This document shows, piece by piece, positions 1 to 64,000 of a stretch of 64,000 nucleotides of DNA. The notes beneath the pieces were generated by a model. The model was not told the DNA's origin and ran no database searches. It worked only from the letters and a program-made list of their open reading frames with translations. Origin of the DNA: an uncultured Verrucomicrobiales bacterium (GTDB taxonomy: Bacteria; Verrucomicrobiota; Verrucomicrobiia; Verrucomicrobiales; Akkermansiaceae); the NCBI GenBank assembly GCA_905478925.1, contig CAJQKQ010000020.1, positions 3,291 to 67,290 on the forward strand, given 5' to 3'. Numbering within the stretch: the stretch's first letter is position 1; each line of letters starts with the position of its first letter. Position numbers and translations under genes: made by a program.

Positions 1-667
1 TGGAAAGTGTGCGGCTCAGGGAAGGATAAGTGAGCGTGTAGGTGCTGCTTCCGCTGGATTCGGACAAGACGGCTTTGGCCTTCACTGCGGAGATGGCTTG
101 GTGGTTAAAGCGGGTGAAGATGGCTCCCGGGATGATCTCGGTTTCGCCGGTGGGGAGTTTCTTCGGATCGAGGCGGAGGGTGATCCAGAGTTCGTCTTCT
201 AGGTGGGTGGAGGGGAGCGTGAGTTTCTTGTCGCCGGCGTTTTCGAAATAGGAGCGGAGCTGCACGGACCAGCTGTTATTTCGGAAATTCGATTGCTGGA
301 ATGCTTGGCCGCACCAGTCCTGGATGGATGTGGTGGATTTGAGGGCGTGGGGGAATTTTTTCAGGTCGATGGGGCGGAAGGTGCTGGTCATCGTGCGGTA
401 GGAGTAGAGGCCGGTATTGAAGGTGGTCAGGGCGTTGAGCTTGAGGACATCGGTGGAGTCGCCCTTGCCGCTCTCGTCCTTTACCTGCTTTCCGATGAGG
501 AATGGTTCGGTGACGAAGATTAGCTCCGCGTGTCCCGGGTGGTTCTTTCCGTAGCGTGATTGGGAAAGCTTGAAGGAGCTGATCTCCGCACCGTTGAACC
601 AGAAATCGCGTATCTTGTCGGCGTGCAGGGGGAGGGCGAGCAGGAGGGAGAGGAAAGCGGTTTTCAT
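1..667 (-). CDS. Secreted hypothetical protein, C-terminal part cut by window edge
   Basis: Own translation of the minus strand from the ATG at 667-665 gives MKTAFLSLLLALPLHADKIRDFWFNGAEISSFKLSQSRYGKNHPGHAELIFVTEPF... and stays open to position 1. It has an N-terminal signal peptide. It is absent from the ORF track because there is no stop inside the window. Confidence 0.6.
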   Translation of the reverse strand, partial: MKTAFLSLLLALPLHADKIRDFWFNGAEISSFKLSQSRYGKNHPGHAELIFVTEPFLIGKQVKDESGKGDSTDVLKLNALTTFNTGLYSYRTMTSTFRPIDLKKFPHALKSTTSIQDWCGQAFQQSNFRNNSWSVQLRSYFENAGDKKLTLPSTHLEDELWITLRLDPKKLPTGETEIIPGAIFTRFNHQAISAVKAKAVLSESSGSSTYTLTYPSLSRTLS

Positions 668-743
668 GGGTGAAAGGTAGCAAAGTCCCGGGGATTTGCG
701 AGAATGCGGGTTGAGTAAATGGTTTTTGGGAGGATGTTCGCGG

Positions 744-1529
744 ATGAACTTACCTTTTATTTGCGGTGTTGCTGGACTTGGATTGGCCTTGGCAGGTTGC
801 GGGAAGCCAGTGGAGAGCTCCGCTGTTGTTGTGGATGAAGGCCGCCAGTTGGTGATGGACTCCATCGCAGCACATGGCGGGACGGAGAAATGGTATGGCA
901 GCGGCCAGCTGCATTTCCGGTGGACGTATCACATGAGCGACAAGGGGCCGGAGGCGGTGGTGGATACGCTGCAGACCGTCGATCCGAAGACGCTGGCGGT
1001 GGTGCATGAGGTGGCTGGCAAGGATATCCGTTTTGGAATAAGTGGAGGCGAGGACTGGATCCGACCGGAGGGCGCTGAGTTCATGCCGCCGCCGCGTTTC
1101 TGGGCGCTGACGCCGTTCTATTTCCTGGGGATCCCGTTCGTCTTCAACGATGAGAATGCGAATTTCGAGCTTCTACCTGACCAGATGGAATTCGAGGGCA
1201 AGGATTACACACAGGTGAAAGTCACTTATGACAAGGCTGCGGGTGATTCGCCGGATGATTACTACGTGCTGCTCCTCGATCCCGAGACGAAACTCACCAG
1301 GGGCGCTTACTACACTGTGACCAGCAAACTCGTCGCCAAGGACGGCCCGGGGCCACCGAAGTTTATCACGCTCGATGATCTCGCGGATGTCGGTGGAGTG
1401 AAGCTCGCCAATGGGCACCGGACTTTCGAGATGGCGGACGGCAAGATCGGGGAGCAGATGCGTTTCACCGAGGTCTCCGGCGTGAAATGGCTGCCGGACG
1501 GGACGGTGGATCTATCTGTGCCGGAGTGA
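744..1529 (+). CDS. Hypothetical lipoprotein
   Basis: ORF 696-1529. The internal ATG at 744 gives MNLPFICGVAGLGLALAGCGKP, a signal peptide with a lipobox Cys. No recognised catalytic motif. Confidence 0.6.
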   Translation: MNLPFICGVAGLGLALAGCGKPVESSAVVVDEGRQLVMDSIAAHGGTEKWYGSGQLHFRWTYHMSDKGPEAVVDTLQTVDPKTLAVVHEVAGKDIRFGISGGEDWIRPEGAEFMPPPRFWALTPFYFLGIPFVFNDENANFELLPDQMEFEGKDYTQVKVTYDKAAGDSPDDYYVLLLDPETKLTRGAYYTVTSKLVAKDGPGPPKFITLDDLADVGGVKLANGHRTFEMADGKIGEQMRFTEVSGVKWLPDGTVDLSVPE

Positions 1530-1571
1530 CGAGGCTTGCGCCAGGCTCTGCCTGAGCGGATCATCCGGGAA

Positions 1572-2471
1572 ATGAAACACCTGCGCTCCACCGTTTTGCA
1601 AGCAGTCTTGGTGGGCTGTCTGTCCACATTTTTCAATATGTCCGCCGTGGCGGCGGAGGCTGAGAAAGTCGATCTCTGGGAGCTAGGCAAGGCACCCGAC
1701 GGGGAGGGCGGTTTCACGGAGGAGGAACCCTTCGTCCTGATCCACCGTCCGGAGAAGCCGAACGGGGCGGCGATGGTGATCTGCCCGGGTGGCGGTTACG
1801 GCGGGTTGGTGATGGGTGCGGAAGGGAATGGTATTGCGGAGTGGTTGGGAAGACATGGGATCACCGGGATCGTGCTGAATTACCGCCTGCCGAAAGGACG
1901 CTCCCATGTGCCTTTGCTCGACGCGCAGCGGGCGATCCGGTTGGTGCGTGCCAATGCGAAGGAATGGGGATGTGATCCTGGCAAGATCGGGATTATCGGA
2001 TTTTCCGCAGGGGGGCATCTGGCATCGACTGCAGCGACGCATTTTGATCTGGGGGAGGGAAAAACGACAGATCCGGTGAACCGCGAAAGTTGCCGCCCGG
2101 ATTTCGCGGTTCTCGTCTATCCGGTGATTACGATGGGGGAGCTCAGCCATGGAGGCTCACGGAAGAACCTCTTGGGCAAGAATCCCACGCCGGAGATGAT
2201 CAAGCTTTTCTCAAATGAGCTGCAGGTCGGTGATGACACGCCTGCCACGTATCTGGCGCATGCCAAGGACGATAAGGTGGTGCCCTGTGAGAACAGCCGG
2301 ATGTTCGATAAGGCCATGAAAGGTCACAGAGTTCCGAGTAAATATCTCGAGCTTCCGTCCGGAAACCACGGACTCAACGGCTACAAGGGGGCGATGTGGG
2401 ATGCTTGGCAGAGTGGCTCGCTCGGATGGCTTGCGAAGCAGGGATTCATTCCGCAGGAAGCGGTGAAATGA
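1572..2471 (+). CDS. Alpha/beta hydrolase (esterase/lipase-type, secreted)
   Basis: ORF 1536-2471, ATG at 1572 (MKHLRSTVLQAVL signal). Oxyanion motif CPGGGYGG, nucleophile elbow GFSAGGH, and a later D and H (AKDD, GNHG). Confidence 0.75.
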   Translation: MKHLRSTVLQAVLVGCLSTFFNMSAVAAEAEKVDLWELGKAPDGEGGFTEEEPFVLIHRPEKPNGAAMVICPGGGYGGLVMGAEGNGIAEWLGRHGITGIVLNYRLPKGRSHVPLLDAQRAIRLVRANAKEWGCDPGKIGIIGFSAGGHLASTAATHFDLGEGKTTDPVNRESCRPDFAVLVYPVITMGELSHGGSRKNLLGKNPTPEMIKLFSNELQVGDDTPATYLAHAKDDKVVPCENSRMFDKAMKGHRVPSKYLELPSGNHGLNGYKGAMWDAWQSGSLGWLAKQGFIPQEAVK

Positions 2472-2602
2472 GTGGAGGGGCTGTTTTGTCGGTGCCGATC
2501 ATCAGGGCGGGGAGTTCCTTTTCCCGGATGAGGTTGGAAACGGTGGTGAGGAAACTTTCCATTTCCGCGAGACTAGCCGACGGCAGGAGCTCCGTTACTC
2601 CC

Positions 2603-3799
2603 TTAGCAGGATTTGCAGAGCGCCTTTTCCTGGAGGGCTTGCATTTCGGCCTCCGAGATTTGAGTGGGATTCGGATAATCGAAGATGCCGCCCTCGTAGT
2701 TGCGTAGCGTGACCTTTGAGCTGTCGGAATCGACGACGTAGTTCGGGTTGACCGGGATTTTCCCGCCGCCGCCTGGGCCATCGATGACGAACTGGGGAAC
2801 GGCGTAGCCGGTGGTGTGGCCGCGGAGGTTCTCGATGATATCGACGCCTTCCGAGACGGAGGTGCGGAGGTGGGAGGAGCCGGTGATGAGGTCGCACTGA
2901 TAGAGGTAGTAAGGTCGCACGCGGCACATGAGGAGCTTGTGGACGAGGGCTTTCTGGATCTCCGGAGAATCGTTGACGCCGCGCAGGAGAACGGACTGGT
3001 TGCCGAGCGGGATGCCGGCCTCGGCGAGTCGCACCAACCCGTCGCGGACTTCGGTGGTGAGTTCCTTCGGGTGGTTGCTGTGGATGGAAATGTACAGCGG
3101 GTGGTGCTTCTTCAGCATTGCGCAGAGCTCGGGGGTGATGCGCTGCGGGAGGAAGATGGGGATGCGGGAGCCGATGCGGAGGAACTGAATGTGCGGGATG
3201 GCGCGGAGGCGGGTGAGGATTTTATCCAATTTCGCATCGGAGAAAAGCAACGGGTCGCCGCCGGAGAGCAAGACGTCGCGGATTTCGGTGTGTTCTTCCA
3301 AATACTGAAAAGCGGCTTCCCAATGGGTTTCGAGTTGTTGCTCGCCGACACCGGAGACGACACGGGAGCGGGTGCAGTAGCGGCAGTAGGAGGCGCAGCG
3401 GTCGGTGACGAGGAAAAGCACGCGATCCGGGTAGCGGTGGACGAGGCCGGGGACGGGCATGTGGGAGTCCTCGCCGCAGGGATCGGCCAATTCCTCGGGG
3501 GCGGTCCAGCCTTCCTCGATGCGCGGGATGACCTGGCGGCGGATCGGGCAGTTGGGATCGTCTTTATCGATCAGGTTGAAGAAGTGCGGGGTGATGGACA
3601 TCGCGAGCTTGGTGCCAGCGAGCAGCACTCCGGCGCGCTCCTCATCGGTGAGGTTGATGCGCGCCTCAAGATCCGCAAGGGAGTCGATGCGGTTGCGGAG
3701 CTGCCATTTTTGGTCGGCCCAGTGCTCCATTGCGGAATCCGGCCAATAGCCGGGTGCGTGGGATAGGAAAGTGGTGTCGAGGTCGCTTGAGGAGGTCAT
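2603..3799 (-). CDS. kamA: KamA-family radical SAM lysine 2,3-aminomutase
   Basis: 398 aa. Radical-SAM CxxxCxxC motif (CASYCRYCTRS), GGDPLL, and overall KamA-like sequence. Confidence 0.85.
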   Translation of the reverse strand: MTSSSDLDTTFLSHAPGYWPDSAMEHWADQKWQLRNRIDSLADLEARINLTDEERAGVLLAGTKLAMSITPHFFNLIDKDDPNCPIRRQVIPRIEEGWTAPEELADPCGEDSHMPVPGLVHRYPDRVLFLVTDRCASYCRYCTRSRVVSGVGEQQLETHWEAAFQYLEEHTEIRDVLLSGGDPLLFSDAKLDKILTRLRAIPHIQFLRIGSRIPIFLPQRITPELCAMLKKHHPLYISIHSNHPKELTTEVRDGLVRLAEAGIPLGNQSVLLRGVNDSPEIQKALVHKLLMCRVRPYYLYQCDLITGSSHLRTSVSEGVDIIENLRGHTTGYAVPQFVIDGPGGGGKIPVNPNYVVDSDSSKVTLRNYEGGIFDYPNPTQISEAEMQALQEKALCKSC

Positions 3800-3844
3800 T
3801 CGTATCTTGTTAGGGCAAATCGGTCGGGCAGGATGGGCGGAGGG

Positions 3845-4750
3845 TCAAGGGCTTTTCGCGAGACGTTGGATGAGCTCGACAAGCCGACCGGTGGATGCGG
3901 CCACCGTAGGGGCGAAGGGTGGCTTGTCGTCTTTTTCGTCCGGAAGGAGTGTGGGGCGGGTGGCGAGGCGGATTGCGGGCAGATCCATTTCGAAGAGGGT
4001 GGAGGCGAGGTCGAAGTCGTCGCCGAGGCATATGACCTCGGCACCGAGGACTTTTCCCAGGCCTTTGAACTCGGCGGATGGGATGGCTGTGGTGTCGCGA
4101 GAGGAGAGGATGAGGGGTTCCGCATCGCCCATGGCTTCAATGCAGAGAATGGCCTTGGGGGCGGCTGCGCCTTTGATCAGATTTGCGACGGCGAGCGCGG
4201 TCTCGACAATCGGTGCGTCGACTTCGTTGGCGTGGGGGAGGAATAGGAAATGAATCGGGCGCGCCGGGGAGAAATCGGCGAGCGCCTGGGCGGCGGCGAG
4301 TGTGGCGGTGAGGCCGCTGGCGTTCTTCTCCGCACCGGGGGAGCCGGCCGGGGAATCGTAGGATGTGAGCAGCCAGACCGGAGAGAGGTTCCTGTTTTCT
4401 GAAGTAACGCTGACCCGGATTATGGGGAAGCCGGCTGGGCCATCGATGGATTTTACGTCGTATCCGGTGTTCGATGGGCCGAGCGTGCCGGCGATCATGG
4501 AGGCCATTGCGGAGAGTTTTTCCGGGGTGCCGGTATTGCGCTCGCCGATGATCTCGATGGTTTTCCTGAGGTCGTCTTCGATGGAGGTGGATGAAACTGA
4601 GCGGGCAAAGCGCTGCTCTTCTTTTATGGCATCCGCCTTCTCATCCTTGAAATATTTCAGCAGTGCGAAACCGGCGGAAACGAAAAGCCACAGTGGTAGG
4701 ATCACGAGCAGCCATAGGATGATGCGGGGCTTTTTTCCGTTACCGGCCAT
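3845..4750 (-). CDS. Membrane-anchored protein with degenerate M28 peptidase-like core
   Basis: 301 aa with an N-terminal TM helix (IILWLLVILPLWLFVSAGFALL). The segment SYDSPAGSPGAEKNASG...IHFLFLPHANE resembles the M28 HxDS/GAxDNxSG/EE motifs, but with the ligand positions changed. Confidence 0.45.
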   Translation of the reverse strand: MAGNGKKPRIILWLLVILPLWLFVSAGFALLKYFKDEKADAIKEEQRFARSVSSTSIEDDLRKTIEIIGERNTGTPEKLSAMASMIAGTLGPSNTGYDVKSIDGPAGFPIIRVSVTSENRNLSPVWLLTSYDSPAGSPGAEKNASGLTATLAAAQALADFSPARPIHFLFLPHANEVDAPIVETALAVANLIKGAAAPKAILCIEAMGDAEPLILSSRDTTAIPSAEFKGLGKVLGAEVICLGDDFDLASTLFEMDLPAIRLATRPTLLPDEKDDKPPFAPTVAASTGRLVELIQRLAKSP

Positions 4751-4756
4751 GAGGGT

Positions 4757-5650
4757 TCAGTATTCGTTGGAGTTTTCCGATGAATCATCCTGTGTTTCAT
4801 CCGGAGCAGAATATACCTCAATCTCTTTGCGCAAGCGCTGGGATAGCCAGGGGCGGATGAATCCGTAGATCAGGTAGGAACTGAACAGCACCACAGGCAT
4901 CACGTAGCGGAACTGGACGGTAATAAAAACAAGAACCACCGCGAGGATGATGGCCGTGTATGTGCCGCGTGTTTTCCAATCGACCGTCTTGAAAGAAGGG
5001 TAGCGCACATCGCTGATCATCAGCCACGACAGGCCGAGCATGGCTCCGGCGAGGACGAATTTCCAGGGGCCGACTTCGTGGTCGTTTTTGTAGAGATCGA
5101 TGATGAGGAAGGTGAGGGATGCGATGAAGCCGGCCGCCATGGGTATGGGTATGCCGCGGAAGTCTGTACCGGCTCCGGGTTTCTTCGGCATCGCCGCAAG
5201 GCAATTGAAGCGGGCGAGGCGCATCGCGCCGCAGACGAGGTAGATGAGTGCGATGGCCCAGCCGACGTTGCCGAGGGGGAAGAGCACGGCGCGGGAGAGC
5301 AGCATGGCGGGGGCCATGCCGAAGGATATGATGTCGGCCAGCGAATCGAATTCCTGGCCGAATGGGGATTCCTGGCCACCGAGGCGAGCGAGGCGGCCGT
5401 CGAGCAGGTCGAAGAGGCAGGATCCGAAGATAAGTAGGATCGCGTATTCGTAGAACTTTCGGGTGATTTCGTAGTATTCCTTTGCGCTCAGTGCGAGCTC
5501 GCCTGAGGCGCGCTGGACTTCGATCTGACCCTTGAAGATCATGAGCACGGCGAAGAAGCCGCAGGCGAGATTGCAGGCGGTCATTAGGTTCGGGAGGAAG
5601 TAGATCTTCGGCTCATCCGGGTCGCGTATGGCGGACATGGGGCGAACCAT
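4757..5650 (-). CDS. pssA: CDP-diacylglycerol--serine O-phosphatidyltransferase
   Basis: CDP-alcohol phosphatidyltransferase motif [26 protein letters not shown] and multiple TM segments. The start is uncertain (ATG 5650 or 5638, TTG 5674). Confidence 0.85.
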
Positions 5651-5719
5651 GCACTGCAATGCTCCGGCGCTCAACCTCGAAGAATCGACTGCTGCGGGGC
5701 TGATTTTCGGATCACTCAG

Positions 5720-6094
5720 GTGATTTTTACGGATAATTTCGTTGCAAATACAAAGCCTACGAGAACTGTCGCCATTTTTTTCGCCGCCGCCATTTCAGTC
5801 TTCGCAGCCGAGCCATCCCATATCGTCTTCATGACAAGAGCCGGAATTTACGGTGAGTTGATGAAGTTGCATAGGGTCTCCCTTGCTTTCGAGGGGCCGC
5901 AGAGCTCCGAGGGAGCAACGCCGAATCCTTTCCTCGACTACAGGCTGGATGTCACCTTCAGCCACCCGGAGTCCGGAAAGACCCTGGTGGTGCCCGGCTA
6001 CTATGCGGCGGACGGTTCCGCCGGGGAAACATCGGCGAAATCGGGAAACATCTGGCGGGTGCATAAGAAGTTCACTTGGTTCTCCTCCTTCTGA
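5720..6094 (+). pseudogene. N-terminal remnant of a DUF5060-type (glycoside-hydrolase-associated) protein
   Basis: A 124-aa ORF with a signal peptide, then [12 protein letters not shown]...[13 protein letters not shown]...GNIWRVH, typical of the DUF5060 N-domain of roughly 500-aa proteins. The ORF stops right after this and cbpA begins 110 bp later. Confidence 0.5.
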
Positions 6095-6203
6095 TCCTGA
6101 CAAGGACTGGGTCGTGCTTGTCAGGAAACTTTGAGCTCACGCCGACTGGCGGTTAGACAAAGGCCGGGGAATCTGCCAGCTTGTTGCTGAATATATCGGG
6201 AAT

Positions 6204-7166
6204 ATGGCTGTAGAATTCAGGGATTATTATGAAGTGTTGGGCATCGCACGCGATGCTTCGCAGGCGGATGTGAAGAAGGCGTTCCGCAAGCTGGCTCGCA
6301 TCCATCACCCGGATGTGTCGAAGGACAAGTCCACGGCGGAGGAGAAATTTAAAGAGATCAACGAGGCCTACGAGGTGCTCAGTGATACGGAGAAGAGGAA
6401 GAAATACGATGCGCTCGGCGCGAACTGGAATGGGCAGTCTCCACCCCCTCCGGGCGGTGGTAGGTCTTCCTCCGGTAGCTCGATGCCGGGCGGCGAAGAA
6501 TTCCAGTTCGAAGGCACTGGCTTCAGTGATTTCTTCGAGCAATACTTTTCCGGCGGCGGAGCGAGGCGTGCCGCCGGCTATGGTGGCGGGTATCCCGGGC
6601 AGGGCGGTTCGCGGCGTGGGCAGGACATCGAGGGCGATCTCATGGTCACGCTGGAGGAGGCGTTCCACGGATCGATGCGAACCATCTCGCTCCGCAAGGC
6701 CGATCCGAGGACGGGCCGGGTCGTCACCGACGAGGTGCAAGTGCGTATTCCGGCGGGGATCGGCGAGGGGCAGCGGTTGCGTGTCCCAGGGCACGGCGGA
6801 CAGGGTGCGGGCGGCGGTGCGAACGGCGATCTCTACCTCCGCGTCCGTATGGCAGCACATCCGGATTTCCGTGTGAAAGGGCATGACCTTTTCCGCGACC
6901 TAGAACTCGCACCATGGGAGGCGGTGCTCGGGACAACGCTCGCCGTCAACATTCCTGGCGGGAAATCCGTGCAGGTGAAAATTCCCGCCGGGACAGGCAC
7001 GGGGGATCAGCTCCGGTTGAAAGGCTACGGCCTGCCGAAGAAGGGCGCGCCCGGCGATCTCTATGTCGAGGTTTCGATCGCCACTCCGCCATCCGTGGAT
7101 GCGGAGGAACGCGCCCTTTGGGAAAAGCTCCGCGACGTTTCCAAATTCAAACCAAGGGAAGACTGA
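6204..7166 (+). CDS. cbpA: Curved-DNA-binding DnaJ homolog CbpA
   Basis: J domain with HPD (DYYEVLGI...HPDVSKD), a G-rich linker, no Zn-finger CxxCxGxG repeats, and a DnaJ C-terminal domain. Confidence 0.85.
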
Positions 7167-7167
7167 T

Positions 7168-7455
7168 ATGAAAATGATAAGCCCCGACCCCCACGAAACC
7201 CACCCGATCGAGGTTGTGATCCGCATGACTGGCTCCTCGCGGCGAAAGATTTTTTTCTACTGTCGAAAAGGCGTCGTCTCGCCCGTTCGCCGGAATGATG
7301 ACGACTGGCACTTCGACGAGGAATCGGTGATGCGCCTCCGCCATATCGAGGCGCTGCGCCAGCAGCACCGCATGAATTGGGCGGCGATCCAAACCATCGT
7401 CGGGCTTCTCGACGAGGTGGAAAACCTCCGTGCGGAGCTGCGGTGGAGGAGGTAG
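7168..7455 (+). CDS. cbpM: Chaperone-modulatory MerR-like protein CbpM
   Basis: ATG at 7168, 2 nt after the cbpA stop. The pattern W.FDEESV..LRHIEALRQQHRMNWAAIQTIVGLLDEVENLRAEL matches the CbpM architecture downstream of cbpA. Confidence 0.7.
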   Translation: MKMISPDPHETHPIEVVIRMTGSSRRKIFFYCRKGVVSPVRRNDDDWHFDEESVMRLRHIEALRQQHRMNWAAIQTIVGLLDEVENLRAELRWRR

Positions 7456-7457
7456 GT

Positions 7458-7476
7458 GGGGTGGGGTGGGGTGGGG
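7458..7476 (+). repeat. (GGGGT)n tandem repeat, canonical G-quadruplex motif
   Basis: GGGG T GGGG T GGGG T GGGG read directly, starting 3 nt after the cbpM stop codon. Confidence 0.9.
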
Positions 7477-7561
7477 TGCTAGATTTTAAAGTGGGCTGAC
7501 CGAGCCGGATCAGCCCTACCGTGTGAGAAACACCGATAAAAATCACACCCGGTGAGGTGAC

Positions 7562-7596
7562 TTGACAGTATGCATGATCCGGTGTAAGTGCATACT
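7562..7596 (+). promoter_or_regulatory. Candidate promoter/operator of the vapBC-1 module
   Basis: TTGACA at 7562-7567. A 7-bp inverted repeat (GTATGCA 7569-7575, TGCATAC 7589-7595) ends 2 nt before the antitoxin ATG. Confidence 0.3.
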
Positions 7597-7597
7597 T

Positions 7598-7834
7598 ATG
7601 AAGGCGCGAGTCACGATCACCCTTGATCCCGAGATCCACCGGCTTGCAAAGAAATCGGCGAGCAGGAAAGGGACTTCGGTTTCGGGTCTCATTGAATCCC
7701 TTCTTCAGTCCGAGGTGGGTTCGAAAAAGATTGGTTCAGCCGCACGCCTGGTTGGTAGCGCCGAACTCAGGCGGCCCGCGCTGGGAAGTGACCCGCTGTA
7801 TGATTCGTTGAGTGCAAAATATCTGCGCGGATGA
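7598..7834 (+). CDS. vapB: Type II antitoxin (ribbon-helix-helix, VapB-like)
   Basis: MKARVTITLDPEIHRLAKKSASRKGTSVSGLIESLL is RHH-like. It has a 4-nt ATGA overlap with the downstream PIN gene. Confidence 0.7.
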   Translation: MKARVTITLDPEIHRLAKKSASRKGTSVSGLIESLLQSEVGSKKIGSAARLVGSAELRRPALGSDPLYDSLSAKYLRG

Positions 7835-8220
7835 GAGTGTTGATCGATACGGATGTGCTCCTGGATGTCGCGCTTGCACGAGAACCGCATGTTGCCGCAA
7901 GCTTGGCCGTCCTGGAGTGGGCAGAAAAGGGAGGTGAGGCTGCCGTCGCTTGGCATTCGTTCGCGAACTGTGGCTATCTGCTCAAAAGCGGGAGGCGTTT
8001 CCTGAGAAACCTCCTGGATCTTGTGGAGGTTGCTTCGGTCGGTTCGGATGATGCAAAAGTCGCAATGGGACTGCCAATGGCGGATCTTGAGGACGCGTTC
8101 CAGGCCGCCTCGGCGCTCGCATGGAAGGCCGACCTCATCGTGACCCGTAACCTTCGCGACTACCGAAAGTCTCCGGTTCCCGCCGTTTCACCCGGAGATT
8201 TCATGAAACGTGTCGGATGA
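7831..8220 (+). CDS. vapC: PIN-domain toxin VapC
   Basis: MRVLIDTDVLLDV... with a later acidic residue (LEDAFQ), 129 aa, typical PIN size and layout. Confidence 0.8.
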   Translation: MRVLIDTDVLLDVALAREPHVAASLAVLEWAEKGGEAAVAWHSFANCGYLLKSGRRFLRNLLDLVEVASVGSDDAKVAMGLPMADLEDAFQAASALAWKADLIVTRNLRDYRKSPVPAVSPGDFMKRVG

Positions 8221-8400
8221 AACAGCCGCATCAGCCTTCGGAAATCGCAGGACGATGGTGTGGCAGTAGGTATCGCCGGGTTTGAGTATGCAGGTGAGCG
8301 AAAGGAGAAGGAATAGGGTTATCTGGATCCTGTGGAGGGAACCCTAAGGAAATGCGCGGTCTTTCAATAACGGCAAATTCCCGCGATCCGGATGCGTCCC

Positions 8401-8613
8401 TTATTTCCCGCCGAAGAGTCCGGAAAGGCTACCGAGCATGCCGCCCAGTGCGCCGAGATCAGGCTTCTTGCCGGCCAAGACGTCGTCGATGGCGGAGTGG
8501 ACTTGTCCCGGAAGCTTGGTTTTTGCAAAATCGGCAACGGTTTCGATCACCTTGGTGGCCATTTCCTCGTCCATGCCGAGTGATGAGAGCTTTGTCTTGA
8601 GTTCGTCGATCAT
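8401..8613 (-). CDS. Small hypothetical protein (helical, Gly-rich tail)
   Basis: ATG at 8613 gives MIDELKTKLSSLGMDEEMATKVIETVADFAKTKLPGQ...GGMLGSLSGLFGGK. The longer ORF to 8670 would overlap the tRNA. Confidence 0.45.
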   Translation of the reverse strand: MIDELKTKLSSLGMDEEMATKVIETVADFAKTKLPGQVHSAIDDVLAGKKPDLGALGGMLGSLSGLFGGK

Positions 8614-8631
8614 ATCTTTGAAGGGAAAAGA

Positions 8632-8713
8632 TACCGGGGACAGGACTCGAACCTGCACATCAAAAGACACCTGATCCTAAGTCAGGCGCGTCTACCAATT
8701 CCGCCACCCCGGC
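8632..8713 (-). tRNA. tRNA-Leu (anticodon TAG)
   Basis: Hand-folded cloverleaf of GCCGGGGTGGCGGAATTGGTAGACGCGCCTGACTTAGGATCAGGTGTCTTTTGATGTGCAGGTTCGAGTCCTGTCCCCGGTA. It has a 7-bp acceptor stem, anticodon stem CCTGA/TCAGG with loop CTTAGGA, a long variable arm, T-loop TTCGAGT and discriminator A. CCA is not encoded. Confidence 0.9.
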
Positions 8714-8957
8714 GTTGAAGGGGGAGCTTGGACTCTTATTGCCGCAACGGCAAGAGCGCAGATTGCCAGATTTGGGACTCCCTCATATTGGGATGGCGAC
8801 GCTTTTTCTGACATATTTCAGAAACGTCTAATCGCGAATGCAGCCGAAAGGGCATACAGAGGCCGGTGGGCACGAAATTCCCAGGAAAGGGGGCGCAAAT
8901 GGAATTCCACCCAAGAATTCGTCTGCGCTGTGATCAAATAGATGACAAACCACTTTC

Positions 8958-8989
8958 CATTTGCGTTCATTTGCGTCCATTCGCGGTTG
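8958..8989 (+). repeat. Degenerate copy of the GGATGNACGC-type REP-like repeat
   Basis: CATTTGCGTTCATTTGCGTCCATTCGCGGTTG resembles the 12821-12851 arm (ATCCGCGTTCATCTGCGTCCATCCGTGGTTC), with several C-to-T differences. Confidence 0.55.
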
Positions 8990-9071
8990 AATTATTCGAA
9001 ATGAGGTAGTTTTGTTGCCCGGAGCGGGGGGCGAAATTTGGGGAGACAATTGGCGCTTGGCGGGGCATTCT

Positions 9072-9617
9072 ATGCATAAGGACATGGGAAATCTTTCAAA
9101 AGCATGGAAGCAATGGCTGGCCGAGAACGGTCCGCGGCTGTTGCTGTTCGCCCGTGGCTGGGGGAAATCGAGGGAGGATGCGGAGGATCTTGTGCAGGAG
9201 GCCGTGCTCAAGATGTGGCACTACCAGCAGAAGGAGAACCGTGGCGGCGGGCCGCCGGATCTACCGCTGGTATTCTCGACGATCCGTTTCGCCGGACTGA
9301 TGTTGCACCGCTCCGAGAAGCGGCGTCGGAAGCGCGAGGAAGCGATCGTCTACATGAACGATTTCGCGGATGTGTGGCTGGATCCAGTGATGGAGGAAGA
9401 CGAGGAGGCGCTGTTGCTGCGCGAGGCGGTACAGGAATTGAGCGATAAGCTGCGAGAGGTGGTGGTAATGAAGACTTGGGGCGGGCTGACGTTCGCACAG
9501 ATTTCGGAGACGCTTGCGATCTCTCCGAACACGGCGGCGTCGCGATACAGGTATGCCCTGGAGCAACTGGCGCTGAGTATGAAAAAGGTGAAGGAGGATC
9601 GTTGTGCAGAAGCCTGA
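9072..9617 (+). CDS. ECF-type RNA polymerase sigma-70 family factor
   Basis: Region 2 (EDAEDLVQEAVLKMW) and region 4 HTH (LTFAQISETLAISPNTAASRYRYALEQL). ATG at 9072 within ORF 9012-9617. Confidence 0.8.
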   Translation: MHKDMGNLSKAWKQWLAENGPRLLLFARGWGKSREDAEDLVQEAVLKMWHYQQKENRGGGPPDLPLVFSTIRFAGLMLHRSEKRRRKREEAIVYMNDFADVWLDPVMEEDEEALLLREAVQELSDKLREVVVMKTWGGLTFAQISETLAISPNTAASRYRYALEQLALSMKKVKEDRCAEA

Positions 9618-10089
9618 GCGATACGCGGAAATCGAGGATGCGCTGACGCGGCTGATGCCCGTCGGCGTGAGCGAGAGTATGCAGTCAGAGATCGAGGATC
9701 AGCTCGAAGAACTATGCGGAGACGCCGAGGTGGCTGCGCCTTCCGTTGTGAAATTTCCCAAGTGGATCGCCGCCAGTGGGATCGCCGCAGCCGTGGTGCT
9801 CGGCTTTGTGTTTTTCCCCCGCCCCGGGAATGCCGACGGGGATCTTACTTCCCGGCAGGTGGTGGCCATTTCAGAGGCTCCTGGGGTTGTCGTGCTCGAT
9901 GAGACGGCTGACCGTGTGGAACGCGTCAGCGATGAGGGATTGTTCGTGGACTCGGGTGGCTCCGCGGTGCGAAAGGTACGGGTGCGCGTCATCGGGGAAA
10001 GCATGATGCGCGACGAGGAGACGGGAATTGTGGTGACCCTCGCCGAGCCTCGTGAGGAAATGTATCTCGTTCCCGTGAGCACTTTCTAA
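9604..10089 (+). CDS. Putative anti-sigma factor (single-pass membrane protein)
   Basis: GTG start overlaps the sigma gene end. One TM helix (WIAASGIAAAVVLGFVFF). The position is typical of ECF anti-sigma partners. Confidence 0.5.
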   Translation: MQKPERYAEIEDALTRLMPVGVSESMQSEIEDQLEELCGDAEVAAPSVVKFPKWIAASGIAAAVVLGFVFFPRPGNADGDLTSRQVVAISEAPGVVVLDETADRVERVSDEGLFVDSGGSAVRKVRVRVIGESMMRDEETGIVVTLAEPREEMYLVPVSTF

Positions 10090-10090
10090 A

Positions 10091-10849
10091 ATGCGGATCG
10101 CCCTACATCTGCTCGCCGTGTTTTTTCTGGCGGGAACCGTTGGGTTCTCCCAGGAGGAGAAGCCCGCCACCGCTCCGGTGACCAGAACCGGTGAGGTATG
10201 GCTCGGGCTCGGGCTTTCGAAGCCCGGCGACACGACGACGACCCAGCTGCCGTCGCTGCCTCCGGGGATCGGCTTCGTGGTGACCGAGCTGGATGAGGGC
10301 GGACCCGCCGCGAAGGCTGGCGTCCGCAAGCTCGATCTGCTCTGGAAAATGGGTGAGCAGATGCTCGTCAACGAAGGGCAGCTCGCCATCCTCTTGCGCC
10401 TGTCAATGCCCGGCGAAGAGGTGGTCGTCTCGGTGTTCCGCGAAGGCAAGCCTATGGATCTCAAGATTACGCTGGGTGAAGCCAAGGACGACGACGGGGC
10501 GGTGACCCGGCGCGTGCTAACTGATTCGGTGATGCGCGGTAAGGACGGTGCGCTGAGGATTGTGAACCTTGGAGAGAAGCGGGCGATTATTTCGAACAAG
10601 AAGGGCAGGGCCGAGGTGATGAGAGTCAGCCAGGGCGACGCGGTGAAGATTGTGGATATCGAGGGTATCGTGATTTACGAAGGGGTGATCCGCGGCAGAC
10701 CGGAGTTTTCCCAGGTGCCGGAGGGGTGGCGCAGGCAGATATGTGCGATGAGGCGCAGCCTAGAACACGCCCTCACCGTGCAGGCGGTTCCCGCAGTCAG
10801 GAAGCCGAGACCGAGGATCGTACCGCCGATTCCGAAAGGCAAGGAGTAG
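10091..10849 (+). CDS. Secreted PDZ-domain protein
   Basis: Signal peptide MRIALHLLAVFFLAGTVGFS. PDZ-like GIGFVVTELDEGGPAAKAGVRKLDLLWKMGEQ...VVVSVFREGKPMDLKITLG. It starts 2 nt after the anti-sigma stop. Confidence 0.65.
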   Translation: MRIALHLLAVFFLAGTVGFSQEEKPATAPVTRTGEVWLGLGLSKPGDTTTTQLPSLPPGIGFVVTELDEGGPAAKAGVRKLDLLWKMGEQMLVNEGQLAILLRLSMPGEEVVVSVFREGKPMDLKITLGEAKDDDGAVTRRVLTDSVMRGKDGALRIVNLGEKRAIISNKKGRAEVMRVSQGDAVKIVDIEGIVIYEGVIRGRPEFSQVPEGWRRQICAMRRSLEHALTVQAVPAVRKPRPRIVPPIPKGKE

Positions 10850-11022
10850 GGGAGGGCTGCTCTCGCCTCAGGGAGACGGGCCGATCGTATCTCCCTCTAC
10901 AAATTTCGCTTTGGAGAAGATCTTGCGGAGGTGATTTTCCCTGCGTGCGACCTTCTCTGCCCAGCGCCCTGACCGCCGCGCCGGGGCATCCCATTGCCCG
11001 CGGGGTGAGGGAGCGTTAGAAA

Positions 11023-11039
11023 GCGGCTTAAAAAGCCGC
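11023..11039 (-). terminator. Candidate intrinsic terminator of the EVE-domain gene
   Basis: Minus-strand hairpin GCGGCTT-TTT-AAGCCGC followed by TTTCTAA, about 10 nt after the stop. Confidence 0.45.
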
Positions 11040-11048
11040 GCTCCATGT

Positions 11049-11510
11049 TCAGAGCTTCACGCCGGCGAGCTTGAGGGCGCGAGTGAAATGTTTTTTCAGC
11101 ACCGGGGTGATGGAGAGGCGGGAGCCTTTCTGGCAGACGGTCATTTCGGAGAGGATCTCATCGTCCTTGAGTGCCTGGAGGGGGATGAGTTCAGCGAAGG
11201 TGGCGATGTGTTCGAAATCGACGAGATAGCAACGGGGCTTTTGCTCGGTGGCCTTGGGATCGAAATACTCGCCGTTTTTCTCGAACTGGGTGGGATCCGG
11301 GTAAGGTGCGGAAGCGACCTTTGCGACGCCGGAGATGCCGGGCGGCTTGGCGTTCGAGTGGTAGAAGAGGGCGAGGTCGCCGACTTTCATGTCGCGCCAC
11401 ATGAAGTTGCGCGCTTGGTAGTTGCGGACGCCGGACCAAGGTTCCTGATCGACCTTTTCGAGATCGTGGATGGAGAAGACGTCGGGTTCGGATTTGATTA
11501 ACCAAGGCAT
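11049..11510 (-). CDS. EVE (PUA-like) domain protein
   Basis: MPWLIKSEPDVFSIHDLEK...WSGVRNYQARNFMWRDMKVGDLALFYHSN is the classical EVE-domain N-terminus. Confidence 0.8.
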   Translation of the reverse strand: MPWLIKSEPDVFSIHDLEKVDQEPWSGVRNYQARNFMWRDMKVGDLALFYHSNAKPPGISGVAKVASAPYPDPTQFEKNGEYFDPKATEQKPRCYLVDFEHIATFAELIPLQALKDDEILSEMTVCQKGSRLSITPVLKKHFTRALKLAGVKL

Positions 11511-11517
11511 GGTGCTG

Positions 11518-11576
11518 GAAAACTCAAAACTTAAAATTCAAAATTCAAACCCTAAGGAAGATAAGAGAATACGGTG
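11518..11576 (+). repeat. AT-rich heptad-periodic element, subtype 1, copy a
   Basis: GAAAACT CAAAACT TAAAATT CAAAATT CAAACCC TAAGGAA GATAAGA, then GAATACGG. It begins 7 nt from the EVE ATG (minus-strand gene). Confidence 0.85.
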
Positions 11577-11618
11577 GGCTGGTTTTGCGCCCCTTTGCGA
11601 CTTTGAGGTGAAAATTTC

Positions 11619-12620
11619 TCAGGAGGCGAGGGTGGGTTTTATGGAGGGGAGAGGGAGGTGCTCGGGGCCGAGTTCTAGGCCAGTCATGGAGCGTAGATCT
11701 GATTCGATTGCATCAAGCACATCCAGTTCGGGTTTGAAATCGGCGGCATGGTAGGAGGAGCGAACCAAAGGCCCGGAGGCGCAATGGCGGAAGCCTTTTT
11801 GCAGGGCGATCTGTTTGTATTCCTCGAATTGATCCGGGTGGATGTATTCGACAACCGGAAGATGCTTGGGAGTGGGACGAAGGTATTGGCCGAGGGTGAG
11901 GACGGTGACGTCGTGGGCGAGAAGGTCATCCATGGCTTGGAGTATCTCTTCCTTGCGTTCACCGAGGCCGAGCATGAGGCCGGATTTGGTGGCGACGTGG
12001 CCGTTGACCATTTGCTTGGCTTTTTGCAGGACGGTGAGCGAGCGCTGGTACTTGGCACGGGAGCGGACGAGCGGGGTGAGGCGTTCGACGGTTTCGAGGT
12101 TGTGATTGAAGATGTGAGGGCGGGCGTCCATGACCAGCTGGAGAGCCCAGTCGCGGTCGTTGAAATCGGGGACGAGGACTTCGATGATGATGTCGGGGTT
12201 GACCTCGCGGACGGCGCGGATGGTTTCGCGGAAGTGTTCGGCACCGCCGTCCTTGAGGTCATCGCGAGCGACGGCGGTGATGACGATGTGCTTGAGGTTC
12301 ATCCGGTTGGTGGCCTCGGCGATGCGGGCGGGTTCGTCGGATTCGAGGGCGTCGGGCTTGGCGGTCTTGACCGCGCAGAAACCGCAGGCACGGGTGCACT
12401 TGTCCCCGGCGATCATGAAGGTGGCGGTGCCCTGCCCCCAGCATTCCCAACGGTTTGGGCACTGGGCTTCCTCGCAGACAGTGACCAGTTTGAGGTCGGT
12501 GATTAGGGATTTGGTCGACCAGAAAGCCGGGTTGTTGGGCAGGCGAACCTTGATCCAATCCGGTTTTTTCTCCCGGTGGAGGGTCGGATCCATCTTCATT
12601 TTCGGGCCACAGGCGGACAT
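11619..12620 (-). CDS. lipA: Lipoyl synthase
   Basis: CEEAQCPNRWEC and the radical-SAM CTRACGFCAV motif. ATG at 12620 is preferred over TTG at 12662, because the extra residues GVEISSLKFRVS are a translation of the heptad repeat. Confidence 0.9.
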   Translation of the reverse strand: MSACGPKMKMDPTLHREKKPDWIKVRLPNNPAFWSTKSLITDLKLVTVCEEAQCPNRWECWGQGTATFMIAGDKCTRACGFCAVKTAKPDALESDEPARIAEATNRMNLKHIVITAVARDDLKDGGAEHFRETIRAVREVNPDIIIEVLVPDFNDRDWALQLVMDARPHIFNHNLETVERLTPLVRSRAKYQRSLTVLQKAKQMVNGHVATKSGLMLGLGERKEEILQAMDDLLAHDVTVLTLGQYLRPTPKHLPVVEYIHPDQFEEYKQIALQKGFRHCASGPLVRSSYHAADFKPELDVLDAIESDLRSMTGLELGPEHLPLPSIKPTLAS

Positions 12621-12630
12621 ACGGGAGACC

Positions 12631-12668
12631 CTAAATTTTAAACTACTAATTTCAACCCCCAAGAGTGG
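12631..12668 (+). repeat. AT-rich heptad-periodic element, subtype 2, copy b
   Basis: CTAAATT TTAAACT ACTAATT TCAACCC CCAAGAG TGG, directly upstream (gene sense) of the lipA ATG at 12620. Confidence 0.7.
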
Positions 12669-12699
12669 GTTTCTGAAAGGGGTTGTAATACAGAGTTTC

Positions 12700-12851
12700 G
12701 AACCACGGATGAACGCGTATGGACGCGGATGGAAATGGGAAAAAGCCTGGGTAAATCGAACGGCGAACGTTTGAAAGTCTTGAGCTGCTCTAGAAATCTT
12801 CTAACCAAATTCTGGAGAAAATCCGCGTTCATCTGCGTCCATCCGTGGTTC
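12700..12851. repeat. REP/MITE-like element with imperfect 31-bp terminal inverted repeats
   Basis: Left arm GAACCACGGATGAACGCGTATGGACGCGGAT (12700-12730). Reverse complement of the right arm GAACCACGGATGGACGCAGATGAACGCGGAT (12821-12851). 27/31 positions match, and the arms are built of 10-bp GGATGRACGC units. Confidence 0.8.
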
Positions 12852-12922
12852 ATTTCTTAAGATTTCATATACTCGCTCTCCTGCGCATGATTGGGATTGA
12901 TGATTTCGCGGGGCGGTAAAGG

Positions 12923-13738
12923 ATGGCCGGTGTGAAGGACGCGGCATTGGGATTTTTTGATTCGGGAGTGGGTGGGCTGACCGTGGTGCGGGCGGTGCAG
13001 GATCTATTGCCGGGGGAGGATGTGATCTATCTCGGCGATACGGCGCGGTTGCCGTATGGCTCGAAGAGTCCGGAGACGATACGCCAGTTCGCGGAGGAGG
13101 ATGTGAATTTCCTGCTTTCGAAAGGGGTCAAGGCGATCGTGGTGGCTTGTAATACGGCGACGGCGCATGCCCTGCCGAAATTTTGGGAGAACTGCCCGGT
13201 GCCGATCATGGGGGTGATTGAGCCGGGGGTTGAGGCGGTGCTGGCGGATGAGTCGGCGGAGCGGATCGGGATCATCGCGACGCGGGGGACGATCCAATCC
13301 CATGCCTACCAGCACGCGCTGGCGACGCGGAAGCGAGGGCTGATGATACACGGGATTGCGACGCCGCTGCTGGTGCCGCTGATCGAGGAAGACTGGATTT
13401 CCGAAGAGGTGACGAAGGAGGTCATCAATAAATACCTCGATCCGTTGGTCGCGAAAGGGATCGATACGCTGATGCTGGCCTGCACGCATTATCCGCTGCT
13501 GATGCCGGTGCTGGATGAGATTTTGCCCGGAGATGTGCGCTTGGTGGATTCCGCGACGACTTGTGCGGAGCGGCTGAAAGAGATGCTGGAGGGGACGGAT
13601 CTTCTTAATGCGAAGGGGGGCAACGGGAAGCTGGAGATTTATCTGACCGACCTTTCGGAGCAGTTCGAGGAATTGGCGAAGAGGTTTCTGCGGAGGCCGA
13701 CGGGGAAAGTGCGGCGAGCGGTGCTGAGTGCGAGTTGA
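12923..13738 (+). CDS. murI: Glutamate racemase
   Basis: FDSGVGGLTV, ACNTA and CTHYP motifs. Confidence 0.9.
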   Translation: MAGVKDAALGFFDSGVGGLTVVRAVQDLLPGEDVIYLGDTARLPYGSKSPETIRQFAEEDVNFLLSKGVKAIVVACNTATAHALPKFWENCPVPIMGVIEPGVEAVLADESAERIGIIATRGTIQSHAYQHALATRKRGLMIHGIATPLLVPLIEEDWISEEVTKEVINKYLDPLVAKGIDTLMLACTHYPLLMPVLDEILPGDVRLVDSATTCAERLKEMLEGTDLLNAKGGNGKLEIYLTDLSEQFEELAKRFLRRPTGKVRRAVLSAS

Positions 13739-13804
13739 GTTTCAGATCGTTTCTCAAAAGTCGGTTCGGGAAAACTAAATCATCGAACCCAAAGCCTGCG
13801 GCGG

Positions 13805-14728
13805 TCAGAGACACGCCGCTCCGGCTAGATCGAGCCATGGCTTGAAATCATCCGGGGGAGGGGCGGTGAAGTGGAGTTTTTGTCGGGAGACGGGATGCTC
13901 GAAGGAGAGTTGCCATGCGTGGAGCATGAGGCGGGGGGTGGGGAGTTCGTGTTTTTTCCCGTAGATGGGATCGCCGAGGATGGGGGTGCCGATATGGTGG
14001 AGGTGGACGCGGATCTGGTGGGTGCGGCCGGTGTGGAGGTGGCAGCGGATGAGGGCGGATTTGGTCGCGAGATCGGTGGCGAGGATGCGGTAATCGGTGA
14101 TGGCGGTTTTGCCGGCGGGCGGGGTGATGACCGCCATTTTCTGGCGGTTGACCGGGTGGCGGCCGATGTGTGTGAAGATGGTGTCCTTGTCCTTTAGTGG
14201 GATGCCGTGGGTGACGGCGAGGTAGAGCTTTTCCATGGTGGAGCGCTCGGAGAACTGGGTGACGAGAGACTGGTGGGCGATGTCTGTCTTGGCGACGACG
14301 AGGCAGCCGGAGGTGTCCTTGTCGAGACGGTGGACGATGCCGGGTCGCTCGACTCCGCCGATGCCGGAGAGTTTGCCCTTGCAGTGGTGGAGGAGGGCGT
14401 TGACGAGTGTTCCATCCGGATTGCCGGGGGCGGGGTGGACGACCATGCCGTGAGCTTTGTGGATGACGATGATGTCTGCGTCCTCGAACAGGATGTCGAG
14501 CGGGATGTCCTGCGGGGCGGCGATGTCGGGGACGGCCTCGGGGATGACGACGGAAATGGAGTCGCCGGTTTTCACGGAGTCCCGGGGCTTGGCTGGCTTG
14601 CCGTTGACGCGGATGTATTGCTCGCGAATCAGCGCCTGGATGCGGGAGCGGGAGAGGTCGTCCAGCTTTGAGGCGAGGTAGGCGTCGAGGCGGGGGTGGG
14701 TGCCTTCGGCTGAAATTTCAAAACTCAA
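13805..14728 (-). CDS. rluD: RluA-family 23S rRNA pseudouridine synthase (RluD-like)
   Basis: S4 domain (RLDAYLA...SRSRIQALI...VNG) and catalytic HRLDKDTSG. The only in-frame start upstream of the S4 domain is a TTG at 14728, which lies inside heptad element c. Confidence 0.85.
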   Translation of the reverse strand: MSFEISAEGTHPRLDAYLASKLDDLSRSRIQALIREQYIRVNGKPAKPRDSVKTGDSISVVIPEAVPDIAAPQDIPLDILFEDADIIVIHKAHGMVVHPAPGNPDGTLVNALLHHCKGKLSGIGGVERPGIVHRLDKDTSGCLVVAKTDIAHQSLVTQFSERSTMEKLYLAVTHGIPLKDKDTIFTHIGRHPVNRQKMAVITPPAGKTAITDYRILATDLATKSALIRCHLHTGRTHQIRVHLHHIGTPILGDPIYGKKHELPTPRLMLHAWQLSFEHPVSRQKLHFTAPPPDDFKPWLDLAGAACL

Positions 14729-14768
14729 AATTCAAAATTCAAACCTCAAGGAAGAGGTGATGGGGAAT
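14712..14768 (+). repeat. AT-rich heptad-periodic element, subtype 1, copy c
   Basis: GAAATTT CAAAACT CAAAATT CAAAATT CAAACCT CAAGGAA GAGGTGA. It overlaps the rluD start. Confidence 0.85.
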
Positions 14769-14944
14769 GGGGATTTTGAACCGCCAAGTTCGGCAACTAA
14801 GAGAAGCACCTTGCTTGTGTGGTGGTCGTGGATGCGGGAACTTGGGAGCATGATTTCAATTGCCTTGTATCGCTTTTGACTTGTTGTTCTTGGCTGTGGA
14901 AAGCTCTTCGTTTTCCAAGGAAGAACAGTGGCCGGAGGTCGCGG

Positions 14945-15586
14945 CTACGCGGGGGATGCGGTCTGGATGAGGACTTCGGTGATGGTCTGGACGTGATTGG
15001 CGGGAAGGGCTTCCGGGACGATGGAGCCGAGGACGATGCGTCCGTAGGGGGTCTCGCAGGGGATGACTTCGAGTATGGAGGCGGGGCCGACCTTGACGTG
15101 GATGTTGCCGGAACCACGGGATGCGAGGGCGAGGTTGCGAGCCATGAAATGGAGGCGGCCGTGGCCGCTTTCGTCGAAGATGACCTTGCCCTCGCGGTCG
15201 AGGATGAAGATGTCGGTGGCGTGGAAGTTTTTCGCCAGCCAGTCGCGGAAGATACGGATGCGTTCGAGGAACCTGGTTCGCGAGGGCGCGACGGGTGGTG
15301 GCTGGGGGGATTCGCTGATCGCGGAGAGGTTGGTTTCGGCTTTCCGGTGGGGAGCTTCCGTTTCGCGAGGAGGGGCTTGCGGGGGGGCAGCGGGCGCCTG
15401 TTGTTCCGGCTCTGCGGCCGGGGCGGGAGCGGGGGCTGCTACGGATTCGGGGGAAGTGAAGCCGACGAAGGATGGATCAAAGCCGGGATCGGCAGCCGAG
15501 AGGCGGGTGGGAGTGACCGGGCGCAGCAATTGTTCGGCGAGGTGCCGGACTTCCGCGGGGTCAAGCCATGGGTTGATGGGATCCAT
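14945..15586 (-). CDS. Hypothetical protein: N-terminal peptide, Pro/Ala-rich linker, Roadblock/LC7(MglB)-like C-domain
   Basis: 213 aa. Low-complexity linker APAPAPAAEPEQQAPAAPPQAPP. The C-terminal ATDIFILDREGKVIFDES...RIVLGSIV pattern resembles Roadblock/LC7. The start codon shares 1 nt with the stop of the upstream ParA-like gene (TGATG). Confidence 0.5.
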   Translation of the reverse strand: MDPINPWLDPAEVRHLAEQLLRPVTPTRLSAADPGFDPSFVGFTSPESVAAPAPAPAAEPEQQAPAAPPQAPPRETEAPHRKAETNLSAISESPQPPPVAPSRTRFLERIRIFRDWLAKNFHATDIFILDREGKVIFDESGHGRLHFMARNLALASRGSGNIHVKVGPASILEVIPCETPYGRIVLGSIVPEALPANHVQTITEVLIQTASPA

Positions 15587-16407
15587 CAGTCGGGCTGGAT
15601 ATGCGCTTGGTGGCGGGATTTTCCGAGCTTCGCCTGGACCTCGGCACGGAGCGAGTCGAAGACAGTTTCGGCGCCGCCGCCATCCTCCAGGACGCCCACC
15701 GGAAGGCCTTTCGCGCTGGCGCGGATATAGATTTCATCGCGGGGGATGGCTGTCTGGAAAAGCATTTCCTCCGGCAGTAACTGGCGCAGTGTGGAGGCGG
15801 CTTCGGTGCTCACGGCAAGCCCCTGCTGTAGCATCGTCAGGCAGACGCCGAGGACGTTGAGGCGGGGGTTGATGATGCGGAGGCGGTTGAGGCCTTCGAG
15901 CAATTTCGGCACCGAGCGGATTCCGAGCGGCTCGGCCTGCTGGGGGAGGATGAGTGCGTCCGCAGAGGCGATGACGTCGTTGGTGACACCGAAAAGGCCT
16001 GCTGCGGTGTCGATCAGGCAGATGTCGTAGCGGCGAGCGGAGACGTTCCTGAGGAAGGCTCTAACACGTGCGAGGTGGGATCCCGAAGAGCCGTTGCCGG
16101 CTTCGTAGTCGCTGGCCTGCCCTGCGGCGACGAGCGAGAAGGTTTCCAGTCGGGTAGGGACGATCAGGCGCTCCATGGGGATAGCAGGATCGGCCAGGAA
16201 ATCGTAGAATCCCGAAAGGAGTCGCGACTGGCGGGTTAGGGATAAGCCAACGGAGCCCTGCGGGTCCGCGTCGACGAGCAGGGTGCTCAGACCGGCGCGC
16301 GCAAAGGCGTGGGCGAGATTGATGGAAAGTGTGGTTTTACCCACACCACCTTTTTGGCTGGAGATGGCGATGCTGATCACGCGGAGGACGGAAATTTTTG
16401 TTCGCAA
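15586..16407 (-). CDS. Orphan ParA/MinD-family P-loop ATPase
   Basis: Deviant Walker A SSQKGGVGKTT, LVDADPQGS, Walker B ICLIDTA. No parB, min or flagellar genes nearby. The start is TTG 16407 or an internal GTG. Confidence 0.8.
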   Translation of the reverse strand: MRTKISVLRVISIAISSQKGGVGKTTLSINLAHAFARAGLSTLLVDADPQGSVGLSLTRQSRLLSGFYDFLADPAIPMERLIVPTRLETFSLVAAGQASDYEAGNGSSGSHLARVRAFLRNVSARRYDICLIDTAAGLFGVTNDVIASADALILPQQAEPLGIRSVPKLLEGLNRLRIINPRLNVLGVCLTMLQQGLAVSTEAASTLRQLLPEEMLFQTAIPRDEIYIRASAKGLPVGVLEDGGGAETVFDSLRAEVQAKLGKSRHQAHIQPD

Positions 16408-16494
16408 AGATTAACTGCGAGCAGGTGTAGCGGAAGTCTTTTCTTCTTCACTTGGCAAGAGCGGGAGTTTTGTGGATGCTGGTGCGACAGGAAA

Positions 16495-18675
16495 GTGAAT
16501 CGCCCGAACCCAAAACAACTTATTTTTGCAGGACTCGCCATCAGCGGGGTCTTTTTGCTCGGCGGTTGCGGTGAGAAAGAGGCGGATGCAGAGCTTCCGC
16601 CGGAAATTTTCGGGGATATGGGTTCAAGCGTCGCAGATGAGAATGCGCTGAAGGGCTTGCCGGGGATAATTTATTCCGCGGCGGAATCCTCGCCGATTCA
16701 TTGGCAGCCGTGGCAGAAGGAGAGCATGGAGATGGCCGAAAGATCCCAACGGCTCATGCTCGTGGTCATCGCGATACCCCAGCAGCCGTCGTATGCCCGA
16801 ATTCTCGCCGATCTCGCGGCGGATCCCAAGACGGTTGATGAGATCAACCGGAACTATGTGCCTATCTTGGTGGATGGCGACTCGGTGAGGGAGCTGGGAA
16901 TACTGACGGCGTATTTGTGCGGCGAGATCGGCAGTCGGGTGCAACTGCCGCTGATGGTCTGGATGACACCGGATTGCAATCCGGTGGCGTGGATCCCCCT
17001 GCCCGCAAGCGGGTCGAAATCTGTCGTGGAGCTTTTCAGTCAATCGCACGAGATGGTCGGGAATATCTGGGTCGAGGATCCCGCGTATGTTTCGCTGAAT
17101 AGCCGCATGGATCAGGAAAATCGGGCGGTGCGGATAAAGAAGAGGCTGGCCGAGCGGGAACTGAGCGAAGAGCCGGGAGCCGATTCACTTCGCGCCCTGC
17201 GCCAGCTCACTTCGCTGTATGATCCCGTTTCGCGGACCTTCGATGGAGCGGGGGGGCTTTTCCCCTGCGGTGCGATCGACCTTCTTTCGATGGGCGCCCG
17301 CATGGATGATATATCCGGGAGGCTCCGCGAGAAGTGCAAGGATACGCTGGAAAATCTGCTAGATGATCTCCTTGTCAGCGCCATGTTCGATCCGCTCGAT
17401 GGAGGGGTCTACAATTCCAGGCGCGGCTCTACCTGGGCGCTCCCCGGCTTTCACCGAGATTGTGCAACTCAGGCGCGCGTAGCCGTTTCTCTGCTCGATG
17501 GCTACGGCGTCACCGGCGACAAGAGGGCACTTGAACGCGCCCTCGGTATCCTTACCTTCGTGGAGAAAACCTACCGCACCCAAGGAGGGCTTTTCTCCCT
17601 CGGTGGCGGAAGGGCAGGTGATACGGAGGCTTGGCTCTGGCGCTATGAGGATGTGAAGGATTGGCTGAGCGAGGAGGAGCTGTCCGCGTGGGTTCTGGCC
17701 TCGGGGGTGAAGGTTTCGGGCAACCTGCCTTCCGAGGCCGACCCCTTGAGGAAGTTTTTTCGTGCAAACAGCATTTCCTTCGCGAAAACGGCGGAGCAGG
17801 TCTCCGCATTGTCTGGAGTCGATGTAAAATCCACGGAGGCGGCGCTTGGGAGTGCGAGGGAGAAACTGCTCAAAGTGCGCGACAACCGCCTGAATCCGCC
17901 TGCCGAGAAACGCGCCGGCAACGCTGCTGCCACGTTCCGGGTGGTTTCCGCCTACGCTACGGCCTACAGAATCACCGGGGATGAGGACTTCCGCGAGCGC
18001 GCGGCCTCCACACTGACCAAGGCGAGGCAGAGTTTTGCGGATGGGCCGCGACTCAGATCCTACGACCGCGACGCGGCGCCGAGCCTGGTTGCCGGTAGGG
18101 CGTTCACCTACGGGCTGGCGATTCAGGCTGCGCTCGATGTCGCCGCAGTGACCCTCGATGAAAGCTGGATCCTGTGGGCGGGTGACCTTTCCAGTACCGT
18201 CTCGGAGATTTTCGTCCAGGACGATTCCCTGAGGGAATGTCCCGCCGGCGCGGATCTGACTGGTTTGCCTGTTGTTGATCTCGAGATGATGTTCGGTCAG
18301 TCGAGCATGGGGCTTCTTTCGATGGCGGATTCCCGCCTGGAGGCACTGGGCATCCCGCTGGTGCCTTCCTTTTCGGCGCGCGTCGACGGGCTGCCGCTCG
18401 CCGCCCTCGATCGCCCCATCCAGCATACCGATATCATCCAGGCCGTCCTGATGAGGGAGCATGGGTTCACCTATGTTTTCGGCGATGATGTCCCTGCTGA
18501 AATGAGGGAGGCGATCGCCAGAAGTCCCCTGAAAGGCGTGAACCGCCGAGGATACTCCGCGCTGCCTGTAAAAGGGCAAGAGCTGGATCCGCAGGGAGCG
18601 CTGCGGATCGGCCCCGGGAAAAAAATTCAGCGGATTGAGAGCGCCGACGATATCGCCGTTCCTGCCTTGCCATAA
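16495..18675 (+). CDS. Lipoprotein, DUF255/YyaL-like (thioredoxin-fold plus six-hairpin domain) lacking the CxxC
   Basis: GTG at 16495 gives MNRPNPKQLIFAGLAISGVFLLGGCG (lipobox). SPIHWQPWQKESMEMAERSQRLMLVVIA aligns to the YyaL N-terminus, but the usual CHWCH segment is IPQQPSY. The upstream part of ORF 16309-18675 overlaps parA. Confidence 0.6.
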   Translation: MNRPNPKQLIFAGLAISGVFLLGGCGEKEADAELPPEIFGDMGSSVADENALKGLPGIIYSAAESSPIHWQPWQKESMEMAERSQRLMLVVIAIPQQPSYARILADLAADPKTVDEINRNYVPILVDGDSVRELGILTAYLCGEIGSRVQLPLMVWMTPDCNPVAWIPLPASGSKSVVELFSQSHEMVGNIWVEDPAYVSLNSRMDQENRAVRIKKRLAERELSEEPGADSLRALRQLTSLYDPVSRTFDGAGGLFPCGAIDLLSMGARMDDISGRLREKCKDTLENLLDDLLVSAMFDPLDGGVYNSRRGSTWALPGFHRDCATQARVAVSLLDGYGVTGDKRALERALGILTFVEKTYRTQGGLFSLGGGRAGDTEAWLWRYEDVKDWLSEEELSAWVLASGVKVSGNLPSEADPLRKFFRANSISFAKTAEQVSALSGVDVKSTEAALGSAREKLLKVRDNRLNPPAEKRAGNAAATFRVVSAYATAYRITGDEDFRERAASTLTKARQSFADGPRLRSYDRDAAPSLVAGRAFTYGLAIQAALDVAAVTLDESWILWAGDLSSTVSEIFVQDDSLRECPAGADLTGLPVVDLEMMFGQSSMGLLSMADSRLEALGIPLVPSFSARVDGLPLAALDRPIQHTDIIQAVLMREHGFTYVFGDDVPAEMREAIARSPLKGVNRRGYSALPVKGQELDPQGALRIGPGKKIQRIESADDIAVPALP

Positions 18676-18728
18676 GGGAGAAAATATACGTGTGTAACAT
18701 ACAGCAAAGAACCCAAGTAAAAGCATCT

Positions 18729-19790
18729 ATGAATTTCAGGAATCTATCCCTACTCGCAGCCAGTTGCCTCATATTTGCACAGGCTGCCGCAGCAGACATG
18801 ATCGTGCTCAAGAGCGGGGAGAAAATTAACGGGACGGTTATCCGTGAGGATGGCAAAAACTACGTGGTTGAGGTGAAGCTTGGCACGATACGCGACGAGA
18901 AGCTTATTCCTCGCGACGATGTCAGCTACATCGACAAGCAGAAGGCCGATGAGAAGGCATTTGTAGAGCTTGAGGGGCTGTTGCCGACTCCGGAGTTGCT
19001 AAGCAAGGAGGCTTATGAGGCGCGGACCGCGAAGCTGGAGGGATTCGTGAAGGCGTATCCGGAAAGCCGTAAGGTTCGGGTTGTGAAGGAGATGCTCGAC
19101 GTGCTCGGCGAGGAGCATGCGGTGGTTGCGGCTGGAGGCATCAAGTTCGGGGAAGAGATGGTTTCTGCGGACGATTACGAGTCGAACGCCTACGAGTATG
19201 ACGTCAGGATCGCGGAAAAAAAAATCAAGGATTCCGTCGCCCGCAGGGATCTGCTGGGAGCGCTACGCAAGTTCTCAGAATACGACGTAAAGTTCGGTCA
19301 GTCGGAGAGCAATCAGGGGATGGCCGCGCTTATCCTGCAGGTTCTCAAGGCATACCGTCACAGCCTGGATGAAAATCTTGCCAGTCTCGAAAGGCGGATC
19401 GAGAAGCGCCAGTCCGGACTTGCGAGCATGTCCTCGGAAGACAGGTCGAATACGGAACTGGCCCTGAAAGAGCAGATGGAAAAGCTTGAGAAGCGTTATA
19501 TGGAGGAGAAGGCGGCGGGTCAGAAATGGATCACCCCCGATGCCTTCCACAAGCAATCCATGGACGAGGCGCTGCGTCATGTTACGGCGGAGATATCAAG
19601 AATCGAGGGGCGCCAGGCAGGCGAGTCGCTCGAGATCCCCCTGGCGGAGATCTATCGCATCGCAAGGAGCAAGCTTGTCGATGGGACCGAGGCGGAGAAA
19701 AAGAAAGTTCTGGATGAGGCGAAAGCGAACCGCCTGACGGAATTCTATCTGCAGAAATTGCGGATCTGTGCGGGTCTTGATGAAAACTGA
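18729..19790 (+). CDS. Secreted coiled-coil hypothetical protein (contains a PTPEL motif)
   Basis: ATG at 18729, signal peptide MNFRNLSLLAASCLIFAQAAAA, N-terminal beta-rich module (IVLKSGEKINGTVIREDGKNYVVEV), then long helical regions. Confidence 0.6.
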   Translation: MNFRNLSLLAASCLIFAQAAAADMIVLKSGEKINGTVIREDGKNYVVEVKLGTIRDEKLIPRDDVSYIDKQKADEKAFVELEGLLPTPELLSKEAYEARTAKLEGFVKAYPESRKVRVVKEMLDVLGEEHAVVAAGGIKFGEEMVSADDYESNAYEYDVRIAEKKIKDSVARRDLLGALRKFSEYDVKFGQSESNQGMAALILQVLKAYRHSLDENLASLERRIEKRQSGLASMSSEDRSNTELALKEQMEKLEKRYMEEKAAGQKWITPDAFHKQSMDEALRHVTAEISRIEGRQAGESLEIPLAEIYRIARSKLVDGTEAEKKKVLDEAKANRLTEFYLQKLRICAGLDEN

Positions 19791-19811
19791 TTTCGAAAAA
19801 AAGGGAAATAT

Positions 19812-20402
19812 ATGGAAGTAAGGAAGGCGAAGCGCAGCCGGCGCACGGCGGAGACGGAGATTGATCTGGAGATCAATCTCGACGGCTCCGGGACATCGGA
19901 GATTGATACGGGGATTCCGTTTTTCGATCACATGCTGACGTTGTTCTCCAAGCACGGCCTATTTGATCTGAATGCCCGGGTGCAGGGTGACATTGAGGTG
20001 GATTTTCATCACACCATCGAGGACACCGGGATCGTCATCGGCGAGTGCATGCGCGAGGCGCTGGGCACGAAGGAGGGCATACGCCGCTACGGCTGTGCCT
20101 ACCTGCCGATGGATGAGACCTTGGTAAGGGTGGTTGTCGATCTGAGCAACCGGCCGCACCTGGAGTTCCGCGCACCGGCCGGGACAGCTTCCGCGCCGAA
20201 CATGCCTTTCACTTTGGTGGAGGAATTCTGCCGCGCGGTCGCGAGCAACCTGCGTGCGAACGTGCACGTTGAGCTTCTCTACGGACGCGACGGGCACCAC
20301 ATCGCCGAGGCGGTGTTCAAGGGGCTGGCACGTGCCTTGCGGGAAGCCTGTGAGAAGGACGCCCGCGTGAAAGGCATACCGAGCACCAAGGAATCACTGT
20401 GA
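19812..20402 (+). CDS. hisB: Imidazoleglycerol-phosphate dehydratase
   Basis: RRTAETEIDLEINLDGSG...GIPFFDHML...DIEVDFHHTIEDTGI...HHIAEAVFKGLARAL are conserved HisB motifs. Confidence 0.92.
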   Translation: MEVRKAKRSRRTAETEIDLEINLDGSGTSEIDTGIPFFDHMLTLFSKHGLFDLNARVQGDIEVDFHHTIEDTGIVIGECMREALGTKEGIRRYGCAYLPMDETLVRVVVDLSNRPHLEFRAPAGTASAPNMPFTLVEEFCRAVASNLRANVHVELLYGRDGHHIAEAVFKGLARALREACEKDARVKGIPSTKESL

Positions 20403-21019
20403 GGATCGGTCTTGTGAATTATGGAGGGGGAAACCTCCGCAGCGTGGAAAACGCGCTCCATGCCCTCGGTGTGTATCCGGAGGTGATCGTGGATGCCGCC
20501 GGACTCGAAGGCATCACCCATCTCATCCTGCCCGGGCAGGGAGAGTTCGGCGATGTGATGGCGCAGCTCGGCAAGAGGGGGCTGGTGGAGCCGCTCCGGG
20601 AATGGATTTCAGCGGGCAAGCCCTACTTCGGCATTTGCGTTGGCTTCCAGATTCTTTTCGAAGGCAGCGACGAGGCACCCGATGTCCCGGGGCTCGGGGT
20701 CGTAAAGGGCAGGTGCGTGCGTTTCAAGGAAGTCACCGGGAAGAAGGTGCCGCAGATGGGTTGGAACGCGGCGGTGCCGCAGGTGCCCGGCTCGAAGTTC
20801 TGGAAAGGCCTCGGCGATGAGCCGTATTTCTATTTCGTCCATTCCTATTTCCCCGTGCCGCAGGATTCCTCATGGGGAGTTTCCCTCACCGATTACGCCG
20901 GGGAGGAATTCGCCGCCACTGTGGAGAAGGGCGAAGTCTTGGCCTGCCAGTTCCACCCGGAGAAAAGCCAGGATGCGGGGCTGGTGCTGATGAGGAATTT
21001 CCTTTCGGGAGGCGAGTAG
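20399..21019 (+). CDS. hisH: Imidazole glycerol phosphate synthase, glutaminase subunit
   Basis: GNLRSV, LILPGQG, GICVGFQIL (catalytic Cys), QFHPEKS. The GTG start overlaps the hisB stop (GTGA). Confidence 0.9.
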   Translation: MRIGLVNYGGGNLRSVENALHALGVYPEVIVDAAGLEGITHLILPGQGEFGDVMAQLGKRGLVEPLREWISAGKPYFGICVGFQILFEGSDEAPDVPGLGVVKGRCVRFKEVTGKKVPQMGWNAAVPQVPGSKFWKGLGDEPYFYFVHSYFPVPQDSSWGVSLTDYAGEEFAATVEKGEVLACQFHPEKSQDAGLVLMRNFLSGGE

Positions 21020-21137
21020 GCTGAAGCCTACTAAGGAGTGGCTGGGCAGGGGTGCTTTGGTTGCCGGGCAGCGGAACGCATGCCGGGCAGCGGAACGCAG
21101 CCCCTCCTTGGGGACTACTCTCCGGAGATAAAACGAA

Positions 21138-21165
21138 GCAGCCTGACCGGTGAGGGTCAGGCTGC
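21138..21165. terminator. Hairpin between convergent hisH and tal (bidirectional terminator candidate)
   Basis: GCAGCCTGACC-GGTGAG-GGTCAGGCTGC, an 11-bp perfect stem. Confidence 0.55.
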
Positions 21166-21193
21166 GGTGAAGTATTTCTAAGCTACGTGAGGC

Positions 21194-22153
21194 TCAGAGT
21201 TCTGCGTTGACGAGGTTCTCTAGCTTGACGATGTCCGCTGCGAAGCCGCGGATACCTTGGGCGGTTTTTTCGGTGGCCATGGCGTCCTCGTTGAACATGA
21301 GTCGGAAGGTTTTCTCATTGAGTGAAATTTTCTCGACCGGATCGGCGGCAGCGATCTCCGGGGTGAGCTTGGCCTCGAAGAGTTCGTCGGAAGCGGCGAG
21401 CTCGGCGAGTAGCTTGGGGGCGATAGTGAGAAGGTCGCAGCCGGCGAGTGCTGTGATCTCGCCCTTGTTGCGGAAGGATGCGCCCATGACTTCTGTGTTG
21501 TAGCCGAACTTCTTGTAGTAGTTGTAGATGGCTTTCACCGAGATGACGCCGGGATCGTTGTCGCCGGCGAAGTCGGGTGTGCCTTCGGTGTTGGCCTTGT
21601 GCCAGTCGAGGATACGGCCGACGAAAGGGGAGATGAGCTGAACCTTGGCCTCGGCGCAGGCGACGGCTTGGGCGAAGGAGAAGAGGAGGGTGAGGTTGCA
21701 ATGGATGCCTTCCTTTTCGAGGATTTCCGCAGCCTTGATGCCTTCCCATGTGGAGGCGATTTTGATGAGCACACGATCCTTGGAGATGCCTTCCTTTGCA
21801 TAGGCGGCGATGAGCTCCTTGGCCTTGGCGACGGTGCCAGCGGTATCGAAGGAGAGGCGGGCGTCGACCTCGGTGGAGACGCGGCCGGGAACGATTTTCA
21901 GGATCTCAAGTCCGAAGAGGATGATGATGCGGTCGAGGACGGCATCGGTGAGCGCCTGTCCGGAGAGCGAGCCGCCCTTGAGTTCGGAAATGGCTTGGTC
22001 GATGAGCGGACGATATTCGGGTTTTCCGGCAGCCTGGAGGATGAGGGAGGGGTTGGTGGTCGCGTCCTGTGGCATGAATTCCTTCATGGCTTCGAAATCG
22101 CCGGTATCGGCGACGACTGTGGTGAGCTTCTTAAGTTGGTCGAGTTGATTCAT
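21194..22153 (-). CDS. tal: Transaldolase
   Basis: 319 aa. [19 protein letters not shown]...DATTNPSL...[11 protein letters not shown]...IKIASTWEG, with the Schiff-base Lys context. Confidence 0.92.
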
Positions 22154-22200
22154 ATCGGGGAAACCGTAACGGAGGACAGGCGGGTGTGAACGCTAATCGG

Positions 22201-22623
22201 TTAATTTTCTTCGCTTGGGGATGAAAATTTTCGAAGTAGCGGATGAAAGCGGTTTGCAAGGATGACTCCGGTGAGGGAGCCGAGGGCGTCGGCGAGCCAG
22301 TCGAAGGGGTCATTCCCGGAGCGGCCGGGTGTGAATGTCTGGTGCCATTCGTCGAGTAATCCGATGATCCCAAATAGGATAACGGGAAGGATGAGGCGGA
22401 TGCAGAGGGGGGCGTCCGTTCCTTTCCAGAGCCGTATCCATGTGGCGAAGATGAACGCGCCACCCATGAAGTATCCGAAGTGAAGAATTTTATCAATGTG
22501 CGGGATCTCCGGGCCTCCCTCGGGCATTGTCTTTGAGAACGAAGATAGCACGAACAGAGTAACGGCCCATAGAATGAAGCCGCCGAGCCACGGGCGCGGT
22601 GATGAGAGAATGCGGAGCCGCAT
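22201..22623 (-). CDS. VanZ-family membrane protein
   Basis: Four TM segments and LDEWHQTFTPGRSGNDPFDWLADALG, typical of VanZ-like proteins. Confidence 0.7.
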   Translation of the reverse strand: MRLRILSSPRPWLGGFILWAVTLFVLSSFSKTMPEGGPEIPHIDKILHFGYFMGGAFIFATWIRLWKGTDAPLCIRLILPVILFGIIGLLDEWHQTFTPGRSGNDPFDWLADALGSLTGVILANRFHPLLRKFSSPSEEN

Positions 22624-22629
22624 CAGAAG

Positions 22630-22902
22630 TTACGGATTCTTCATTTCGTCCTCAAGGCGCTCGGCGAGCCACTGCTTCATCATCGACTGGTAGTTGAGGA
22701 AGCGGGAGCGGGCGATGCGCTTGATGCGGGAGAGCATGCGCGGATCGAAACGGAGGGTGATGGTGGTGGATTCGCGGGTGACCGCTTCGTGAACCGAACC
22801 GGCCATGAGTTTGGGGTCGAGCTCGTGCTCCTGCCAGAAGGCGTGTTCCGCTGCGGCGTCTTCGAAATCGGGGAGCTGGCTCCAGGATGTGATCGTTTCC
22901 AT
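22630..22902 (-). CDS. brnA: BrnA-type antitoxin
   Basis: 90 aa with a C-terminal RHH-like segment ITLRFDPRMLSRIKRIARSRFLNYQSMMKQWLAERL. It lies downstream of the BrnT-like gene with a 5-nt gap. Confidence 0.7.
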   Translation of the reverse strand: METITSWSQLPDFEDAAAEHAFWQEHELDPKLMAGSVHEAVTRESTTITLRFDPRMLSRIKRIARSRFLNYQSMMKQWLAERLEDEMKNP

Positions 22903-22907
22903 GGTTT

Positions 22908-23186
22908 TTAGCGGGTTACGTTGTAGTTGCGGTCGTAGAAGCGGCGCTCGGCCTCGCCCATCTCGCGGGCGGAGATGACGCGGGCGATCTTTCCGTCCGT
23001 GGTGAAGGCGATGAAGAGGTGGCGGTCGGCAACGGTGCGCCCGAGGGCGTAGTAGCGGGATGCACCGTCAACGCGGTCGTTGTCGGGAAGGAAACGGACG
23101 GCGAAGGGATCCTCCAGGATTTCCTCAAGCTCCCCGGGCTTGATGTGGCGGAGGTCGAACGGGGTATCGATAAGATTGAGTTCCAT
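22908..23186 (-). CDS. brnT: BrnT-type (DUF497) ribonuclease toxin
   Basis: 92 aa. FAVRFLPDNDRVDGASRYYALGRTVADRHLFIAFTTDGKIARVISAREMGEAERRFY fits the BrnT/DUF497 pattern. Confidence 0.7.
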   Translation of the reverse strand: MELNLIDTPFDLRHIKPGELEEILEDPFAVRFLPDNDRVDGASRYYALGRTVADRHLFIAFTTDGKIARVISAREMGEAERRFYDRNYNVTR

Positions 23187-23229
23187 AATGAGATTTTCAG
23201 AAACCAGGTACCAGAATCCAGAGGAGAGC

Positions 23230-25128
23230 CTACAGCTTGAGGTGCGGGAGGATTTTGTCGAGCGCAGCCTGCGGGGTCAGGCCATGGAGTTCCTGAAGGA
23301 TGTCGGGCTTGCCGTGCTCGATGAACTCGTCGGGCCAGCCGATGCGCTCGACGTGGGTGGAAATTCCTGCATCGTGGAGGTGCTCGATGCAGGATGAGCC
23401 GAAGCCGTTTGCTAGGACGTGATCCTCGAAGGTGCAGATGACCTTGCAGAAGCGTGCGACTTTTTCGAGGAGAGATTTGTCGAGCGGCTTGATGAAACGG
23501 GGGTTCACCAGCGAGACGGAGAAGCCCTTTTCCTCGAGGAGTTTCTTTGTCTCCAAGGCCATGCCGAAGAAGCTTCCCAGTCCGATCAGCGCCACGTCGG
23601 AGCCTTCCTGGATGAGTTCGCCTTTCCCAAGTTCGATGGGAGTCGACTTGTCGTCGGCGGAAGTGCCGGCGATGACGCCGCGCGGGTAGCGGATGGCGGT
23701 GGGGCCATCATCGTATTTTGCCATCCACTTCAGCATGGCGGAGAACTCGGCCTCATCCTTCGGTTGCATGTGGATGATGTTCGGAATGTGGCGGAGGTAT
23801 CCGATATCGAAAAGGCCGTGGTGGGTCGGGCCGTCATCGCCCGAGAGGCCGCCGCGGTCCATGCAAAGGCGGACGGGGAGGTTCTGCAGTGCGATGTCAT
23901 GGATGATCATGTCATAGGCGCGCTGCATGAAGGTGGAGTAGATCGCAAGGAAGGGGCGGAAACCTTCCGTGGAGAGGCCGGCTGCGAAAAGGGCGGCGTG
24001 CTCCTCTGCGATGCCCACATCGAAGTAGCGGTCCGGCAGTTCACGCTTAAAAGTCTCGAGTTTCGTTCCGCCCGGCATGGCGGCGGTGATGGCGACGATT
24101 TTCTGGTCGTCGATGGCGAGGTCCGTGACTGTGCGGCCGAAGATGTCAGAGCAGGTGGGTGTGGTAACGGTGTCGGTCGAGCCGTCGTCGATTTTGTAGG
24201 CACCGAGGCCGTGGAACTTGCCGGGATTATCGAGAGCCGGCTGGTAGCCCCGGCCTTTTTCCGTGATGATGTGGAGGACGACCGGTTCGTTGAGCGTCTT
24301 CAGGTGCTCGAATGTCTTGAGCAGCAGCGGAAGGTTGTGTCCGTCGATGGGGCCGAAATAGCGGAGGCCGAATTTCTCGAAGAGGACGTTGGGGAAGATG
24401 AGGTTCTTGGCTCCCTCTTCGACCCTGTGGGCAATTTTGCGAACGGCTTTGCCGAGGACTTTCTCGACGAAATCAGCAGCGGATGTGCGGACGGAGGAGT
24501 AAGTGGAATGCGTTTGGAGTGCGTTGAAGTAGCGTGCGATGGCTCCGACGTTCTTGTCGATCGACCACTCGTTGTCATTGAGGACGACGATGAATTTCTT
24601 GGTGGTCTCGGCGATATTGTTCAGAGCCTCAAGGGTGGGGCCGCAGGTGAATGCAGCGTCGCCAGCGACGGCGACGACATGGTTGTCACCCCCGGCGAGA
24701 TCGCGGGCGGCGGCCATGCCAAGGGCGGCGGAGAGGGCGGTTCCCGCGTGGCCGGCACCATAGCAATCGTGCTTGGATTCGGTGCGGAGCAGGAAACCGT
24801 TGATGCCCTTGTAGGTGCGGATTTTTTCGATCTCGGTGGCACGTCCGGTCAGCATCTTGTGGACGTAACCCTGGTGGGAAACGTCGAAGACAAATTTGTC
24901 CGCCGGGGTTGAGAAAATCGCATGCATGGCGATGCTGAGTTCTACGACGCCGAGGTTGGGCCCGAGATGGCCGCCCGTTTTCGAGAGGCAATTGATGAGC
25001 TTGCTGCGGATCTCCTCGGCGAGCGCCGTGAGTTCGCTTTCGGTCAGCTTGTGCAGATCGTCGGGGGAGGAGATGGAGGCCAGGAGTGACCCCGATTCGG
25101 CGGCTGTTTCAGAAGAGGCTGATGTCAT
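23230..25128 (-). CDS. dxs: 1-deoxy-D-xylulose-5-phosphate synthase
   Basis: 632 aa. GGHLGPNLGVVELS, DVSHQGYVHKMLTGR, TPP motif GDAAFTCG...NDN. Confidence 0.95.
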   Translation of the reverse strand: MTSASSETAAESGSLLASISSPDDLHKLTESELTALAEEIRSKLINCLSKTGGHLGPNLGVVELSIAMHAIFSTPADKFVFDVSHQGYVHKMLTGRATEIEKIRTYKGINGFLLRTESKHDCYGAGHAGTALSAALGMAAARDLAGGDNHVVAVAGDAAFTCGPTLEALNNIAETTKKFIVVLNDNEWSIDKNVGAIARYFNALQTHSTYSSVRTSAADFVEKVLGKAVRKIAHRVEEGAKNLIFPNVLFEKFGLRYFGPIDGHNLPLLLKTFEHLKTLNEPVVLHIITEKGRGYQPALDNPGKFHGLGAYKIDDGSTDTVTTPTCSDIFGRTVTDLAIDDQKIVAITAAMPGGTKLETFKRELPDRYFDVGIAEEHAALFAAGLSTEGFRPFLAIYSTFMQRAYDMIIHDIALQNLPVRLCMDRGGLSGDDGPTHHGLFDIGYLRHIPNIIHMQPKDEAEFSAMLKWMAKYDDGPTAIRYPRGVIAGTSADDKSTPIELGKGELIQEGSDVALIGLGSFFGMALETKKLLEEKGFSVSLVNPRFIKPLDKSLLEKVARFCKVICTFEDHVLANGFGSSCIEHLHDAGISTHVERIGWPDEFIEHGKPDILQELHGLTPQAALDKILPHLKL

Positions 25129-25441
25129 TGCTGTCGTCTGGATCGTCGGAACCCTGCTTCAGTTTGTTTTCTGGAATCTCTGCGGGTTCCCCGCCATCCT
25201 GCGGGTCGGTTTCCTCGCTGTCGGCGAGCGTGATGAGTTGGATTCTCTTTTTTGCAGCCGTTAGGACGGTTACGCAATGTTTCAGTAGTGCCGATCCCGC
25301 CTCGTAGCGTGCGACGAGTTCCTCAAGTGGGAGTTGCTCGCCCTCCATGGCATCGACGATGCTCTCAAGCTCCGTCATGGCATCCTCAAAGGAAAGCGCG
25401 GAGGTTGCGTCTGACGGGGCGTTATTTTTGCGTGCAGGCAT
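25109..25441 (-). CDS. xseB: Exodeoxyribonuclease VII small subunit with acidic C-terminal extension
   Basis: LSFEDAMTELESIVDAMEGEQLPLEELVARYEAGSALLKHC. It overlaps the dxs start by 20 nt. Confidence 0.8.
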   Translation of the reverse strand: MPARKNNAPSDATSALSFEDAMTELESIVDAMEGEQLPLEELVARYEAGSALLKHCVTVLTAAKKRIQLITLADSEETDPQDGGEPAEIPENKLKQGSDDPDDSNDISLF

Positions 25442-25477
25442 GGTGCGTGGCGGGTCGCGTCGCGGGATGGTCGGGAA

Positions 25478-27286
25478 TTACTCGGCTTCCCCTGCCGTGC
25501 GGAGGGCGCGATCGGAATAATAGACCATGTCCATGCCAACGAGTGTGGCGCGGTACGGGTAGCGGCGGGTGATTTCCTGGATTTTCTGATCCTTGTCGTA
25601 GATGGAAAGGCCAGGAGGGTAGGTGGCGAGGAATACGCGCCCGTCCAATACGAGGGAGGTGAAATCCTTGTATTTTGCGGCGATTTCCGAGGTATTTCCG
25701 GATCCGTGCGAGGATGGGGAAATGAGGATTCCTGCGATTGGTGTTTCGAGATCGGCGGCGATGCTCTCAATCTCGGCGAATTCTGTGCGTGACGGTGGGA
25801 TCCAGATGGACATGCGATCGGCATACCATGCGACAGCCCATGGCTGATCCGAGAAGCAGATTTGTTTATCGGTGAGCCAGTTGCTGAGGCCGAGGTTGAG
25901 CGCCGGTGCGTAGTAGGGAGGCCAGTGGGGGATGCCGCCGCGGTCCTTTCTGTCCATCCCGATCCGGACTTTCATCGGCAGGCCGATCAGGAGAGGTAGG
26001 CCGCAGATGACGATGATCGCGATATGGTGGACATTCTGCAGCATGGGAACGGAAGTGACGGCGGGCAGCTTGCTCCACAGGATCGAAAGGAAAGCTAGGC
26101 CGTAGGCCGTCATGATTGGCGCGAAGAGCAGGTGAGTCTGGTTGGGATCCAGCTTTTCGGTCGAAACTCCGTAAATCGACAGACCGAGTGCCGAGACGGC
26201 GAACATGATGAGTATGGCCCAGCGGAAGTTCGCGATCGAGGGGCGCCTGAAGGGGTGCATCAGCGAGAGGAGGAACAGCGGAGCAACGATGATGCCGCCG
26301 AGGAAGGGTATGATGTTGGTTGTCTGCAGTAGGGTGGTTCGGACAATGCTAGAGAGGATGCCTCCGCCGATCAGCGGAGGCAGGTCGAGGTTATTTGTGC
26401 GCATGACGAAATCCTCGTTTCCTCCGCCGATTCCGTTGTAGAGGTTGAGGAAGGCGGTTCCAAAGGGTGTTCCCGAGATTCCTGCGTTTCTGATCATTAC
26501 GAACACCATTGCCAGGAGGAGAGTCACCAGGACGGTCGCGCCGACAACGCCCCGAGGCCTCAGTGCGATTCCTGCAAAAATGATATAGCCCAGAGCGATC
26601 CAGACCGTGAGGTAGTGGGTCAGCGCCAGGAGCGTGAAGAAAACCCCGGCAATGATTGCGGGGGCGAAAGGGATGCGGCCTTCGCTCGCGTCCTCGACGG
26701 CACGGTAGACGAAGTACAACGCGCAGGAGAACAGCAGTAGCATAAGCATCTGCGGGAGTCCGCTGAGGGCGTAGTTCCAGAAAGTTTCGCACAATAGCAT
26801 CAAGATCGCAGTGACTCCTGCGATTTTCGGATCAAAAACCCTGGAAATGAGCAGGTAGCTGACCCCAATAGCCATGAGGAAGCAGAGGGTGGAAACTGTG
26901 GCGATCACCCGATCCAGCGGAAAGACCATCTCGTTTTCGCCCATTTTCCATTGTTTTGCGTCATCGGCGCCGATGAGTTTCAGTACGGCCGCGTTGAGAA
27001 GCGGGTTGAGCGGTGAGTGATAGGTATCTTGGAAGCCGACGAAAGGGACCGTGCGCTGCTGATGCTCCTTGGCCTGTTCGTAGGCGATAGGGCGGATGAA
27101 CTTGGTGGTGAAGCCGTTGCCTCGGGCAATTTCACGGGCGATCTGCGCCTGATCCATGGCTTGTGGCGAATTGAGGCCGCGGAATAGCGTGAAAAGGTTG
27201 CCGAGGGTAAGGATGATGAGGATCAGGAAAAACAGGCTCCTGCGGATCAGGATACCGGTGTCGAATTGAGTTTGTGATTTGCTCAT
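25478..27286 (-). CDS. Polytopic membrane protein, GT-C (ArnT/PMT_2-like) glycosyltransferase candidate
   Basis: 602 aa with at least 10 predicted TM helices and a soluble C-terminal domain. The architecture is like family-39/83 glycosyltransferases, but no decisive motif was recognised. Confidence 0.45.
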   Translation of the reverse strand: MSKSQTQFDTGILIRRSLFFLILIILTLGNLFTLFRGLNSPQAMDQAQIAREIARGNGFTTKFIRPIAYEQAKEHQQRTVPFVGFQDTYHSPLNPLLNAAVLKLIGADDAKQWKMGENEMVFPLDRVIATVSTLCFLMAIGVSYLLISRVFDPKIAGVTAILMLLCETFWNYALSGLPQMLMLLLFSCALYFVYRAVEDASEGRIPFAPAIIAGVFFTLLALTHYLTVWIALGYIIFAGIALRPRGVVGATVLVTLLLAMVFVMIRNAGISGTPFGTAFLNLYNGIGGGNEDFVMRTNNLDLPPLIGGGILSSIVRTTLLQTTNIIPFLGGIIVAPLFLLSLMHPFRRPSIANFRWAILIMFAVSALGLSIYGVSTEKLDPNQTHLLFAPIMTAYGLAFLSILWSKLPAVTSVPMLQNVHHIAIIVICGLPLLIGLPMKVRIGMDRKDRGGIPHWPPYYAPALNLGLSNWLTDKQICFSDQPWAVAWYADRMSIWIPPSRTEFAEIESIAADLETPIAGILISPSSHGSGNTSEIAAKYKDFTSLVLDGRVFLATYPPGLSIYDKDQKIQEITRRYPYRATLVGMDMVYYSDRALRTAGEAE

Positions 27287-27320
27287 GCAGAGGTGGGAGA
27301 TACCCTATCCGGACGGAAAA

Positions 27321-28688
27321 TCAAAGCGCTAGTTCCTTGATTTTTCGCTGCAAGGTGCGGCGGCTGATGCCGAGAAGCTCGGCTGCCTGGGTGCGGTTGT
27401 CCTGGGTTTCTGCGAGAGCCCTGCGGATTGTATGGCTTTCAAGCGTATGCAAATTGAATCCTTCCGGCTCGGCAAGGGTGTTTTTGCCTGCCGGTGCGGG
27501 GGGCGCGGGGATCGTCGTCCCGCCGTCCAAAAAAGCGGGCAGGTGGGAGGGGGCTATCGTATCATCGTTGCACATCACCACCCCGTGCTCGATTGCCGTA
27601 CGGAGTTCCCGGACGTTTCCGGGCCATGGGTAGGTAACGAGCCTGTGGATTGCGGCATCGGTCAGGGGCTTGACGGGCCGCTGGTTTTCCTCGGCAAACT
27701 CGCGCAGGAAAGCATTTGCCATCAGCACGATGTCTTCGGGGCGCTCCCTGAGGGTTGGCATTTGGATGGCGACAACATTCAGGCGGAAATACAGGTCTTC
27801 GCGGAATTTTCCCTCGTTCACGAGCTGGCGTAGGTTGCGGTTGGTCGCCGCCACCAGCCGGACATCGACCTTGATCGGCGTGTTTGAGCCGACCCTTTCG
27901 ATGGATCGCTCGGAAAGGGCGCGGAGCAATTTCACCTGTGTGGTTGAGTCAATTTCGCCGATCTCGTCGAGGAAAAGCGTTCCGCCGTCGGCCTGCTCGA
28001 AGCGCCCGATCCGTTTCTGGGCGGCTCCGGTGAAAGAACCTTTTTCGTGACCGAAGAGCTCGGATTCGAGGAGTTGTGAGGACAGCGCGGCGCAATTGAC
28101 GATCACCAGCTTTGATGCGGGGCGACCCGAAAGGTGGTGGACGGCGTTGGCGACGACCTCCTTGCCGGTGCCGGATTCGCCTTCGATGAGGACGGTGGCG
28201 CGGGTCGGTGCGACCTGTTCGATCAGATCGGTGACGCGTTTGATCTCCGGGGATTTGCCGATCAGGCGGGAAAGGCTGGCACCCTTTTTGACCTGCTTTG
28301 TGAGCTGGACGTTTTCTGTTTCCAGCGTTCTGGAGCGGAGGGCGCGTTTCAGAAGCATCTCGACCTCGTCGATGTTCAGCGGCTTGGTGACGAAATGGAA
28401 GGCACCGCGGCGCATGGCCTCGACGGCGGTATCGACTGAGCCGTATGCGGTCATCATGAGGATCACGGGTGGCTCAGGCAGTTTTGAGGCGGTGTCGATG
28501 AGATCCATGCCGGAATCACCGCCGAGCCGGAGATCGGTCAGGAGGAGTTGGATGGCTTCGCTCTTGAGTATCGCCAGGGCCTCGCTGTTGCTGGATGCCG
28601 TGTAGACCTCGAATTCCTCATCCAAGGCACTCCGTAGCCCTTCGCGGGTGGCGCGTTCGTCGTCAACGATGAGCAGGGTGGGGAACAT
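27321..28688 (-). CDS. Sigma-54-dependent response regulator (NtrC family)
   Basis: REC domain (LLIVDDE...DLRL), AAA+ GESGTGKE, GSFTGA loop, C-terminal Fis-type HTH (AAELLGISRRTLQRKIKE). Confidence 0.9.
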   Translation of the reverse strand: MFPTLLIVDDERATREGLRSALDEEFEVYTASSNSEALAILKSEAIQLLLTDLRLGGDSGMDLIDTASKLPEPPVILMMTAYGSVDTAVEAMRRGAFHFVTKPLNIDEVEMLLKRALRSRTLETENVQLTKQVKKGASLSRLIGKSPEIKRVTDLIEQVAPTRATVLIEGESGTGKEVVANAVHHLSGRPASKLVIVNCAALSSQLLESELFGHEKGSFTGAAQKRIGRFEQADGGTLFLDEIGEIDSTTQVKLLRALSERSIERVGSNTPIKVDVRLVAATNRNLRQLVNEGKFREDLYFRLNVVAIQMPTLRERPEDIVLMANAFLREFAEENQRPVKPLTDAAIHRLVTYPWPGNVRELRTAIEHGVVMCNDDTIAPSHLPAFLDGGTTIPAPPAPAGKNTLAEPEGFNLHTLESHTIRRALAETQDNRTQAAELLGISRRTLQRKIKELAL

Positions 28689-28695
28689 GTGGGCG

Positions 28696-28738
28696 GGAAA
28701 TTCTAAACTTTAAATTCGAAATCTGAAACGAAATACGG
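28696..28738 (+). repeat. AT-rich heptad-periodic element, subtype 2, copy d
   Basis: GGAAATT CTAAACT TTAAATT CGAAATC TGAAACG AAATACG. It starts 7 nt from the ntrC-like ATG and ends at the kinase stop codon. Confidence 0.85.
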
Positions 28739-29905
28739 TCAGAGGTCGATGGTTGGGGAGGGCAGGAGGCGGGGGCTTGGGGCGGTGTGGGGGAGGTGGA
28801 TGAGGATGTTTGTGCCCTGGTCGGGCTGGGACTGGATCTCGATCTCGCCGCCGTGCTCGCGGATGATGCGGCGGACGATGAGGAGGCCGAGCCCGGTGCC
28901 GGAGGATTTGGTGGTGCGGTATGGCTCGAAAAGGCTGCCCATCTGCTCCGGCGGGATGCCGGTGCCGTTGTCCGAGATGGAGATGAGGAAGTCGGTTTCG
29001 GTGGAGCGAGTTCGTATTTCGATCAGGCCGCCTTCGCCCGGGATCGCCTGGTAGGCATTGCGCAGGAGATTGTAGAAAACCTGCTGAAACTGATCCGGAT
29101 CGATCTGGGCGGTGGGGAGTTTCTCGGAAAGGTCGAGATCGACGCCGATGTTGCGGGAAGCGATTTCCGGCTCAAGCAGTGTCAGTGTCTGGTGCAGGAT
29201 GGCATTGATGTCGCGCGGCTCCCGGCGGGGGGTGGTGGGGCGGACGGCGTGGAGAAACTGTTTAAGGATCGTATCAAGCCTCTGGATTTCCTGGCGGGCG
29301 GTATCGAGATGTTCGGATAGCCCCTTCTTTTGTGCTGCTGGCAGTTTGCGGATTTTCCGCGCCAGCAACTGTAGATGGATGTCGAGCGAGTTGAGGGGGT
29401 TGCCGATTTCATGGGCGATTCCCGCTGCCAGCAGGGTGAGGGCGTTGAGCCGCTCCGATTCCAGGGTTTCCTGGGTCTCGGCATGGGTCGATGTGTTGTC
29501 TCGGATGAGCATGACGTGGCCCAGCGGAAGCTCGTGGTTCTTGGGGTCGTCGATCGGGGAGAGGTAGAAATTCAAGAGGCGGTGCTCGGGGTAAAAGACC
29601 TCGATGTCCCGGGATACGGCCTGGGTTGTGGTGCTGAGTGAGATATTTTCGATCCCTCGGATTTTTGAGGAGATCCTCTCACCGAGTGAATCTGATGGGT
29701 CGAGGCCGAAGAACTGGCAGGCGGCGCGGTTCAGGAACATGATTTTGCCATCCGGATCGAGGATGATCAGCCCTTCCTGCAGCGCCTCGAAAACGTTTTC
29801 CAGGAAGCCCTTTTCTTGGATCAAACGAGTCACGATCTGTTGGATCTCGCCCGGCTCGACTCGATCGATCCGTGCCACGAGTTTTTCTAGGAAACCTGAT
29901 TTCAC
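28739..29905 (-). CDS. Cytoplasmic PAS-domain sensor histidine kinase (NtrB-like)
   Basis: PAS segment, H-box AAGIAHEIGNPL, N-box LRNAYQA, G-boxes DNGTGI and GTGLGL. GTG start at 29905. Confidence 0.88.
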   Translation of the reverse strand: MKSGFLEKLVARIDRVEPGEIQQIVTRLIQEKGFLENVFEALQEGLIILDPDGKIMFLNRAACQFFGLDPSDSLGERISSKIRGIENISLSTTTQAVSRDIEVFYPEHRLLNFYLSPIDDPKNHELPLGHVMLIRDNTSTHAETQETLESERLNALTLLAAGIAHEIGNPLNSLDIHLQLLARKIRKLPAAQKKGLSEHLDTARQEIQRLDTILKQFLHAVRPTTPRREPRDINAILHQTLTLLEPEIASRNIGVDLDLSEKLPTAQIDPDQFQQVFYNLLRNAYQAIPGEGGLIEIRTRSTETDFLISISDNGTGIPPEQMGSLFEPYRTTKSSGTGLGLLIVRRIIREHGGEIEIQSQPDQGTNILIHLPHTAPSPRLLPSPTIDL

Positions 29906-29982
29906 CGCCGAGAGGATGGGGGCTTTCGTAGAAATTCCAATTCCAAATCCACAGCATTCTACGAACGTATGAAAAATGAAAA

Positions 29983-30008
29983 CCCGCCAGGAGAGGGCTC
30001 CTGGCGGG
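29983..30008 (-). terminator. Intrinsic terminator of the LysM gene
   Basis: 11-bp perfect stem CCCGCCAGGAG/CTCCTGGCGGG with a 4-nt loop. On the minus strand it is followed by TTTTCATTTTTCAT. Confidence 0.7.
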
Positions 30009-30056
30009 TTGTTCCATTTTGGGGCTGTCTGTCCCCGGGCTTACCGAGCCGCACGC

Positions 30057-30887
30057 TTATGGCTGGGCGGGTATATACAGCTCGGAGCTCTGAGCGAGGA
30101 CAGTGGAGGGGTCAAGTTCGAGGCCGTTGAGGTCATCGAGACGGCTTGTCGTAGTGTTATGATTTTTTGCGAACTGGCCGTAGGTGATCTCCTTGTCGAT
30201 GCGGATCGGGCGATCCGATGCGCGAGGCTTCGGGGCGGGAGCCGGGCTGTTTGAAATCGAAATTGATGGGGGCGATGAGAACGACGGGGTGGGAGTCGGA
30301 GTGGAGGTGGTCTTCTTGGTTACCTCGTTTACCGGCTTGGAGACGTTGACCTTCTGGCCGACGCGCAGGGCGCGGGGGTTGACGCGTGGGTTGGCGGCGA
30401 TGAGATCATCGACGGAGACTCCGTATTTCATGGAGATCTTGTAGTAGGTCTCTCCGGACTGGACGGTGTGCTTGCGTGTTTCCGTGGCGGTCGGGGAGTT
30501 TTCCGGAGTTGTGGCTGCCGCTGCTGTTGATCCCGGGAGTTTGATGGTTTGTCCAGGGTGGATGATCGAAGCTGCAGTCAGGCCGTTGAGCTTTGAGAGT
30601 GAGGCAACCGAAACGCCGCTCTTGCGGGCGATGCGCTCGATACTGTCACCCGACTTCACTGTGTAGGTGGCTCCGGCGGGGGCTTGCGGTGCGGAAACCG
30701 TGGAGGCCTCCGTCCGGGCAGGGGGCGGTGTGTCAGTGAGCCTTGAAATTTTCAGTTCCAGCTGGCGAATTTGCATTTCCTGTTCGGCGCAGAGAGCGCG
30801 AAGTCGTTCCACTTCTGTTGCGGAAAGGAGAGGGCCGGTGGTTGCTAGAATGACAAGAAGAGTGGCGAGGCGTGATTTCATCTTCAT
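30057..30887 (-). CDS. Secreted protein with three LysM domains
   Basis: Signal peptide MKMKSRLATLLVILATTG. LysM repeats YTVKSGDSIERIARKSGVSVASLSKLNGL, HTVQSGETYYKISMKYGVSVDDLIAANP, and a third C-terminal copy. Confidence 0.85.
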   Translation of the reverse strand: MKMKSRLATLLVILATTGPLLSATEVERLRALCAEQEMQIRQLELKISRLTDTPPPARTEASTVSAPQAPAGATYTVKSGDSIERIARKSGVSVASLSKLNGLTAASIIHPGQTIKLPGSTAAAATTPENSPTATETRKHTVQSGETYYKISMKYGVSVDDLIAANPRVNPRALRVGQKVNVSKPVNEVTKKTTSTPTPTPSFSSPPSISISNSPAPAPKPRASDRPIRIDKEITYGQFAKNHNTTTSRLDDLNGLELDPSTVLAQSSELYIPAQP

Positions 30888-31031
30888 GAGTCGAGATTCT
30901 GCATATTTTTATTCAAGCGGCAATAAAAATTTAAGATTTCCTTATTTTTTTTAAAACTTAAAGGTTTTCCGGTGGTTTTTTGAATCCTGTGTGTGTCGTT
31001 CGGGCGTAAAAAAAATGAGGGGCTTGGGGCT

Positions 31032-31703
31032 TCAGCAGTCGTCACTGCCGGAAATCAGGCATTTCTCGAGGGCTAGGCGCGCGTTCTCGAAATCCTCCGG
31101 GCTGAGATCCTTTGGGATGCGGTGTGGTGCGTCGAAGGATACCCGGACGCGGCTGAAAGGCATGGGGATGAAGAAGCGATCCCAAGAGTTCAGGCGCCAG
31201 GCGGCACCGTAGCGGATGTGGATGGGGATGATCTCCGTTTCGGTGGCTTGGGCGATTTTGATGACGCCGGGTTGGACGGTGTAGCGCGGGCCTTTCGGTC
31301 CGTCCGGGGTGACGCAGACGTCGAAGCCCTCGCGCAGCGCCTTTTTCATGCCGATGAGGGCGGAAACGGCGCGGCGGGAGGAGGAGCCGCGGATTGCGCC
31401 GAGGCCGAAAATTTCCATCGCTGTGGCGAGGATCGTGCCGTCTTTGCTGGCGCTGGTAAGGACCACGCTGGAGCGGCCCATGCCGCCGGTTCTTTTCCAT
31501 ATCGGCGGCATGGTGAATATGCGGTTGTGCCAGAGGGCGAAGATGACGGGTTTTTCCCCGATCTCAGGTTTCGAGAAACCTCGTTGGCCATTTACCTCGT
31601 AGCGGAGGGTCATGCTCCAGGCTTTCATTATTATGGCCGCGAGGTATCCGACGATCCGCGAGGTGCGGCTGGTCTTGATGTTGGTGCTCTTTGATTTCGC
31701 CAT
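31032..31703 (-). CDS. DUF374 lysophospholipid-acyltransferase-like protein
   Basis: ATG at 31703, 1 nt after the upstream FGGY stop. VIFALWHNRIF...LTSASKDG...ITPDGPKGPRY is the DUF374 signature. The longer ORF to 31958 overlaps the kinase gene. Confidence 0.7.
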   Translation of the reverse strand: MAKSKSTNIKTSRTSRIVGYLAAIIMKAWSMTLRYEVNGQRGFSKPEIGEKPVIFALWHNRIFTMPPIWKRTGGMGRSSVVLTSASKDGTILATAMEIFGLGAIRGSSSRRAVSALIGMKKALREGFDVCVTPDGPKGPRYTVQPGVIKIAQATETEIIPIHIRYGAAWRLNSWDRFFIPMPFSRVRVSFDAPHRIPKDLSPEDFENARLALEKCLISGSDDC

Positions 31704-31704
31704 G

Positions 31705-33189
31705 TCAGATGAAGCCGGTGGGGTGGAGGGTATCGACGAGGTATTGCTGGCGCGCCATCCTGTCTTGATAGAGGGAGTGGTTTTCGGGATCCGGATCGCA
31801 ACGTCCCTCGGGATTGCCCGAGACCAGATAGCTGCATATTTCCTCGAAGCCCAACGACTCCCCGCATTGGTGGAAAAAGGCGACGACGGCCTGGATCGCT
31901 GCGCCGACGTCGGAACCGTGCCGCGACGATACTGGAACGACCGGAACCCCCAGCGCATCCGCTAGCAGCTGTGGCATAACGGTGCTGTCAGTGGCCTCGC
32001 CAATGAGTCGGATTTCCGGCGGGTCGAATCCCATTTCCGTGAGGCGGCTCATGGCGTAGCTCAGGCCGAGCGCGACGCCTTCTGCCGTTGCCCGGGCGAG
32101 GTGGGCCGGGGTGATGCCGTGGAGGACGCCGCAGGCATCGGCCAGGCGGGGCACGGACTCGGGGGAGAAATAGGGGAAGAGAAGGAGGTTGTCGGCCCCG
32201 GGGGAAACGCTCGCCACCATCCGTTCATAGTCCGTAGAGGACCAGCCGTAGTGGCGGCGTAGGACTTCTGGGGCGAGGGATGTGTTCGGGCTGCTGGCCA
32301 TGCCGATCCAGGATCCGGTGGCGCTGCACAGAGGGAAGATCTCGTCACGAAGGTCGATCACTGGGCTGGTCCCGACACCGACGACGGTACCGTTGGAGCC
32401 GAGCTCGACCGCCACCGAGCCGTTCGTGACGCAGCCCGCCGAAAGGGCGGAAAGCAGGGGGGCTGAGCTCCCGGCTCCGACCTGGACGAGTTCGGAAAGT
32501 CCCCAGTCCTTCGCGAGTGCGCTGCGCAGCAAGCCGCGGGGTTGGTCGGAGGCCCCGATCGGTGGCAGCAGGTCGCTGAGTTCGGGGTCGATGAATCCGA
32601 TCAGCTCGTCGGACCATTTTCGGTTCCGGATATCGAAGAGTCCTGTTGTTGAGGCGCTGCCCGGTTCGCTCGCTCGCTCGCCGGAGAGCCAGTATGCGAT
32701 GAAATCTTGGACGGTCAGCAGGCTGGCCGCACGTTGGAAATGGTAGGGCTCGTGCTGTTTGAGCCAGAGGCACTCGGCGGCGGCGGAATCCGTTGCTGGA
32801 GACTGGCCGATGAGCTCGAGCAAACCCGGAGAGCCGCCGAACGCCCGTGCGATTTCATCGGCCTGTTTCTGTACCGAGACATCGCCAGCCAGTTTGGTCG
32901 GGCGGATCACGCGGTTTTGCTTGTCGAGGATCACGAGACCCCGTTGCGGCCCGGCCAAGCCGATGGCGGCGATTTGTTTCTTATCGACTTTTGGTTGATT
33001 CAGACAATTCCGAATCACCCGGTCCGTGGCCTCGATCCAGCGGGTGGGTTCCTGCTCAAGATAGCCTGGCGGGAGTCCGTCGATCCATGAGTGGGAAATG
33101 GAAGCCTCTGCGAGGATCTCTGCGGAATCGAGATCCAGCACGACCGCCTTTGTGCTTGCGGGGGCGATCTCGATTCCAATGAACTGCAT
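31705..33189 (-). CDS. FGGY-family carbohydrate kinase paralog with substituted catalytic motifs
   Basis: 494 aa, collinear with xylulokinase. However GIDLGTSGVK is GIEIAPASTK, and the catalytic-Asp segment (D-A-A-G-T in XylB) reads SASTTG. Confidence 0.7.
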   Translation of the reverse strand: MQFIGIEIAPASTKAVVLDLDSAEILAEASISHSWIDGLPPGYLEQEPTRWIEATDRVIRNCLNQPKVDKKQIAAIGLAGPQRGLVILDKQNRVIRPTKLAGDVSVQKQADEIARAFGGSPGLLELIGQSPATDSAAAECLWLKQHEPYHFQRAASLLTVQDFIAYWLSGERASEPGSASTTGLFDIRNRKWSDELIGFIDPELSDLLPPIGASDQPRGLLRSALAKDWGLSELVQVGAGSSAPLLSALSAGCVTNGSVAVELGSNGTVVGVGTSPVIDLRDEIFPLCSATGSWIGMASSPNTSLAPEVLRRHYGWSSTDYERMVASVSPGADNLLLFPYFSPESVPRLADACGVLHGITPAHLARATAEGVALGLSYAMSRLTEMGFDPPEIRLIGEATDSTVMPQLLADALGVPVVPVSSRHGSDVGAAIQAVVAFFHQCGESLGFEEICSYLVSGNPEGRCDPDPENHSLYQDRMARQQYLVDTLHPTGFI

Positions 33190-33255
33190 ACGCTTCAGAT
33201 TTCACCGAATCCGGAGGATTTACAAGCACCGCGACGATGATGCTAATTGCAGCGA

Positions 33256-34746
33256 TCAGGAGATGATGCGAAGGAAATCCCGGTAAGCACTTTCCCACGA
33301 TTCGAGATCTTCCGGGGAGTAGGCGATAAAGCCGAACGAGTTCCGGATGAGCGCGCGCCCGGAAGTGAAATCGGTCGTCTCCCCGGTTGCGATCATCTGG
33401 GTGATGATGTTACCGCAGGAGGTGGCCTCGACGGGGCCGGCGATGACCTCGATACCGAGCGCGTTTGCGGTGGCCTGGCAGAGCATTTCGTTCTGGATGC
33501 CGCCGCCTCCGGCGTGCAGGCGAGTGAAATCTAGGCCAGTGAGCTTGACGATATTTTCGTAGACGAAACGGTACTTTAGTGCGAGCGACTCGGTGGCGAC
33601 CCGCAGGATCTGCCCGATCGAGTCCGGAACCGCTTGGCCGGTCTTTTCGCAGTAAACCTTGATCTTGGATGGCATGTTTCCTGGGCTGGCGAAGACTGCG
33701 TCGTCGGGATCGATGAATGCGGTGAACGGCTCCGCTGCGGCTGCCAATTCCGCAAGCTCGCTGAAGGAATGTTCTTGTCCGTCGATATCCCATTGGCGCT
33801 TGCACTCTTGAATCAGCCAGAGACCTGCGATGTTTTTCAGGAAACGGACGGTTCCGGCGACGCCGAGTTCGTTGCAGAAACCGAGTTCGAGGGCTTCCGG
33901 GGTTGTGATCGGCTGCCGGATCTCAACTCCCATGATGGACCACGTTCCAGAGGAGAGCCAGAGTGTCTCCTCCCCGGAAATTGGGATACCGGCGACGGCG
34001 GAGGCGGTATCGTGCGAAGGTGCGACGACGAGAGGAATATCGCTGCGGCCCAGAGTTGCTTGCATGTCCGGGCGGAGATTTCCGAGGATAGTTCCCGGGG
34101 AGACGATTTTTCCGAAAATTTTCGGTGGCAGGCCGAGTGCCTCGATGACATCGAAGGCCCAATCGCCTGTATGGGGATTCAGGAGCTGGGAGGTTGAGGC
34201 GATGGTGCGCTCCACCGCTTTCACGCCGGTAAGCCAGTAGGCGAGTATGTCCGGAACGAAAAGCAGGGTGTCGGCCTCGGTCAGGAGTTTTGGATTTTTC
34301 AGGTGGAGAGCTAGCAGGTGCAGGGAGCTGTTGTAGAAGTTTGTCTTGATGCCCGTGCGGCCGAAGATCCCGACCTCGGGAAGCAATGCATGCATCTTTT
34401 CCGCCATCCCTTCGAAGCGTGGGTCGCGGTATTGGTGGGGCGGCGCGATGAGCTCGCCGGTGAGGTCGAAGAGTCCGAAATCGCAGCCCCAAGTATCGAT
34501 GCCGATGGAGGTGATGTCATCTCCATAAAGCTCAACGGATTTTTTCAGTCCTGTGACAATCTCGTGGAACAGCCCGAGGATGTTCCAGTAGAGGCCGGAA
34601 GGCAGGTCGATGGCGGGATTTTCGAAACGGTGAATTTCCTCCAGGGTGAGTTTTCCGTCCGAGACGATTCCCGCGATCACTCGGCCGCTGCTCGCTCCGA
34701 GATCGACCGCGATGCGGATCTTGTTTTTGGTTTCAGGTTTCGACAC
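33256..34746 (-). CDS. rhaB: Rhamnulokinase-like FGGY kinase
   Basis: AVDLGASSGRVIAG, EIHRFEN, IGIDTWGCDF, YRDPR are closely parallel to E. coli RhaB motifs. Confidence 0.8.
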   Translation of the reverse strand: MSKPETKNKIRIAVDLGASSGRVIAGIVSDGKLTLEEIHRFENPAIDLPSGLYWNILGLFHEIVTGLKKSVELYGDDITSIGIDTWGCDFGLFDLTGELIAPPHQYRDPRFEGMAEKMHALLPEVGIFGRTGIKTNFYNSSLHLLALHLKNPKLLTEADTLLFVPDILAYWLTGVKAVERTIASTSQLLNPHTGDWAFDVIEALGLPPKIFGKIVSPGTILGNLRPDMQATLGRSDIPLVVAPSHDTASAVAGIPISGEETLWLSSGTWSIMGVEIRQPITTPEALELGFCNELGVAGTVRFLKNIAGLWLIQECKRQWDIDGQEHSFSELAELAAAAEPFTAFIDPDDAVFASPGNMPSKIKVYCEKTGQAVPDSIGQILRVATESLALKYRFVYENIVKLTGLDFTRLHAGGGGIQNEMLCQATANALGIEVIAGPVEATSCGNIITQMIATGETTDFTSGRALIRNSFGFIAYSPEDLESWESAYRDFLRIIS

Positions 34747-34791
34747 GCGTGGCTTTTAGCAAGAGGGAGTTCCGTTGCAACAGGGAATCGG

Positions 34792-35196
34792 CTAGGAAAA
34801 CCATTCGGTGGGCGGGGTGATGACCTCGAGACCATCGATCACGAGGAAATGCGCATCGGAGCTGAGAATCGCCGCGCCGAGGCGGATGGCGCACGTGGCG
34901 ATGATAATGTCTTGCGAGGGAATGACTTTTCCCTTCCTGTCTAGCTGCCATGCTAGCGCGGCGGCTTCATCCCAGAACGAGTCATTTGTTCGAACATTGA
35001 TCATCACATCCATGAAATTTGCGAGGTTCTGGTAACTCCGCGGTGTCTTCACGCCCCGAAGCACTTCCATCCGGATCATTCCGCAGATGGCGAGATTTCT
35101 CGTGCCAGACCATTCGCCCACAATTTCAATGGGATCACGGGAAGCCCTCAGCAGGTCGATATAGACATGGCTGTCCACCATGATATCAGCGGCCAT
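34792..35196 (-). CDS. vapC: PIN-domain toxin VapC
   Basis: 134 aa. MVDSHVYIDLL..., ...SFWDEAA..., IPSQDIIIATCAI. It overlaps the antitoxin end by 11 nt. Confidence 0.75.
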   Translation of the reverse strand: MAADIMVDSHVYIDLLRASRDPIEIVGEWSGTRNLAICGMIRMEVLRGVKTPRSYQNLANFMDVMINVRTNDSFWDEAAALAWQLDRKGKVIPSQDIIIATCAIRLGAAILSSDAHFLVIDGLEVITPPTEWFS

Positions 35197-35428
35197 GTTT
35201 CGAAGGGGATTCAGCGACCCTCATGGCTTGGACATCGTAGTTGGGATCGACAGAGTCAGCCAATTCCTCTGGCGTCATACCCATCCCTGATTTTACCATT
35301 TCCCGGAAGCGCGCCTTCCTGTCCAACTCGCGCAAGGCGAAATCCACGGCTTCGGTCTTCGTCTCGCAGCCGTAGGTTTTCATTACTCCTTCCAATAATT
35401 TCTCGTCGATATGCATCGTCATCTTCAT
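35186..35428 (-). CDS. vapB: VapB-family (DUF2191-type) antitoxin
   Basis: MKMTMHIDEKLLEGVMKTYGCETKTEAVDFALRELDRKARF. Alternative ATGs lie at 35422 and 35416. The start lies inside the 51-bp palindrome. Confidence 0.7.
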   Translation of the reverse strand: MKMTMHIDEKLLEGVMKTYGCETKTEAVDFALRELDRKARFREMVKSGMGMTPEELADSVDPNYDVQAMRVAESPSKHGR

Positions 35429-35462
35429 GCCATACAGGGTATGGCATGAAGATGACGATGCA
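35412..35462. repeat. Perfect 24-bp inverted repeat with a 3-nt spacer (51-bp palindrome)
   Basis: TGCATCGTCATCTTCATGCCATAC agg GTATGGCATGAAGATGACGATGCA. It lies 8 nt downstream of the can stop and covers the vapB start codons. Confidence 0.95.
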
Positions 35463-35469
35463 AGAGGAA

Positions 35470-36084
35470 TCAACCCGCCTCGATGTCCGAAGGGGACGTG
35501 ATCGGTTTCCTTAGCGGGGTGAGTATCCCCTGATCTAGGCTGTAGATCCAGGAGTGGATTGCGAGTTCCTGGCCGCGTTCCCATGCATCCTCGACGATGG
35601 TGGTGCGGGCAACGTGGCGTGACTGGGAGAGGACGTTGAGTTCGCAAAGCCGGTCGAGCTTCGCCCCTTCGTGTAGCCCCGCGAGTTCATCCTTGTGGCT
35701 GCGTGTCAGGGAGCGGATAGGAGCCAACCAGTTGTCGATGATGCCGTGGCGGAAATTTTCCAGTGCAGCGCGCACACCGCCGCAGCCGTAGTGACCGCAG
35801 ACGATGACGTTGCTCACCTTGAGGACGTCCACGGCATACTGCAGCACCGCGAGGACGTTGAAATCGGTTTCTTGGACGACATTGGCGACATTCCGGTGGA
35901 CGAAGACCTCGCCCGGCGGCAGGCCGGTGATTTGGTTGGCGGGGACGCGAGAGTCGGAGCAGCCGATCCAGAAATATTTCGGGTTCTGCTGTTGTGCGAG
36001 CCGGATGAAGAAGTCCGGATCGGTTTTGCGCATTTTCTCCGCCCAACGGACGTTGTTGTCTATGAGTTCTTCGATGCTTTGCAT
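35470..36084 (-). CDS. can: Beta-class carbonic anhydrase
   Basis: CSDSRV, HYGCGG, and Zn-ligand spacing typical of the beta-CA family. Confidence 0.9.
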   Translation of the reverse strand: MQSIEELIDNNVRWAEKMRKTDPDFFIRLAQQQNPKYFWIGCSDSRVPANQITGLPPGEVFVHRNVANVVQETDFNVLAVLQYAVDVLKVSNVIVCGHYGCGGVRAALENFRHGIIDNWLAPIRSLTRSHKDELAGLHEGAKLDRLCELNVLSQSRHVARTTIVEDAWERGQELAIHSWIYSLDQGILTPLRKPITSPSDIEAG

Positions 36085-36130
36085 GGGTCGGAGTTACTCT
36101 CCCGAAAACCCGTCGGTGACGCCAGATAAA

Positions 36131-37648
36131 TCAGACCTTTACGGAGGATGGCTTTGCATCGGACTCCGCCTTGGCGGCCTTGCGGCATTCCGCGACGAAA
36201 TGGTTGCAGGCCTCACGGCAGAGCAGGGGGATGGCCTCCTTATCGGGGGGGGCACCGAGAATGCCGTTGAAGCGGGAGGCCTCGCTGTCGACGAGCGGAG
36301 TCTCCGGATCGAGCTTCCACAGGATTTTCTTGGCGCAGTTGTGGGCGGGGCCGCAGACCTTTTGTATCAATTTCTGCGCACCCTCATCGCTGATCGAGTC
36401 GGCGTAGCGGTACATACCCGTCTGGCGGCCGAGTTTTTTGCGAAGGGTTTCGATGGGGAGCGTGCCATCCTTGTATTTTATAAAAAGCGCCGTGCAGCCG
36501 GGGTAGAATTGGTCGAGCGCGCGGAGGAGATCCTGTTCGTCGTCGAGCGTCATGATCCAGCCATGGCGCAGGTTGGTTTTGCCCTTGGTGAAACGGTATT
36601 CGCCGTCCTCCGCGTAGGTGGAAATGTTGCGCGCGTCCCCGGGGCCGCGGTGATGCTCGAGTCCGCCGAAGGCTGGCTGAGTGGCGAGATCCTCCTCATC
36701 CATGTGATGGAGCGCGTAGGGGAATTCGCAAAGATCTCGCTGGATTCGGATCTGCCCGATCTGGGTCATGCCGGAACGGACGAGTTGCTTCAGGTGCTCC
36801 GAGAGGGGCGGCAGCGTCGCTGCTTCGGGCGGGGCAGGGGAATGCTTTTTGTCGAAATCGGAAACCTGATCCAGGATGACATCAGCGATCAGCGGCTCGG
36901 TGCCTATCGCGGAGGAATAGTAGAGGTTTTTCTCACGCAGCCGGTTTGGGTTGTTGCGGAAAACATCGGTTTGGCTTGCGGCTGGGCCGACTTCCTTTTC
37001 TAGCCCGAGCATCACAGGAATGTCTTGGAAGGAGTGCAGGCCGTCGGAGATAAAAAACGGAACCACAACGACATTACTGGTGTCCGCCATTTTGTCCCAA
37101 TCCGCAATGAATGGCTGCTCCTCCATGTAAGCGTCCGTTACCAAAGCGTATCCGGCGCCTGATGCAGCGATGAGATCCGCCTGATCTCTGATGGCTTTTG
37201 TGGAGTTCTGGTTCAGTCCGGTGCCGTGGCCGGTGATGATCAGGGTGGTGTCTGCTGGATCGGCGTCCGGAGCCACTTCCTGCGCGCGGCGCAAGATGAG
37301 ATCCGTCATCGAGCGGTGGACGCCGACCGGTAGGCAGTAATGCAGCGTTTTGCCGTGGCGGACGGTGGTGTCGCCCTCGAGCTGGAGTTCGCGTGGGATC
37401 ACGTCCTGGGTGAAGTAGCCCTCGCTGATGAAATCTGGCACGATATACACCTCTGGCGCATCGATCATGAAAAGCGCTTCGCGCATCGAGGGTTCCTCTT
37501 TCCAGAAGCAGACATGGACCTCGGCGAAGAGTCCACGCCTGCGTATTTCATCCGCGTGGTCGAAATACGGGGTCGAGGAATCCGGGTTTTCCGTGGAACC
37601 GTGACCGACGATGAGCAGGGCAGAATTTGGCTTGGCGGTGAAAGGCAT
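36131..37648 (-). CDS. Double CbiX/SirB-type chelatase domain fused to a Cys-rich DR2241-like C-terminal domain
   Basis: ATG at 37648. LLIVGHGS...YIVPDFISEG and LIITGHGT...VVVPFFISDG are two CbiX repeats. The C-terminus has CGPAHNC and CREACNHFVAEC. Confidence 0.65.
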   Translation of the reverse strand: MPFTAKPNSALLIVGHGSTENPDSSTPYFDHADEIRRRGLFAEVHVCFWKEEPSMREALFMIDAPEVYIVPDFISEGYFTQDVIPRELQLEGDTTVRHGKTLHYCLPVGVHRSMTDLILRRAQEVAPDADPADTTLIITGHGTGLNQNSTKAIRDQADLIAASGAGYALVTDAYMEEQPFIADWDKMADTSNVVVVPFFISDGLHSFQDIPVMLGLEKEVGPAASQTDVFRNNPNRLREKNLYYSSAIGTEPLIADVILDQVSDFDKKHSPAPPEAATLPPLSEHLKQLVRSGMTQIGQIRIQRDLCEFPYALHHMDEEDLATQPAFGGLEHHRGPGDARNISTYAEDGEYRFTKGKTNLRHGWIMTLDDEQDLLRALDQFYPGCTALFIKYKDGTLPIETLRKKLGRQTGMYRYADSISDEGAQKLIQKVCGPAHNCAKKILWKLDPETPLVDSEASRFNGILGAPPDKEAIPLLCREACNHFVAECRKAAKAESDAKPSSVKV

Positions 37649-37797
37649 GACGGAAAGTGGCGGGTGTTTCCGGGATTGCAAGCTGCAGTTGAATCGAACG
37701 GAAAGGCTCTTACGGCGGGGGTAATCCATCACGATGGTTTCAATCTTTGAAATGAAATTCGAATAGATTCCTCGAACCCCTAGTCAAAGAAAGCACC

Positions 37798-38034
37798 ATG
37801 AAAAAGATCACCATCTGGATGCTTGCGGGTGCAATTGGGCTGACTTCGCTGAGCTGCACGACAACTTATGATGCCTACGGAACCCCGCGACAGAGCGTCG
37901 ATCCCGGCACGGCGGCGGCCGCTGCTGTGGCAGCTGGGATCATCGGCTACGCAATCGCGAACAATCGGAATAACAACCAGCACCGAAACAACCACGGCGA
38001 CTACGGGCGTCGCGGGGGGTACCGCTGCTATTGA
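37798..38034 (+). CDS. Small lipoprotein (Gly/Ala zipper, Asn-rich tail)
   Basis: MKKITIWMLAGAIGLTSLSC lipobox, AAAAAVAAGIIGYAIA, 78 aa, followed by a terminator. Confidence 0.6.
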   Translation: MKKITIWMLAGAIGLTSLSCTTTYDAYGTPRQSVDPGTAAAAAVAAGIIGYAIANNRNNNQHRNNHGDYGRRGGYRCY

Positions 38035-38091
38035 GCCTGGCGGAGAGGGGGCTGGAATTATCCCAGATACCCTGTATCTTTGGGCTTGCAA

Positions 38092-38131
38092 ACGGGGGGC
38101 TGATCACTAGGTTCGCCCTCCGTTTTTCTTT
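38092..38131 (+). terminator. Intrinsic terminator after the small lipoprotein gene
   Basis: ACGGGGGG...CCCTCCGT stem (one G-T pair) followed by TTTTTCTTTT. Confidence 0.55.
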
Positions 38132-38204
38132 TGTCTGGCGAGCGGTTGGAGCCCCGGTGCCCGTCAGACGCCATTTTTCCGGGGCAATTGTCGGAAGAGA
38201 AGCG

Positions 38205-38237
38205 TAAACAAACTAACCAAACAACTAACCAAACCAT
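38205..38237 (+). promoter_or_regulatory. G-free A/C-rich leader of rpsA with a 12-nt tandem repeat
   Basis: TAAACAAACTAACCAAACAACTAACCAAACCAT contains no G. AACTAACCAAAC is present twice in tandem (38211-38222, 38223-38234). No Shine-Dalgarno sequence is possible. Confidence 0.6.
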
Positions 38238-39956
38238 ATGAGTACTGCCATCGCAGAACCCACAAACCAAGAGCTGAGTGACCTGATCGACTCGAAATTC
38301 ACGGAATTCCGTGAAGGATCCATCGTCAAGGGAACCATCCTCGAAATCCGCCCGCAGATCGTCCTCGTGGACATCGGCTACAAGTCAGAAGGAGCTATCG
38401 CCTCGAATGAATTCGAGGACGAGGAAATCGAAGTCGGCGACGAAATCGAGGTTCTCCTCGAGCGCCTTGAAAACGACGAAGGCATGGTCGTTCTCTCCAA
38501 GGAGAAAGCAGCCTACAAACAGAACTGGGACAAGATCGTCAAAGTCTACCAAGACGGCGGACTCGTTCGCGGCAAGGTCAAATCCGTTGTCAAAGGCGGT
38601 CTCACCGTCAATGTCGGTGTCGAAGCCTTCCTTCCCGGTTCGCAAGTGGACATCATTCCACCGAAAGATCTCACCGAATACGTCGGAAACGTTTACGAGT
38701 TCAAAATCGTCAAGGTCAACGACGAGCGCAAGAACATCGTCCTCTCCCGCCGCGAAGTCATCGAAGCCGAGCGCTCCGAGCAACGCCAGGCGTTCCTTCA
38801 GACCGTCAAGGTCGGCGACAAGGTCGTCGGCGCGATCAAGAACCTCACCGACTTCGGTGCGTTCGTCGATCTCGAGGGCATGGACGGACTCCTCCATATC
38901 ACCGATATGTCATGGGGCCGTATCAACCATCCTTCCGAACTGCTCCACATCGGGCAGTCCGTGGATGTTGTTATCCTCGACGTGGATCGCGAGAAAGAGC
39001 GTGTATCGCTCGGCCTCAAGCAAATGTCCGACAACCCATGGGAAGACATCGAGCGCAAGTACCCGATCGGCCAAGAGGTCAAAGGTCAGGTCACCAAGCT
39101 CCTTCCTTACGGTGCGTTCATCGAAATCGAGCGCGGCGTCGAAGGCCTCGTGCACGTTTCCGAGCTCAGCTGGGTTAAGCGCATCACGCGTCCTTCCGAC
39201 GTTCTCGAACTCGGCCAGGAAATCACTGCAGTGGTTCTCGGCATCAGCATCGAGGAGCAGAAGATCTCCCTCGGCGTCCGCCAACTCGAAGGCAACCCAT
39301 GGGACGAGATCGAGCTCCGCTACCCTGTCGGCGCGACCATCAATGGCCCTGTCCGCAACCTTACCGCCTATGGCGCGTTCGTGGAGCTGGAAGAAGGCAT
39401 AGATGGTATGATCCACGTCTCGGACATGTCCTGGACTCGCAAGATCAACCATCCGTCCGAAGTTCTCAAAAAGAACGACGAGATCGAGGCTATCGTGCTT
39501 GCAATCGACAAGGGCAACCAGCGTGTCTCCCTCGGTATCAAACAAACCGAGAACGACCCATGGTCCGCTATCGACGACCGCTTCAAGGTCGGCGATCTGG
39601 TCAAAGGCACGGTTGCGAAAATCGCATCCTTCGGTGCGTTTGTCTCCCTCGACGGTGACATCGACGGCCTCATCCACATCTCGCAACTCAGCGAGGATCA
39701 CGTGGAAAAGGTCAAGGACGTCATCAAGGTCGCAGATCCGATCGAAGCCCGCGTCATCAAGGTCGACAAGGTCGAGCGCCGCATCGGTCTCTCCATCAAG
39801 GCAGTCGGTTACTCCGAGGAGCAGCTGAAGAAGGAAAGCGCCAGCTTCGAGTCCCTCCGCCCATCCTCCGAGATGGTCGGCCTCGAGCAAGCCTTCAACC
39901 TTGCTGCTGCGGCTTCCGAAGAGTGGATCCCAGGCGACGAAGGCGACGCCAAGTAA
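38238..39956 (+). CDS. rpsA: 30S ribosomal protein S1 (six S1 domains)
   Basis: 572 aa with repeated S1 motifs (GTILEI..., GKVKSVVKGGLTVNVG, GAIKNLTDFGAFVDL, GQVTKLLPYGAFIEI, GPVRNLTAYGAFVEL, GTVAKIASFGAFVSL). Confidence 0.95.
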   Translation: MSTAIAEPTNQELSDLIDSKFTEFREGSIVKGTILEIRPQIVLVDIGYKSEGAIASNEFEDEEIEVGDEIEVLLERLENDEGMVVLSKEKAAYKQNWDKIVKVYQDGGLVRGKVKSVVKGGLTVNVGVEAFLPGSQVDIIPPKDLTEYVGNVYEFKIVKVNDERKNIVLSRREVIEAERSEQRQAFLQTVKVGDKVVGAIKNLTDFGAFVDLEGMDGLLHITDMSWGRINHPSELLHIGQSVDVVILDVDREKERVSLGLKQMSDNPWEDIERKYPIGQEVKGQVTKLLPYGAFIEIERGVEGLVHVSELSWVKRITRPSDVLELGQEITAVVLGISIEEQKISLGVRQLEGNPWDEIELRYPVGATINGPVRNLTAYGAFVELEEGIDGMIHVSDMSWTRKINHPSEVLKKNDEIEAIVLAIDKGNQRVSLGIKQTENDPWSAIDDRFKVGDLVKGTVAKIASFGAFVSLDGDIDGLIHISQLSEDHVEKVKDVIKVADPIEARVIKVDKVERRIGLSIKAVGYSEEQLKKESASFESLRPSSEMVGLEQAFNLAAAASEEWIPGDEGDAK

Positions 39957-39997
39957 ATCAAATCCGCGCCGGTTTATTCCGGTGCGAGACTTTCACT

Positions 39998-40031
39998 AAA
40001 CCCGGACAGGTTCTCCTGTCCGGGTTTTTTC
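39998..40031 (+). terminator. Intrinsic terminator of rpsA
   Basis: AAACCCGGACAGG-TTCT-CCTGTCCGGGTTT followed by a T-run. Confidence 0.85.
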
Positions 40032-40089
40032 TTGCCCGCTCGTCTGAGAATATCCTTTCCCTATGTTTCACTTTGGAAAGACTGATAGG

Positions 40090-40971
40090 ATGAAATTTTC
40101 CGCTTTCTTCGGATTATGTTTGACCGGGTTTGCTACGATTCTTTCCGCCGACATCTACCATTCAGTAAAAGTCTCCGAGTTGAATTTCGGTGAAGAATCT
40201 GAATCTGCTCAGAAAGCGATGAAGGTGCTGCGGGCTTCCGGACGTTTTCAGGTTCCTTTGAATGTCCGCTGCGCTGCGGAGTTGTATGCTGGAATACAAG
40301 CGGATGAGGGGGGAGAACGCGGTCGGGTCACTCAGGGTGACTTTGAGATCGTATTCCAACTTGCGGACGAGCAAGCGATTTCCGGATTCGTCGATCTACT
40401 GGAAATAAATGACTACACAGTTCACCGGAATCCGAAGGCCTTCGCATTTACCTTCGTCCCTGGAGAAAAGACGAGATCTACCAAAGAACGCTTTGAGCTG
40501 GTTCGTTCATCGTTTGCTAGAAAATTGGCTCTTTCGCATGCTCCTGGGACGGCATGGTTTCGCTATCTCACCGGGCCAGAGGAAACCCGTCCTGGTAGGC
40601 AGTGGCGCCCCAGTTCCGATCTTTCCGACAGTTTTGCGCTTTTCAGCGGGGGGCGGGCGATATCTGAGAATCTAGCACTCGATAGGGAATTGATTTTCGC
40701 AGAGGACAAGGAAGGGAAAACCGTTCCGCTCTCGGAAATAAAAGGGGTGACGGTCAAGGCGATCGACTGGTCATCGCGCCTGCCGGAGGGCGAGGTGATG
40801 GTTGATTCACTTTCACTGGCACTTCCCGAAAATCAGCACGCCGTTTTTGTGAAAAGTATGCCAGATCTATTGGCTTTGATCGACCGAGCGGAAAGGGAAC
40901 TTATCCCCGCCTCGCAGGCATATTCGGTGCGTAATCCTTTCCGGAAAATGGCCAAGCGCTATCAGAAGTAG
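40090..40971 (+). CDS. Secreted hypothetical protein, N-terminal part of a gene split by an in-frame TAG
   Basis: ATG at 40090, signal peptide MKFSAFFGLCLTGFATILSA. It ends at the TAG at 40969-40971, which is followed immediately by the same-frame ATG of the next ORF. Confidence 0.6.
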   Translation: MKFSAFFGLCLTGFATILSADIYHSVKVSELNFGEESESAQKAMKVLRASGRFQVPLNVRCAAELYAGIQADEGGERGRVTQGDFEIVFQLADEQAISGFVDLLEINDYTVHRNPKAFAFTFVPGEKTRSTKERFELVRSSFARKLALSHAPGTAWFRYLTGPEETRPGRQWRPSSDLSDSFALFSGGRAISENLALDRELIFAEDKEGKTVPLSEIKGVTVKAIDWSSRLPEGEVMVDSLSLALPENQHAVFVKSMPDLLALIDRAERELIPASQAYSVRNPFRKMAKRYQK

Positions 40972-43404
40972 ATGGGCCTGGATGTGGCGCCGATCGCCGC
41001 ACGATTGCTACCCACCAAAAGCGTGGCGGTGACCGGCGGTGACCCATTCATGCCCATGGGGAGCGACATGGCGGTCGTTATGGAAACCGATTCCCCGAAA
41101 TTCCTCTTCAAAGCGCTGCTCAAGGTTATCGAATCCAAGGCCTCCAAGGTCGGTGCTTCAGAAACGAAACTTCTAGGTGAGGGTTTTCAATACAAGGGCT
41201 TCGAAACCGAGGATCGTTCGTTTTCCAGTCATGTCTGGCAGATGGGAGATGTGGTGGCGGTATCCAATTCGGTTGTCCAGATTGAGCGTCTCAAAGCTGT
41301 GGCCGAGAAAAAGCAGGGTGCACTTGGAGCGACCGATGAGTTTCGTTTCTTCCGCAACCGTTATCCAGTCGGTGCTGAAGAGAGTGCTTTCGTCTTCCTC
41401 TCGGATGCTGCCATACGCCGTTGGGCGGGACCGGAACTCCGTATCGCGGCCTCTCGTCGAACCCGTGCATTCGCAGCCCTGGGCCAATTGACCTCGCAGG
41501 CCCTCGCAGGGAAAAAAGTAACGGATGAATACGCATCCTTCCTTGGCGAAACCGTATGGAGAGACGGGCAGATGATCTGCGCCAATTTCGGCACGATGAA
41601 TTTTATGAAGCCGGCTTCGGAGCTCGGAATCGATTCTGCGACTGTGCCGGAGAAGGACGCTTATGAGCGGTGGCGTCGCGGTTACGAAAGCGGATGGTCA
41701 CAAGCATTCGATCCAATCGCGATCCGCGTGGTTAGCAAAAAGGAAAAGCTCGCTTTCGATCTGAGCGTCATGCCTCTCACCATGGATAGTGATTTCGCGG
41801 ATTTCATCCAACTCTGCGGGAATGCGGAACTCAGTGACATAGCGCGTTGGGTATCGGAGGAGTGCCTTTTCCATGTCGCCTTGGCCATGGATACGAAGGG
41901 AGCGAAATTTCGCGAATACAATGAGATGCTGATCGAGTTTCTTCCCGGGTTGAAGATCAATCCGCTAGCTTGGATGACTGGCTCCGTCTCCTTGGATCTG
42001 GAGAAAAGCCTGTTCTGGGACGCGACTTCATCGCAAGACTTCGAACGTTTTCTGAATGCGCCTCTCTTGGTGAGGATTGGTTCCAACAGTAGGCTGAAGC
42101 TCGCCCTGTTTATGACCGCGATCAAAGGTATGATGGATACGTCTGCTCCCGATTCAGTGAAGTGGCAAACGAAGAAGAGTGACGCTGGTTCCTACGTTGT
42201 GGTGACTGGTAATGAGGGCGAGATCGGTGTCAACGCCCAACTGTATTATGCAACCCTCCCTAACGCCCTGCTCGTTTCTCTCCGCGAGGACCTGCTTCTC
42301 CGTGCGATGCGGCGCGAAAAACACAAGCTCACGACCGAACAATCAAAAATCCTCGCTGCTCCAACACAGATGATGCTCGATTCAAGTCCCGCGTTTCTCG
42401 CTGGACTGGAGGCAATAGTCGAACGCATGGACCCCATCGATCGGCTCAGAGAGGAAAGTTGGAAGGCTCTTCCTATTTTGAACGAGTGGCATCGGGAATT
42501 TCCAGGGAAAGATCCGGTGACCTTCCAGGTCCTCCACTATGGTGAGGATGTTTTCTGCCCTGGAGGGAAAGGCTACCGCTGGAATCCCGAAGCACATACC
42601 ATGGAATCCGTCGCTTTCGGATTCCCCGCCGCTCCGCGGACCGAGCCTGCCGAAATGTCCGGTATCATGGACTTCGAGAACGTTTCCACCAGCCTTCGAT
42701 TCCAAGACGACGGCCTGCGTGCGAGCCTTGCTCTTGGGGTGGCACCGGAGCGCATGCCGACACCCACCGGAAAGAAGGTTGAGGCGGTAGTTCTCGCCAC
42801 TGCGGCTGATCTGATTCCCGCCAAAGAAGGAATGGTCCTGACGTATAAAGGACGCTCCTATGGTTCTTCCGTGACGATGAAGACATGGTTCGAGAACGTT
42901 GTAAAAGAAGGCGACAAGACCACTTTCGAAGAGAAAACCGAGTGGATCGAAGACGGAGAAGAACCCTACACCTATACGAGTCAATACGTTCTCGACGGCG
43001 CGCTGCTTCTGAAGTCCGGTTCTGGCGATGATGACGCGACCTCGTATAACGAGCCAGAGCCGGAACTTCCAGCTAAGCTCGTTGCAGGAGTAAACACATC
43101 AGGACGCTCATCCGGGAGCTCGAGATGGAAGGACGAAGATGGCGAAACGACTGAACAGAAGTTCCGGAGAGAATTTGAAATCCGTGTGATTGGGAAAGAA
43201 GATCTCGAGGTGCCTGCTGGTAAGTTCGAAGGGTGCGTCAAGATCGAAGTCTCTTCGGAGTCTCTGGATGACGGAAGCTTAAGCCATACCAAACATCTGA
43301 AATGGTATCATCCCGGGACGGGACTCGTGAAATCCGAGGCTGTGGAGGGAGGAGAGGATTTCATCGAGCTAGAGAAGGTCACTATGCCAGGAGCAGTTGA
43401 GTGA
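40972..43404 (+). CDS. Large hypothetical protein, C-terminal part of the split gene
   Basis: 810 aa in the same frame as 40090-40971. No signal peptide and no SD. No recognised domains. Confidence 0.6.
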   Translation: MGLDVAPIAARLLPTKSVAVTGGDPFMPMGSDMAVVMETDSPKFLFKALLKVIESKASKVGASETKLLGEGFQYKGFETEDRSFSSHVWQMGDVVAVSNSVVQIERLKAVAEKKQGALGATDEFRFFRNRYPVGAEESAFVFLSDAAIRRWAGPELRIAASRRTRAFAALGQLTSQALAGKKVTDEYASFLGETVWRDGQMICANFGTMNFMKPASELGIDSATVPEKDAYERWRRGYESGWSQAFDPIAIRVVSKKEKLAFDLSVMPLTMDSDFADFIQLCGNAELSDIARWVSEECLFHVALAMDTKGAKFREYNEMLIEFLPGLKINPLAWMTGSVSLDLEKSLFWDATSSQDFERFLNAPLLVRIGSNSRLKLALFMTAIKGMMDTSAPDSVKWQTKKSDAGSYVVVTGNEGEIGVNAQLYYATLPNALLVSLREDLLLRAMRREKHKLTTEQSKILAAPTQMMLDSSPAFLAGLEAIVERMDPIDRLREESWKALPILNEWHREFPGKDPVTFQVLHYGEDVFCPGGKGYRWNPEAHTMESVAFGFPAAPRTEPAEMSGIMDFENVSTSLRFQDDGLRASLALGVAPERMPTPTGKKVEAVVLATAADLIPAKEGMVLTYKGRSYGSSVTMKTWFENVVKEGDKTTFEEKTEWIEDGEEPYTYTSQYVLDGALLLKSGSGDDDATSYNEPEPELPAKLVAGVNTSGRSSGSSRWKDEDGETTEQKFRREFEIRVIGKEDLEVPAGKFEGCVKIEVSSESLDDGSLSHTKHLKWYHPGTGLVKSEAVEGGEDFIELEKVTMPGAVE

Positions 43405-43594
43405 GATCCTCACGGATTTCGATCTTTCCAAAGTCGAAGGAAGAGGCGGTATAGCGAAGGACGAGATCATCGAAATCAAAGGCAGCGTCTATGATACGGA
43501 AGGTAATCCGGCCGAAGATGCCTCGGTCGATATCTGGCAGGCTAATGCAGCGAGTCGGATGCGTGAAATTCCGGCAATTATTTCCAGCGATTGA
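43397..43594 (+). pseudogene. Remnant of an intradiol (protocatechuate 3,4-dioxygenase-like) dioxygenase
   Basis: The 65-aa ORF contains IEIKGSVYDTEGNPAEDASVDIWQANAASRM, matching the ...G.V.D..G.PV..A.VEIWQANAAGRY... core of PcaH-type enzymes. It stops about 20 aa later. Confidence 0.5.
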
Positions 43595-43999
43595 TCACTC
43601 ACTCGGCGACTTGCGTAATGCTTTCTTATCAGAAAGCTTTCGCTTGTCGGCCACGGAGCGCTGTTTAGAGCGCCTGGATCTCCGGCGTTTCTGGCGGCGG
43701 AGTTTCTCGATTGCCTGGGTTTTGGCGGAGGCCTTGCCGTTGGCGATGGCGTCGAACTGTGCGCAGAGCTCGCGGCGGGCGAGGAATCGGTTCATTTCAC
43801 GGGAGCGCTCGACCTGGCACTTGATGGCGATGCCGGTGGGCAGGTGCTTGAGGAAGACGCAGCTTGAGGTCTTGTTGACCTTCTGGCCGCCTGCCCCGGA
43901 GCCACGGACGAACTTCTCAAGCAGATCTGCAGTATCAATCCCGAGGGAGGCCATCCGCTGTTCGAGGGCGGAGGTTTTTTCCGGTGATGGGAGGTTCAT
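43595..43999 (-). CDS. GGQ-domain peptidyl-tRNA hydrolase (ArfB/ICT1-like release-factor domain protein)
   Basis: 134 aa. RGSGAGGQKVNKTSS motif plus a strongly basic C-terminal tail (RRQKRRRSRRSKQR). Confidence 0.7.
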   Translation of the reverse strand: MNLPSPEKTSALEQRMASLGIDTADLLEKFVRGSGAGGQKVNKTSSCVFLKHLPTGIAIKCQVERSREMNRFLARRELCAQFDAIANGKASAKTQAIEKLRRQKRRRSRRSKQRSVADKRKLSDKKALRKSPSE

Positions 44000-44068
44000 T
44001 GGGCTTTTTGTGGGAAAATGTGCTTTTCAGTTGAGAGATCGGATTGTCCCGCAGAGTATCTGCCCCTG

Positions 44069-46579
44069 ATGAAAAGCTTAGGAATTGGATTATTGGCGAC
44101 TGGAATGGTGTGGTGCGTTTCTGTGCAGGCGGAAGTAACCGATATGACCAAGAAGTTCAAGGTCGCCGAGGGTTTCAAGTTGGAAAAGATTTATGACGTC
44201 AAGAAGGGTGAGGGTAGTTGGGTTGGATTGACCGAGGACGACAAGGGCAGGCTGATCGCAACGGATCAATACGGCGGACTTTACCGGATCACGGTTCCTC
44301 CGCTCGCTGGTGGCGAAACGAAGGTGGAGGCTCTGGATATTCCGGTTGCAGGCGGACACGGGGTGCTTTGGTTCGAAGGTAAGCTCTACATCGTGGTGAA
44401 CGAAACGACGAAGAAGAACCCGTCCGAGACCGGGGTCTGGGTGGTTGATGCAAAGGGCGAAGGCTGGGGGACGCCAAAGCTGCTGAAAGGCATCAAGGCC
44501 GGCGGAGAGCACGGGGTGCACTCGCTGGTGGTCTCGCCTGACAAGGAATGGCTTTATTTGGTGAGCGGGAACTACGGGCAACTTACCGATGTTTCCGATT
44601 CCTTTCCAGCAAAGGTGTGGCAGGAGGATCAGTTGATCCCAAAGAACCGCGATGGCAGGGGACACGCTGCGAACGTGAATCCCCCGGCAGGGTGGACCGC
44701 CCGCTTCAAACCGGACGGCTCGAATTGGCAGCGGGTTTCCATGGGGCAGCGGAATACTTTTGACGCGGCGTTTCACGACAACGGTGAGCTGTTTTCCTAC
44801 GATGCAGACATGGAATGGGATTTCGGGATGCCATGGTATCGCCCGAATCGGATTATTCACGTGGTTCCGGGAACGGAGCAAGGTTGGCGCAACGGAAGCG
44901 GAAAATGGCCCTCCTATTACGAGGATAGCGTTAAACCGGTGCTTAACATCGGTCCCGGATCGCCGACAGGTATGCTTGCTGGCCGCGGTTTCAAGGCTCC
45001 TGCGAAATACCAGCAGGCACTCTATGCGCTCGACTGGACTTTCGCGACGATCTACTCGCTGCACTTCACGCCGGACGGTGCCTCTTTCAAGGTTGAGAAA
45101 GGGGAACTTGTGGCCGGTGCCGGACTGCCCGTCACAGACGGTGTGATTGGTAAGGACGGATCGATGTATTTCGCGACCGGTGGCCGCCGCGGGGTTTCGC
45201 ATCTTTGGAGGGTGGTTTATACCGGTAGCGAATCCACGGCACCGCAGCCTGCGAAAAAGGCGGTTCATGAGGTGCGTGACCAGCTTTCGGAATTCGTCCG
45301 CAATCCGAAGGACGTCAATGGTGCCCTGGTTCTGGAAAATCTCGGTTCGGATGACAGGACGCTGCGCTTCCTCGCAAAGGCCGCACTTGAGCGTTTCCCA
45401 AACACCGATTGGGCTCCACGCATTGCCGAGCAGAAGAACGCCTGGGCACGTATTATTGGCTCAATGGCCATGGTCCGCATCGATGGCAAAAAGCATCGTG
45501 ATCTCGCCCTGAAAATTCTAATGGCCACGGATTGGGAAGGCCTTTCCCTACAGCAGAAGCTCAACTGGCTGAGAGCCACTGGCCTGGCATTCATCCGCGG
45601 TGGTGAGCCGACGGATGCGGAGCGTAAGGCGGTGGTTGCGAAGATCGATAAGTCCTATCCGTCGGACGAACGTTCGCTGAATTTCGAACTCGCAAGGATG
45701 CTTTGCTACCTGCAGGCACCGGGTGTTGTTGCCCGGACATTGAAACTCATGGACGAGGCACCCGCCGAAAAGCCAGCTCCTTGGCAGAACTTAGTGGAAA
45801 GGAATTCGCGCTACGGGAACGACATCAACGCGGTGATGAAAAATCATCCTCCCACCACCCAGATCCATTACCTCTACTGCCTGCGTGCGGTCAAAGGGCC
45901 GTGGGCTGCCGGTGAAAGGCGCCGTGCGTTCAACTGGTTCCGTGAAATCGAGAGCCGCCGCGGTGGTGCCAGCTACGCGCCGTCAATCGGAATGATACGG
46001 CAACAGATCTATGACAACGGAACTGAGCAGGAAAAAGAACTCTTCGCAGTCGATGCCAAGGCTCCGAAAAAGAAGCCAAAAGTGCTTCCTCCTGTGCAAG
46101 GGCCTGGTCGTGCGTGGACGCTTGAAGAGGTGGTGAAAGTCGCCAACGAAGGTTTGGAAGGTCGCGACAAGGCGAAGGGTCAAGCGATGTTTGAAGCTTC
46201 GCTTTGCTCGGCATGCCATAAGTTCGGAACTCTGGGCGGTGCTCAAGGACCGGATCTTACGAACCTCGCGGGACGCTTCACCGTGGAGGATCTTGCGCGC
46301 TCAATCATCGACCCAAGTAATGTGATTTCCGACCAATACGAATTCACCGAGATTGTGACCCATGAGGGCAAGACAATCGTCGGGCGTGTTCTCAATGAGC
46401 AGGACGAGATTCTCTCGATCGGGATCAATCCATTTGATTTCGATCAGCAGATAGAAATCAGCCGAGCCGATATCAAGTCGATCGCAGCGTCGAAAGTTTC
46501 GCCGATGCCGCCGGCGATGATCAACCGCCTCAATCCGGATGAGCTCAGAGATCTCTTCGCCTACCTTCTGGGTAAGTAA
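44069..46579 (+). CDS. PVC-type heme-binding CxxCH protein (beta-propeller dehydrogenase-like domain, HEAT-like repeats, C-terminal cytochrome c)
   Basis: ATG at 44069 with a signal peptide. N-terminal FKVAEGFKLEKIY...DDKGRL, typical of the membrane-bound dehydrogenase domain. C-terminal CSACH heme motif plus a downstream Met (SPMP). Confidence 0.7.
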   Translation: MKSLGIGLLATGMVWCVSVQAEVTDMTKKFKVAEGFKLEKIYDVKKGEGSWVGLTEDDKGRLIATDQYGGLYRITVPPLAGGETKVEALDIPVAGGHGVLWFEGKLYIVVNETTKKNPSETGVWVVDAKGEGWGTPKLLKGIKAGGEHGVHSLVVSPDKEWLYLVSGNYGQLTDVSDSFPAKVWQEDQLIPKNRDGRGHAANVNPPAGWTARFKPDGSNWQRVSMGQRNTFDAAFHDNGELFSYDADMEWDFGMPWYRPNRIIHVVPGTEQGWRNGSGKWPSYYEDSVKPVLNIGPGSPTGMLAGRGFKAPAKYQQALYALDWTFATIYSLHFTPDGASFKVEKGELVAGAGLPVTDGVIGKDGSMYFATGGRRGVSHLWRVVYTGSESTAPQPAKKAVHEVRDQLSEFVRNPKDVNGALVLENLGSDDRTLRFLAKAALERFPNTDWAPRIAEQKNAWARIIGSMAMVRIDGKKHRDLALKILMATDWEGLSLQQKLNWLRATGLAFIRGGEPTDAERKAVVAKIDKSYPSDERSLNFELARMLCYLQAPGVVARTLKLMDEAPAEKPAPWQNLVERNSRYGNDINAVMKNHPPTTQIHYLYCLRAVKGPWAAGERRRAFNWFREIESRRGGASYAPSIGMIRQQIYDNGTEQEKELFAVDAKAPKKKPKVLPPVQGPGRAWTLEEVVKVANEGLEGRDKAKGQAMFEASLCSACHKFGTLGGAQGPDLTNLAGRFTVEDLARSIIDPSNVISDQYEFTEIVTHEGKTIVGRVLNEQDEILSIGINPFDFDQQIEISRADIKSIAASKVSPMPPAMINRLNPDELRDLFAYLLGK

Positions 46580-46580
46580 T

Positions 46581-47174
46581 TCAGGAGCCCCGCAGCAGGT
46601 AGCGGGATGACCAGATGTAGTTCCAGCCCGAGATCACCGTCAGTGCGACGGCGATTCCGAGGCTGATCGGCATCAGCCATGCGCCCTCGCCCCATGGGAT
46701 GGTGAGGGTGTGGAAAGCGGTCAGCGACTGCGGGATACGCTCCATCGTCTCCAATGTCAGCCAGATCATGCCGGAGATGAGATAGGTGAGCTGGAAGGTT
46801 GTTTTCCATTTTCCGAGACTGTCGGCGGCAAGCACCTGCCCGGCCTCGATGGCGATCTGGCGAAGGCCCGTGACTAGGAATTCCCGGCCGATGATCAGTG
46901 CGGTGATCCACACTGGGCAGAGCTCCTGTGCGGTGAGAAAAACGAAGGCGGAGCACACGAGAATCTTGTCGGCGAGCGGATCTAGCAGTTTTCCGAGTGG
47001 GGTGACGAGATTCATTTTCCGAGCCAGCCAGCCGTCCAAGAAATCGCTGGCGGCTGCGACGACAAACAGCACCAATGCGGTGATGTGCCCCCAAGTGCTC
47101 TCCCATGAGACAAAAATGATAAATCCAGCAGTCAGGAACAGGCGGGAGACGGTGATCGCATTCGGAAGGTTCAC
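46581..47174 (-). CDS. pgsA: CDP-diacylglycerol--glycerol-3-phosphate 3-phosphatidyltransferase
   Basis: NLPNAITVSRLFL and DFLDGWLARKMNLVTPLGKLLDPLADK. The GTG at 47174 is preferred; an upstream GTG at 47222 is also possible. Confidence 0.85.
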   Translation of the reverse strand: MNLPNAITVSRLFLTAGFIIFVSWESTWGHITALVLFVVAAASDFLDGWLARKMNLVTPLGKLLDPLADKILVCSAFVFLTAQELCPVWITALIIGREFLVTGLRQIAIEAGQVLAADSLGKWKTTFQLTYLISGMIWLTLETMERIPQSLTAFHTLTIPWGEGAWLMPISLGIAVALTVISGWNYIWSSRYLLRGS

Positions 47175-47275
47175 ACAGGGAATCTGTGAAATCGACGGAG
47201 AAAAGGCAACAAGGGGTTGCACTGAACCGTTCGTTTCTCTACATCCGCGTGCCGGGCATACTCCGGTTAATTATC

Positions 47276-48694
47276 ATGAGTAACAGCGACTTTGGACTAA
47301 TCGGACTGGCCGTCATGGGTCAGAACCTCGTATTGAATGTTGAATCCCGGGGCTTTCAGGTCTCCGTTTACAACCGCACCACCAGCGCGATGACGGATTT
47401 CGTCGCCAAGCACCCCGACAAGAAACTCGTCGGTGAGGAAACGCTGGAGGGCTTTGTGAGCTCGCTGGCTTCCCCGCGCAAGGTCATGATCATGGTCAAG
47501 GCTGGCGGACCGGTGGACGCGGTGATTGAGTCCCTCCTTCCGCTCCTCGACAAGGGCGACATCATCATCGACGGCGGCAACTCGCTCTACACCGATACCG
47601 AGCGCCGCGACAAGTGGCTCGGTGATCTCGGCTTCCGTTTCATCGGAGCCGGTGTATCCGGTGGCGAAGAAGGTGCACGCAAGGGGCCTTCCATCATGCC
47701 CGGCGGCCCAGTCTCCACATGGGATGTCATGAAGCCGATTTTCGAAAGTATTTCCGCGAAAGTGGAAGGCGAGCCTTGCGTGACACACATCGGCACCGGC
47801 GGCGCGGGCCACTATGTGAAGATGATCCATAACGGCATCGAATACGGCGACATGCAGCTCATCTGCGAAGCCTACAGCATCTTTAAGAAAGCTGGATTCA
47901 CTCCCGCCGAGCTCGCGAAAGTCTTCACCGACTGGAACGAAGGCGACCTCGAAAGCTACCTCATCCAGATCACCGCGAAGATTTTCGAACAGAACGATCC
48001 GGAAACTGGCGACGCGCTGGTCAACAAGATCCTCGATACCGCTGGCCAGAAGGGCACCGGCCGCTGGACTCTGATCAACGCGGTGGAAAACGCGGTGGTG
48101 ATCTCCACTATCAACGCGGCGGTCGAAGCCCGTATCCTTTCCTCGATGAAGGAAAAGCGTGTGGATGCCAGCAAGATCCTTACCGGTCCCGATGTGGAGA
48201 TTTCCATCGAGAAAGCCGAGTTGGTGAAAAAGGTACACGACGCACTCTTCGCCTCCAAGATCATCTCCTATGCACAGGGACTCGATCTCATTGCCTCCAT
48301 GGGCGAGGAGAAAAACTGGGGTCTCGATCTCGGTAAGATCGCTGCGATCTGGCGCGGCGGTTGCATCATCCGTGCTCGCTTCCTCAACGACATCACCGAT
48401 GCCTACCGCACCGATGCTAAGCTCAGCAACCTGATGCTCGCTCCGTTCTTCACCAAGCTCCTCACGGAGTTCCAACAGAACTGGCGTGAAGTCGTCTCCA
48501 TCGCTTCGCTCGCAGGTATCCCGATTCCTGCCTTCAGCGCATCGCTCGGCTACTACGACAGCTACCGCAGTGCGGTGCTCCCTGCGAACCTGCTGCAGGC
48601 ACAGCGCGACTTCTTCGGTGCTCACACGTATGAGCGCACCGACAAGCCACGCGGCGAAATGTTCCACACCGACTGGCCCGAGGTCATCGGATAA
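47276..48694 (+). CDS. gnd: 6-phosphogluconate dehydrogenase, decarboxylating
   Basis: ATG at 47276. DFGLIGLAVMGQNL, IIDGGNS, GVSGGEEGARKGPSIMPGG, HNGIEYGDMQLI. Confidence 0.95.
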   Translation: MSNSDFGLIGLAVMGQNLVLNVESRGFQVSVYNRTTSAMTDFVAKHPDKKLVGEETLEGFVSSLASPRKVMIMVKAGGPVDAVIESLLPLLDKGDIIIDGGNSLYTDTERRDKWLGDLGFRFIGAGVSGGEEGARKGPSIMPGGPVSTWDVMKPIFESISAKVEGEPCVTHIGTGGAGHYVKMIHNGIEYGDMQLICEAYSIFKKAGFTPAELAKVFTDWNEGDLESYLIQITAKIFEQNDPETGDALVNKILDTAGQKGTGRWTLINAVENAVVISTINAAVEARILSSMKEKRVDASKILTGPDVEISIEKAELVKKVHDALFASKIISYAQGLDLIASMGEEKNWGLDLGKIAAIWRGGCIIRARFLNDITDAYRTDAKLSNLMLAPFFTKLLTEFQQNWREVVSIASLAGIPIPAFSASLGYYDSYRSAVLPANLLQAQRDFFGAHTYERTDKPRGEMFHTDWPEVIG

Positions 48695-48715
48695 GGATCA
48701 CTGATTCAATCAAGG

Positions 48716-48744
48716 CGGCCGGGAGTGATCCCGGCCGTTTTTTT
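48716..48744 (+). terminator. Intrinsic terminator of gnd
   Basis: CGGCCGGGA-GTGA-TCCCGGCCG followed by TTTTTTTG. Confidence 0.85.
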
Positions 48745-48860
48745 GTTAGGAACGGCGTGTCTCCGATCGCCAGATAAGGACTTCGGAAATGGCTTGGGTT
48801 GTGCAGGCGCTCGGAGAGACGCCTCTCCGGAGTGTGGCGCGGCCAGCCTGGAATGCTTCC

Positions 48861-49697
48861 CTAATGGGATTCCTCGGGGGCGGGAGGGATGAGTCCCTGT
48901 TCGAGAAGGAAGTGGTCGGCGGCGCCGATTGTCATCTCGAAGTTCGTGTGGCTGACGTTGAAGTTGAAGAAGCTGTGCTCCGCGCCGTTAAATTCGAGGA
49001 GCTTGCAGCGATTGCCACGCCATTTCATGCGGCGGCGGAAGGTGGCGACTTCCTCGAAGGGAGTGACCCGGTCGGACTTTCCGTGCATTAGCAGTATGGG
49101 CGGGAGCTTGCGGCGTACGAGGCGGTTGGGGCTGAGAGCCTTGGCTACTTTTTTGTCAGGGAAGCGCTCGGACAACTGGCCTTTCGGGGTGGTGTTGACC
49201 ACGGCGCTGAACAGTATGGCGGCTTTCGGAATCTGAGGTATGGCGGTATCCTTGCCATGCTTTTGCATCGCAAGTTGTAGCGCGAGGAAGGCGCCTCCTG
49301 CGGCACCGGCGACGGCGATTTTTTCTGCATCGATGCCGAGCAGATCCGCGTTTTCATGGAGCCAGAGAAGGGCGGCCTTGGCATCCTCGACGGCTTCTAC
49401 GGGGCCGGTTCCGTTTTTTGAGCTGACTCGGTATTCGAAAGAGACGGCGACCGCGCCACGGCTTGCGAAGTGGTGACAGTGCGGAACGAACTGGCTGACC
49501 ATGGGGGTGTCCCAGAAGCCCCCGTGGAAGAATGCAACCACTGATCGGCCGGTCTCTCCGGTGGTCTCCGGGAAGAAAACATGGGCGAGAAGTTCAGCGC
49601 CGTGCCGGCTCGCATAGACATAACTGGAGGCGGATTTCAGCAGTTCCTTGTCCCTCGATTCGCCGATGGGTGCGACCTTTTGCAGAATTTGGCTCAT
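48861..49697 (-). CDS. Alpha/beta-hydrolase-fold protein with an Ala at the nucleophile position
   Basis: ATG at 49697. HGGFW oxyanion motif, HGKSDRV (Asp), GAEHSF (His). The nucleophile elbow reads GAAGG (codon GCA at 49299-49301) instead of GxSxG. Confidence 0.65.
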   Translation of the reverse strand: MSQILQKVAPIGESRDKELLKSASSYVYASRHGAELLAHVFFPETTGETGRSVVAFFHGGFWDTPMVSQFVPHCHHFASRGAVAVSFEYRVSSKNGTGPVEAVEDAKAALLWLHENADLLGIDAEKIAVAGAAGGAFLALQLAMQKHGKDTAIPQIPKAAILFSAVVNTTPKGQLSERFPDKKVAKALSPNRLVRRKLPPILLMHGKSDRVTPFEEVATFRRRMKWRGNRCKLLEFNGAEHSFFNFNVSHTNFEMTIGAADHFLLEQGLIPPAPEESH

Positions 49698-49784
49698 AAT
49701 GGAAATGCGGCGTATGGGACGTATCCGCAATACGCTGGGATTTGTTTGTTGTGATTCGGGGGCGCTTGTCCAATCGTTTCGTTC

Positions 49785-50663
49785 ATGAAACGGCATATTT
49801 TATTGATGATCCTCGCCATGCCCGCAATTTGTGGCGCCCAGGAGAGCCTGCGGCCGGGGCTGGAGAAGACCTATGCGGTGTGGAGAAATGCGCTGATCCA
49901 GAAAGATGCTCGAACCTGGCAGATGGTGACCGCAAGGCACCGACGTGTGGAGGTAAGGAACCGGATTGTCTCCGAGAAACGAGCATTTCCTGCCGCGGTG
50001 TTCGATCTTCCGGCTCCGCCGCCGGGTCTCGATGGACTGACTTTCCTGGAAGCCAAGCAGAACGGCGCGACGGCGAAGGCTGCGTATTTTGGTAAGGTCG
50101 ACTTCGGGGTTGGGGGCGAGCCGACGAACAACCTGTTAGTGCTTTCCTTTGTCAAGGGCGGACGCGGCTGGCTCTATGACAAGGCGGACTTCGTGAACCT
50201 CACCGCACTGCCGGATGTGCGGAAGGAACTTGCGGCGGGCGACCTGAGCTATCTGCGCGGTGTGCCCGAGGCGCAGCCATCGGGAATTGTGCCGCCAGCA
50301 CCGATTGTGGCGAATCCGGCGACCACGATTGCAAAGGTGTATGTGTTCTGCCCGGGACGCGAGGTAGAGGTGCAGGTGAATAAGATCAGTCGCCACCGTT
50401 TTGCGAATGCAAAGGAGGCGGAGGTGATCACCGGAGGCGCCCGCCTAGGCTCGAACGAGGTGCAGTATTCGATAAAGAAACTGGAAGGGGGCACCGGGAT
50501 GGAGGCATTGACGATACGTGTTTATCTGATGTCCGAGGTGGAGGGTAAGAAGCCGTTGAAGGTGTTCGAATACCAGATCAAGGAGAAGGAGCCCTTCAAG
50601 CCGTATGATACCGGGACATTCAATCTCGATGCGGCCACGGCAGCGAAGCTATCCGGGAAGTGA
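49785..50663 (+). CDS. Secreted hypothetical protein
   Basis: Signal peptide MKRHILLMILAMPAICGAQE, 292 aa, no recognised motif. Confidence 0.55.
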   Translation: MKRHILLMILAMPAICGAQESLRPGLEKTYAVWRNALIQKDARTWQMVTARHRRVEVRNRIVSEKRAFPAAVFDLPAPPPGLDGLTFLEAKQNGATAKAAYFGKVDFGVGGEPTNNLLVLSFVKGGRGWLYDKADFVNLTALPDVRKELAAGDLSYLRGVPEAQPSGIVPPAPIVANPATTIAKVYVFCPGREVEVQVNKISRHRFANAKEAEVITGGARLGSNEVQYSIKKLEGGTGMEALTIRVYLMSEVEGKKPLKVFEYQIKEKEPFKPYDTGTFNLDAATAAKLSGK

Positions 50664-50806
50664 AACGGCTGCTGGCAATGCGGCGGACTCGAAGCGCTGG
50701 TTCCTTTCCGGGGCTGGATCCGCTCGGGGACATGGCTGCGCTGCCCGAGATGTTCAGGAAGTCAGTGCCGGATTGACCCGGGCGGCTGGCTCGCTAGCGT
50801 CCCCAC

Positions 50807-51079
50807 ATGTCAGCGGAAGGAAATAGAAAGCCATATCTCGATGCATGGCTGAAGCGCACGGCGCGGGAGCTTTCCGTCAGCGGGAGACTGTCCGAGCTTG
50901 TGCTGATCCTGTCGGGAAAAAAGGGAGGCAATCCGGATGAATGGCGCGATCGGCTGCAGCAGATCCTGAAGCGGGAGGAAGAACCAGATTTCGAGTTGCT
51001 CACGGAGATCGACTCGATACTCGCCAAACCGGCAAAGGGCGGATCGACAGATCGGGTGGAGCCGGATTTGTTCGGATGA
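50807..51079 (+). CDS. Small hypothetical protein
   Basis: 90-aa ORF with an ATG start and a charged helical composition. No motif recognised. Confidence 0.35.
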   Translation: MSAEGNRKPYLDAWLKRTARELSVSGRLSELVLILSGKKGGNPDEWRDRLQQILKREEEPDFELLTEIDSILAKPAKGGSTDRVEPDLFG

Positions 51080-51208
51080 TGCGGATTTTTGAAAGAAATT
51101 CCACCATGATGTGGTATTTTAATTGCTAATGATCAATATAGCTAAGTATTACGGCCTTCGCCCGGGGCATGGCTCGCGGATCGTTAAAAATTCACACTTG
51201 CCTGCCCC

Positions 51209-51604
51209 ATGCACCGGTTGCCATCAGAATACACATTGAGGAGGTTCAGGATCGCATCCGTGCTGGTGCTGGTCATGTTCCTGATGATTCCTACGTTTTT
51301 TGGGTTCTTTCTCAGCGGAATTATTCTCGGGGGAAATCGATGGTTTCTCTACGCATGGGTGGCCTTGGCGGTTGCGCTGTTTTGTATGGTGACGAATTTT
51401 CTCCTGAGCGGACGGCTGAGATGCCCGCTGTGCATGGTGCCTCCGCTAGCGAGCCGCCGGTGCTCGAAACACCGCAGTGCGACGAAATTATTTTGGAGCC
51501 ACAAGTTGAAGGTCGCGCACTCAATCATTTTCAGGAATAGCTTTCGCTGTCCGTATTGCGGGGAACCGACGGTGATGGAGGCTAGGCGTAAGAGAGCCCG
51601 CTGA
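51209..51604 (+). CDS. Membrane protein with a C-terminal CxxC...CxxC zinc-ribbon
   Basis: Two TM helices, then CPLC ... CPYC and a basic tail. It is preceded by an AT-rich island. Confidence 0.5.
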   Translation: MHRLPSEYTLRRFRIASVLVLVMFLMIPTFFGFFLSGIILGGNRWFLYAWVALAVALFCMVTNFLLSGRLRCPLCMVPPLASRRCSKHRSATKLFWSHKLKVAHSIIFRNSFRCPYCGEPTVMEARRKRAR

Positions 51605-51693
51605 GGGATGGGTTAAGCCGGGATCAATTTCCGCAAGTCCGGGATTGCCGGTTGCACTGGGCGCGGGTGATGGCAAGCTACGCGCAGTTTTAT

Positions 51694-52677
51694 ATGACAA
51701 CGGAAGAACTACAGGAACGGATTTCGGAAAGCAGTGCATGGATCGGCGAAGTGAAGGCCGAGATGGCGAAGGTGCTGGTGGGGCAAAATGACTTGGTAGA
51801 CAGGCTGCTTGTTGGCTTGCTCTGCAACGGCCATATCCTGCTGGAGGGAGTGCCCGGGCTGGCCAAGACCCTGGCGGTGAAAGCCCTCTCTGGATCGCTT
51901 TCGGCGTCGTTCGCGCGGTTCCAGTTCACCCCGGACCTACTGCCTGCGGATCTTGTCGGAACGATGATCTACCATCCGCAGGACGCTAGGTTCGAGCCGA
52001 AGCTGGGTCCCATTTTCAATAACCTGATCCTCGCTGACGAGATCAACCGGGCACCGGCGAAGGTGCAGTCCGCGTTGCTGGAGGCGATGCAGGAGCGGCA
52101 AGTGACGCTGGGTGATAGATCCTACCCGCTGCCCAAGCCTTTCCTTGTGCTGGCGACCCAGAACCCGATCGATCAGGAGGGAACCTATCAGCTTCCCGAA
52201 GCACAGCTTGACCGTTTCCTGCTGAAAGTGAACGTCGGCTACCCCACGAAGGATGAGGAGCTTGAGATCCTGAATCGGATGGCGACCTCCGCGCCGATTT
52301 ATGAAACGCAGAACAAGGCGACTCCGGAACAGGTCGGTGCGTCCCGCGAGCTGGTGAACGAGGTCTACATCGATGAGTCGATACGGAAATACATCGTTGA
52401 ACTGATCTACTGCACCCGTTTTCCGGTGAAAGTGGATGCACCACTGAAAAACTGGGTTCGCTCTGGGGCTTCGCCGCGCGGAACGATCAACCTCGCCCTC
52501 GCCGCGCGTGCCAGGGCGTTCATGCAGGGGCGGTCTTTCGTGACCCCGCAGGACGTCAAGGATATGGCTCTGGATGTCTTGCGCCACCGCATTCTCCTCA
52601 CCTACGAGGCCGAGGCGGAGGGGATTACCACGGACACCATCGTTCAGAGGGTGCTGGCTAAGGTCGTTGTGCCGTAG
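51694..52677 (+). CDS. moxR: MoxR-family AAA+ ATPase
   Basis: GHILLEGVPGLAKT (Walker A), LILADEINRAP (Walker B), ATQNP. ATG at 51694, with an alternative at 51670. Confidence 0.92.
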   Translation: MTTEELQERISESSAWIGEVKAEMAKVLVGQNDLVDRLLVGLLCNGHILLEGVPGLAKTLAVKALSGSLSASFARFQFTPDLLPADLVGTMIYHPQDARFEPKLGPIFNNLILADEINRAPAKVQSALLEAMQERQVTLGDRSYPLPKPFLVLATQNPIDQEGTYQLPEAQLDRFLLKVNVGYPTKDEELEILNRMATSAPIYETQNKATPEQVGASRELVNEVYIDESIRKYIVELIYCTRFPVKVDAPLKNWVRSGASPRGTINLALAARARAFMQGRSFVTPQDVKDMALDVLRHRILLTYEAEAEGITTDTIVQRVLAKVVVP

Positions 52678-52679
52678 TT

Positions 52680-52730
52680 GGAAATCTAAATTTTAAATTC
52701 GAAACCCCAATGAAGACTTTGGAAGAGGGG
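52680..52730 (+). repeat. AT-rich heptad-periodic element, subtype 2, copy f
   Basis: GGAAAT CTAAATT TTAAATT CGAAACC CCAATGA AGACTTT GGAAGAGGGG, between moxR and the DUF58 gene. Confidence 0.85.
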
Positions 52731-52748
52731 CTGGATTAAGAGTATCAG

Positions 52749-53639
52749 ATGAGGGAAGAGGAACAGATCGAGGAGATGATGGCTCGGGTGCGGAAGCTCG
52801 AGTTGAAGGCGCGACGACTTGTTCGCGAGTCGTTTTCCGGTGAGTATCTCTCGTCGTTCCGGGGTCAGGGTCTGGATTTTGATGATTTTCGAGAATATCA
52901 GCACGGTGACGAAGTGCGTTTTATTGACTGGAACGTGACAGCGAGGATGAATCAGCCATACGTCAGGAAATTCCGCGAAGAGCGGGAACTTTCCGTGATC
53001 ATGGCGGTGGACGTTTCCGGGTCGGCGGATTTCGGGAGCAAGCACTTGAGCAAGCGGGAGCTATCGGCGGAGATTGCGGCGGTGCTGGGATTCAGCGCGT
53101 TGCAGAACGGCGACAAGGTCGGCCTGCTAGTGTTTGCGGGCGAGCCGGTGATGTTCATCCCTCCGGAGAAGGGCAGTCGGCATCTGTTGCGTATGATCCG
53201 TGAGATACTGATGGCGAAGCCGGAAAAGCAGGGAACGTCGATCAGCGAGGCTTGCGATTTCCTAATCAAATCGCTCAAGCGCAAGGCGTTGGTTTTCATG
53301 ATCTCCGATTTCCATGCTGACTCGCTGGATAAACCGCTGGGCAAGCTTTCCCGCAAGCATGAGATGGTGGCGTTGCGGGTGAACGATCCGTTGGAGGAGG
53401 AGTTGCCCAAGGCGGGGAAGGTGGTGATGGTCGATCCGGAGACGGGGTTTGAAACCCTCGTCAACACGAACAACGCCAATCTCCGAATGGGCTATAAAAA
53501 GCTCATGAAGAGACAAGCGGAGGGCGCGGCTGCGGTATTCAAGAAGCACGGAATCGATGCGGCGACGCTCTCAACGGATCGTGACACGCTGCCGGCGCTG
53601 CACGTGCTATTGAAACGGCGAGGCAGGCGACGAAAATAG
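52749..53639 (+). CDS. DUF58 protein (VWA-like, MoxR partner)
   Basis: FRGQGLDFDDFREYQHGDEVRFIDWNVTAR is the DUF58 signature. Confidence 0.88.
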   Translation: MREEEQIEEMMARVRKLELKARRLVRESFSGEYLSSFRGQGLDFDDFREYQHGDEVRFIDWNVTARMNQPYVRKFREERELSVIMAVDVSGSADFGSKHLSKRELSAEIAAVLGFSALQNGDKVGLLVFAGEPVMFIPPEKGSRHLLRMIREILMAKPEKQGTSISEACDFLIKSLKRKALVFMISDFHADSLDKPLGKLSRKHEMVALRVNDPLEEELPKAGKVVMVDPETGFETLVNTNNANLRMGYKKLMKRQAEGAAAVFKKHGIDAATLSTDRDTLPALHVLLKRRGRRRK

Positions 53640-53644
53640 GAGTT

Positions 53645-54145
53645 ATGGAGGAAAATGAAAACAGCTTCGAACTTGTCGAATCTCGGGATGCCATTGATCT
53701 GGTGCCGGTCTGGGAGCCGCAGGTATGGTGGTATTTCGCGGCGGCGGGTGTGGTGTTGGGAGTTGTTCTGCTTGTGATGTTTCTAAGGCGCAAGAAGACC
53801 GTCTCCGACCCGGGCAAGGAGAGGCGTGAGGCCTACCTTGAGGCGAAGGGTGATTTCGAGAAGGGAGCGGGAAGCTCTGCGCGGGAAGCAGCGGTTCGCG
53901 TCTCAGTGATTCTCAGGCGCTACCTTTCGAAAAGCATGCGAGAGCCCGCGCTTTTCGAGACACATGAGGAGTTTGTCTCCCGCCACGACGCGCTGAAGGG
54001 GCTGCCGGAGGATGTCCGGCAATCGCTTGGGGTATTCTTTGCGAAGCTTGCGGAGCTGAAATATGCTCCCGATGTGGCGGAGGAGGCGGCTTCCGAATTT
54101 TATTCGGGCGGGCTGGAACTGCTGGAAAGGATCCACACCCAATGA
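53645..54145 (+). CDS. DUF4381-like single-pass membrane protein of Bat operons
   Basis: WEPQVWWYFAAAGVVLGVVLLVMFLRRKK, then a helical domain. Its position between DUF58 and batA is typical. Confidence 0.6.
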   Translation: MEENENSFELVESRDAIDLVPVWEPQVWWYFAAAGVVLGVVLLVMFLRRKKTVSDPGKERREAYLEAKGDFEKGAGSSAREAAVRVSVILRRYLSKSMREPALFETHEEFVSRHDALKGLPEDVRQSLGVFFAKLAELKYAPDVAEEAASEFYSGGLELLERIHTQ

Positions 54146-55155
54146 TCGAGGACTTCATTGAGCATTTTAGATTCGCGCAGCCGGGCTGGCTGCTGCTTTT
54201 CGTGCCGTGCCTGCTGTTGCTGCTACTCAGGCGGGGTAGGGGTGCGACGGGTGCCGTGGTTTTTCCTAATCTCGGCGTTCTCCTGAGTTTGGGGAAAAAG
54301 GTCAGTCGTCTCGCGTGGAACGTGGGGGTTCCGCTGGTCTTTACCTCGCTGGTTTTCGCAATCCTCGGCATGGCGAGGCCGGTGTGGCGCAAAGAATACC
54401 AGAGCCGGATTGCGAGCGGTATCGACATCGTGCTCGCCTTTGATGTCTCGCTCTCGATGGACATCAACGACTTCCGGATGGACGGCCGTCCGATGCGCCG
54501 TATCGATGCGGCCAAGCGGGTGGTCGATGCGTTCATCTCGCGTCGTCCCGATGACCGCATCGGACTGGTGGCGTTCGCGGGAAGGCCTGTTTCGGTGAGC
54601 CCGATCACATTGGATCATGACTGGCTGCGGCTCGGGCTCGATGGGCTGAGGCTGAACCGCCAAGGCATTGGCACCGTCGAGGAACAGGGCACGGCGATCG
54701 GCTCCGCCCTTGCGACCGCCGCCACACGGCTCGACAACCGGGAGGCGAAGAGCAAAATTATCGTGCTGATTACGGACGGTGCCAGCAACTCCGGGAAGAT
54801 TTCTCCGCTTGAGGCGGCGAAGCACATCAAGACACTCGGGATAAAGACTTATACCGTGGCGATCGGCACGAAGAAGGGACGGGTTTCCCGCGGTATTCAG
54901 ACATTCCCCCGGCAGGAATTCGACCTTCCGACATTGCAGAAGATCGCGAGCGAGACGCGTGGTGAGCATTTCTGGGCGCAGAGCCTCGAGGATCTGGAGA
55001 ATAATTTTCAGACCATCGACAAGCTTGAGAAAACCGAGTCCCGGAGCCTGACGGTGACTGACGACAGGGAACTCTACGGGTGGTTTGTCGGATTTTCCCT
55101 GCTGGCGGCGATGGGTTTGTCGGTTTATATCTCCCTGAACAGGACGGTCTCCTAG
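54142..55155 (+). CDS. batA: VWA-domain membrane protein BatA
   Basis: N-terminal TM helices, VWA MIDAS DVSLSM...GTAIG...TDG, and a C-terminal TM. ATGA overlap with the upstream gene. Confidence 0.85.
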   Translation: MIEDFIEHFRFAQPGWLLLFVPCLLLLLLRRGRGATGAVVFPNLGVLLSLGKKVSRLAWNVGVPLVFTSLVFAILGMARPVWRKEYQSRIASGIDIVLAFDVSLSMDINDFRMDGRPMRRIDAAKRVVDAFISRRPDDRIGLVAFAGRPVSVSPITLDHDWLRLGLDGLRLNRQGIGTVEEQGTAIGSALATAATRLDNREAKSKIIVLITDGASNSGKISPLEAAKHIKTLGIKTYTVAIGTKKGRVSRGIQTFPRQEFDLPTLQKIASETRGEHFWAQSLEDLENNFQTIDKLEKTESRSLTVTDDRELYGWFVGFSLLAAMGLSVYISLNRTVS

Positions 55156-55156
55156 T

Positions 55157-57091
55157 ATGAATTTCGAATATCCAGCATGGCTTTGGCTGTGGGTCGCAGT
55201 GCCGATCCTCGCGGTCGGTGCTGTCCTGACGGGGCGTTTTATGAAAAGGCCGTGGGAGGAGTTTGCGGCTGAGCGGCTGCGGGGAAGGCTGGTAAAGCGC
55301 GATCATCCGCTGCCACGCTGGCTGGCTCTTGGGATGATACTCGCGGCCATGGCGGCGCTGATCTTCAGCTTGGCAAGACCGCAGGGCGATGCCGGCACCA
55401 AGACGGAAAAGACAAGCGGCCGCAATGTCATGATTGCCCTCGATCTTTCGCGCAGCATGAGAGTGCAGGACGTGAAACCGGATCGCCTGGCGCAGGCGAA
55501 GATCGTCATCTACGAGCTGCTTGAATCGCTGAAAGACGACCGTGTGGGATTGATCGGCTTTGCTGGATCTCCGTTTCTTTCCGCGCCCCTGACCATCGAC
55601 CACGTTGCGGTGAAGGAAACGGTGGAGCAGATCGACGAGAAGTGGGTTTCCAAGGGGGGGTCTGATATTGCGGCTGCGATCAAGCTGGCGACGGCGACGC
55701 TTAGGGAAACAGGGCAAAAGAACAACGCGCTCATTGTGATTAGCGATGGCGAGGAGAACGAAGGCGACCTCGACGCGATCATCGCCGACGCCGAGAGCTC
55801 CGGAGTGACGATCTTTGCCGTAGGGGTCGGGACCGAAGACGGCGGTTTTGTGCCCCATCCGGATTTCCCCGATGGTTTGGTGGACAAGGCAGGAAACCGG
55901 ATATTGAGTCGGTTGCAGCCGGAGGTGATGCGCAAGTTGGCGAACGGGACGGGAGGCCGGTATGTGATCGCCGGGCGTGGTGCGGACATCCCTTCGATGG
56001 TGGAGGTTGCGATCGAGGGCATCGATGCGTTCGAAATGGAAGGTGGGCGGACAAGGATCGTGATCGAATTTTTCCAATGGGCGTTGTTTCCGGCTATCGT
56101 TTTTCTGATGGGTGCCATTGTCTCTGGTACGCGCTGGAGAGGGATGTCCGGTGCGGCTGCAATGCTGTTTTTCCTGATGGTGCCGCAACAGACATGGGCG
56201 GATACGGTTTCGGAAGCCCGCAAGGCGTTCACTGAAAAGCGTTATGATGAGGCACGGGATGCCTACCGTTTCCTTGCCGATGGCAAGCAACCCGGCGGGC
56301 GGCGGGCGAAATACCGGCTTGGGGAGGCTTTGTCTGCGTATCAGGCGCAGGACTACCGTGGCGCACGGATGGCATACAGCGAGGCGCTTCTTGCCGACGA
56401 GTCGGAGGTTGTTGCAGCGGCACACGAGGGGATGGGTAACACACTTTTCCAACTCGGCTGGATGGGTCTTTCCGGCAGTCGCTATCCGGAGGGTGATGAT
56501 ATCCCTGATATGGAAAAGTTCGATGAGCTGGTGCAAGAGCAGCTGAAACGGATGGCTGAGGCGGAGCCGCCCGAATCCGGGGAGACCAACGAGTTCATCC
56601 GTCTCGATTCGATCATCCTTAACTGGACGGATACGGTGAGGCATTACCGCTCGGCCTTGGCCAAAGACCCGGCGGACGCCGCGCCGCGGCGCAACGAGAA
56701 ACTCACGATAAATTACCTCAAGAGGCTCCAGGAACTTCTCGAAGAGGAGAAGCAGCAGACGGAAGAGGAGATGCCGCAGCCGGGCGAAGGAGAGCCGCAG
56801 GAAGGTGAGGGCGAAGGTGAGCCGCAGGAAGGTGAGGGTGGCGGTGAGCCGCAGGAGAATGGTGACGCCGGCAGCGGCGACGAGGAAAACGAGGAGGGCA
56901 AGGGCGGCGACGAGGAGGAGGAAGGCGACAAAGGCAAGGAACCCGATACTACCGAAGAGGAAGGCGAGGGAGATCCGAACGAATCGCCCGAAGAGCGAGC
57001 CCGGCGCATCCTTTCGGAAAATGCAGATTTGGAGAAAGGCCCGCTATCACCCGGGCGGCGGGAGTTCAGGAATCCCGAAAAAGATTGGTAA
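55157..57091 (+). CDS. batB: BatB-like VWA protein fused to a TPR (BatC-like) region and an acidic repeat tail
   Basis: VWA MIDAS DLSRSM...SDG, internal TMs, TPR-like segment (YDEARDAYRFLADG...YRGARMAYSEAL), and an EGEPQEGEG repeats tail. Confidence 0.8.
   Translation: MNFEYPAWLWLWVAVPILAVGAVLTGRFMKRPWEEFAAERLRGRLVKRDHPLPRWLALGMILAAMAALIFSLARPQGDAGTKTEKTSGRNVMIALDLSRSMRVQDVKPDRLAQAKIVIYELLESLKDDRVGLIGFAGSPFLSAPLTIDHVAVKETVEQIDEKWVSKGGSDIAAAIKLATATLRETGQKNNALIVISDGEENEGDLDAIIADAESSGVTIFAVGVGTEDGGFVPHPDFPDGLVDKAGNRILSRLQPEVMRKLANGTGGRYVIAGRGADIPSMVEVAIEGIDAFEMEGGRTRIVIEFFQWALFPAIVFLMGAIVSGTRWRGMSGAAAMLFFLMVPQQTWADTVSEARKAFTEKRYDEARDAYRFLADGKQPGGRRAKYRLGEALSAYQAQDYRGARMAYSEALLADESEVVAAAHEGMGNTLFQLGWMGLSGSRYPEGDDIPDMEKFDELVQEQLKRMAEAEPPESGETNEFIRLDSIILNWTDTVRHYRSALAKDPADAAPRRNEKLTINYLKRLQELLEEEKQQTEEEMPQPGEGEPQEGEGEGEPQEGEGGGEPQENGDAGSGDEENEEGKGGDEEEEGDKGKEPDTTEEEGEGDPNESPEERARRILSENADLEKGPLSPGRREFRNPEKDW
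56792..56872 (+). repeat. Three tandem 27-bp coding repeats (EPQEGEGEG units)
   Basis: GAGCCGCAG recurs at 56792, 56819 and 56846. The units are nearly identical. Confidence 0.85.
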
Positions 57092-57094
57092 TAT

Positions 57095-59533
57095 ATGAAT
57101 GCACTCACACTCAGAATCATCTTCCTCACGCTGCTCGGCGTTGCCATCGGTTACGGTGGTGTCAGGAGCAAGATTTCCTCCGGCTACGTTGCGAGAGGGG
57201 AGCAATGCCTTTTCGAGATCCGCGTGGATGGCCAGGAACCGGACGAGATGCCACGCGTTCGGAAGGTGAAGGATGTGGTGATCGAGCCGATTGGGTTCGG
57301 CCGTCCGCAGAAGTTCCCCGGACGCAGGATTGAATCCAGCTTCCAGTTCCTTGTTTCCAGCTATGCGGTGGGGATTCACGAGATTCCGGCCGTCGAGGTG
57401 ATGGTGAACGGAGTCAAACTGATGACTGAACCGATCCGTTTGGAAGTGTTCGACCCGAGCGACCTGAGATGGGGTGAAGCGCCTTCCCAGCCGGAGGAAC
57501 TCGGGGAGGTGGTGAAATACGCCAGCGTCATCCGCATCCCTCAGAAGAAGATCTACGCGAACCAGACGGTTGCTGCAGAAATCAAGATTTACGTCCCCGA
57601 GGAACTTGCGAGAAACGTCCGCGATTGGGGTGTGCCGGAATTCGATAGGAAAGGGCTCGCTGTGTGGAGGTTTAAGGCAAGTGATCCTCCGGGCAGGGTG
57701 AACCTGCTGGGTAAACCGTATGTTTCCCTTTCCTACCAGACGACGATGACTGCAATCGCCGCCGGACAGGTGGAGATCGGGCCGGCGACGGTGCGCGTGA
57801 TCTATGTGAAGACCATATTCGACGGCTTTGCCCGACGTGTGAATGTCCAGGCGACTGTGGATGTGCCGAAGCTCGGCTTCGAGATCGCCGCACTTCCGGA
57901 GGGTGCGCCGGAAGGTTTCGACAACGCGGTGGGCAAGTTCACCATAGGGACGTCGATCAAGGAAACCGATGTTACCGAGGGCGAGCCGCTATCCGTTGAT
58001 GTGATCGTCAGCGGCAGCGGGAATCTTGATAACCTGCGTTCACCTGCGATGGTCGATTCGGGCGGTTGGAAGGTATATGACGCGACACCGAACCAGCGCG
58101 GCGAGGAACGTCGAGAGCTCAGCGGTTCGGTTGTTTTTAGCCAGTTCATTCGTCCGCTTGAGATGAAGACGGGGATACCGCCTTTCCGCTTGGTCTATTT
58201 CGATCCGGAAGCGGGAAAATATGAAACCGTGACGACAGATGTCATCGCGCTGAACATGAAACCTGCTGCTGCCGGGATGAACTTCGAATCCTCCGGGCCG
58301 CCGCAGGCGCTGCCGCTGCCGGTCGAGCGGATGACCGATATCCTCGGTGCGATCAAAGCCGGAGATCTGCTCTCCGCTCCGGGTAGGGTGTTTCCTTGGT
58401 GGCTGCCGCATGCACTTGCCGCCGCGCTCGCGCTCGCGCTGATCGGCAAGGCGCTCTGGGGGCGTTATGGATACCTTTTCGAGAAGGACGAGGTAAAGTC
58501 TTCCAAGCGCAGGGAATTTGAGAAATTGGCGAAGGTTCCCTCCGACGACGGCCTCGGTTTCCTCAAAGCTGCCGGAGGTTTTGCCGAGCGCTGGCTGGCA
58601 CCGGATGAGAATGATGAGATCCGTGGTATCATCGAGGAAAGGGACCGTCTCTGTTTCCGGAAGACGAGGGATGTTCCGGGTGTTCCTAAGGGGCGCCGGC
58701 GCGAAATTCTCCGCAGTCTGCGGCGTGCATCCTTCGGAGTGCTGCTCTTTGCATTTTCCTGCTTTGCTGTGGAATCCGCCAATGCAGAGGATATTTCTGG
58801 CCAGGCAATGGAGGCCTATGAATCGGCGAAATTCGAAGACGCGGCTAAGCTTTGGTTGGAGGCCGGACCGTATGAGCACCTCACAGCTGACACACTCTAC
58901 AACATCGGCAATGCATCCTACCGAATGGGCGCTCCTGGGCATTCAGCCCTTTACTACCGCAGGGCCTTGGCCCGCGATAAGGGGCACGAGGAGGCGCGGC
59001 AGAACCTCCGTTTCCTTGAGAGGAAATACGGTGCGATCACGATCAACCGACCTGAATACCAGTATGCGATTGCGAAGATCCCTCTCGCCGCCTGGCGCGG
59101 TGGACTGTGGTGCGGTGCATGGCTGCTTGCGCTGGGTTTGCTGGTGTTTCCCGCGACCCGCGCCGGATCACGGCTGAGGGTGGCCGGTGTGGTCGGCTTC
59201 GTCATCGGCCCGATGCTGATGTCTCTCGGCGGACTCGGTTGGAGATATTTTCCTGACGACGCCGATTTCGCGCCGCTTGAGAGGCAGGCGGTGATTATCG
59301 GTGACAAGGTCGTCCTGCACTCGGATGCAGCGCGCACTTCGCCGGAGGTGATCGATGCCCCTCCCGGCTCCCTTGCGGAGGTTTTTCAGCGTTCCGGACG
59401 GTGGGCGTATGTGGGCTTTGCTACGAAGACCCGAGGATGGGTGCCAGTGGAATCCATAGAGATGATTGTTCCGAAGGATACCCCCGATCCCCCGAAGGTT
59501 CGGAAAACCGCAGCCGACGGAAGCAGCGCATGA
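57095..59533 (+). CDS. batD: BatD-like protein fused to a TPR plus SH3 (BatE-like) C-terminus
   Basis: 812 aa. N-terminal signal/TM and BatD-type beta-rich repeats, a mid TM, TPR (YNIGNASYRMG...ALYYRRALARD), more TMs, then SH3-like GRWAYVGFATKTRGWVPVESIE. Confidence 0.75.
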   Translation: MNALTLRIIFLTLLGVAIGYGGVRSKISSGYVARGEQCLFEIRVDGQEPDEMPRVRKVKDVVIEPIGFGRPQKFPGRRIESSFQFLVSSYAVGIHEIPAVEVMVNGVKLMTEPIRLEVFDPSDLRWGEAPSQPEELGEVVKYASVIRIPQKKIYANQTVAAEIKIYVPEELARNVRDWGVPEFDRKGLAVWRFKASDPPGRVNLLGKPYVSLSYQTTMTAIAAGQVEIGPATVRVIYVKTIFDGFARRVNVQATVDVPKLGFEIAALPEGAPEGFDNAVGKFTIGTSIKETDVTEGEPLSVDVIVSGSGNLDNLRSPAMVDSGGWKVYDATPNQRGEERRELSGSVVFSQFIRPLEMKTGIPPFRLVYFDPEAGKYETVTTDVIALNMKPAAAGMNFESSGPPQALPLPVERMTDILGAIKAGDLLSAPGRVFPWWLPHALAAALALALIGKALWGRYGYLFEKDEVKSSKRREFEKLAKVPSDDGLGFLKAAGGFAERWLAPDENDEIRGIIEERDRLCFRKTRDVPGVPKGRRREILRSLRRASFGVLLFAFSCFAVESANAEDISGQAMEAYESAKFEDAAKLWLEAGPYEHLTADTLYNIGNASYRMGAPGHSALYYRRALARDKGHEEARQNLRFLERKYGAITINRPEYQYAIAKIPLAAWRGGLWCGAWLLALGLLVFPATRAGSRLRVAGVVGFVIGPMLMSLGGLGWRYFPDDADFAPLERQAVIIGDKVVLHSDAARTSPEVIDAPPGSLAEVFQRSGRWAYVGFATKTRGWVPVESIEMIVPKDTPDPPKVRKTAADGSSA

Positions 59534-60534
59534 ACGATCGAATCGCATGGCTGGCCAGGCGCGACGGCACCGTGATCCTTGGCAAGGGGCCTTTCACGGC
59601 TGTGGCCGAGCCACCTGCCGATGGCGTGGCATTCTACAAGCGTGGCTTTGCCTCGCAGGAGGAAATGCCGTGGTGGATTCCGTCGGACTTCCAAAGGATG
59701 CCGGTAGAGGAGTTTCAACGCATGAACGCAGTGATGGACGCCCCCGTAATCCGTTGGGAGACGCCGGATGCGATGCCTTTCTCATTCGTTTTCCAGGAAA
59801 TTATGGCCTGCATTCACCAAGGCCAGATTGAAAAGACCGTGCCTGTAGTCACGGAAGTAGGCGAGGCAGGGGTGGCTGTCGGGAAGGCGGTGATGTCCGC
59901 GATGGCCTCTCAATCGGCACCGCTGTATTCGTATGGATGGGCTTCGGAGGAAGGCGGTTTTGCGGGGGCGACCCCGGAACTCCTGTTTTCCCTGGATGGG
60001 CTGAGACTTGAGACCGCGGCACTCGCAGGGACAGCCCGGCGCGAGGACGAGGCGGTCTTCGGAGTGGATGAGAAGGAAATTCGCGAACACGAATACGTGG
60101 CTCAGACGCTGGTTTCGAAGCTTCTCGATCTCGGCACACTGCAACGCAAGGAGCGCAGCGTCCTCCGGCTCGGATCCATCATTCATTTCCATACAGGTAT
60201 CACGGTCGACCTGGAAACACCGCAGGATCCGAAACAACTGCTCCGCTTGCTCCACCCGACGCCTGCGCTCGGGCCTCTGCCGCGCACCAGCGAGACGATG
60301 GATATGCTCAGGATATGGCGCGAGCACCTCGGTTGCCCTGAGGAGTTTGGTGCGCCGTTCGGCGTCTGGGATTGCGGGAAATTCGAGGCCGTTGTGGCGA
60401 TTCGAGGGCTCTGGTGGGATGAAAAGCGAGTGTCGCTTCCCGCCGGTTGCGGGATCATTGAGGCCAGCCGCCTTGTAAATGAGTGGCGGGAACTGAGGTT
60501 GAAGCGTGCTGCGGTAAAAGCCTTCATCTCATGA
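59530..60534 (+). CDS. menF: Short isochorismate synthase-like (chorismate-binding) enzyme
   Basis: The ATG at 59530 overlaps the batD stop (ATGA). GATPELLFS, LAGTARR, EHEYV, HPTPALGP are chorismate-utilising enzyme motifs. At 334 aa it is shorter than typical MenF. Confidence 0.7.
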   Translation: MNDRIAWLARRDGTVILGKGPFTAVAEPPADGVAFYKRGFASQEEMPWWIPSDFQRMPVEEFQRMNAVMDAPVIRWETPDAMPFSFVFQEIMACIHQGQIEKTVPVVTEVGEAGVAVGKAVMSAMASQSAPLYSYGWASEEGGFAGATPELLFSLDGLRLETAALAGTARREDEAVFGVDEKEIREHEYVAQTLVSKLLDLGTLQRKERSVLRLGSIIHFHTGITVDLETPQDPKQLLRLLHPTPALGPLPRTSETMDMLRIWREHLGCPEEFGAPFGVWDCGKFEAVVAIRGLWWDEKRVSLPAGCGIIEASRLVNEWRELRLKRAAVKAFIS

Positions 60535-60595
60535 CCCTGTTCCGTGCCGGGAATCGCAGCTTGCGGTGAGGTGGTAAGCGGGGCTACTTTCCGGA

Positions 60596-61129
60596 ATGAA
60601 ATTTCTGCGCCTTGCCGCGATCCTCGCGCTATGCATTCTCCCGGTTTTCTCGGAAGAGTCCGGTTTCAAGGCGGTCGACGGGCCGAATGTCAGGGTTATG
60701 CGCCATGACGACGGTTCGCGAACCGTTTTCACCCGCAGCCCCGACAACCGTGTGCTGACAAAGAAGACTTATACCGGGAACGGCGCGCTTTTCCTTGTCA
60801 CGATCTACCGGATGGACGCGCACGGGAATCCGATGAACTGCAAGATTTACGATGGGCAGAAGACTGAGATGTTCAAATCTCGTTATGGCTACAGGAAGAC
60901 CGACGGCCAGCTGGTGGAGGAACAGATGTTCGACTCTCGGGTGAAGCGGATCGATCCTAATACCGGGGAGGAAATGCCAGTGCGGCGCTTCATCTACACT
61001 TACGACGCTCTCGGCAACCGCAGCGCCCCAATCTCGATTACCCTGATACCTGGTAAGACCGCGGAGGATGTCTTCGGCGGGCCGAGTGTGCTGGATGTGA
61101 ATCCGTTCGATGCGCCTGCGGGTAGGTAA
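60596..61129 (+). CDS. Small secreted protein with YD-repeat-like motifs
   Basis: Signal peptide MKFLRLAAILALCILPVFS. YRMDAHGNP, YGYRKTDGQ, YTYDALGNR resemble YD repeats. Confidence 0.55.
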   Translation: MKFLRLAAILALCILPVFSEESGFKAVDGPNVRVMRHDDGSRTVFTRSPDNRVLTKKTYTGNGALFLVTIYRMDAHGNPMNCKIYDGQKTEMFKSRYGYRKTDGQLVEEQMFDSRVKRIDPNTGEEMPVRRFIYTYDALGNRSAPISITLIPGKTAEDVFGGPSVLDVNPFDAPAGR

Positions 61130-61141
61130 TTGACGTTTCCA

Positions 61142-62413
61142 ATGATGTCCGGAAAACAGTTGTTGCCGCTGCTGGTAGGGGTGGCGCTTGGGGTAGGTGG
61201 CTGGTTGTATGGGCACCGCGGCGGCGTGATTCCGGGAGTTTCCATGGAGGATGGAGATTTGAGGGGAAGGATCGCGATGCTGGAGAGGGAGAATGCGTCT
61301 TTGCGTTCGTTGGCGCAGGGCGGTGGGGAAGTCGCTGTGCCGCCGGAGATGGTCGCGCAGGTGGAGAAGGATTATGGGCTATCATTCCTATCAAGTCCTG
61401 TTTTTCACCGGGTTGCGGCGGAGGAGTTGGGATATCGGATCGAGGCGGCGATCGAAAGCCGGCTCGGCCCGCAGGGTGCGGATGACAGGCAGGAGGCATG
61501 GCGGCGGATGGGGTTGCTGCGGGAAGGCGATAAATTGCTCAAACAGCTGGTGGCGGTGAAATCTGTGGGAGCGATCGGATGGTTCGACCAGGTAAGTGGT
61601 GAGGCATGGGTGACGGATCGCTTTGATCCCAAGAATATTCCCGATCAGGCGGCGATGCTGCGGCTGCTTGTGCGGATCCTGCTGAACCAGAATTTCCCGC
61701 CGCCGCCCGCGTATCCCGGCGATGATGCGGCGCGGGCGAGGGAGTCATTGCATGCGGGCGCGGCGAAGGGTGCGGAGTCGCGCCTCTACGCGGCGAGCGC
61801 ACGGGGGATCGGTTTCCTGCCGATGAACGATGACGGCCCTGCGGCGCGGTTGCTGCTCTCGCTGCCGCCCTTTGTGCAGGGGATTACGCAGTTCCCGGCG
61901 ATGGAAGGCAAGGCGTTTGCTGATACGGCCTACGTGAAAGGGACGGAGGCTTTTGCGGAGGGGATGCGGGATGGGATTCAGAGCACCTTCGGAGTGGCGT
62001 TCCCCTCGGAGAAAGAAGACGGCGGCGAGATTGTTTTTCCGGAGATTTCCGACGAGATCTATCTGGAGGAAAGCGGTGGGTATCTGGGGCTTAGGCTGTG
62101 GATTGCGGAAGGTGGTGATGTGGGCCTTGCCGGGGAGGTCGCCCGGGAATGGTTGGCAGACCGATACGTTCTTTTCGCAGATGGTGAGATGTCCTCGGGA
62201 TTGGCTTGGGATGTGGTTTTCGGGGATGGCGAAGCGGCGGATCGTTTCGAAAACTCATGCCATGATCGGCTGGGAGCGCTGGCGGAGGATGGCCGCCTGC
62301 TCGATGTCGTGAGGCTGGGGGAGAAGCGGGTCAGGTTTCTGAATGTGGCGACGGGGAAGGCATTGGAAAAATTCAAAATTCAAAATTTAAAATTCAAGGG
62401 AGAGAAGAAATGA
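61142..62413 (+). CDS. Membrane-anchored hypothetical protein
   Basis: ATG at 61142, one TM (LLPLLVGVALGVGGWLYG), a coiled segment, no known motif. The last 15 codons (EKFKIQNLKFKGEKK) read through heptad element g. Confidence 0.55.
   Translation: MMSGKQLLPLLVGVALGVGGWLYGHRGGVIPGVSMEDGDLRGRIAMLERENASLRSLAQGGGEVAVPPEMVAQVEKDYGLSFLSSPVFHRVAAEELGYRIEAAIESRLGPQGADDRQEAWRRMGLLREGDKLLKQLVAVKSVGAIGWFDQVSGEAWVTDRFDPKNIPDQAAMLRLLVRILLNQNFPPPPAYPGDDAARARESLHAGAAKGAESRLYAASARGIGFLPMNDDGPAARLLLSLPPFVQGITQFPAMEGKAFADTAYVKGTEAFAEGMRDGIQSTFGVAFPSEKEDGGEIVFPEISDEIYLEESGGYLGLRLWIAEGGDVGLAGEVAREWLADRYVLFADGEMSSGLAWDVVFGDGEAADRFENSCHDRLGALAEDGRLLDVVRLGEKRVRFLNVATGKALEKFKIQNLKFKGEKK
62366..62408 (+). repeat. 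AT-rich heptad-periodic element, subtype 1, copy g
   Basis: AAAAATT CAAAATT CAAAATT TAAAATT CAAGGGA GAGAAGA, ending 1 nt before the yjbQ ATG. Confidence 0.85.
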
Positions 62414-62829
62414 AAGTGCATACGGCTGAGATGAAGGTGGAGACGCGGGGTAAGGGGACGTATGAGATTACGGATGAGATTACGCGGATCGTTAGGAACA
62501 CCGGGGTCACGGACGGACAGGTTACGGTTTTCCTGTGTCACACCAGTGCGAGTCTTGTGCTGATGGAAAATGCGGATCCGAGCGCGCGGCGTGACCTTGA
62601 GCGTTGGTTTGACCGTTTGGTGAGGGAGGACGATCCTGATTTTATCCACACCCACGAGGGGCCAGACGATATGCCCAGCCACATCCGGATGGCGCTGACG
62701 CGATCCAGTGAGGTGATCCCCATCCATGGCGGGCGGATGACGCTGGGGACGTGGCAGGGAATTTTTGTGTTTGAACACCGGAGGGATCCGCATGGACGGC
62801 GAATCGCGGTGACGGTGATGGGTGCCTGA
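62410..62829 (+). CDS. yjbQ: YjbQ/UPF0047 family (secondary thiamine-phosphate synthase) protein
   Basis: 139 aa. HTSASL...ENADP...D...H.HEGPDDMPSHI...GRM.LGTWQGI are UPF0047 hallmarks. Confidence 0.85.
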   Translation: MKVHTAEMKVETRGKGTYEITDEITRIVRNTGVTDGQVTVFLCHTSASLVLMENADPSARRDLERWFDRLVREDDPDFIHTHEGPDDMPSHIRMALTRSSEVIPIHGGRMTLGTWQGIFVFEHRRDPHGRRIAVTVMGA

Positions 62830-62833
62830 AACC

Positions 62834-62870
62834 CGAAATTCTAAACTTTAAACCCTAACGAAGAGGGGAT
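62834..62870 (+). repeat. AT-rich heptad-periodic element, subtype 2, copy h
   Basis: CGAAATT CTAAACT TTAAACC CTAACGA AGAGGGG, between yjbQ and nadC. Confidence 0.8.
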
Positions 62871-62880
62871 ATCCAAGGAT

Positions 62881-63723
62881 ATGTCGCACGAGTTGATTAT
62901 GATGGCGCTGGAGGAGGATATCGGTGAGGGCGATGTCACGTCCGAGTATTTCGTGTCGGAAGATCGTGTTGCACGGGCTTTCGTGACGGTGCGCAAGGAC
63001 GGGGTTGTCTCGGGCATCGGGCTGGCGGCGGAGGTTTTTCATGAGGTCGATCCGAATCTGGAGATTCAGGTAATGGTGGAGGACGGTAGCAAGGTTGGCG
63101 CCGGGGCGATGTTGATGCGGGTGGAGGGCAAGGCGCGTTCCATCCTGACGGCGGAACGCACCGCGCTTAATTTTCTCCAGAGGCTCTCGGGCGTTGCGAC
63201 GCTGACTTCCCGGTATGTGGATCTCGTGAAACACACTCGTGCGAAGATTCTGGATACCCGCAAGACGACTCCCGGATACCGGGCGTTGGAGAAGAAGGCG
63301 GTGGCCGATGGAGGCGGCACCAACCACCGCATGGGGCTCTTTGATCGCGCGATGGTGAAGGATAACCACCTTGCCGCCGAGGGAGGGCTGGAAGCCCTGC
63401 AACAGGCAATCCATTTGGTAAAAATGGAGAAGCCTCATGTTGAGGTCGAGCTTGAGGCGGATCGGCTGGATCAGGTTGCAGATTTCCTGAGGCTCGATGG
63501 AGTAGATTACATCCTGCTCGATAACATGTCCCTTGAGGAGTTGCGAGATGCGGGGGAGATGCGCGGAGAGAACCACCGCGTGCGCCTTGAGGCTAGCGGT
63601 GGCGTGAACCTAGAAACGGTGGTAGCGATTGCGGAAACTGAGGTTAATTTTATTTCGGTGGGAGCGCTGACCCATTCCGCCCCAGCGTTGGATATCGGAT
63701 TGGATTTTGTTGATCTAGAATGA
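62881..63723 (+). CDS. nadC: Nicotinate-nucleotide pyrophosphorylase (carboxylating)
   Basis: EDIGEGDVTS, LTAERTALNFLQRLSGVAT, DTRKTTPG, DNHL, LDNM, SGG. Confidence 0.92.
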   Translation: MSHELIMMALEEDIGEGDVTSEYFVSEDRVARAFVTVRKDGVVSGIGLAAEVFHEVDPNLEIQVMVEDGSKVGAGAMLMRVEGKARSILTAERTALNFLQRLSGVATLTSRYVDLVKHTRAKILDTRKTTPGYRALEKKAVADGGGTNHRMGLFDRAMVKDNHLAAEGGLEALQQAIHLVKMEKPHVEVELEADRLDQVADFLRLDGVDYILLDNMSLEELRDAGEMRGENHRVRLEASGGVNLETVVAIAETEVNFISVGALTHSAPALDIGLDFVDLE

Positions 63724-64000
63724 GCGACTTCGATCACATCGCCGCGCAACTGCCGGATCCGTTCCGGCTGCTTTGGCGGGAGAAGGTTTCCTCGACGAAC
63801 GACGAGTTGCGGGCGCTTGCCGAGAAGGGGATGGCGGAGGGCTTGGTGCTTGTTGCGGAGGAACAGGTGGCGGGGCGGGGCAGGAGGGGGGCGGAGTGGT
63901 TTTCGCCCAAAGGCGAGTCGCTGGCGTTTTCCGTCCTGCTGCGGCCGACCGAGCCGAAGGGATTTTGGTCGCGCTTGTCTCTTGTTGCGGGGCTGGCGGT
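63720..64000 (+). CDS. birA: Biotin--[acetyl-CoA-carboxylase] ligase, N-terminal part (cut by window edge)
   Basis: Own translation from the ATG at 63720 (ATGA overlap with the nadC stop): MSDFDHIAAQLPDPFRLLWREKVSSTNDELRALAEKG...EEQVAGRGRRGAEWFSPKGESLAFSVLLRP. This contains the GRGRRG.W.SP signature. The frame is open to the window end. Confidence 0.85.
   Translation, partial: MSDFDHIAAQLPDPFRLLWREKVSSTNDELRALAEKGMAEGLVLVAEEQVAGRGRRGAEWFSPKGESLAFSVLLRPTEPKGFWSRLSLVAGLA

Follow-up and report, generated by a model that had tools for sequence, protein, structure and literature searches.

Heptamer repeats 5' of start codons have been described before. Those of Beggiatoaceae stop about 1 nt short of start codons without an RBS, and S1, Csp or CsrA has been put forward as their binder (PMC4679880); in Nostoc, (TTCAAAA)n repeats occur close to start codons (bioRxiv 10.1101/2022.06.06.494920). 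We analysed a 64,000-nt stretch of DNA from an uncultured Verrucomicrobiales bacterium (the window), in which an earlier note had remarked AT-rich heptad elements, all co-oriented on one DNA strand. That observation is real and is confirmed here. The same note did not recognise the family; read as a claim that such elements are without precedent, this does not stand, since the repeats just cited were already on record.

Anatomy and position at gene boundaries

The same element is present at about 45 metagenome loci with a sharp consensus, TGAAAC-(TTTAAAN)3-CCTCAAGGAAGAGG, which on direct reading holds stop codons in all three frames of both strands. Class counts are based on 55 copies: in 41 of them (S-type) the GAAAC head adjoins an opposite-strand gene at its start codon, at a distance of 3 nt or less in 22 of the 41, and in the other 14 (E-type) it overlaps a same-strand gene at its stop codon. 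Across the 55 copies the invariant columns are T triplets every 7 nt plus TCTTC-TT, the purines in between being variable, and no Rfam family matches the element. The window contains the following copies.

11518–11568, plus strand: copy 1, S-type (nhmmer E=3.3e-6)
12628–12668, plus strand: copy 2, degenerate S-type, ACCCTAAATTTTAAACTACTAATTTCAACCCCCAAGAGTGGG (nhmmer E=0.84)
14712–14760, plus strand: copy 3, S-type with the canonical tail AAACCTCAAGGAAGAGGTG (nhmmer E=1.8e-8)
23187–23229, plus strand: possible degenerate copy, CAGAAAC CAGGTAC CAGAATC CAGAGGA GAG, with CAGNNNN in heptad phase
28696–28738, plus strand: copy 4, S-type, five heptads without the canonical tail (nhmmer E=0.009)
52680–52735, plus strand: copy 5, E-type, tail AATGAAGACTTTGGAAGAGGGG (nhmmer E=1.2e-7)
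62366–62409, plus strand: copy 6, four heptads followed by AAGGGAGAGAAGAA
62827–62870, plus strand: copy 7, E-type, tail AACGAAGAGGGG (nhmmer E=2.4e-10)

All seven clear copies listed in the earlier note were found where it had placed them, each with the A-rich strand on the plus strand and none on the minus strand, which bears out its claim of at least seven clear copies on one strand. Allowing up to two mismatches, AAANYYNAAANYYNAAANYYNAAA gives 20 overlapping matches at six of the seven sites, on the plus strand only (0 on the minus strand; 0.06 expected from shuffles), and the tail pattern AAANYYNAAACCYYAANGAAGA matches four copies, each on the plus strand, with 0 expected. An eighth plus-strand copy lies 4.7 kb to the right of the window (L004 15091), where it adjoins the argG ATG. 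The weaker candidates of the earlier note fared unevenly. The one at 23190–23228 is plausible, if degenerate: the interval 23187–23229 fills the spacer of two minus-strand genes (start 23186, stop 23230) and has no match to the element's nhmmer model. The others were rejected: 29931–29957 (given as 29931–29960) is a hexamer repeat, (AATTCC)3, lacking the heptad period, 37751–37790 is no copy of the element, and the supposed tail fragment at 8340–8351 is a 12-nt resemblance only.

Copy 1 reads GGAAAACT CAAAACT TAAAATT CAAAATT CAAACCC TAAGGAAGATAAGAG. Its head is 7 nt from the ATG of an EVE-domain gene (11510, minus strand) and the LipA stop (11619) lies 50 nt past its tail, which places it as a spacer between two cistrons of a minus-strand operon. 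Copy 2, separated by about 8 nt from the ATG of LipA (12620, minus strand), sits within the 302-nt divergent region between LipA and a racemase gene (12923, plus strand), and the first possible start of the minus-strand RluD-like gene, TTG 14728, falls within the heptads of copy 3. Copy 4 takes up the entire 50-nt spacer between the ATG of an NtrC-like regulator (28688, minus strand), 7 nt away, and a histidine-kinase stop (28739, minus strand). Among the copies next to plus-strand genes, the head of copy 5 begins 2 nt past the MoxR-like stop (52675–52677), with the DUF58 ATG at 52749. Copy 6 lies within the final 15 codons of ORF 61130–62413 (...EKFKIQNLKFKGEKK*), immediately 5' of the yjbQ ATG (62410), which overlaps the stop of that ORF as ATGA. 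The yjbQ stop (TGA 62827–62829) is itself supplied by the TGAAAC head of copy 7, and the nadC ATG follows at 62881. The tails of copies 5–7 precede the DUF58, yjbQ and nadC ATGs by about 3–33 nt.

The window copies are a single family, co-oriented whatever the strand of the gene, and minus-strand genes receive from them a U-rich leader, plus-strand genes an A-rich one whose tail is SD-like, as had been proposed. The statement that each copy abuts a start codon describes adjacency in the window correctly; as a full rule it gives way to a double one, the GAAAC end adjoining either the start of an opposite-strand gene or the stop of a same-strand gene. The majority of copies lie as spacers between the cistrons of an operon, and in about half of the S-type ones the upstream co-directional gene ends inside the tail or within 30 nt of it, the element being the whole spacer. 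Because the copies occupy short spacers of co-directional genes, start-codon adjacency is partly trivial. The S-type start codons are genuine N-termini, for example those of ArgG (MKIVVAYSGG), CysN, CysD, AroC and an ArsC-like protein.

Strand polarity and RNA structure

The host, a member of the Akkermansiaceae/Verrucomicrobiales other than Akkermansia, has a genome with a very strong GC skew that is independent of gene strand, and in the window plus the argG copy orientation follows the chromosome strand in 8/8 cases, the adjoining genes lying on both strands. In other genomes, 22 of 24 S-type copies have their A-rich strand on the G-rich strand after gene-strand balancing, polarity being scored by a balanced-skew proxy, so that S-type copies stand almost exclusively (22/24) before genes of the C-rich (lagging) strand. 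At L183 and L230, Pfam confirms that genuine genes lie on both strands while the skew keeps one sign. E-type copies in other genomes show no such polarity (5 positive, 3 negative, 2 near zero), and L166 has both orientations within one operon. A link to the replication strand, raised in the earlier note, therefore holds elsewhere for the copies that abut start codons (22/24 by skew) and not for those that abut stop codons. The polarity does not follow from base composition alone: on the G-rich strand, which the tail favours, the heptads carry C, not G.

RNAs from the A-rich strand of the window copies fold worse than 197–200 of 200 shuffles (z +2.2, +1.9), and those from the U-rich strand fold about as well as shuffles, in agreement with the earlier remark that the elements have no hairpin potential. 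That remark had served to set them apart from REP elements, MITEs and terminators, a distinction that is valid for the window only: in related genomes convergent pairs form very stable long hairpins (z -4 to -10.5; -35 to -58 kcal/mol) and sometimes flank a real terminator, one pair enclosing a canonical one. The 4–5 bp stem of the tail has no covariation support, with 79.1% of cells paired as against 79.0% in shuffles.

Distribution and array growth

The element is patchily distributed across the phylogeny. There are eight copies in 73 kb around the window and none in the 21-kb loci of four relatives with 80–90% ArgG identity, while three yjbQ loci have weak or remnant matches only (one moderate, E=0.0014). 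Next to argG, the host and L240 (84% identity) carry a copy and the closer L267 (90%) has none, a pattern which points to repeated gain or loss. Orthologous spacers with and without the element are alike in length (51, 50, 37 nt). At the yjbQ junction the array in the window is 21 nt (three in-frame heptads, 7 codons) longer than in L264, which has a single heptad, and in L130 a unit of element and terminator, about 90–100 nt, is duplicated in tandem. Heptad number is constant over six metagenome-assembled contigs of the host organism, four of them nearly identical.

A possible role in translation initiation and the competing explanations

Our preferred reading, held tentatively and at somewhat less than even chances, is that the element may be an AU-rich, unstructured translation-initiation spacer working without a Shine-Dalgarno (SD) sequence. 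It would act in cis as punctuation at cistron boundaries of certain Verrucomicrobiales: a structure-free stretch of about 35–45 nt, with all reading frames closed, would make the following start codon available to the ribosome with no need for SD pairing. In lagging-strand operons the mRNA would carry the U-rich, pyrimidine-rich form CCUCUUCCUUGAGG-(UUUAAAG)3-UUUC-AUG, and in leading-strand operons the A-rich form, whose tail AAGGAAGAGG may double as SD. The most likely reader would be ribosomal protein S1, or else some other binder of single-stranded RNA, recognising the invariant U (or A) triplets 7 nt apart, and the arrays would lengthen and shorten in place through heptad slippage. We infer that a protein reads the heptads, since invariant T triplets with variable purines in the 55 copies are what a single-strand reader in 7-nt register would require; position suggests that the process served is translation.

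S-type genes have no SD between element and ATG, and in element-bearing genomes an SD-like core at -18 to -4 is present in 27/89 leading-strand as against 6/98 lagging-strand genes, upstream G content being 0.28 and 0.15, respectively. Related Verrucomicrobia have been reported to be 'SD-scarce' (PMC10783764). Several points count against the translation spacer, however. The U-rich form is dominant and confined to lagging-strand genes, whereas an unstructured leader alone would lead us to expect the A-rich, least structured form before all genes. The gaps from E-type tail to ATG in the window (about 3, 13 and 33 nt) are inconsistent as SD spacing, and the element is dispensable, as close relatives (80–90% ArgG identity) have argG without it and no copy in 21 kb. 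Moreover, in two S-type cases the element is placed between a canonical terminator and a start codon, which suggests a promoter instead of, or besides, a leader: the host's argG copy, at 105 nt, and that of L130, where the T-run of the hairpin precedes the element by 7 nt and the ATG by about 55 nt.

Such a compact sigma-70-type promoter (TTGAGG, 16 nt, TAAAGT), running in the sense of the abutting gene and giving leaderless or very short-leader mRNAs, is rather unlikely. The -10 hexamer and easy melting would come from the AT-rich heptads; the consensus CCTCTTCCTTGAGG TTTAAAG TTTAAAA TTTAAAG TTTC includes TTGAGG-N16-TAAAGT, most last-heptad variants keep the TAnnnT form, a promoter scan gave TTCAGA-16-TAGAAT on the minus strand within copy 4, and neither L130 nor the host's argG has other AT-rich DNA between terminator and ATG. 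In about 15 copies the ATG lies 7–12 nt past the -10 hexamer, as fits a leaderless start, and about 10% of transcription start sites are leaderless in a Verrucomicrobium with Cappable-seq data, a species without the element (PMC4782308). Yet in the most numerous class, which is also the best conserved (about 17 copies), TAAAGT ends just 2–4 nt before a genuine ATG, so that a transcription start 6–9 nt past it would exclude the start codon from the transcript, and the next upstream heptad (TAAAAT) has no TTG-like -35 at 16–18 nt. Most copies are operon-internal, where no promoter is required, a strict scan found no excess of sites, and TAnnnT is built into every TTTAAAG heptad, which makes the match weak evidence. 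Very unlikely is a signal for transcript ends or RNA processing, in which, in the U-rich orientation, the tail mini-hairpin and the U-rich heptads would form a weak intrinsic terminator or attenuator, or the AAAG/UUU units would guide RNase E cleavage between cistrons, and a convergent pair would serve as bidirectional terminator or RNase III site. A scan flags ACCTCTTCCTTGAGGT and the T-rich run after it (copy 3, minus strand) as terminator-like, convergent pairs reach the stabilities given above, one around a canonical terminator, and some copies directly follow tRNA genes (L197, L266) or terminators (L144, L221); but the tail stem pairs no more than in shuffles, only 1/4 scanned window copies was flagged, position is precise relative to the downstream start, not the upstream stop, and the host genome has canonical terminators elsewhere (29981–30010 and 5' of argG). 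The RNase E consensus RN/WUU fits the AAAG/UUU units, a match expected in any AU-rich RNA.

Two further explanations are improbable. A polar site on duplex or single-stranded DNA, tied to replication, would have the A-rich strand as lagging-strand template and a protein reading (YYYYAAA)n-GAAGAGG, with a role in priming or restart, in head-on transcription management, or in single-strand transposition as the substrate's end, gene boundaries being the sole places that tolerate such sequence. This would account for an orientation set by the chromosome strand and not by the gene (8/8 in the window plus the argG copy, 22/24 balanced S-type copies elsewhere), and for triplets in strict 7-nt register without RNA-structure covariation. 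It sits badly with the non-polar E-type copies (5, 3 and 2, as above), with both orientations in the L166 operon and in convergent pairs, and with the nucleotide-exact fit of one defined end to start or stop codons, which is not expected of a site independent of genes; near the copies, neither a candidate binding protein nor a Y1 transposase was found. A functionless spreading repeat, REPIN- or MITE-like and mobilised in trans, or else AT-rich spacers expanding by heptad slippage, would be tolerated only between genes and owe its polarity to a mutational or transposition mechanism. Patchy distribution, gain or loss at argG (host, L240, not L267), REPIN-like convergent doublets with long hairpins, heptads added in place and the tandem unit of L130 agree with it. 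Against it stand a very sharp consensus common to many genomes and loci, non-repetitive parts (TCTTCCTTGAGG, GTTTC) included, the similar spacer lengths with or without the element, which speak against simple insertion, and the constant heptad number in six host contigs; target-site duplications at pair boundaries, the REP-typical GTAG, an internal palindrome and a nearby transposase were not found.

The closest known parallels are the heptamer repeats 5' of start codons in Beggiatoaceae and Nostoc, relative to which the strand polarity of the Verrucomicrobiales element is a new feature.

The element in the window

The earlier note, made from the sequence alone, had described seven clear copies of a co-oriented heptad element, each next to a start codon, and we recovered all seven where it had placed them.

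Copies of the element in the window
11518..11568, + strand: copy 1, filling the spacer from LipA to EVE, both minus-strand genes
12628..12668, + strand: copy 2, upstream of lipA in a divergent region
14712..14760, + strand: copy 3, enclosing the earliest start codon available to an RluD-like gene
28696..28738, + strand: copy 4, filling the spacer from a histidine kinase to an NtrC-like regulator, both minus-strand genes
52680..52735, + strand: copy 5, between the co-directional plus-strand genes for MoxR and DUF58
62366..62409, + strand: copy 6, between plus-strand genes for a hypothetical protein and YjbQ, within the final 15 codons of the ORF before it
62827..62870, + strand: copy 7, between the plus-strand genes for YjbQ and NadC, its TGAAAC being the source of the yjbQ stop codon

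These copies are made of three to five in-phase units of the form N-AAA-N-Y-Y, followed in most cases by a purine-rich tail (AAGGAAGAG or GAAGAGGGG), and TRF reports a period of 7 with 4.3-4.6 copies at 11519, 14718 and 62368. Every pattern match in the window fell on the + strand, in agreement with the claimed co-orientation: a four-unit pattern allowing up to two mismatches gave 20 overlapping matches at six sites (20 on the + strand, 0 on the - strand; chance expectation from shuffles 0.06), and a heptad-plus-tail pattern matched four of the copies. An eighth copy, also on the + strand, lies just right of the window with zero spacer to the argG ATG, and the left extension of the window (locus L259) holds zero copies. 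Of the weaker candidates that had been put forward, the one at 23187-23229 is plausible as a degenerate copy, that at 29931-29957 repeats a hexamer, and 37751-37790 and 8340-8351 are unconvincing. The observation itself is confirmed, and the reading that the earlier note gave of it is supported in part.

The C-terminus of the hypothetical protein at 61130-62413 (DUF8575-like in relatives) is encoded by the heptad array of copy 6. Other repeats were observed in the same stretch. A perfect 19-bp tandem duplication occupies 21062-21099, in the spacer after a gene ending at 21019, and 15-, 21- and 27-nt repeats at 56740-56856, within a VWA-domain (BatA/BatB-like) gene (55157-57091), encode an acidic low-complexity stretch (e.g. 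EEEKQQT).

The family in related genomes

A metagenome scan by tail pattern gave about 45 distinct loci of 53-63% GC, in which the A-rich strand is strikingly uniform: TGAAAC TTTAAAT TTTAAAC TTTAAAC CTCAAGGAAGAGG. A 42-nt model of the element reads TGAAACTTTAAATTTTAAACTTTAAACCTCAAGGAAGAGGGG, with conserved non-repeat ends, a TGAAAC head and a CCTCAAGGAAGAGG tail, and an nhmmer model built from the metagenome loci found more copies within them. Across 55 distinct aligned copies, the invariant columns are T triplets of the U-rich strand at a strict 7-nt register, G22, and a TCTTC-TT block; the purines separating the T triplets are variable, and the tail corresponds to two diverged heptads. Elements may adjoin other repeats, as with (GGGGATT)n heptamers in locus L225 (about 4320-4365) and GAATGGG/CGC-type repeats to the right of the element in L129 and L175.

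Genes around the copies were called from codon usage, with a caller trained on 94 database-called genes that reproduces the known genes of the window; training on long ORFs instead gave skew-biased calls, which were discarded. In the S-type, which accounts for 41 of the 55 copies, the GAAAC head abuts the start codon of an opposite-strand gene, at 3 nt or less in 22 of them. In the E-type (14 of 55), the GAAAC head lies at the stop codon of a same-strand gene and usually overlaps it, as TGA or as TAA plus AAC. The tail side is looser: the distance to the next gene boundary ranges from -21 to about 200 nt, apart from a single outlier of about 800 nt. Since about half the S-type copies have the end of the upstream co-directional gene inside their tail or within 30 nt of it, the commonest arrangement is an intercistronic spacer made wholly of the element, which in gene sense runs from a stop codon, placed in CCTCTTCCTTGAGG or among the initial heptads, through (TTTAAAG)n to TTTC-ATG. 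The consensus contains stop codons in all three frames of both strands, and the start codons found at the element are genuine N-termini (ArgG, CysN, CysD, AroC, and an ArsC-like protein).

Concerning structure, the earlier note had held that the elements have no hairpin potential. This is true of the window copies, which fold no better than shuffles (z -1.4 to +2.2), but fails beyond the window: in at least 11 related loci copies converge in pairs, tails inward and 15-100 nt apart, some around a canonical terminator, and such pairs form very stable hairpins (z -4.0 in L191 and -10.5 in L130). No convergent pair occurs among the window copies, which are all singlets. RNA of the A-rich strand is less well folded than nearly all shuffles, and RNA of the U-rich strand about as well folded as they are. 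A possible mini-hairpin in the tail (CCTC/GAGG, 4-bp self-complementarity) has no covariation support. At the gathering threshold Rfam found only a tRNA-Leu in the whole window, and an E-value search of 11400-14900 returned only chance miRNA matches away from the elements.

The labels on the closest homologues of YjbQ (88-93% identity) and ArgG (up to 94%) read Akkermansiaceae, Luteolibacter or Verrucomicrobiales bacterium, and Akkermansia, which the gene content had suggested as the source, was rejected on these grounds. One ArgG homologue, P0198, 83% identical to that of the window organism, is labelled as a fish protein, and probably reflects bacterial contamination of the Nerophis lumbriciformis assembly. 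The element is present at argG in L240 (84% ArgG identity); in four relatives at 80-90% ArgG identity it is missing from argG and 21 kb contain no copy, and deep conservation at this gene was not found. The junction upstream of yjbQ has four heptads in the window versus one in L264, i.e. +21 nt and +7 residues in frame, and in the yjbQ-nadC spacer, of similar length throughout, L264 has a diverged array where L266 has none. Heptad number does not vary among six metagenome-assembled contigs of the window organism, four of which are nearly identical over 11.6 kb. Zero copies were found at the Amuc_1100 loci of two Akkermansia species (L261-L263), viral contigs gave only chance matches, and no closed genome of the clade was among the matches listed for the general heptad pattern in the genome-collection scan. 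The family is therefore patchy, with repeated gain or loss and growth in place by heptad addition.

Strand polarity and replication

The window has about 58% GC and an unusually strong GC skew, from +0.04 to +0.30 in nearly all 2-kb bins; in the relative L267 it reaches -0.47. Positive skew covers Pfam-confirmed genes of both strands, and its sign is thus independent of gene strand, indicating a replication-type skew; by the usual rule, the + strand of the window is the G-rich (leading) strand. Pfam likewise confirms real genes on both strands under same-sign skew in L183 and L230, and strong skew of this kind was also observed in L265 and L267. The C-rich strand carries long gene runs, for example at 21-38 kb of the window.

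For each locus we averaged the skew over same-strand and opposite-strand genes, which separates replication skew from gene-strand effect. Read in the A-rich orientation, this balanced skew is positive for 22 of the 24 scorable S-type copies (one negative, one near zero), and for 5 of the 10 scorable E-type copies (three negative, two near zero). By this proxy, leading-strand orientation is seen in 8 of 8 copies in or beside the window and in 22 of 24 S-type copies elsewhere, and the co-orientation first noticed in the window generalises in a sharper form. The start-abutting form, U-rich in mRNA, stands almost only before genes of the C-rich (lagging) strand, the link to replication resting on skew. 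Most E-type copies whose skew is negative are paired with an S-type copy downstream of them in a lagging-strand operon (L130, L166, L172, L177, L191).

Base composition was considered as a cause of this polarity and rejected: the tail favours the G-rich strand and the heptads put C there, with a net effect of about nil. As the G-rich strand of the heptads carries C and not G, composition alone cannot explain the lagging-strand confinement of the start-abutting form, and none of the readings discussed below explains it either.

The two strands also differ in their leaders. In the window plus 12 related loci, SD-like cores (GGAG, GAGG, AGGA, AAGG) at -18 to -4 precede 27 of 89 leading-strand genes (30%) and 6 of 98 lagging-strand genes (6%), and are thus about five times rarer on lagging-strand leaders. 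Upstream G content in the same set is 0.28 for leading-strand and 0.15 for lagging-strand genes, and the difference in SD-like cores may be purely compositional; the ribosome nonetheless meets different leaders from each strand.

Possible roles and comparison with known systems

A role in SD-independent translation initiation at cistron boundaries is our tentative reading, possible although short of probable, because it brings together the position of the element, its lack of structure, the closure of all six frames, the SD-less S-type genes, and parallels in the literature. Verrucomicrobia related to the host are reported to be SD-scarce (PMC10783764), and S1 and cold-shock proteins are proposed binders of the analogous TAACTGA repeats (PMC4679880). 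The invariant triplets at a 7-nt register would suggest a single-strand binder stepping 7 nt. A further proposal, which we regard as unlikely, is that the U-rich start-abutting form is a dedicated signal of lagging-strand (head-on) genes, with U/A triplets read in the 7-nt register by a lineage-specific protein. Such a protein would act on the mRNA or on exposed lagging-strand template, and in this clade of extreme strand asymmetry expression signals would then differ in encoding between replication strands.

Some support exists for a compact sigma-70-type promoter: TTGAGG-N16-TAAAGT within the consensus has the expected -35/-10 spacing of 16-18 nt, a promoter scan called TTCAGA-16-TAGAAT in copy 4, and two copies sit between a terminator and an ATG. 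However, the spacing match is weak evidence, because every heptad inherently contains TAnnnT, and the geometry fails for the largest class, about 17 copies in which only 2-4 nt separate the -10-like hexamer from a genuine ATG, too few for the transcript to include the start codon; in about 15 copies the gap is 7-12 nt. Spacings or half-sites did not fit ECF, sigma-E, sigma-54 or Bacteroidetes-type promoters, nor ARG box, CodY box or IHF site, in a comparison made by eye. A terminator or processing signal is possible, and the convergent pairs of other genomes would qualify as intrinsic terminators; against this, terminator scans of copies 1-4 flagged copy 3 alone, with a 5-bp stem, covariation is absent, and the reading conflicts with at least one observation. 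A bidirectional terminator with a 13-bp stem lies at 29981-30010, between the histidine-kinase operon and the next minus-strand gene, and canonical terminators thus coexist with the elements. A Rho utilisation site was unconvincing, as the A-rich strand is G-free and unstructured yet only about 15-22% C.

Two further readings, that the element is a polar DNA or ssDNA site or a repeat spreading without function, are both possible, and each conflicts with at least one observation. Single-strand transposition at the replication fork could yield a replication-linked orientation bias. We found no Y1 transposase near the copies, and with the Y1_Tnp protein of L264 as query, tblastn matched only L264 itself and L123, with no match in the window or the copy-rich loci. 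A Y1 transposase gene of IS200/IS605 type lies with a PhdYeFM/PIN toxin-antitoxin pair at 14500-20420 of L264 (CP059069.1, Akkermansiaceae bacterium), where a local reversal of GC skew indicates probably acquired DNA. A MITE was rejected: the outer boundaries of convergent pairs have no consistent target-site duplication, and orthologous spacers with and without the element are similar in length.

Should translation initiation be its role, the element would illustrate the way cistron starts within operons are marked in a lineage poor in SD motifs, and would provide a portable 40-nt part for gene expression in Verrucomicrobia. The near-confinement of the start-abutting form to lagging-strand genes, together with the rarity of SD motifs there, suggests that expression signals can be shaped by replication-strand asymmetry. 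For annotation, the elements provide start and stop codons, ORFs are extendable by multiples of three heptads, and protein ends can be changed by heptad arrays in three-unit steps (compare 61130-62413). The element is moreover a well-defined, sequence-conserved addition to the unexplained bacterial heptamer repeats near start codons, which makes the hunt for a binding factor practical.

REP/REPIN sequences, mobilised by RAYT/Y1, resemble the element in being short, intergenic and of lineage-specific abundance, and in occurring either singly or as inverted doublets that fold into long hairpins (doublets being found here in related loci, not in the window). They differ in that the element is AT-rich rather than GC-rich and has no internal palindrome or GTAG, no RAYT gene was found near the copies, and the window copies are all unstructured singlets. 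In AU/U-rich S1-dependent translational enhancers, as in the element, unstructured AU-rich sequence immediately precedes the start codon, and SD-independent initiation, known from SD-poor phyla, fits a host lineage that has few SD motifs, with very few on lagging-strand leaders; such enhancers, however, are not a repeated family of conserved sequence, and lack a heptad register and a fixed chromosomal orientation. KOPS and Chi-like motifs show the same strong one-orientation bias relative to the G-rich (leading) strand, but are G-rich 5-8-mers scattered in coding DNA, whereas the element is a 40-nt AT-rich composite limited to gene boundaries and polar only in its start-codon-abutting class.

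STRR repeats are heptamer repeats of Cyanobacteria. In our genome-collection scan, A-rich heptamer arrays were common, among the matches listed, in SD-poor phyla: Cyanobacteria, Bacteroidota, Acidobacteriota and PVC phyla (Planctomycetota and Verrucomicrobiota), and they are frequent in Chloroflexota and Patescibacteria too (L007-L126; units AAAATCT, AAAGTCA, AAATCCG, AAAACTG and others). Hardly any came from the sampled Proteobacteria and Firmicutes. Of 131 such arrays, 26 were followed by a sense start codon at a distance of 30 nt or less. Telomere-like (CCCTAAA)n arrays of some length were also observed in L026 (Rhodothermales MAG contig), at least one at a locus end, and near the end of L219, a locus on a metagenome contig.

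Like heptamer repeats already described, the element is a tandem array of at least two AT-rich heptamers that ends a few nucleotides from an RBS-less start codon, with no SD between element and ATG; it lacks a single orientation relative to the downstream gene, as the window orientation serves genes of both strands. The TAACTGA direct repeats of marine Beggiatoaceae, some Cyanobacteria and Bacteroidetes (MacGregor 2015, PMC4679880) are also short (2-6 units), AT-rich and mostly intergenic, their largest class ends about 1 nt before the start codon of genes usually without RBS, some arrays overlap ORF ends, the genes concerned share no function, and the repeats are patchily distributed across the phylogeny. 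Their orientation goes with that of the gene (of 170 sets, 147 face 'forward' to the start codon), and S1, Csp or CsrA were put forward as binders, as a proposal only (PMC4679880). By contrast, the verrucomicrobial element has a different unit sequence, follows the chromosome strand with its U-rich complement before start codons, and possesses conserved non-repeat ends and convergent pairs. In Nostoc PCC 7120, (TTCAAAA)n arrays are located no more than about 100 nt from a start codon or a -10 box, their deletion altered reporter output, and a binding partner is suspected (bioRxiv 10.1101/2022.06.06.494920). The commonest unit of the window, AAAATTC/TTCAAAA, is the same heptamer, although the Nostoc repeats are pure tandem repeats without head and tail for which strand polarity is not reported; the likeness is one of unit sequence and position. 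The nearest described parallels are thus the Beggiatoaceae heptamers before RBS-less starts (PMC4679880) and the Nostoc (TTCAAAA)n arrays near starts (bioRxiv 10.1101/2022.06.06.494920), from which the element differs in its conserved non-repeat ends, its convergent pairs and an orientation tied to the chromosome strand and not to the gene.

Follow-up and report, generated by a model that had tools for sequence, protein, structure and literature searches.

Three heptad-repeat tracts as probable members of a dispersed family of polar gene-boundary elements in Verrucomicrobiales

Three tracts of the heptad CAAAAYT, found in the stretch of DNA analysed here (64,000 nucleotides, hereafter the window), are most probably members of one dispersed family of polar elements, ~40-50 bp in length, that lie at gene boundaries in Verrucomicrobiales; we put the probability of this at about 0.9, the tracts representing a genome-specific dialect of the family. 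The element is built of 3-5 heptads, TTTRRRR on one strand, and an end box TCTTCCTTGAGG. Read in gene sense, its consensus is ccTCTTCCTTGAGG(TTTAAAG)(TTTAAAA)(TTTAAAG)TTTC, with the start codon 0-11 nt downstream. The heptad end (GAAAC/GTTTC) adjoins the gene, and the box end (GGAAGA) points toward intergenic DNA. An array was taken as a member if it had three or more heptads, an A3-4 (T3-4) tract recurring at 7-nt intervals, and then the end box YCYNAANGAAGA. The family is absent from the literature and the RNA-family library (Rfam) that were searched: no Rfam family lay over the element in the window or at 40 loci, and neither the canonical nor the subtype-1 string was found in such a context in the literature searched.

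The three tracts, (CAAAAYT)4-5, were present where a sequence-only reading of the window had placed them (Table 1), both in the sequence itself and as period-7 arrays. Tandem Repeats Finder gave a period of 7 at 11519-11549 (4.4 copies), 14718-14749 (4.6) and 62368-62397 (4.3). The pattern AAAAYTCAAAAYTCAA, with two mismatches at most, produced 10 overlapping matches in the window, every one within the three tracts, as compared with a mean of ~0.06 in dinucleotide-preserving shuffles, where 10 was never reached, showing that the tracts are non-random. The high similarity of copies 1 and 2 held, at 41 of 49 positions in place of the roughly 42 of 49 that had been counted before; copy 3 is identical to copies 1 and 2 at 32 and 34 of 42 positions, respectively. 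According to Pfam, the neighbouring genes of the three copies are unrelated (EVE/lipoyl synthase, RluD-type and hypothetical/YjbQ), in agreement with the earlier view of a dispersed repeat and not a segmental duplication. Other parts of that view had to be amended. In copy 3, the first unit is 8 bases long; the similarity is not confined to the heptads, as it continues into a common end box, YAAGGRAGA; and the tracts, which had been set apart as "subtype 1", form one family with those called "subtype 2", with seven arrays in the window.

On the minus strand, copy 1 reads TCTTATCTTCCTTAGGG (TTTGAAT)(TTTGAAT)(TTTAAGT)(TTTGAGT)TTTCC; it ends 7 nt before the ATG of an EVE-domain gene (11510, minus strand) and lies 52 nt after the stop codon of the lipoyl synthase gene (11619), the two neighbours being assigned to EVE and Radical_SAM/LIAS_N in Pfam. 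Copy 2 reads CCTCTTCCTTGAGG (TTTGAAT)(TTTGAAT)(TTTGAGT)(TTTGAAA)TTTC on the same strand. The TTG start codon of its gene, rluD (14728; Pfam S4 and PseudoU_synth_2), was placed by alignment to the N-terminus in the relative L322 and falls within the copy, the array overlapping ~5 codons. Whereas the heptad end of copy 1 adjoins the EVE start and copy 2 overlaps the rluD TTG, copy 3 departs from this polarity, in that its box end adjoins the ATG of yjbQ and its array lies within the upstream ORF. As judged from ORFs and from gene calls on nine strain contigs, copy 3 lies within the final 15 codons of the ORF at 61130-62413, 1 nt before the yjbQ ATG (62410), which the stop codon of that ORF overlaps as ATGA. 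The last heptad of copy 3 is 15 nt before the start codon, and its end box AAGGGAGAG is Shine-Dalgarno-like; at copies 1 and 2 no Shine-Dalgarno sequence was found. Pfam assigned the gene beside copy 3 to UPF0047/YjbQ, and the other neighbour is hypothetical. As RNA, copies 1 and 3 are both predicted to be unstructured (z = +0.43 and +0.79, respectively). Copies 1 and 2 fit the 29-nt family pattern exactly, and copy 3 has the heptads with a variant box, CAAGGGAGA; it gave no match to the family profile in nhmmer at E <= 10. Arrays of this kind distort gene calls, with ORFs running through them and some start codons lying inside.

The window contains seven arrays, and an eighth copy lies just past its end. 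All seven are A-rich on the plus strand, and the heptad scan yielded only 0-1 in local shuffles. The end box, the terminal part that is conserved but not built of heptads (logo positions -2 to 11), reads ccTCTTCCTTGAGG in gene sense; it is common to five of the eight copies of this genome, and was used to define the pattern that retrieved the family. The degenerate member in the lipoyl synthase leader is next to the ATG of that gene (12620, minus strand), and the "subtype 2" member occupies the entire spacer between the stop codon of a histidine kinase gene (28739-28741) and the ATG of an NtrC-type response regulator gene (28688). The member at 52680 lies between a MoxR ATPase stop codon (52675-52677) and a DUF58 ATG (52749); the first bases of the one at 62828 overlap the yjbQ stop codon (TGAAAC), with 14 nt to the nadC ATG (62881). 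No inverted partner was found for the three copies or for any other copy in the window. The arrays, their copy number included, were identical in nine strain contigs, despite 1 to ~355 differences per 11 kb elsewhere, and the idea of a phase-variable microsatellite was dropped for this reason.

Table 1. Positions in the window of the heptad arrays and of the end boxes of copies 1 to 3
Feature	Position	Strand	Orientation or box	Basis
Copy 1 (subtype 1)	11518..11566	-		sequence; period-7 array; nhmmer E = 2e-4 against the family profile
End box of copy 1	11553..11561	+	TAAGGAAGA	
Degenerate member, lipoyl synthase leader	12625..12665	-		heptad scan; nhmmer E = 0.42
Copy 2 (subtype 1)	14712..14760	-		sequence; nhmmer E = 3e-6
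End box of copy 2	14747-14757		CAAGGAAGAGG, equivalent of the copy 1 box	
"Subtype 2" member	28696..28738	-		sequence; nhmmer E = 2e-4; Pfam for both genes
Member	52680..52717	+	A-rich strand in sense	sequence; nhmmer E = 1e-7; Pfam
Copy 3 (subtype 1)	62367..62408	+	A-rich strand in sense	sequence; ORFs
End box of copy 3	62395-62408		CAAGGGAGAGAAGA, equivalent of the copy 1 box	
Member	62828..62866	+	A-rich strand in sense	sequence; nhmmer E = 6e-9

Copies outside the window, which the sequence-only reading had proposed to look for, were found: the 29-nt pattern matched prokaryote genomes at more than 113 loci, and of the 80 matches listed 77 belong to Verrucomicrobiota (Akkermansiaceae, Luteolibacter, Prosthecobacter). 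The host of the window itself belongs to Verrucomicrobiales: its nearest YjbQ homologues are named Akkermansiaceae and Luteolibacter; the Pfam families Amuc_1100 and Amuc_1102 adjoin it, and it is syntenic, at 72-85% identity, with genome bins labelled Akkermansiaceae and Prosthecobacter. In 2.9 million viral contigs (IMG/VR) the 29-nt pattern had no match, and a host expression signal borrowed by phages was dropped on this ground; looser heptad patterns match many high-G+C viral contigs, which carry other dialects. Positions that the pattern leaves unconstrained are also conserved in the logo. In diverged copies, each T triplet is retained in 88-100% (nearly all in 96-100%) and the spacers remain purine, with no individual hexamer standing out. 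The commonest unit of the family is TTTAAAG, the TTCAAAA unit being one dialect only. The TTTAAA cores are palindromic, and the two orientations look alike as duplex DNA. The element forms a ~28-bp AT-rich island in a genome of 58-60% G+C (58% in the window).

About 60% of the copies lie before a start codon and have the T-rich strand in sense, and ~20% lie after a stop codon and have the A-rich one in sense, starts being preferred over stops 3:1; for ~10%, a search of 45 nt either way gave no start codon. Some copies lie between convergent genes. At 101 of the 181 profile matches, a start codon was found -1 to 15 nt past the T-rich strand, mostly at 0-11 nt, and GTG and TTG together account for 31% of the start codons. 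The share of genes with an element is ~7-10%, roughly one in ten. These are moderate housekeeping genes, with no ribosomal-protein or other typically highly expressed gene among them, and gltX, recF, thyA and an ABC ATPase gene recur in the gene sets. Divergent upstream neighbours are not enriched (27% of element genes vs 36% of other genes). Orientation goes with GC skew and with the strand of the gene: T-rich leader copies were found at 65 of 293 C-rich-strand genes, as compared with 1 of 187 (p = 2e-14). A uniform orientation along the chromosome was considered, as 8/8 copies in the window agree, but was rejected on the neighbouring copies of relatives, 22 of which are on the same strand and 16 on opposite strands.

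Where copies are paired as inverted arms, the order is A-arm then T-arm in 19 of 19 cases, which is the stop-hairpin-start arrangement, and at least nine of the pairs form clear stop-hairpin-start junctions; folding energies of -32 and -30 kcal/mol (z = -6.5 and -5.7) were obtained for two examples. In total, we found 19 gene-less hairpin pairs and ~140 single arms. One A-rich copy lies 10 nt past the 3' end of a tRNA-Val gene, and two tRNA genes have a T-rich copy upstream, at distances of 43 and 80 nt; the possibility of a tRNA-gene promoter was discarded, since both of these genes have their own TTGNNN-N17 promoters downstream of the copy. Some copies follow GC-rich hairpins, and the element is then their U-rich tail. 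As the tail of an intrinsic terminator the element was likewise rejected, since stable hairpins in the 50 nt upstream are not enriched over shuffles (-7.9 vs -7.5 kcal/mol; <=-12 in 20% vs 19%); the built-in CCTC/GAGG stem has 4 bp only. Although 91% of the heptads contain TAA, TAG or TGA, the idea that the period of 7 serves to give a three-frame stop was abandoned, as TGG is not depleted (10 vs 12.3 expected, p = 0.5).

The presence of the element at orthologous sites in relatives is patterned. The EVE and lipA sites carry it in 4-5 genera: the site of copy 1 has a canonical element in L322, L372 and L363, and the lipA starts of L322, L372, L363 and L369 all have a clear copy. Upstream of rluD, the element is absent in L322 and L290, and the rluD copy is a lineage-specific gain. 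At yjbQ, the relative L399 has only the single unit GGAAAATTTCAAGCAAGGGAAGAAATG, and the window is ~21 bases (three heptads) longer, in frame; the yjbQ copy is a recent in-frame 21-nt expansion in situ. At the yjbQ/nadC junction, the array is diverged in L399 and reduced to a remnant in Luteolibacter algae (L398), which has almost no copies in 16 kb, and element density differs strongly among relatives. Because of the turnover at rluD and yjbQ and the near absence from Luteolibacter algae, the element is dispensable at many sites.

Several known systems resemble the family in part. REP/REPIN and MITE-type repeats, such as Correia elements, are short, intergenic and present in many copies, as single units or as hairpin-forming inverted pairs. 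The elements described here are similarly small, dispersed, single or paired, and gained or lost among relatives, as seen in the presence/absence differences at rluD and yjbQ; in contrast, their consensus extends across genera, they lie 0-11 nt from starts and their arms consist of heptads, neither a RAYT-type partner nor a target duplication was observed, and the copies in the window are without inverted repeats. The intervening sequences of 23S rRNA (PF05635, 23S_rRNA_IVP) offer a likeness in five loci where the arms flank a 127-aa ORF, and in the long gene-less stems. However, this is one such site among at least 113 loci, the members here are mostly single arms at starts, and the cassettes lie between protein genes and not in rRNA; inverted arms around a PF05635 gene were found in relatives at one junction, and at none of the copies in the window.

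AU-rich S1-dependent translational enhancers are compositional signals without a fixed sequence. Like these enhancers and the leaders of Bacteroidia (PMC10798248), the element is unstructured, G-poor and A/U-rich just before starts, with no Shine-Dalgarno pairing; it differs from them in being a repeated consensus, ~40 nt long, that keeps strictly to a period of 7 nt and has an end box. Contiguous TTTTGAA/TTCAAAA heptamer repeats near start codons are known from Nostoc sp. PCC 7120 (Pradhan et al., bioRxiv 10.1101/2022.06.06.494920), where a role in enhancing translation has been suggested for them. Their unit is the same as that of subtype 1, (AAAATTC)n being equal to (TTCAAAA)n, and they too have at least three tandem copies near or overlapping the starts of unrelated genes, including recF. 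Nostoc belongs to another phylum, however, and an end box, a polar 40-nt consensus, hairpin pairs and strand bias are not reported there. Direct repeats of the heptamer TAACTGA occur in marine Beggiatoaceae, some Cyanobacteria and Bacteroidetes, with S1, cold-shock proteins and CsrA proposed as readers (MacGregor 2015, PMC4679880). These repeats are also 2-6 tandem heptamers, mostly a few nt before the starts of genes without a common function, but their unit is another one, they are almost always direct (with one inverted set), and neither a flanking box nor cross-genus orthologous conservation is reported for them. The three copies, with 4-5 units each, agree with such heptamer repeats in having at least two tandem units near a start with no canonical ribosome-binding site. 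The subtype-1 unit matches TTCAAAA as a string, and not TAACTGA; a unit alone cannot show a shared ancestry or reader.

As to function, we lean, at somewhat below even odds, toward the hypothesis that the element is a transcribed, unstructured U-tract leader for Shine-Dalgarno-independent initiation, which has spread by copying and slippage. The element would be transcribed within the mRNA and, in its usual orientation, would form the final ~40 nt of a leader that is G-poor and unstructured, with a U triplet every 7 nt, reaching the start codon; this leader may be where the small ribosomal subunit lands, the clade being one for which a lack of Shine-Dalgarno pairing has been reported. The probable reader would be a single-strand-binding OB-fold protein, for which ribosomal protein S1 and the cold-shock proteins are candidates, because cold-shock domains bind ~7 nt each. 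An inverted A-rich copy after the upstream stop codon would fold with the T-arm into a hairpin (about -30 kcal/mol) whose base would juxtapose the stop and start codons, and the translation of adjacent genes may be coupled in this way. Copies would arise and change by inter-site copying and heptad slippage, and function would be retained where a copy precedes a start codon.

In favour of this hypothesis are the size and range of the family, the placement at starts, the ordered hairpin pairs, the retention of T triplets and purine spacers, the lack of enrichment beside divergent neighbours, the conservation at orthologous sites, and the heptamer repeats known elsewhere. In the window and in relatives, no Shine-Dalgarno signal was found at starts, and G is depleted at -15 to -1. 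Verrucomicrobiales have been reported to be globally without Shine-Dalgarno sequences, and to be one of the three groups, along with Bacteroidia and Cyanobiaceae, in which their use is lowest and below chance (PMC10798248). Start regions with the element fold less than those without it (-7.0 vs -10.9 kcal/mol, p = 1e-9), and the copies of the window are predicted to be unstructured. About 40% of the start codons are only 2-4 nt past the best -10-like hexamer, as exemplified by gltX; at this spacing, the element is too near to be the gene's own promoter, and these mRNAs have to start farther upstream. Copies are also found within operons, in the histidine kinase/response regulator and MoxR/DUF58 spacers. 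Two RNA virome runs and four metatranscriptomes contained almost no reads of this organism, with scattered within-gene fragments only, or nothing.

Some observations speak against the leader hypothesis. Not all copies are followed by a start codon (the ~20% A-rich copies after a stop, and the ~10% with none within 45 nt), and there are copies beside tRNA genes, where translation is irrelevant. The restriction to the C-rich strand is not predicted by a pure translation signal; the same side is taken by the turnover at rluD and yjbQ, by the scarcity of copies in Luteolibacter algae, and by the lack of a highly expressed class among the genes served. For A-rich copies the hypothesis must provide a second mode, via the Shine-Dalgarno-like AAGGAAGAGG box. 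A more specific proposal, which we consider rather unlikely, is that the heptad array and the TCTTCCTTGAGG box are a Shine-Dalgarno substitute at defined housekeeping genes. They would recruit the ribosome, S1 or a cold-shock-type protein in a sequence-specific manner, with one OB fold per 7 nt; the hairpin form would join a stop codon to the next start codon for re-initiation, and the strand (probably lagging, head-on) would set the initiation mode.

Alternatively, the copies may be selfish or neutral repeats, the arms of a hairpin cassette like the 23S rRNA intervening sequences, tolerated at junctions with no dedicated role; some cassettes would carry a gene for a PF05635 four-helix bundle, most being gene-less hairpins, single arms and arrays grown by slippage. 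We regard this as possible but doubtful. It has on its side the one junction, conserved in five loci, with an A-arm and a T-arm around a 127-aa ORF, two of the five ORFs scoring 41-42 bits against PF05635 (cut-off 33.8), and also the gene-less pairs and single arms counted above. The rluD gain is absent in two relatives and has an unusual dialect near that of copy 1 (41/49), the yjbQ copy is an in-situ expansion by three heptads, density varies strongly among relatives, and the GC-skew bias recalls elements that move as single-stranded DNA. However, consensus and orthologous gene sites are kept over several genera, unlike those of decaying repeats, and the placement, 0-11 nt from the start with always the same end geneward, is tighter than tolerance needs. 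The constancy of array copy number in the nine strain contigs, although these differ elsewhere, and the restriction of PF05635 genes to one orthologous site among the at least 113 loci also argue against it, as does the finding of no target-site duplication or transposase association, duplications having been looked at without a systematic search.

Readings at the level of transcription or DNA fare less well. Leaderless promoters of Actinobacteria and Deinococcus have a -10 TANNNT 6-8 nt before the start codon. The element is about as long as a promoter and contains TTGAGG-N16-TAAAGT, and could be a compact sigma-70-type promoter (-35 TTGAGG, a 16-bp AT-rich spacer, -10 TAAAGT) giving leaderless or near-leaderless mRNAs, with its -10-like hexamer near the start as in those promoters. 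The tRNA promoters of these genomes, read by eye, follow the same plan (cTTGNNN-N16/17-TAnnnn); 22 of 92 start codons are at offsets 3-6, fitting a leaderless geometry; and Akkermansia muciniphila has ordinary -35/-10 signals with ~10% leaderless start sites (PMC4782308), close to the 7-10% of genes with an element. We nevertheless think such a promoter improbable. The distance to the start ranges over 12 nt, and in ~40% it is too small: 37 of the 92 start codons are 1-4 nt past the -10-like hexamer, and the N-terminus of gltX is secure. Subtype-1 copies may lack TAnnnT altogether, as do copy 2 and others; in copy 1 the sole such hexamer (TAAGTT) is 17 nt from the ATG, and copy 3 has the opposite orientation. 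Furthermore, the heptads are equally conserved with no distinct -10, a 31% share of GTG/TTG starts is poor for leaderless initiation, there is no enrichment beside divergent neighbours, copies in operons or after stops would fire antisense into genes, and the two tRNA genes with an upstream copy keep their own TTGNNN promoters downstream of it.

RNase E has the consensus RN|WUU. Every heptad contains such a site on both strands, a purine-N-UUU every 7 nt in either orientation, which would suit a role as RNA punctuation, that is, an AU-rich cassette marking transcript cuts or ends at cistron and tRNA boundaries, with the paired form as an RNase III substrate or terminator. Agreeing with this are the heptad ends that adjoin starts and stops, the copy 10 nt from a tRNA 3' end, the U-rich tails that some copies supply behind GC-rich hairpins, and the pairs themselves, whose long, perfect stems resemble those that RNase III cuts in rRNA intervening sequences. 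Stable upstream hairpins are no commoner than in shuffles, however, so that the element is not generally part of an intrinsic terminator, and the conserved end box and the 3:1 preference for starts are left unexplained; punctuation is a quite remote prospect. Least credible, and barely so, is an action as DNA structure, in which phased A-tracts bring about curvature, easy melting or the binding of nucleoid proteins, the known comparison being the TTTTGAT heptads of the ctxAB promoter. The AT-rich island, the palindromic cores that make both orientations alike as duplex, the copies at gene starts and ends both, and the tie of orientation to GC skew, a DNA-level property, would fit it. The 7-bp period of every copy, however, does not keep phase with the helix (~10-11 bp); conservation depends on the strand, one strand having the T triplets and the purine-only spacers, and goes far past compositional need; and polarity toward the gene is strict. 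The sequence-only reading had stressed phased A4 tracts acting via intrinsic curvature, and this we could not support; because of the polarity, the conservation on one strand and the placement at starts and stops, a reading at the level of gene boundaries or RNA is to be preferred over bent DNA.

If the element were merely a selfish repeat, it would still be a useful marker of genome dynamics in Verrucomicrobiales. Natural variants are at hand: copies differ in their number of heptads and in dialect, and some are inverted or form hairpins. The element is conserved at orthologous sites, its turnover can be measured, and its strand bias is strong. Through the family, heptamer repeats noted here and there upstream of genes in Beggiatoaceae, Cyanobacteria and Bacteroidetes are connected with a polar element that spans a whole clade. 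For the question of how ribosomes of Verrucomicrobiales find start codons (PMC10798248), the family provides a concrete, testable object: a conserved, countable sequence of ~40 nt right before the starts of about one gene in ten.

The three A-rich tracts of 7-base repeats in the window (copies 1, 2 and 3, 'subtype 1') were present where the sequence-only reading had placed them, as period-7 arrays of 4.3-4.6 units in Tandem Repeats Finder. A search for AAAAYTCAAAAYTCAA allowing up to two mismatches gave 10 matches in the window, every one within these tracts, as compared with 0.06 expected. Copies 1 and 2 are indeed near-identical, at 41 of 49 positions rather than the roughly 42 claimed, and copy 3 shares 32-34 of 42 positions with them. 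Pfam bore out the statement that the flanking genes are unrelated. A scan requiring three or more [CTG]AAA[ACT][CT][CT] heptads found seven arrays in the window, as compared with 0-1 in local shuffles; with an eighth beyond its end, the density is 8 copies in ~88 kb, roughly 1 per 11 kb. An end box, AAAYCY-N-AA-N-GAAGA, lies 3' of the heptads in 5/8 arrays. Five arrays adjoin a minus-strand gene at its start codon (the EVE gene, lipA, rluD, an NtrC-type response regulator gene and argG) and are T-rich on the mRNA strand of that gene. The remaining three stand after a plus-strand stop codon and before the next plus-strand gene, at the junctions MoxR to DUF58, hypothetical to yjbQ and yjbQ to nadC. 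In several genera, a second repeat with units like CGCAAAGG/CGCAGAGG (e.g. ACCGCAAAGGCGCAAAGGTCGC) recurs in the spacer beside heptad elements, and was found by their box end at three loci (L332, L373 and L385).

Coordinates of the arrays and associated features (window positions unless a locus is named)
Feature	Position	Description
Array, copy 1	start 11518	A-rich on + strand; by EVE-domain gene and lipoyl synthase gene
Array	start 12625	A-rich on + strand
Array, copy 2	start 14712	A-rich on + strand; by RluD-type pseudouridine synthase gene
Array	start 28697	A-rich on + strand
Array	start 52680	A-rich on + strand
Array, copy 3	start 62367	A-rich on + strand; by hypothetical gene and UPF0047/YjbQ gene
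Array	start 62828	A-rich on + strand
Eighth array	10 kb beyond window end	Against argG start
Segment skipped in a contig of sequencing run X27	11321-11596	274 bases, including EVE gene 5' portion and copy 1; contig from relative or strain, ~98% identical
Second repeat, diverged form	11575-11612	Between lipA and copy 1
rluD	13805-14728	Start codon (TTG) within copy 2; array affects gene call
rpsA leader	38205-38237	G-free, CAA-rich, 12-13-nt tandem unit, no Shine-Dalgarno
9-codon ORF (ATGAAGACTTTGGAAGAGGGGCTGGATTAA)	52715-52744	Starts within end box of MoxR/DUF58 copy; stops 4 nt before DUF58 ATG
Hypothetical ORF	61130-62413	Terminal residues (EKFKIQNLKFKGEKK) encoded by copy 3; array affects gene call
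127-aa ORF	e.g. L382:558-1018	Also at loci L313, L323, L327 and L394
Y1_Tnp (PF01797) gene	L399:20036-20420 (CP059069.1)	IS200 or REP-associated transposase kind; 10 kb from yjbQ locus

The sequence-only reading had considered a functional role unlikely if the copies were limited to the window. The search beyond the window comprised one pattern scan of a genome collection and several of viral contigs, together with contigs recruited by protein identity and custom scripts. We found that the family pattern AAAHYYBAAAHYYBAAAYCYBAABGAAGA, searched in one-genome-per-species contigs, matches at least 113 stretches in other contigs. Among the matches listed, 77/80 are from Verrucomicrobiota (Akkermansiaceae, Verrucomicrobiaceae, Prosthecobacter, Luteolibacter and 'Verrucomicrobiae bacterium' bins), and the other three are from Planctomycetota, with a different unit, (AAATCCG)n, in a hairpin arrangement. 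Since the pattern had no match in 2.9 million viral contigs, chance matches are negligible. In the sense of the adjoining gene, the consensus is ccTCTTCCTTGAGG TTTAAAG TTTAAAA TTTAAAG TTTc. Positions left free by the pattern are conserved too, such as the final AAAGTTT and the C preceding TCTTCC, and no conservation was seen further upstream in the family hits. The window organism is a member of the element-bearing group; proteins bearing the names Akkermansiaceae and Luteolibacter are the closest to its YjbQ, Amuc_1100- and Amuc_1102-type genes adjoin the window, and the window is syntenic with several family loci at 72-85% identity. We regard it as secure that the three tracts belong to a dispersed family of polar elements at Verrucomicrobiales gene boundaries, written here in a genome-specific heptad dialect. 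Each element spans ~40 nt, its 3-5 heptads abutting a gene and its end box facing intergenic DNA.

Other heptad arrays were also observed. Four Planctomycetota loci (L298, L299, L328 and L388) carry (AAATCCG)n, (AAATCCC)n or (AAATTCG)n arrays ending in GAAGA, followed in 3/4 by an inverted copy; hosts of this hairpin-forming family are Gemmatales, Tepidisphaeraceae and Fimbriiglobus. Viral-labelled IMG/VR contigs of high G+C (0.5-0.68) (L176-L284, e.g. L233, L191, L185 and L178) hold many other dialects, including (AAATCCG)n, (AAATCCT)n, (AAATCTC)n, (AAAACTG)n and (AAACTTG)n, mostly with the A-rich strand in sense and running to within a few nt of an ATG that lacks a Shine-Dalgarno sequence. 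One viral-labelled contig also contains (TGGTCAT)n.

A profile made from the family hits (E <= 0.01), searched against the window, the locus just past its end and 113 loci, found 181 element copies. In 101 of these the T-rich strand is the sense strand and AAAGTTT is followed by a start codon at -1 to 15 nt, mostly 0-11 nt. Another 31 are A-rich in sense with their first bases overlapping or touching a stop codon (TGAAAC or TAAAC), six combine the two features and 43 have neither. Start codons beside pattern-matched copies, counted separately, were ATG (62), GTG (19) and TTG (9). The genes served are ordinary housekeeping genes that recur between genera, including gltX, recF, thyA, lipA, dapF, lpxC, ffh and purU, as well as those for an ABC ATPase, a MoxR ATPase and the EVE protein. 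In two cases a T-rich copy precedes, by 43 and 80 nt respectively, a tRNA gene that has its own promoter, and one A-rich copy lies 10 nt past a tRNA 3' end; therefore, not every copy can be a translation signal.

Placement is also linked to strand composition. The GC skew of the window is strongly positive throughout (+0.04 to +0.27, mean +0.155), irrespective of gene direction, the coding strand being C-rich for minus-strand genes at 1-37 kb and G-rich for plus-strand genes at 38-64 kb; at the related loci, C exceeds G on the coding strand in 68% of genes. The A-rich side is on the G-rich strand in 8/8 copies of this genome, and start-context copies in relatives serve a gene on the C-rich strand in 85/90 cases. 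A T-rich leader was found at 65/293 C-rich-strand genes, as compared with 1/187 G-rich-strand genes (p = 2e-14), and the link persists when only the skew of opposite-direction genes is used (39 vs 18). A-rich forms in relatives showed no comparable strand bias.

Orthologous sites, a check proposed from the sequence alone, revealed a pattern in which the EVE and lipA sites are kept and the rluD and yjbQ sites have changed. The EVE start bears the element in 4/4 syntenic relatives, with canonical heptads (GAAACTT TAAATTT etc.) in place of the window dialect (GAAAACT CAAAACT TAAAATT CAAAATT), and the lipA start bears a copy in five genomes. Copy 2, which overlaps the first ~5 codons of rluD, is a gain in the window lineage, because no element was found at the rluD start in two relatives (L322 and L290) while the rluD N-terminus is alignable codon for codon. 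At the yjbQ junction, the complete Akkermansiaceae genome CP059069.1 has GGAAAATTTCAAGCAAGGGAAGAAATG only; copy 3 thus arose by expansion in place, by about three heptads (21 nt, in frame), within the 3' end of the preceding ORF. In Luteolibacter algae the hypothetical/yjbQ junction is without an array, and yjbQ to nadC retains just a remnant. The arrays were identical in nine strain-level contigs from different samples; on short timescales they are stable, and on longer ones plastic. The odd dialect is common to the old site (EVE), the new site (rluD) and the expansion (yjbQ), suggesting copying or concerted change within the genome.

All 19 inverted pairs run in the order A-arm, loop, T-arm, and none in reverse, and their heptad ends point outward, one to a stop codon and the other to a start codon. 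Two pairs are predicted to fold at -32 and -30 kcal/mol (z = -6.5 and -5.7); single window copies are predicted to be unstructured. One junction that is conserved in five loci has a 127-aa ORF enclosed by the two arms; the ORF is wedged between one gene's stop codon and the start codon of a gene for an ABC-transporter ATPase, and 2/5 of these ORFs score 41-42 bits against PF05635 (23S rRNA intervening-sequence protein; cut-off 33.8). This cassette arrangement was found at no other site among the 113 loci. We rejected an intrinsic-terminator tail: some copies follow strong GC-rich hairpins, yet the upstream 50 nt overall fold no better than shuffles.

Shine-Dalgarno sequences are rare before predicted starts in the window, and at 253 confident starts without the element G drops to 0.16-0.24 at -15 to -1 and C rises to 0.47 at -1, which fits the reported global lack of Shine-Dalgarno sequences in Verrucomicrobiales (PMC10798248). 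The rpsA leader likewise points to Shine-Dalgarno-independent initiation in this genome. Start regions that bear the element are predicted to fold less stably than those without (-7.0 vs -10.9 kcal/mol; p = 1e-9). Across 52 diverged copies, each T triplet is retained in 88-100%, nearly all at 96-100%, and the heptad spacers vary only A/G; this one-strand TTTRRRR conservation suggests reading of each heptad on a single strand. Period 7 places TAA, TAG or TGA in three frames, and 91% of heptads contain one; a three-frame stop signal as the reason for the period was rejected, as TGG is not avoided.

In Beggiatoaceae, Cyanobacteria and Bacteroidetes, tandem TAACTGA heptamers have been described just 5' of start codons whose spacers lack ribosome-binding sites, with S1, Csp and CsrA as proposed readers (PMC4679880). 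TTTTGAA/TTCAAAA heptamers, identical as a string to the subtype-1 unit, lie just upstream of start codons in Nostoc PCC 7120 (bioRxiv 10.1101/2022.06.06.494920). In the searched literature and Rfam, we found neither the 40-nt polar consensus with its end box, nor its spread across an order without Shine-Dalgarno sequences, its conservation at orthologous genes, the strict A-arm to T-arm hairpin geometry or the strand restriction.

What we say of RNA in this analysis we infer. Ranked first, with a probability of roughly 0.4, is the tentative reading that the element would be a transcribed leader for Shine-Dalgarno-independent initiation, with the hairpin form as a device that would couple a stop codon with the start codon that follows. 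It fits the tight start-codon link and the clade's lack of Shine-Dalgarno signals, the operon-internal copies and low structure, and the single-strand-like periodic conservation together with that at orthologous sites. It does not explain stop-codon copies without a nearby start, tRNA-adjacent copies or the strand bias. Turnover, dialects and perhaps strand bias are accounted for by a selfish or neutral origin from arms of PF05635-type hairpin cassettes plus slippage, which we consider possible but rather unlikely.

That the element is a promoter seems doubtful. The element block does contain a promoter-like TTGAGG-N16-TAAAGT, a plan shared by tRNA promoters read by eye in these genomes, and Akkermansia muciniphila has ordinary -35/-10 signals, with ~10% leaderless start sites (PMC4782308). 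However, 37/92 start codons come merely 1-4 nt after the TAAAGT hexamer, copy 2 has no TAnnnT hexamer, conservation is equal in every heptad, copies fill operon-internal spacers, and a divergent upstream neighbour is no commoner for element genes (27% vs 36%, p = 0.14). Marks for RNA processing or termination are improbable, and a role in DNA structure is highly improbable. The leader and the selfish origin can both be partly true, the element being a spreading repeat retained where it helped expression.
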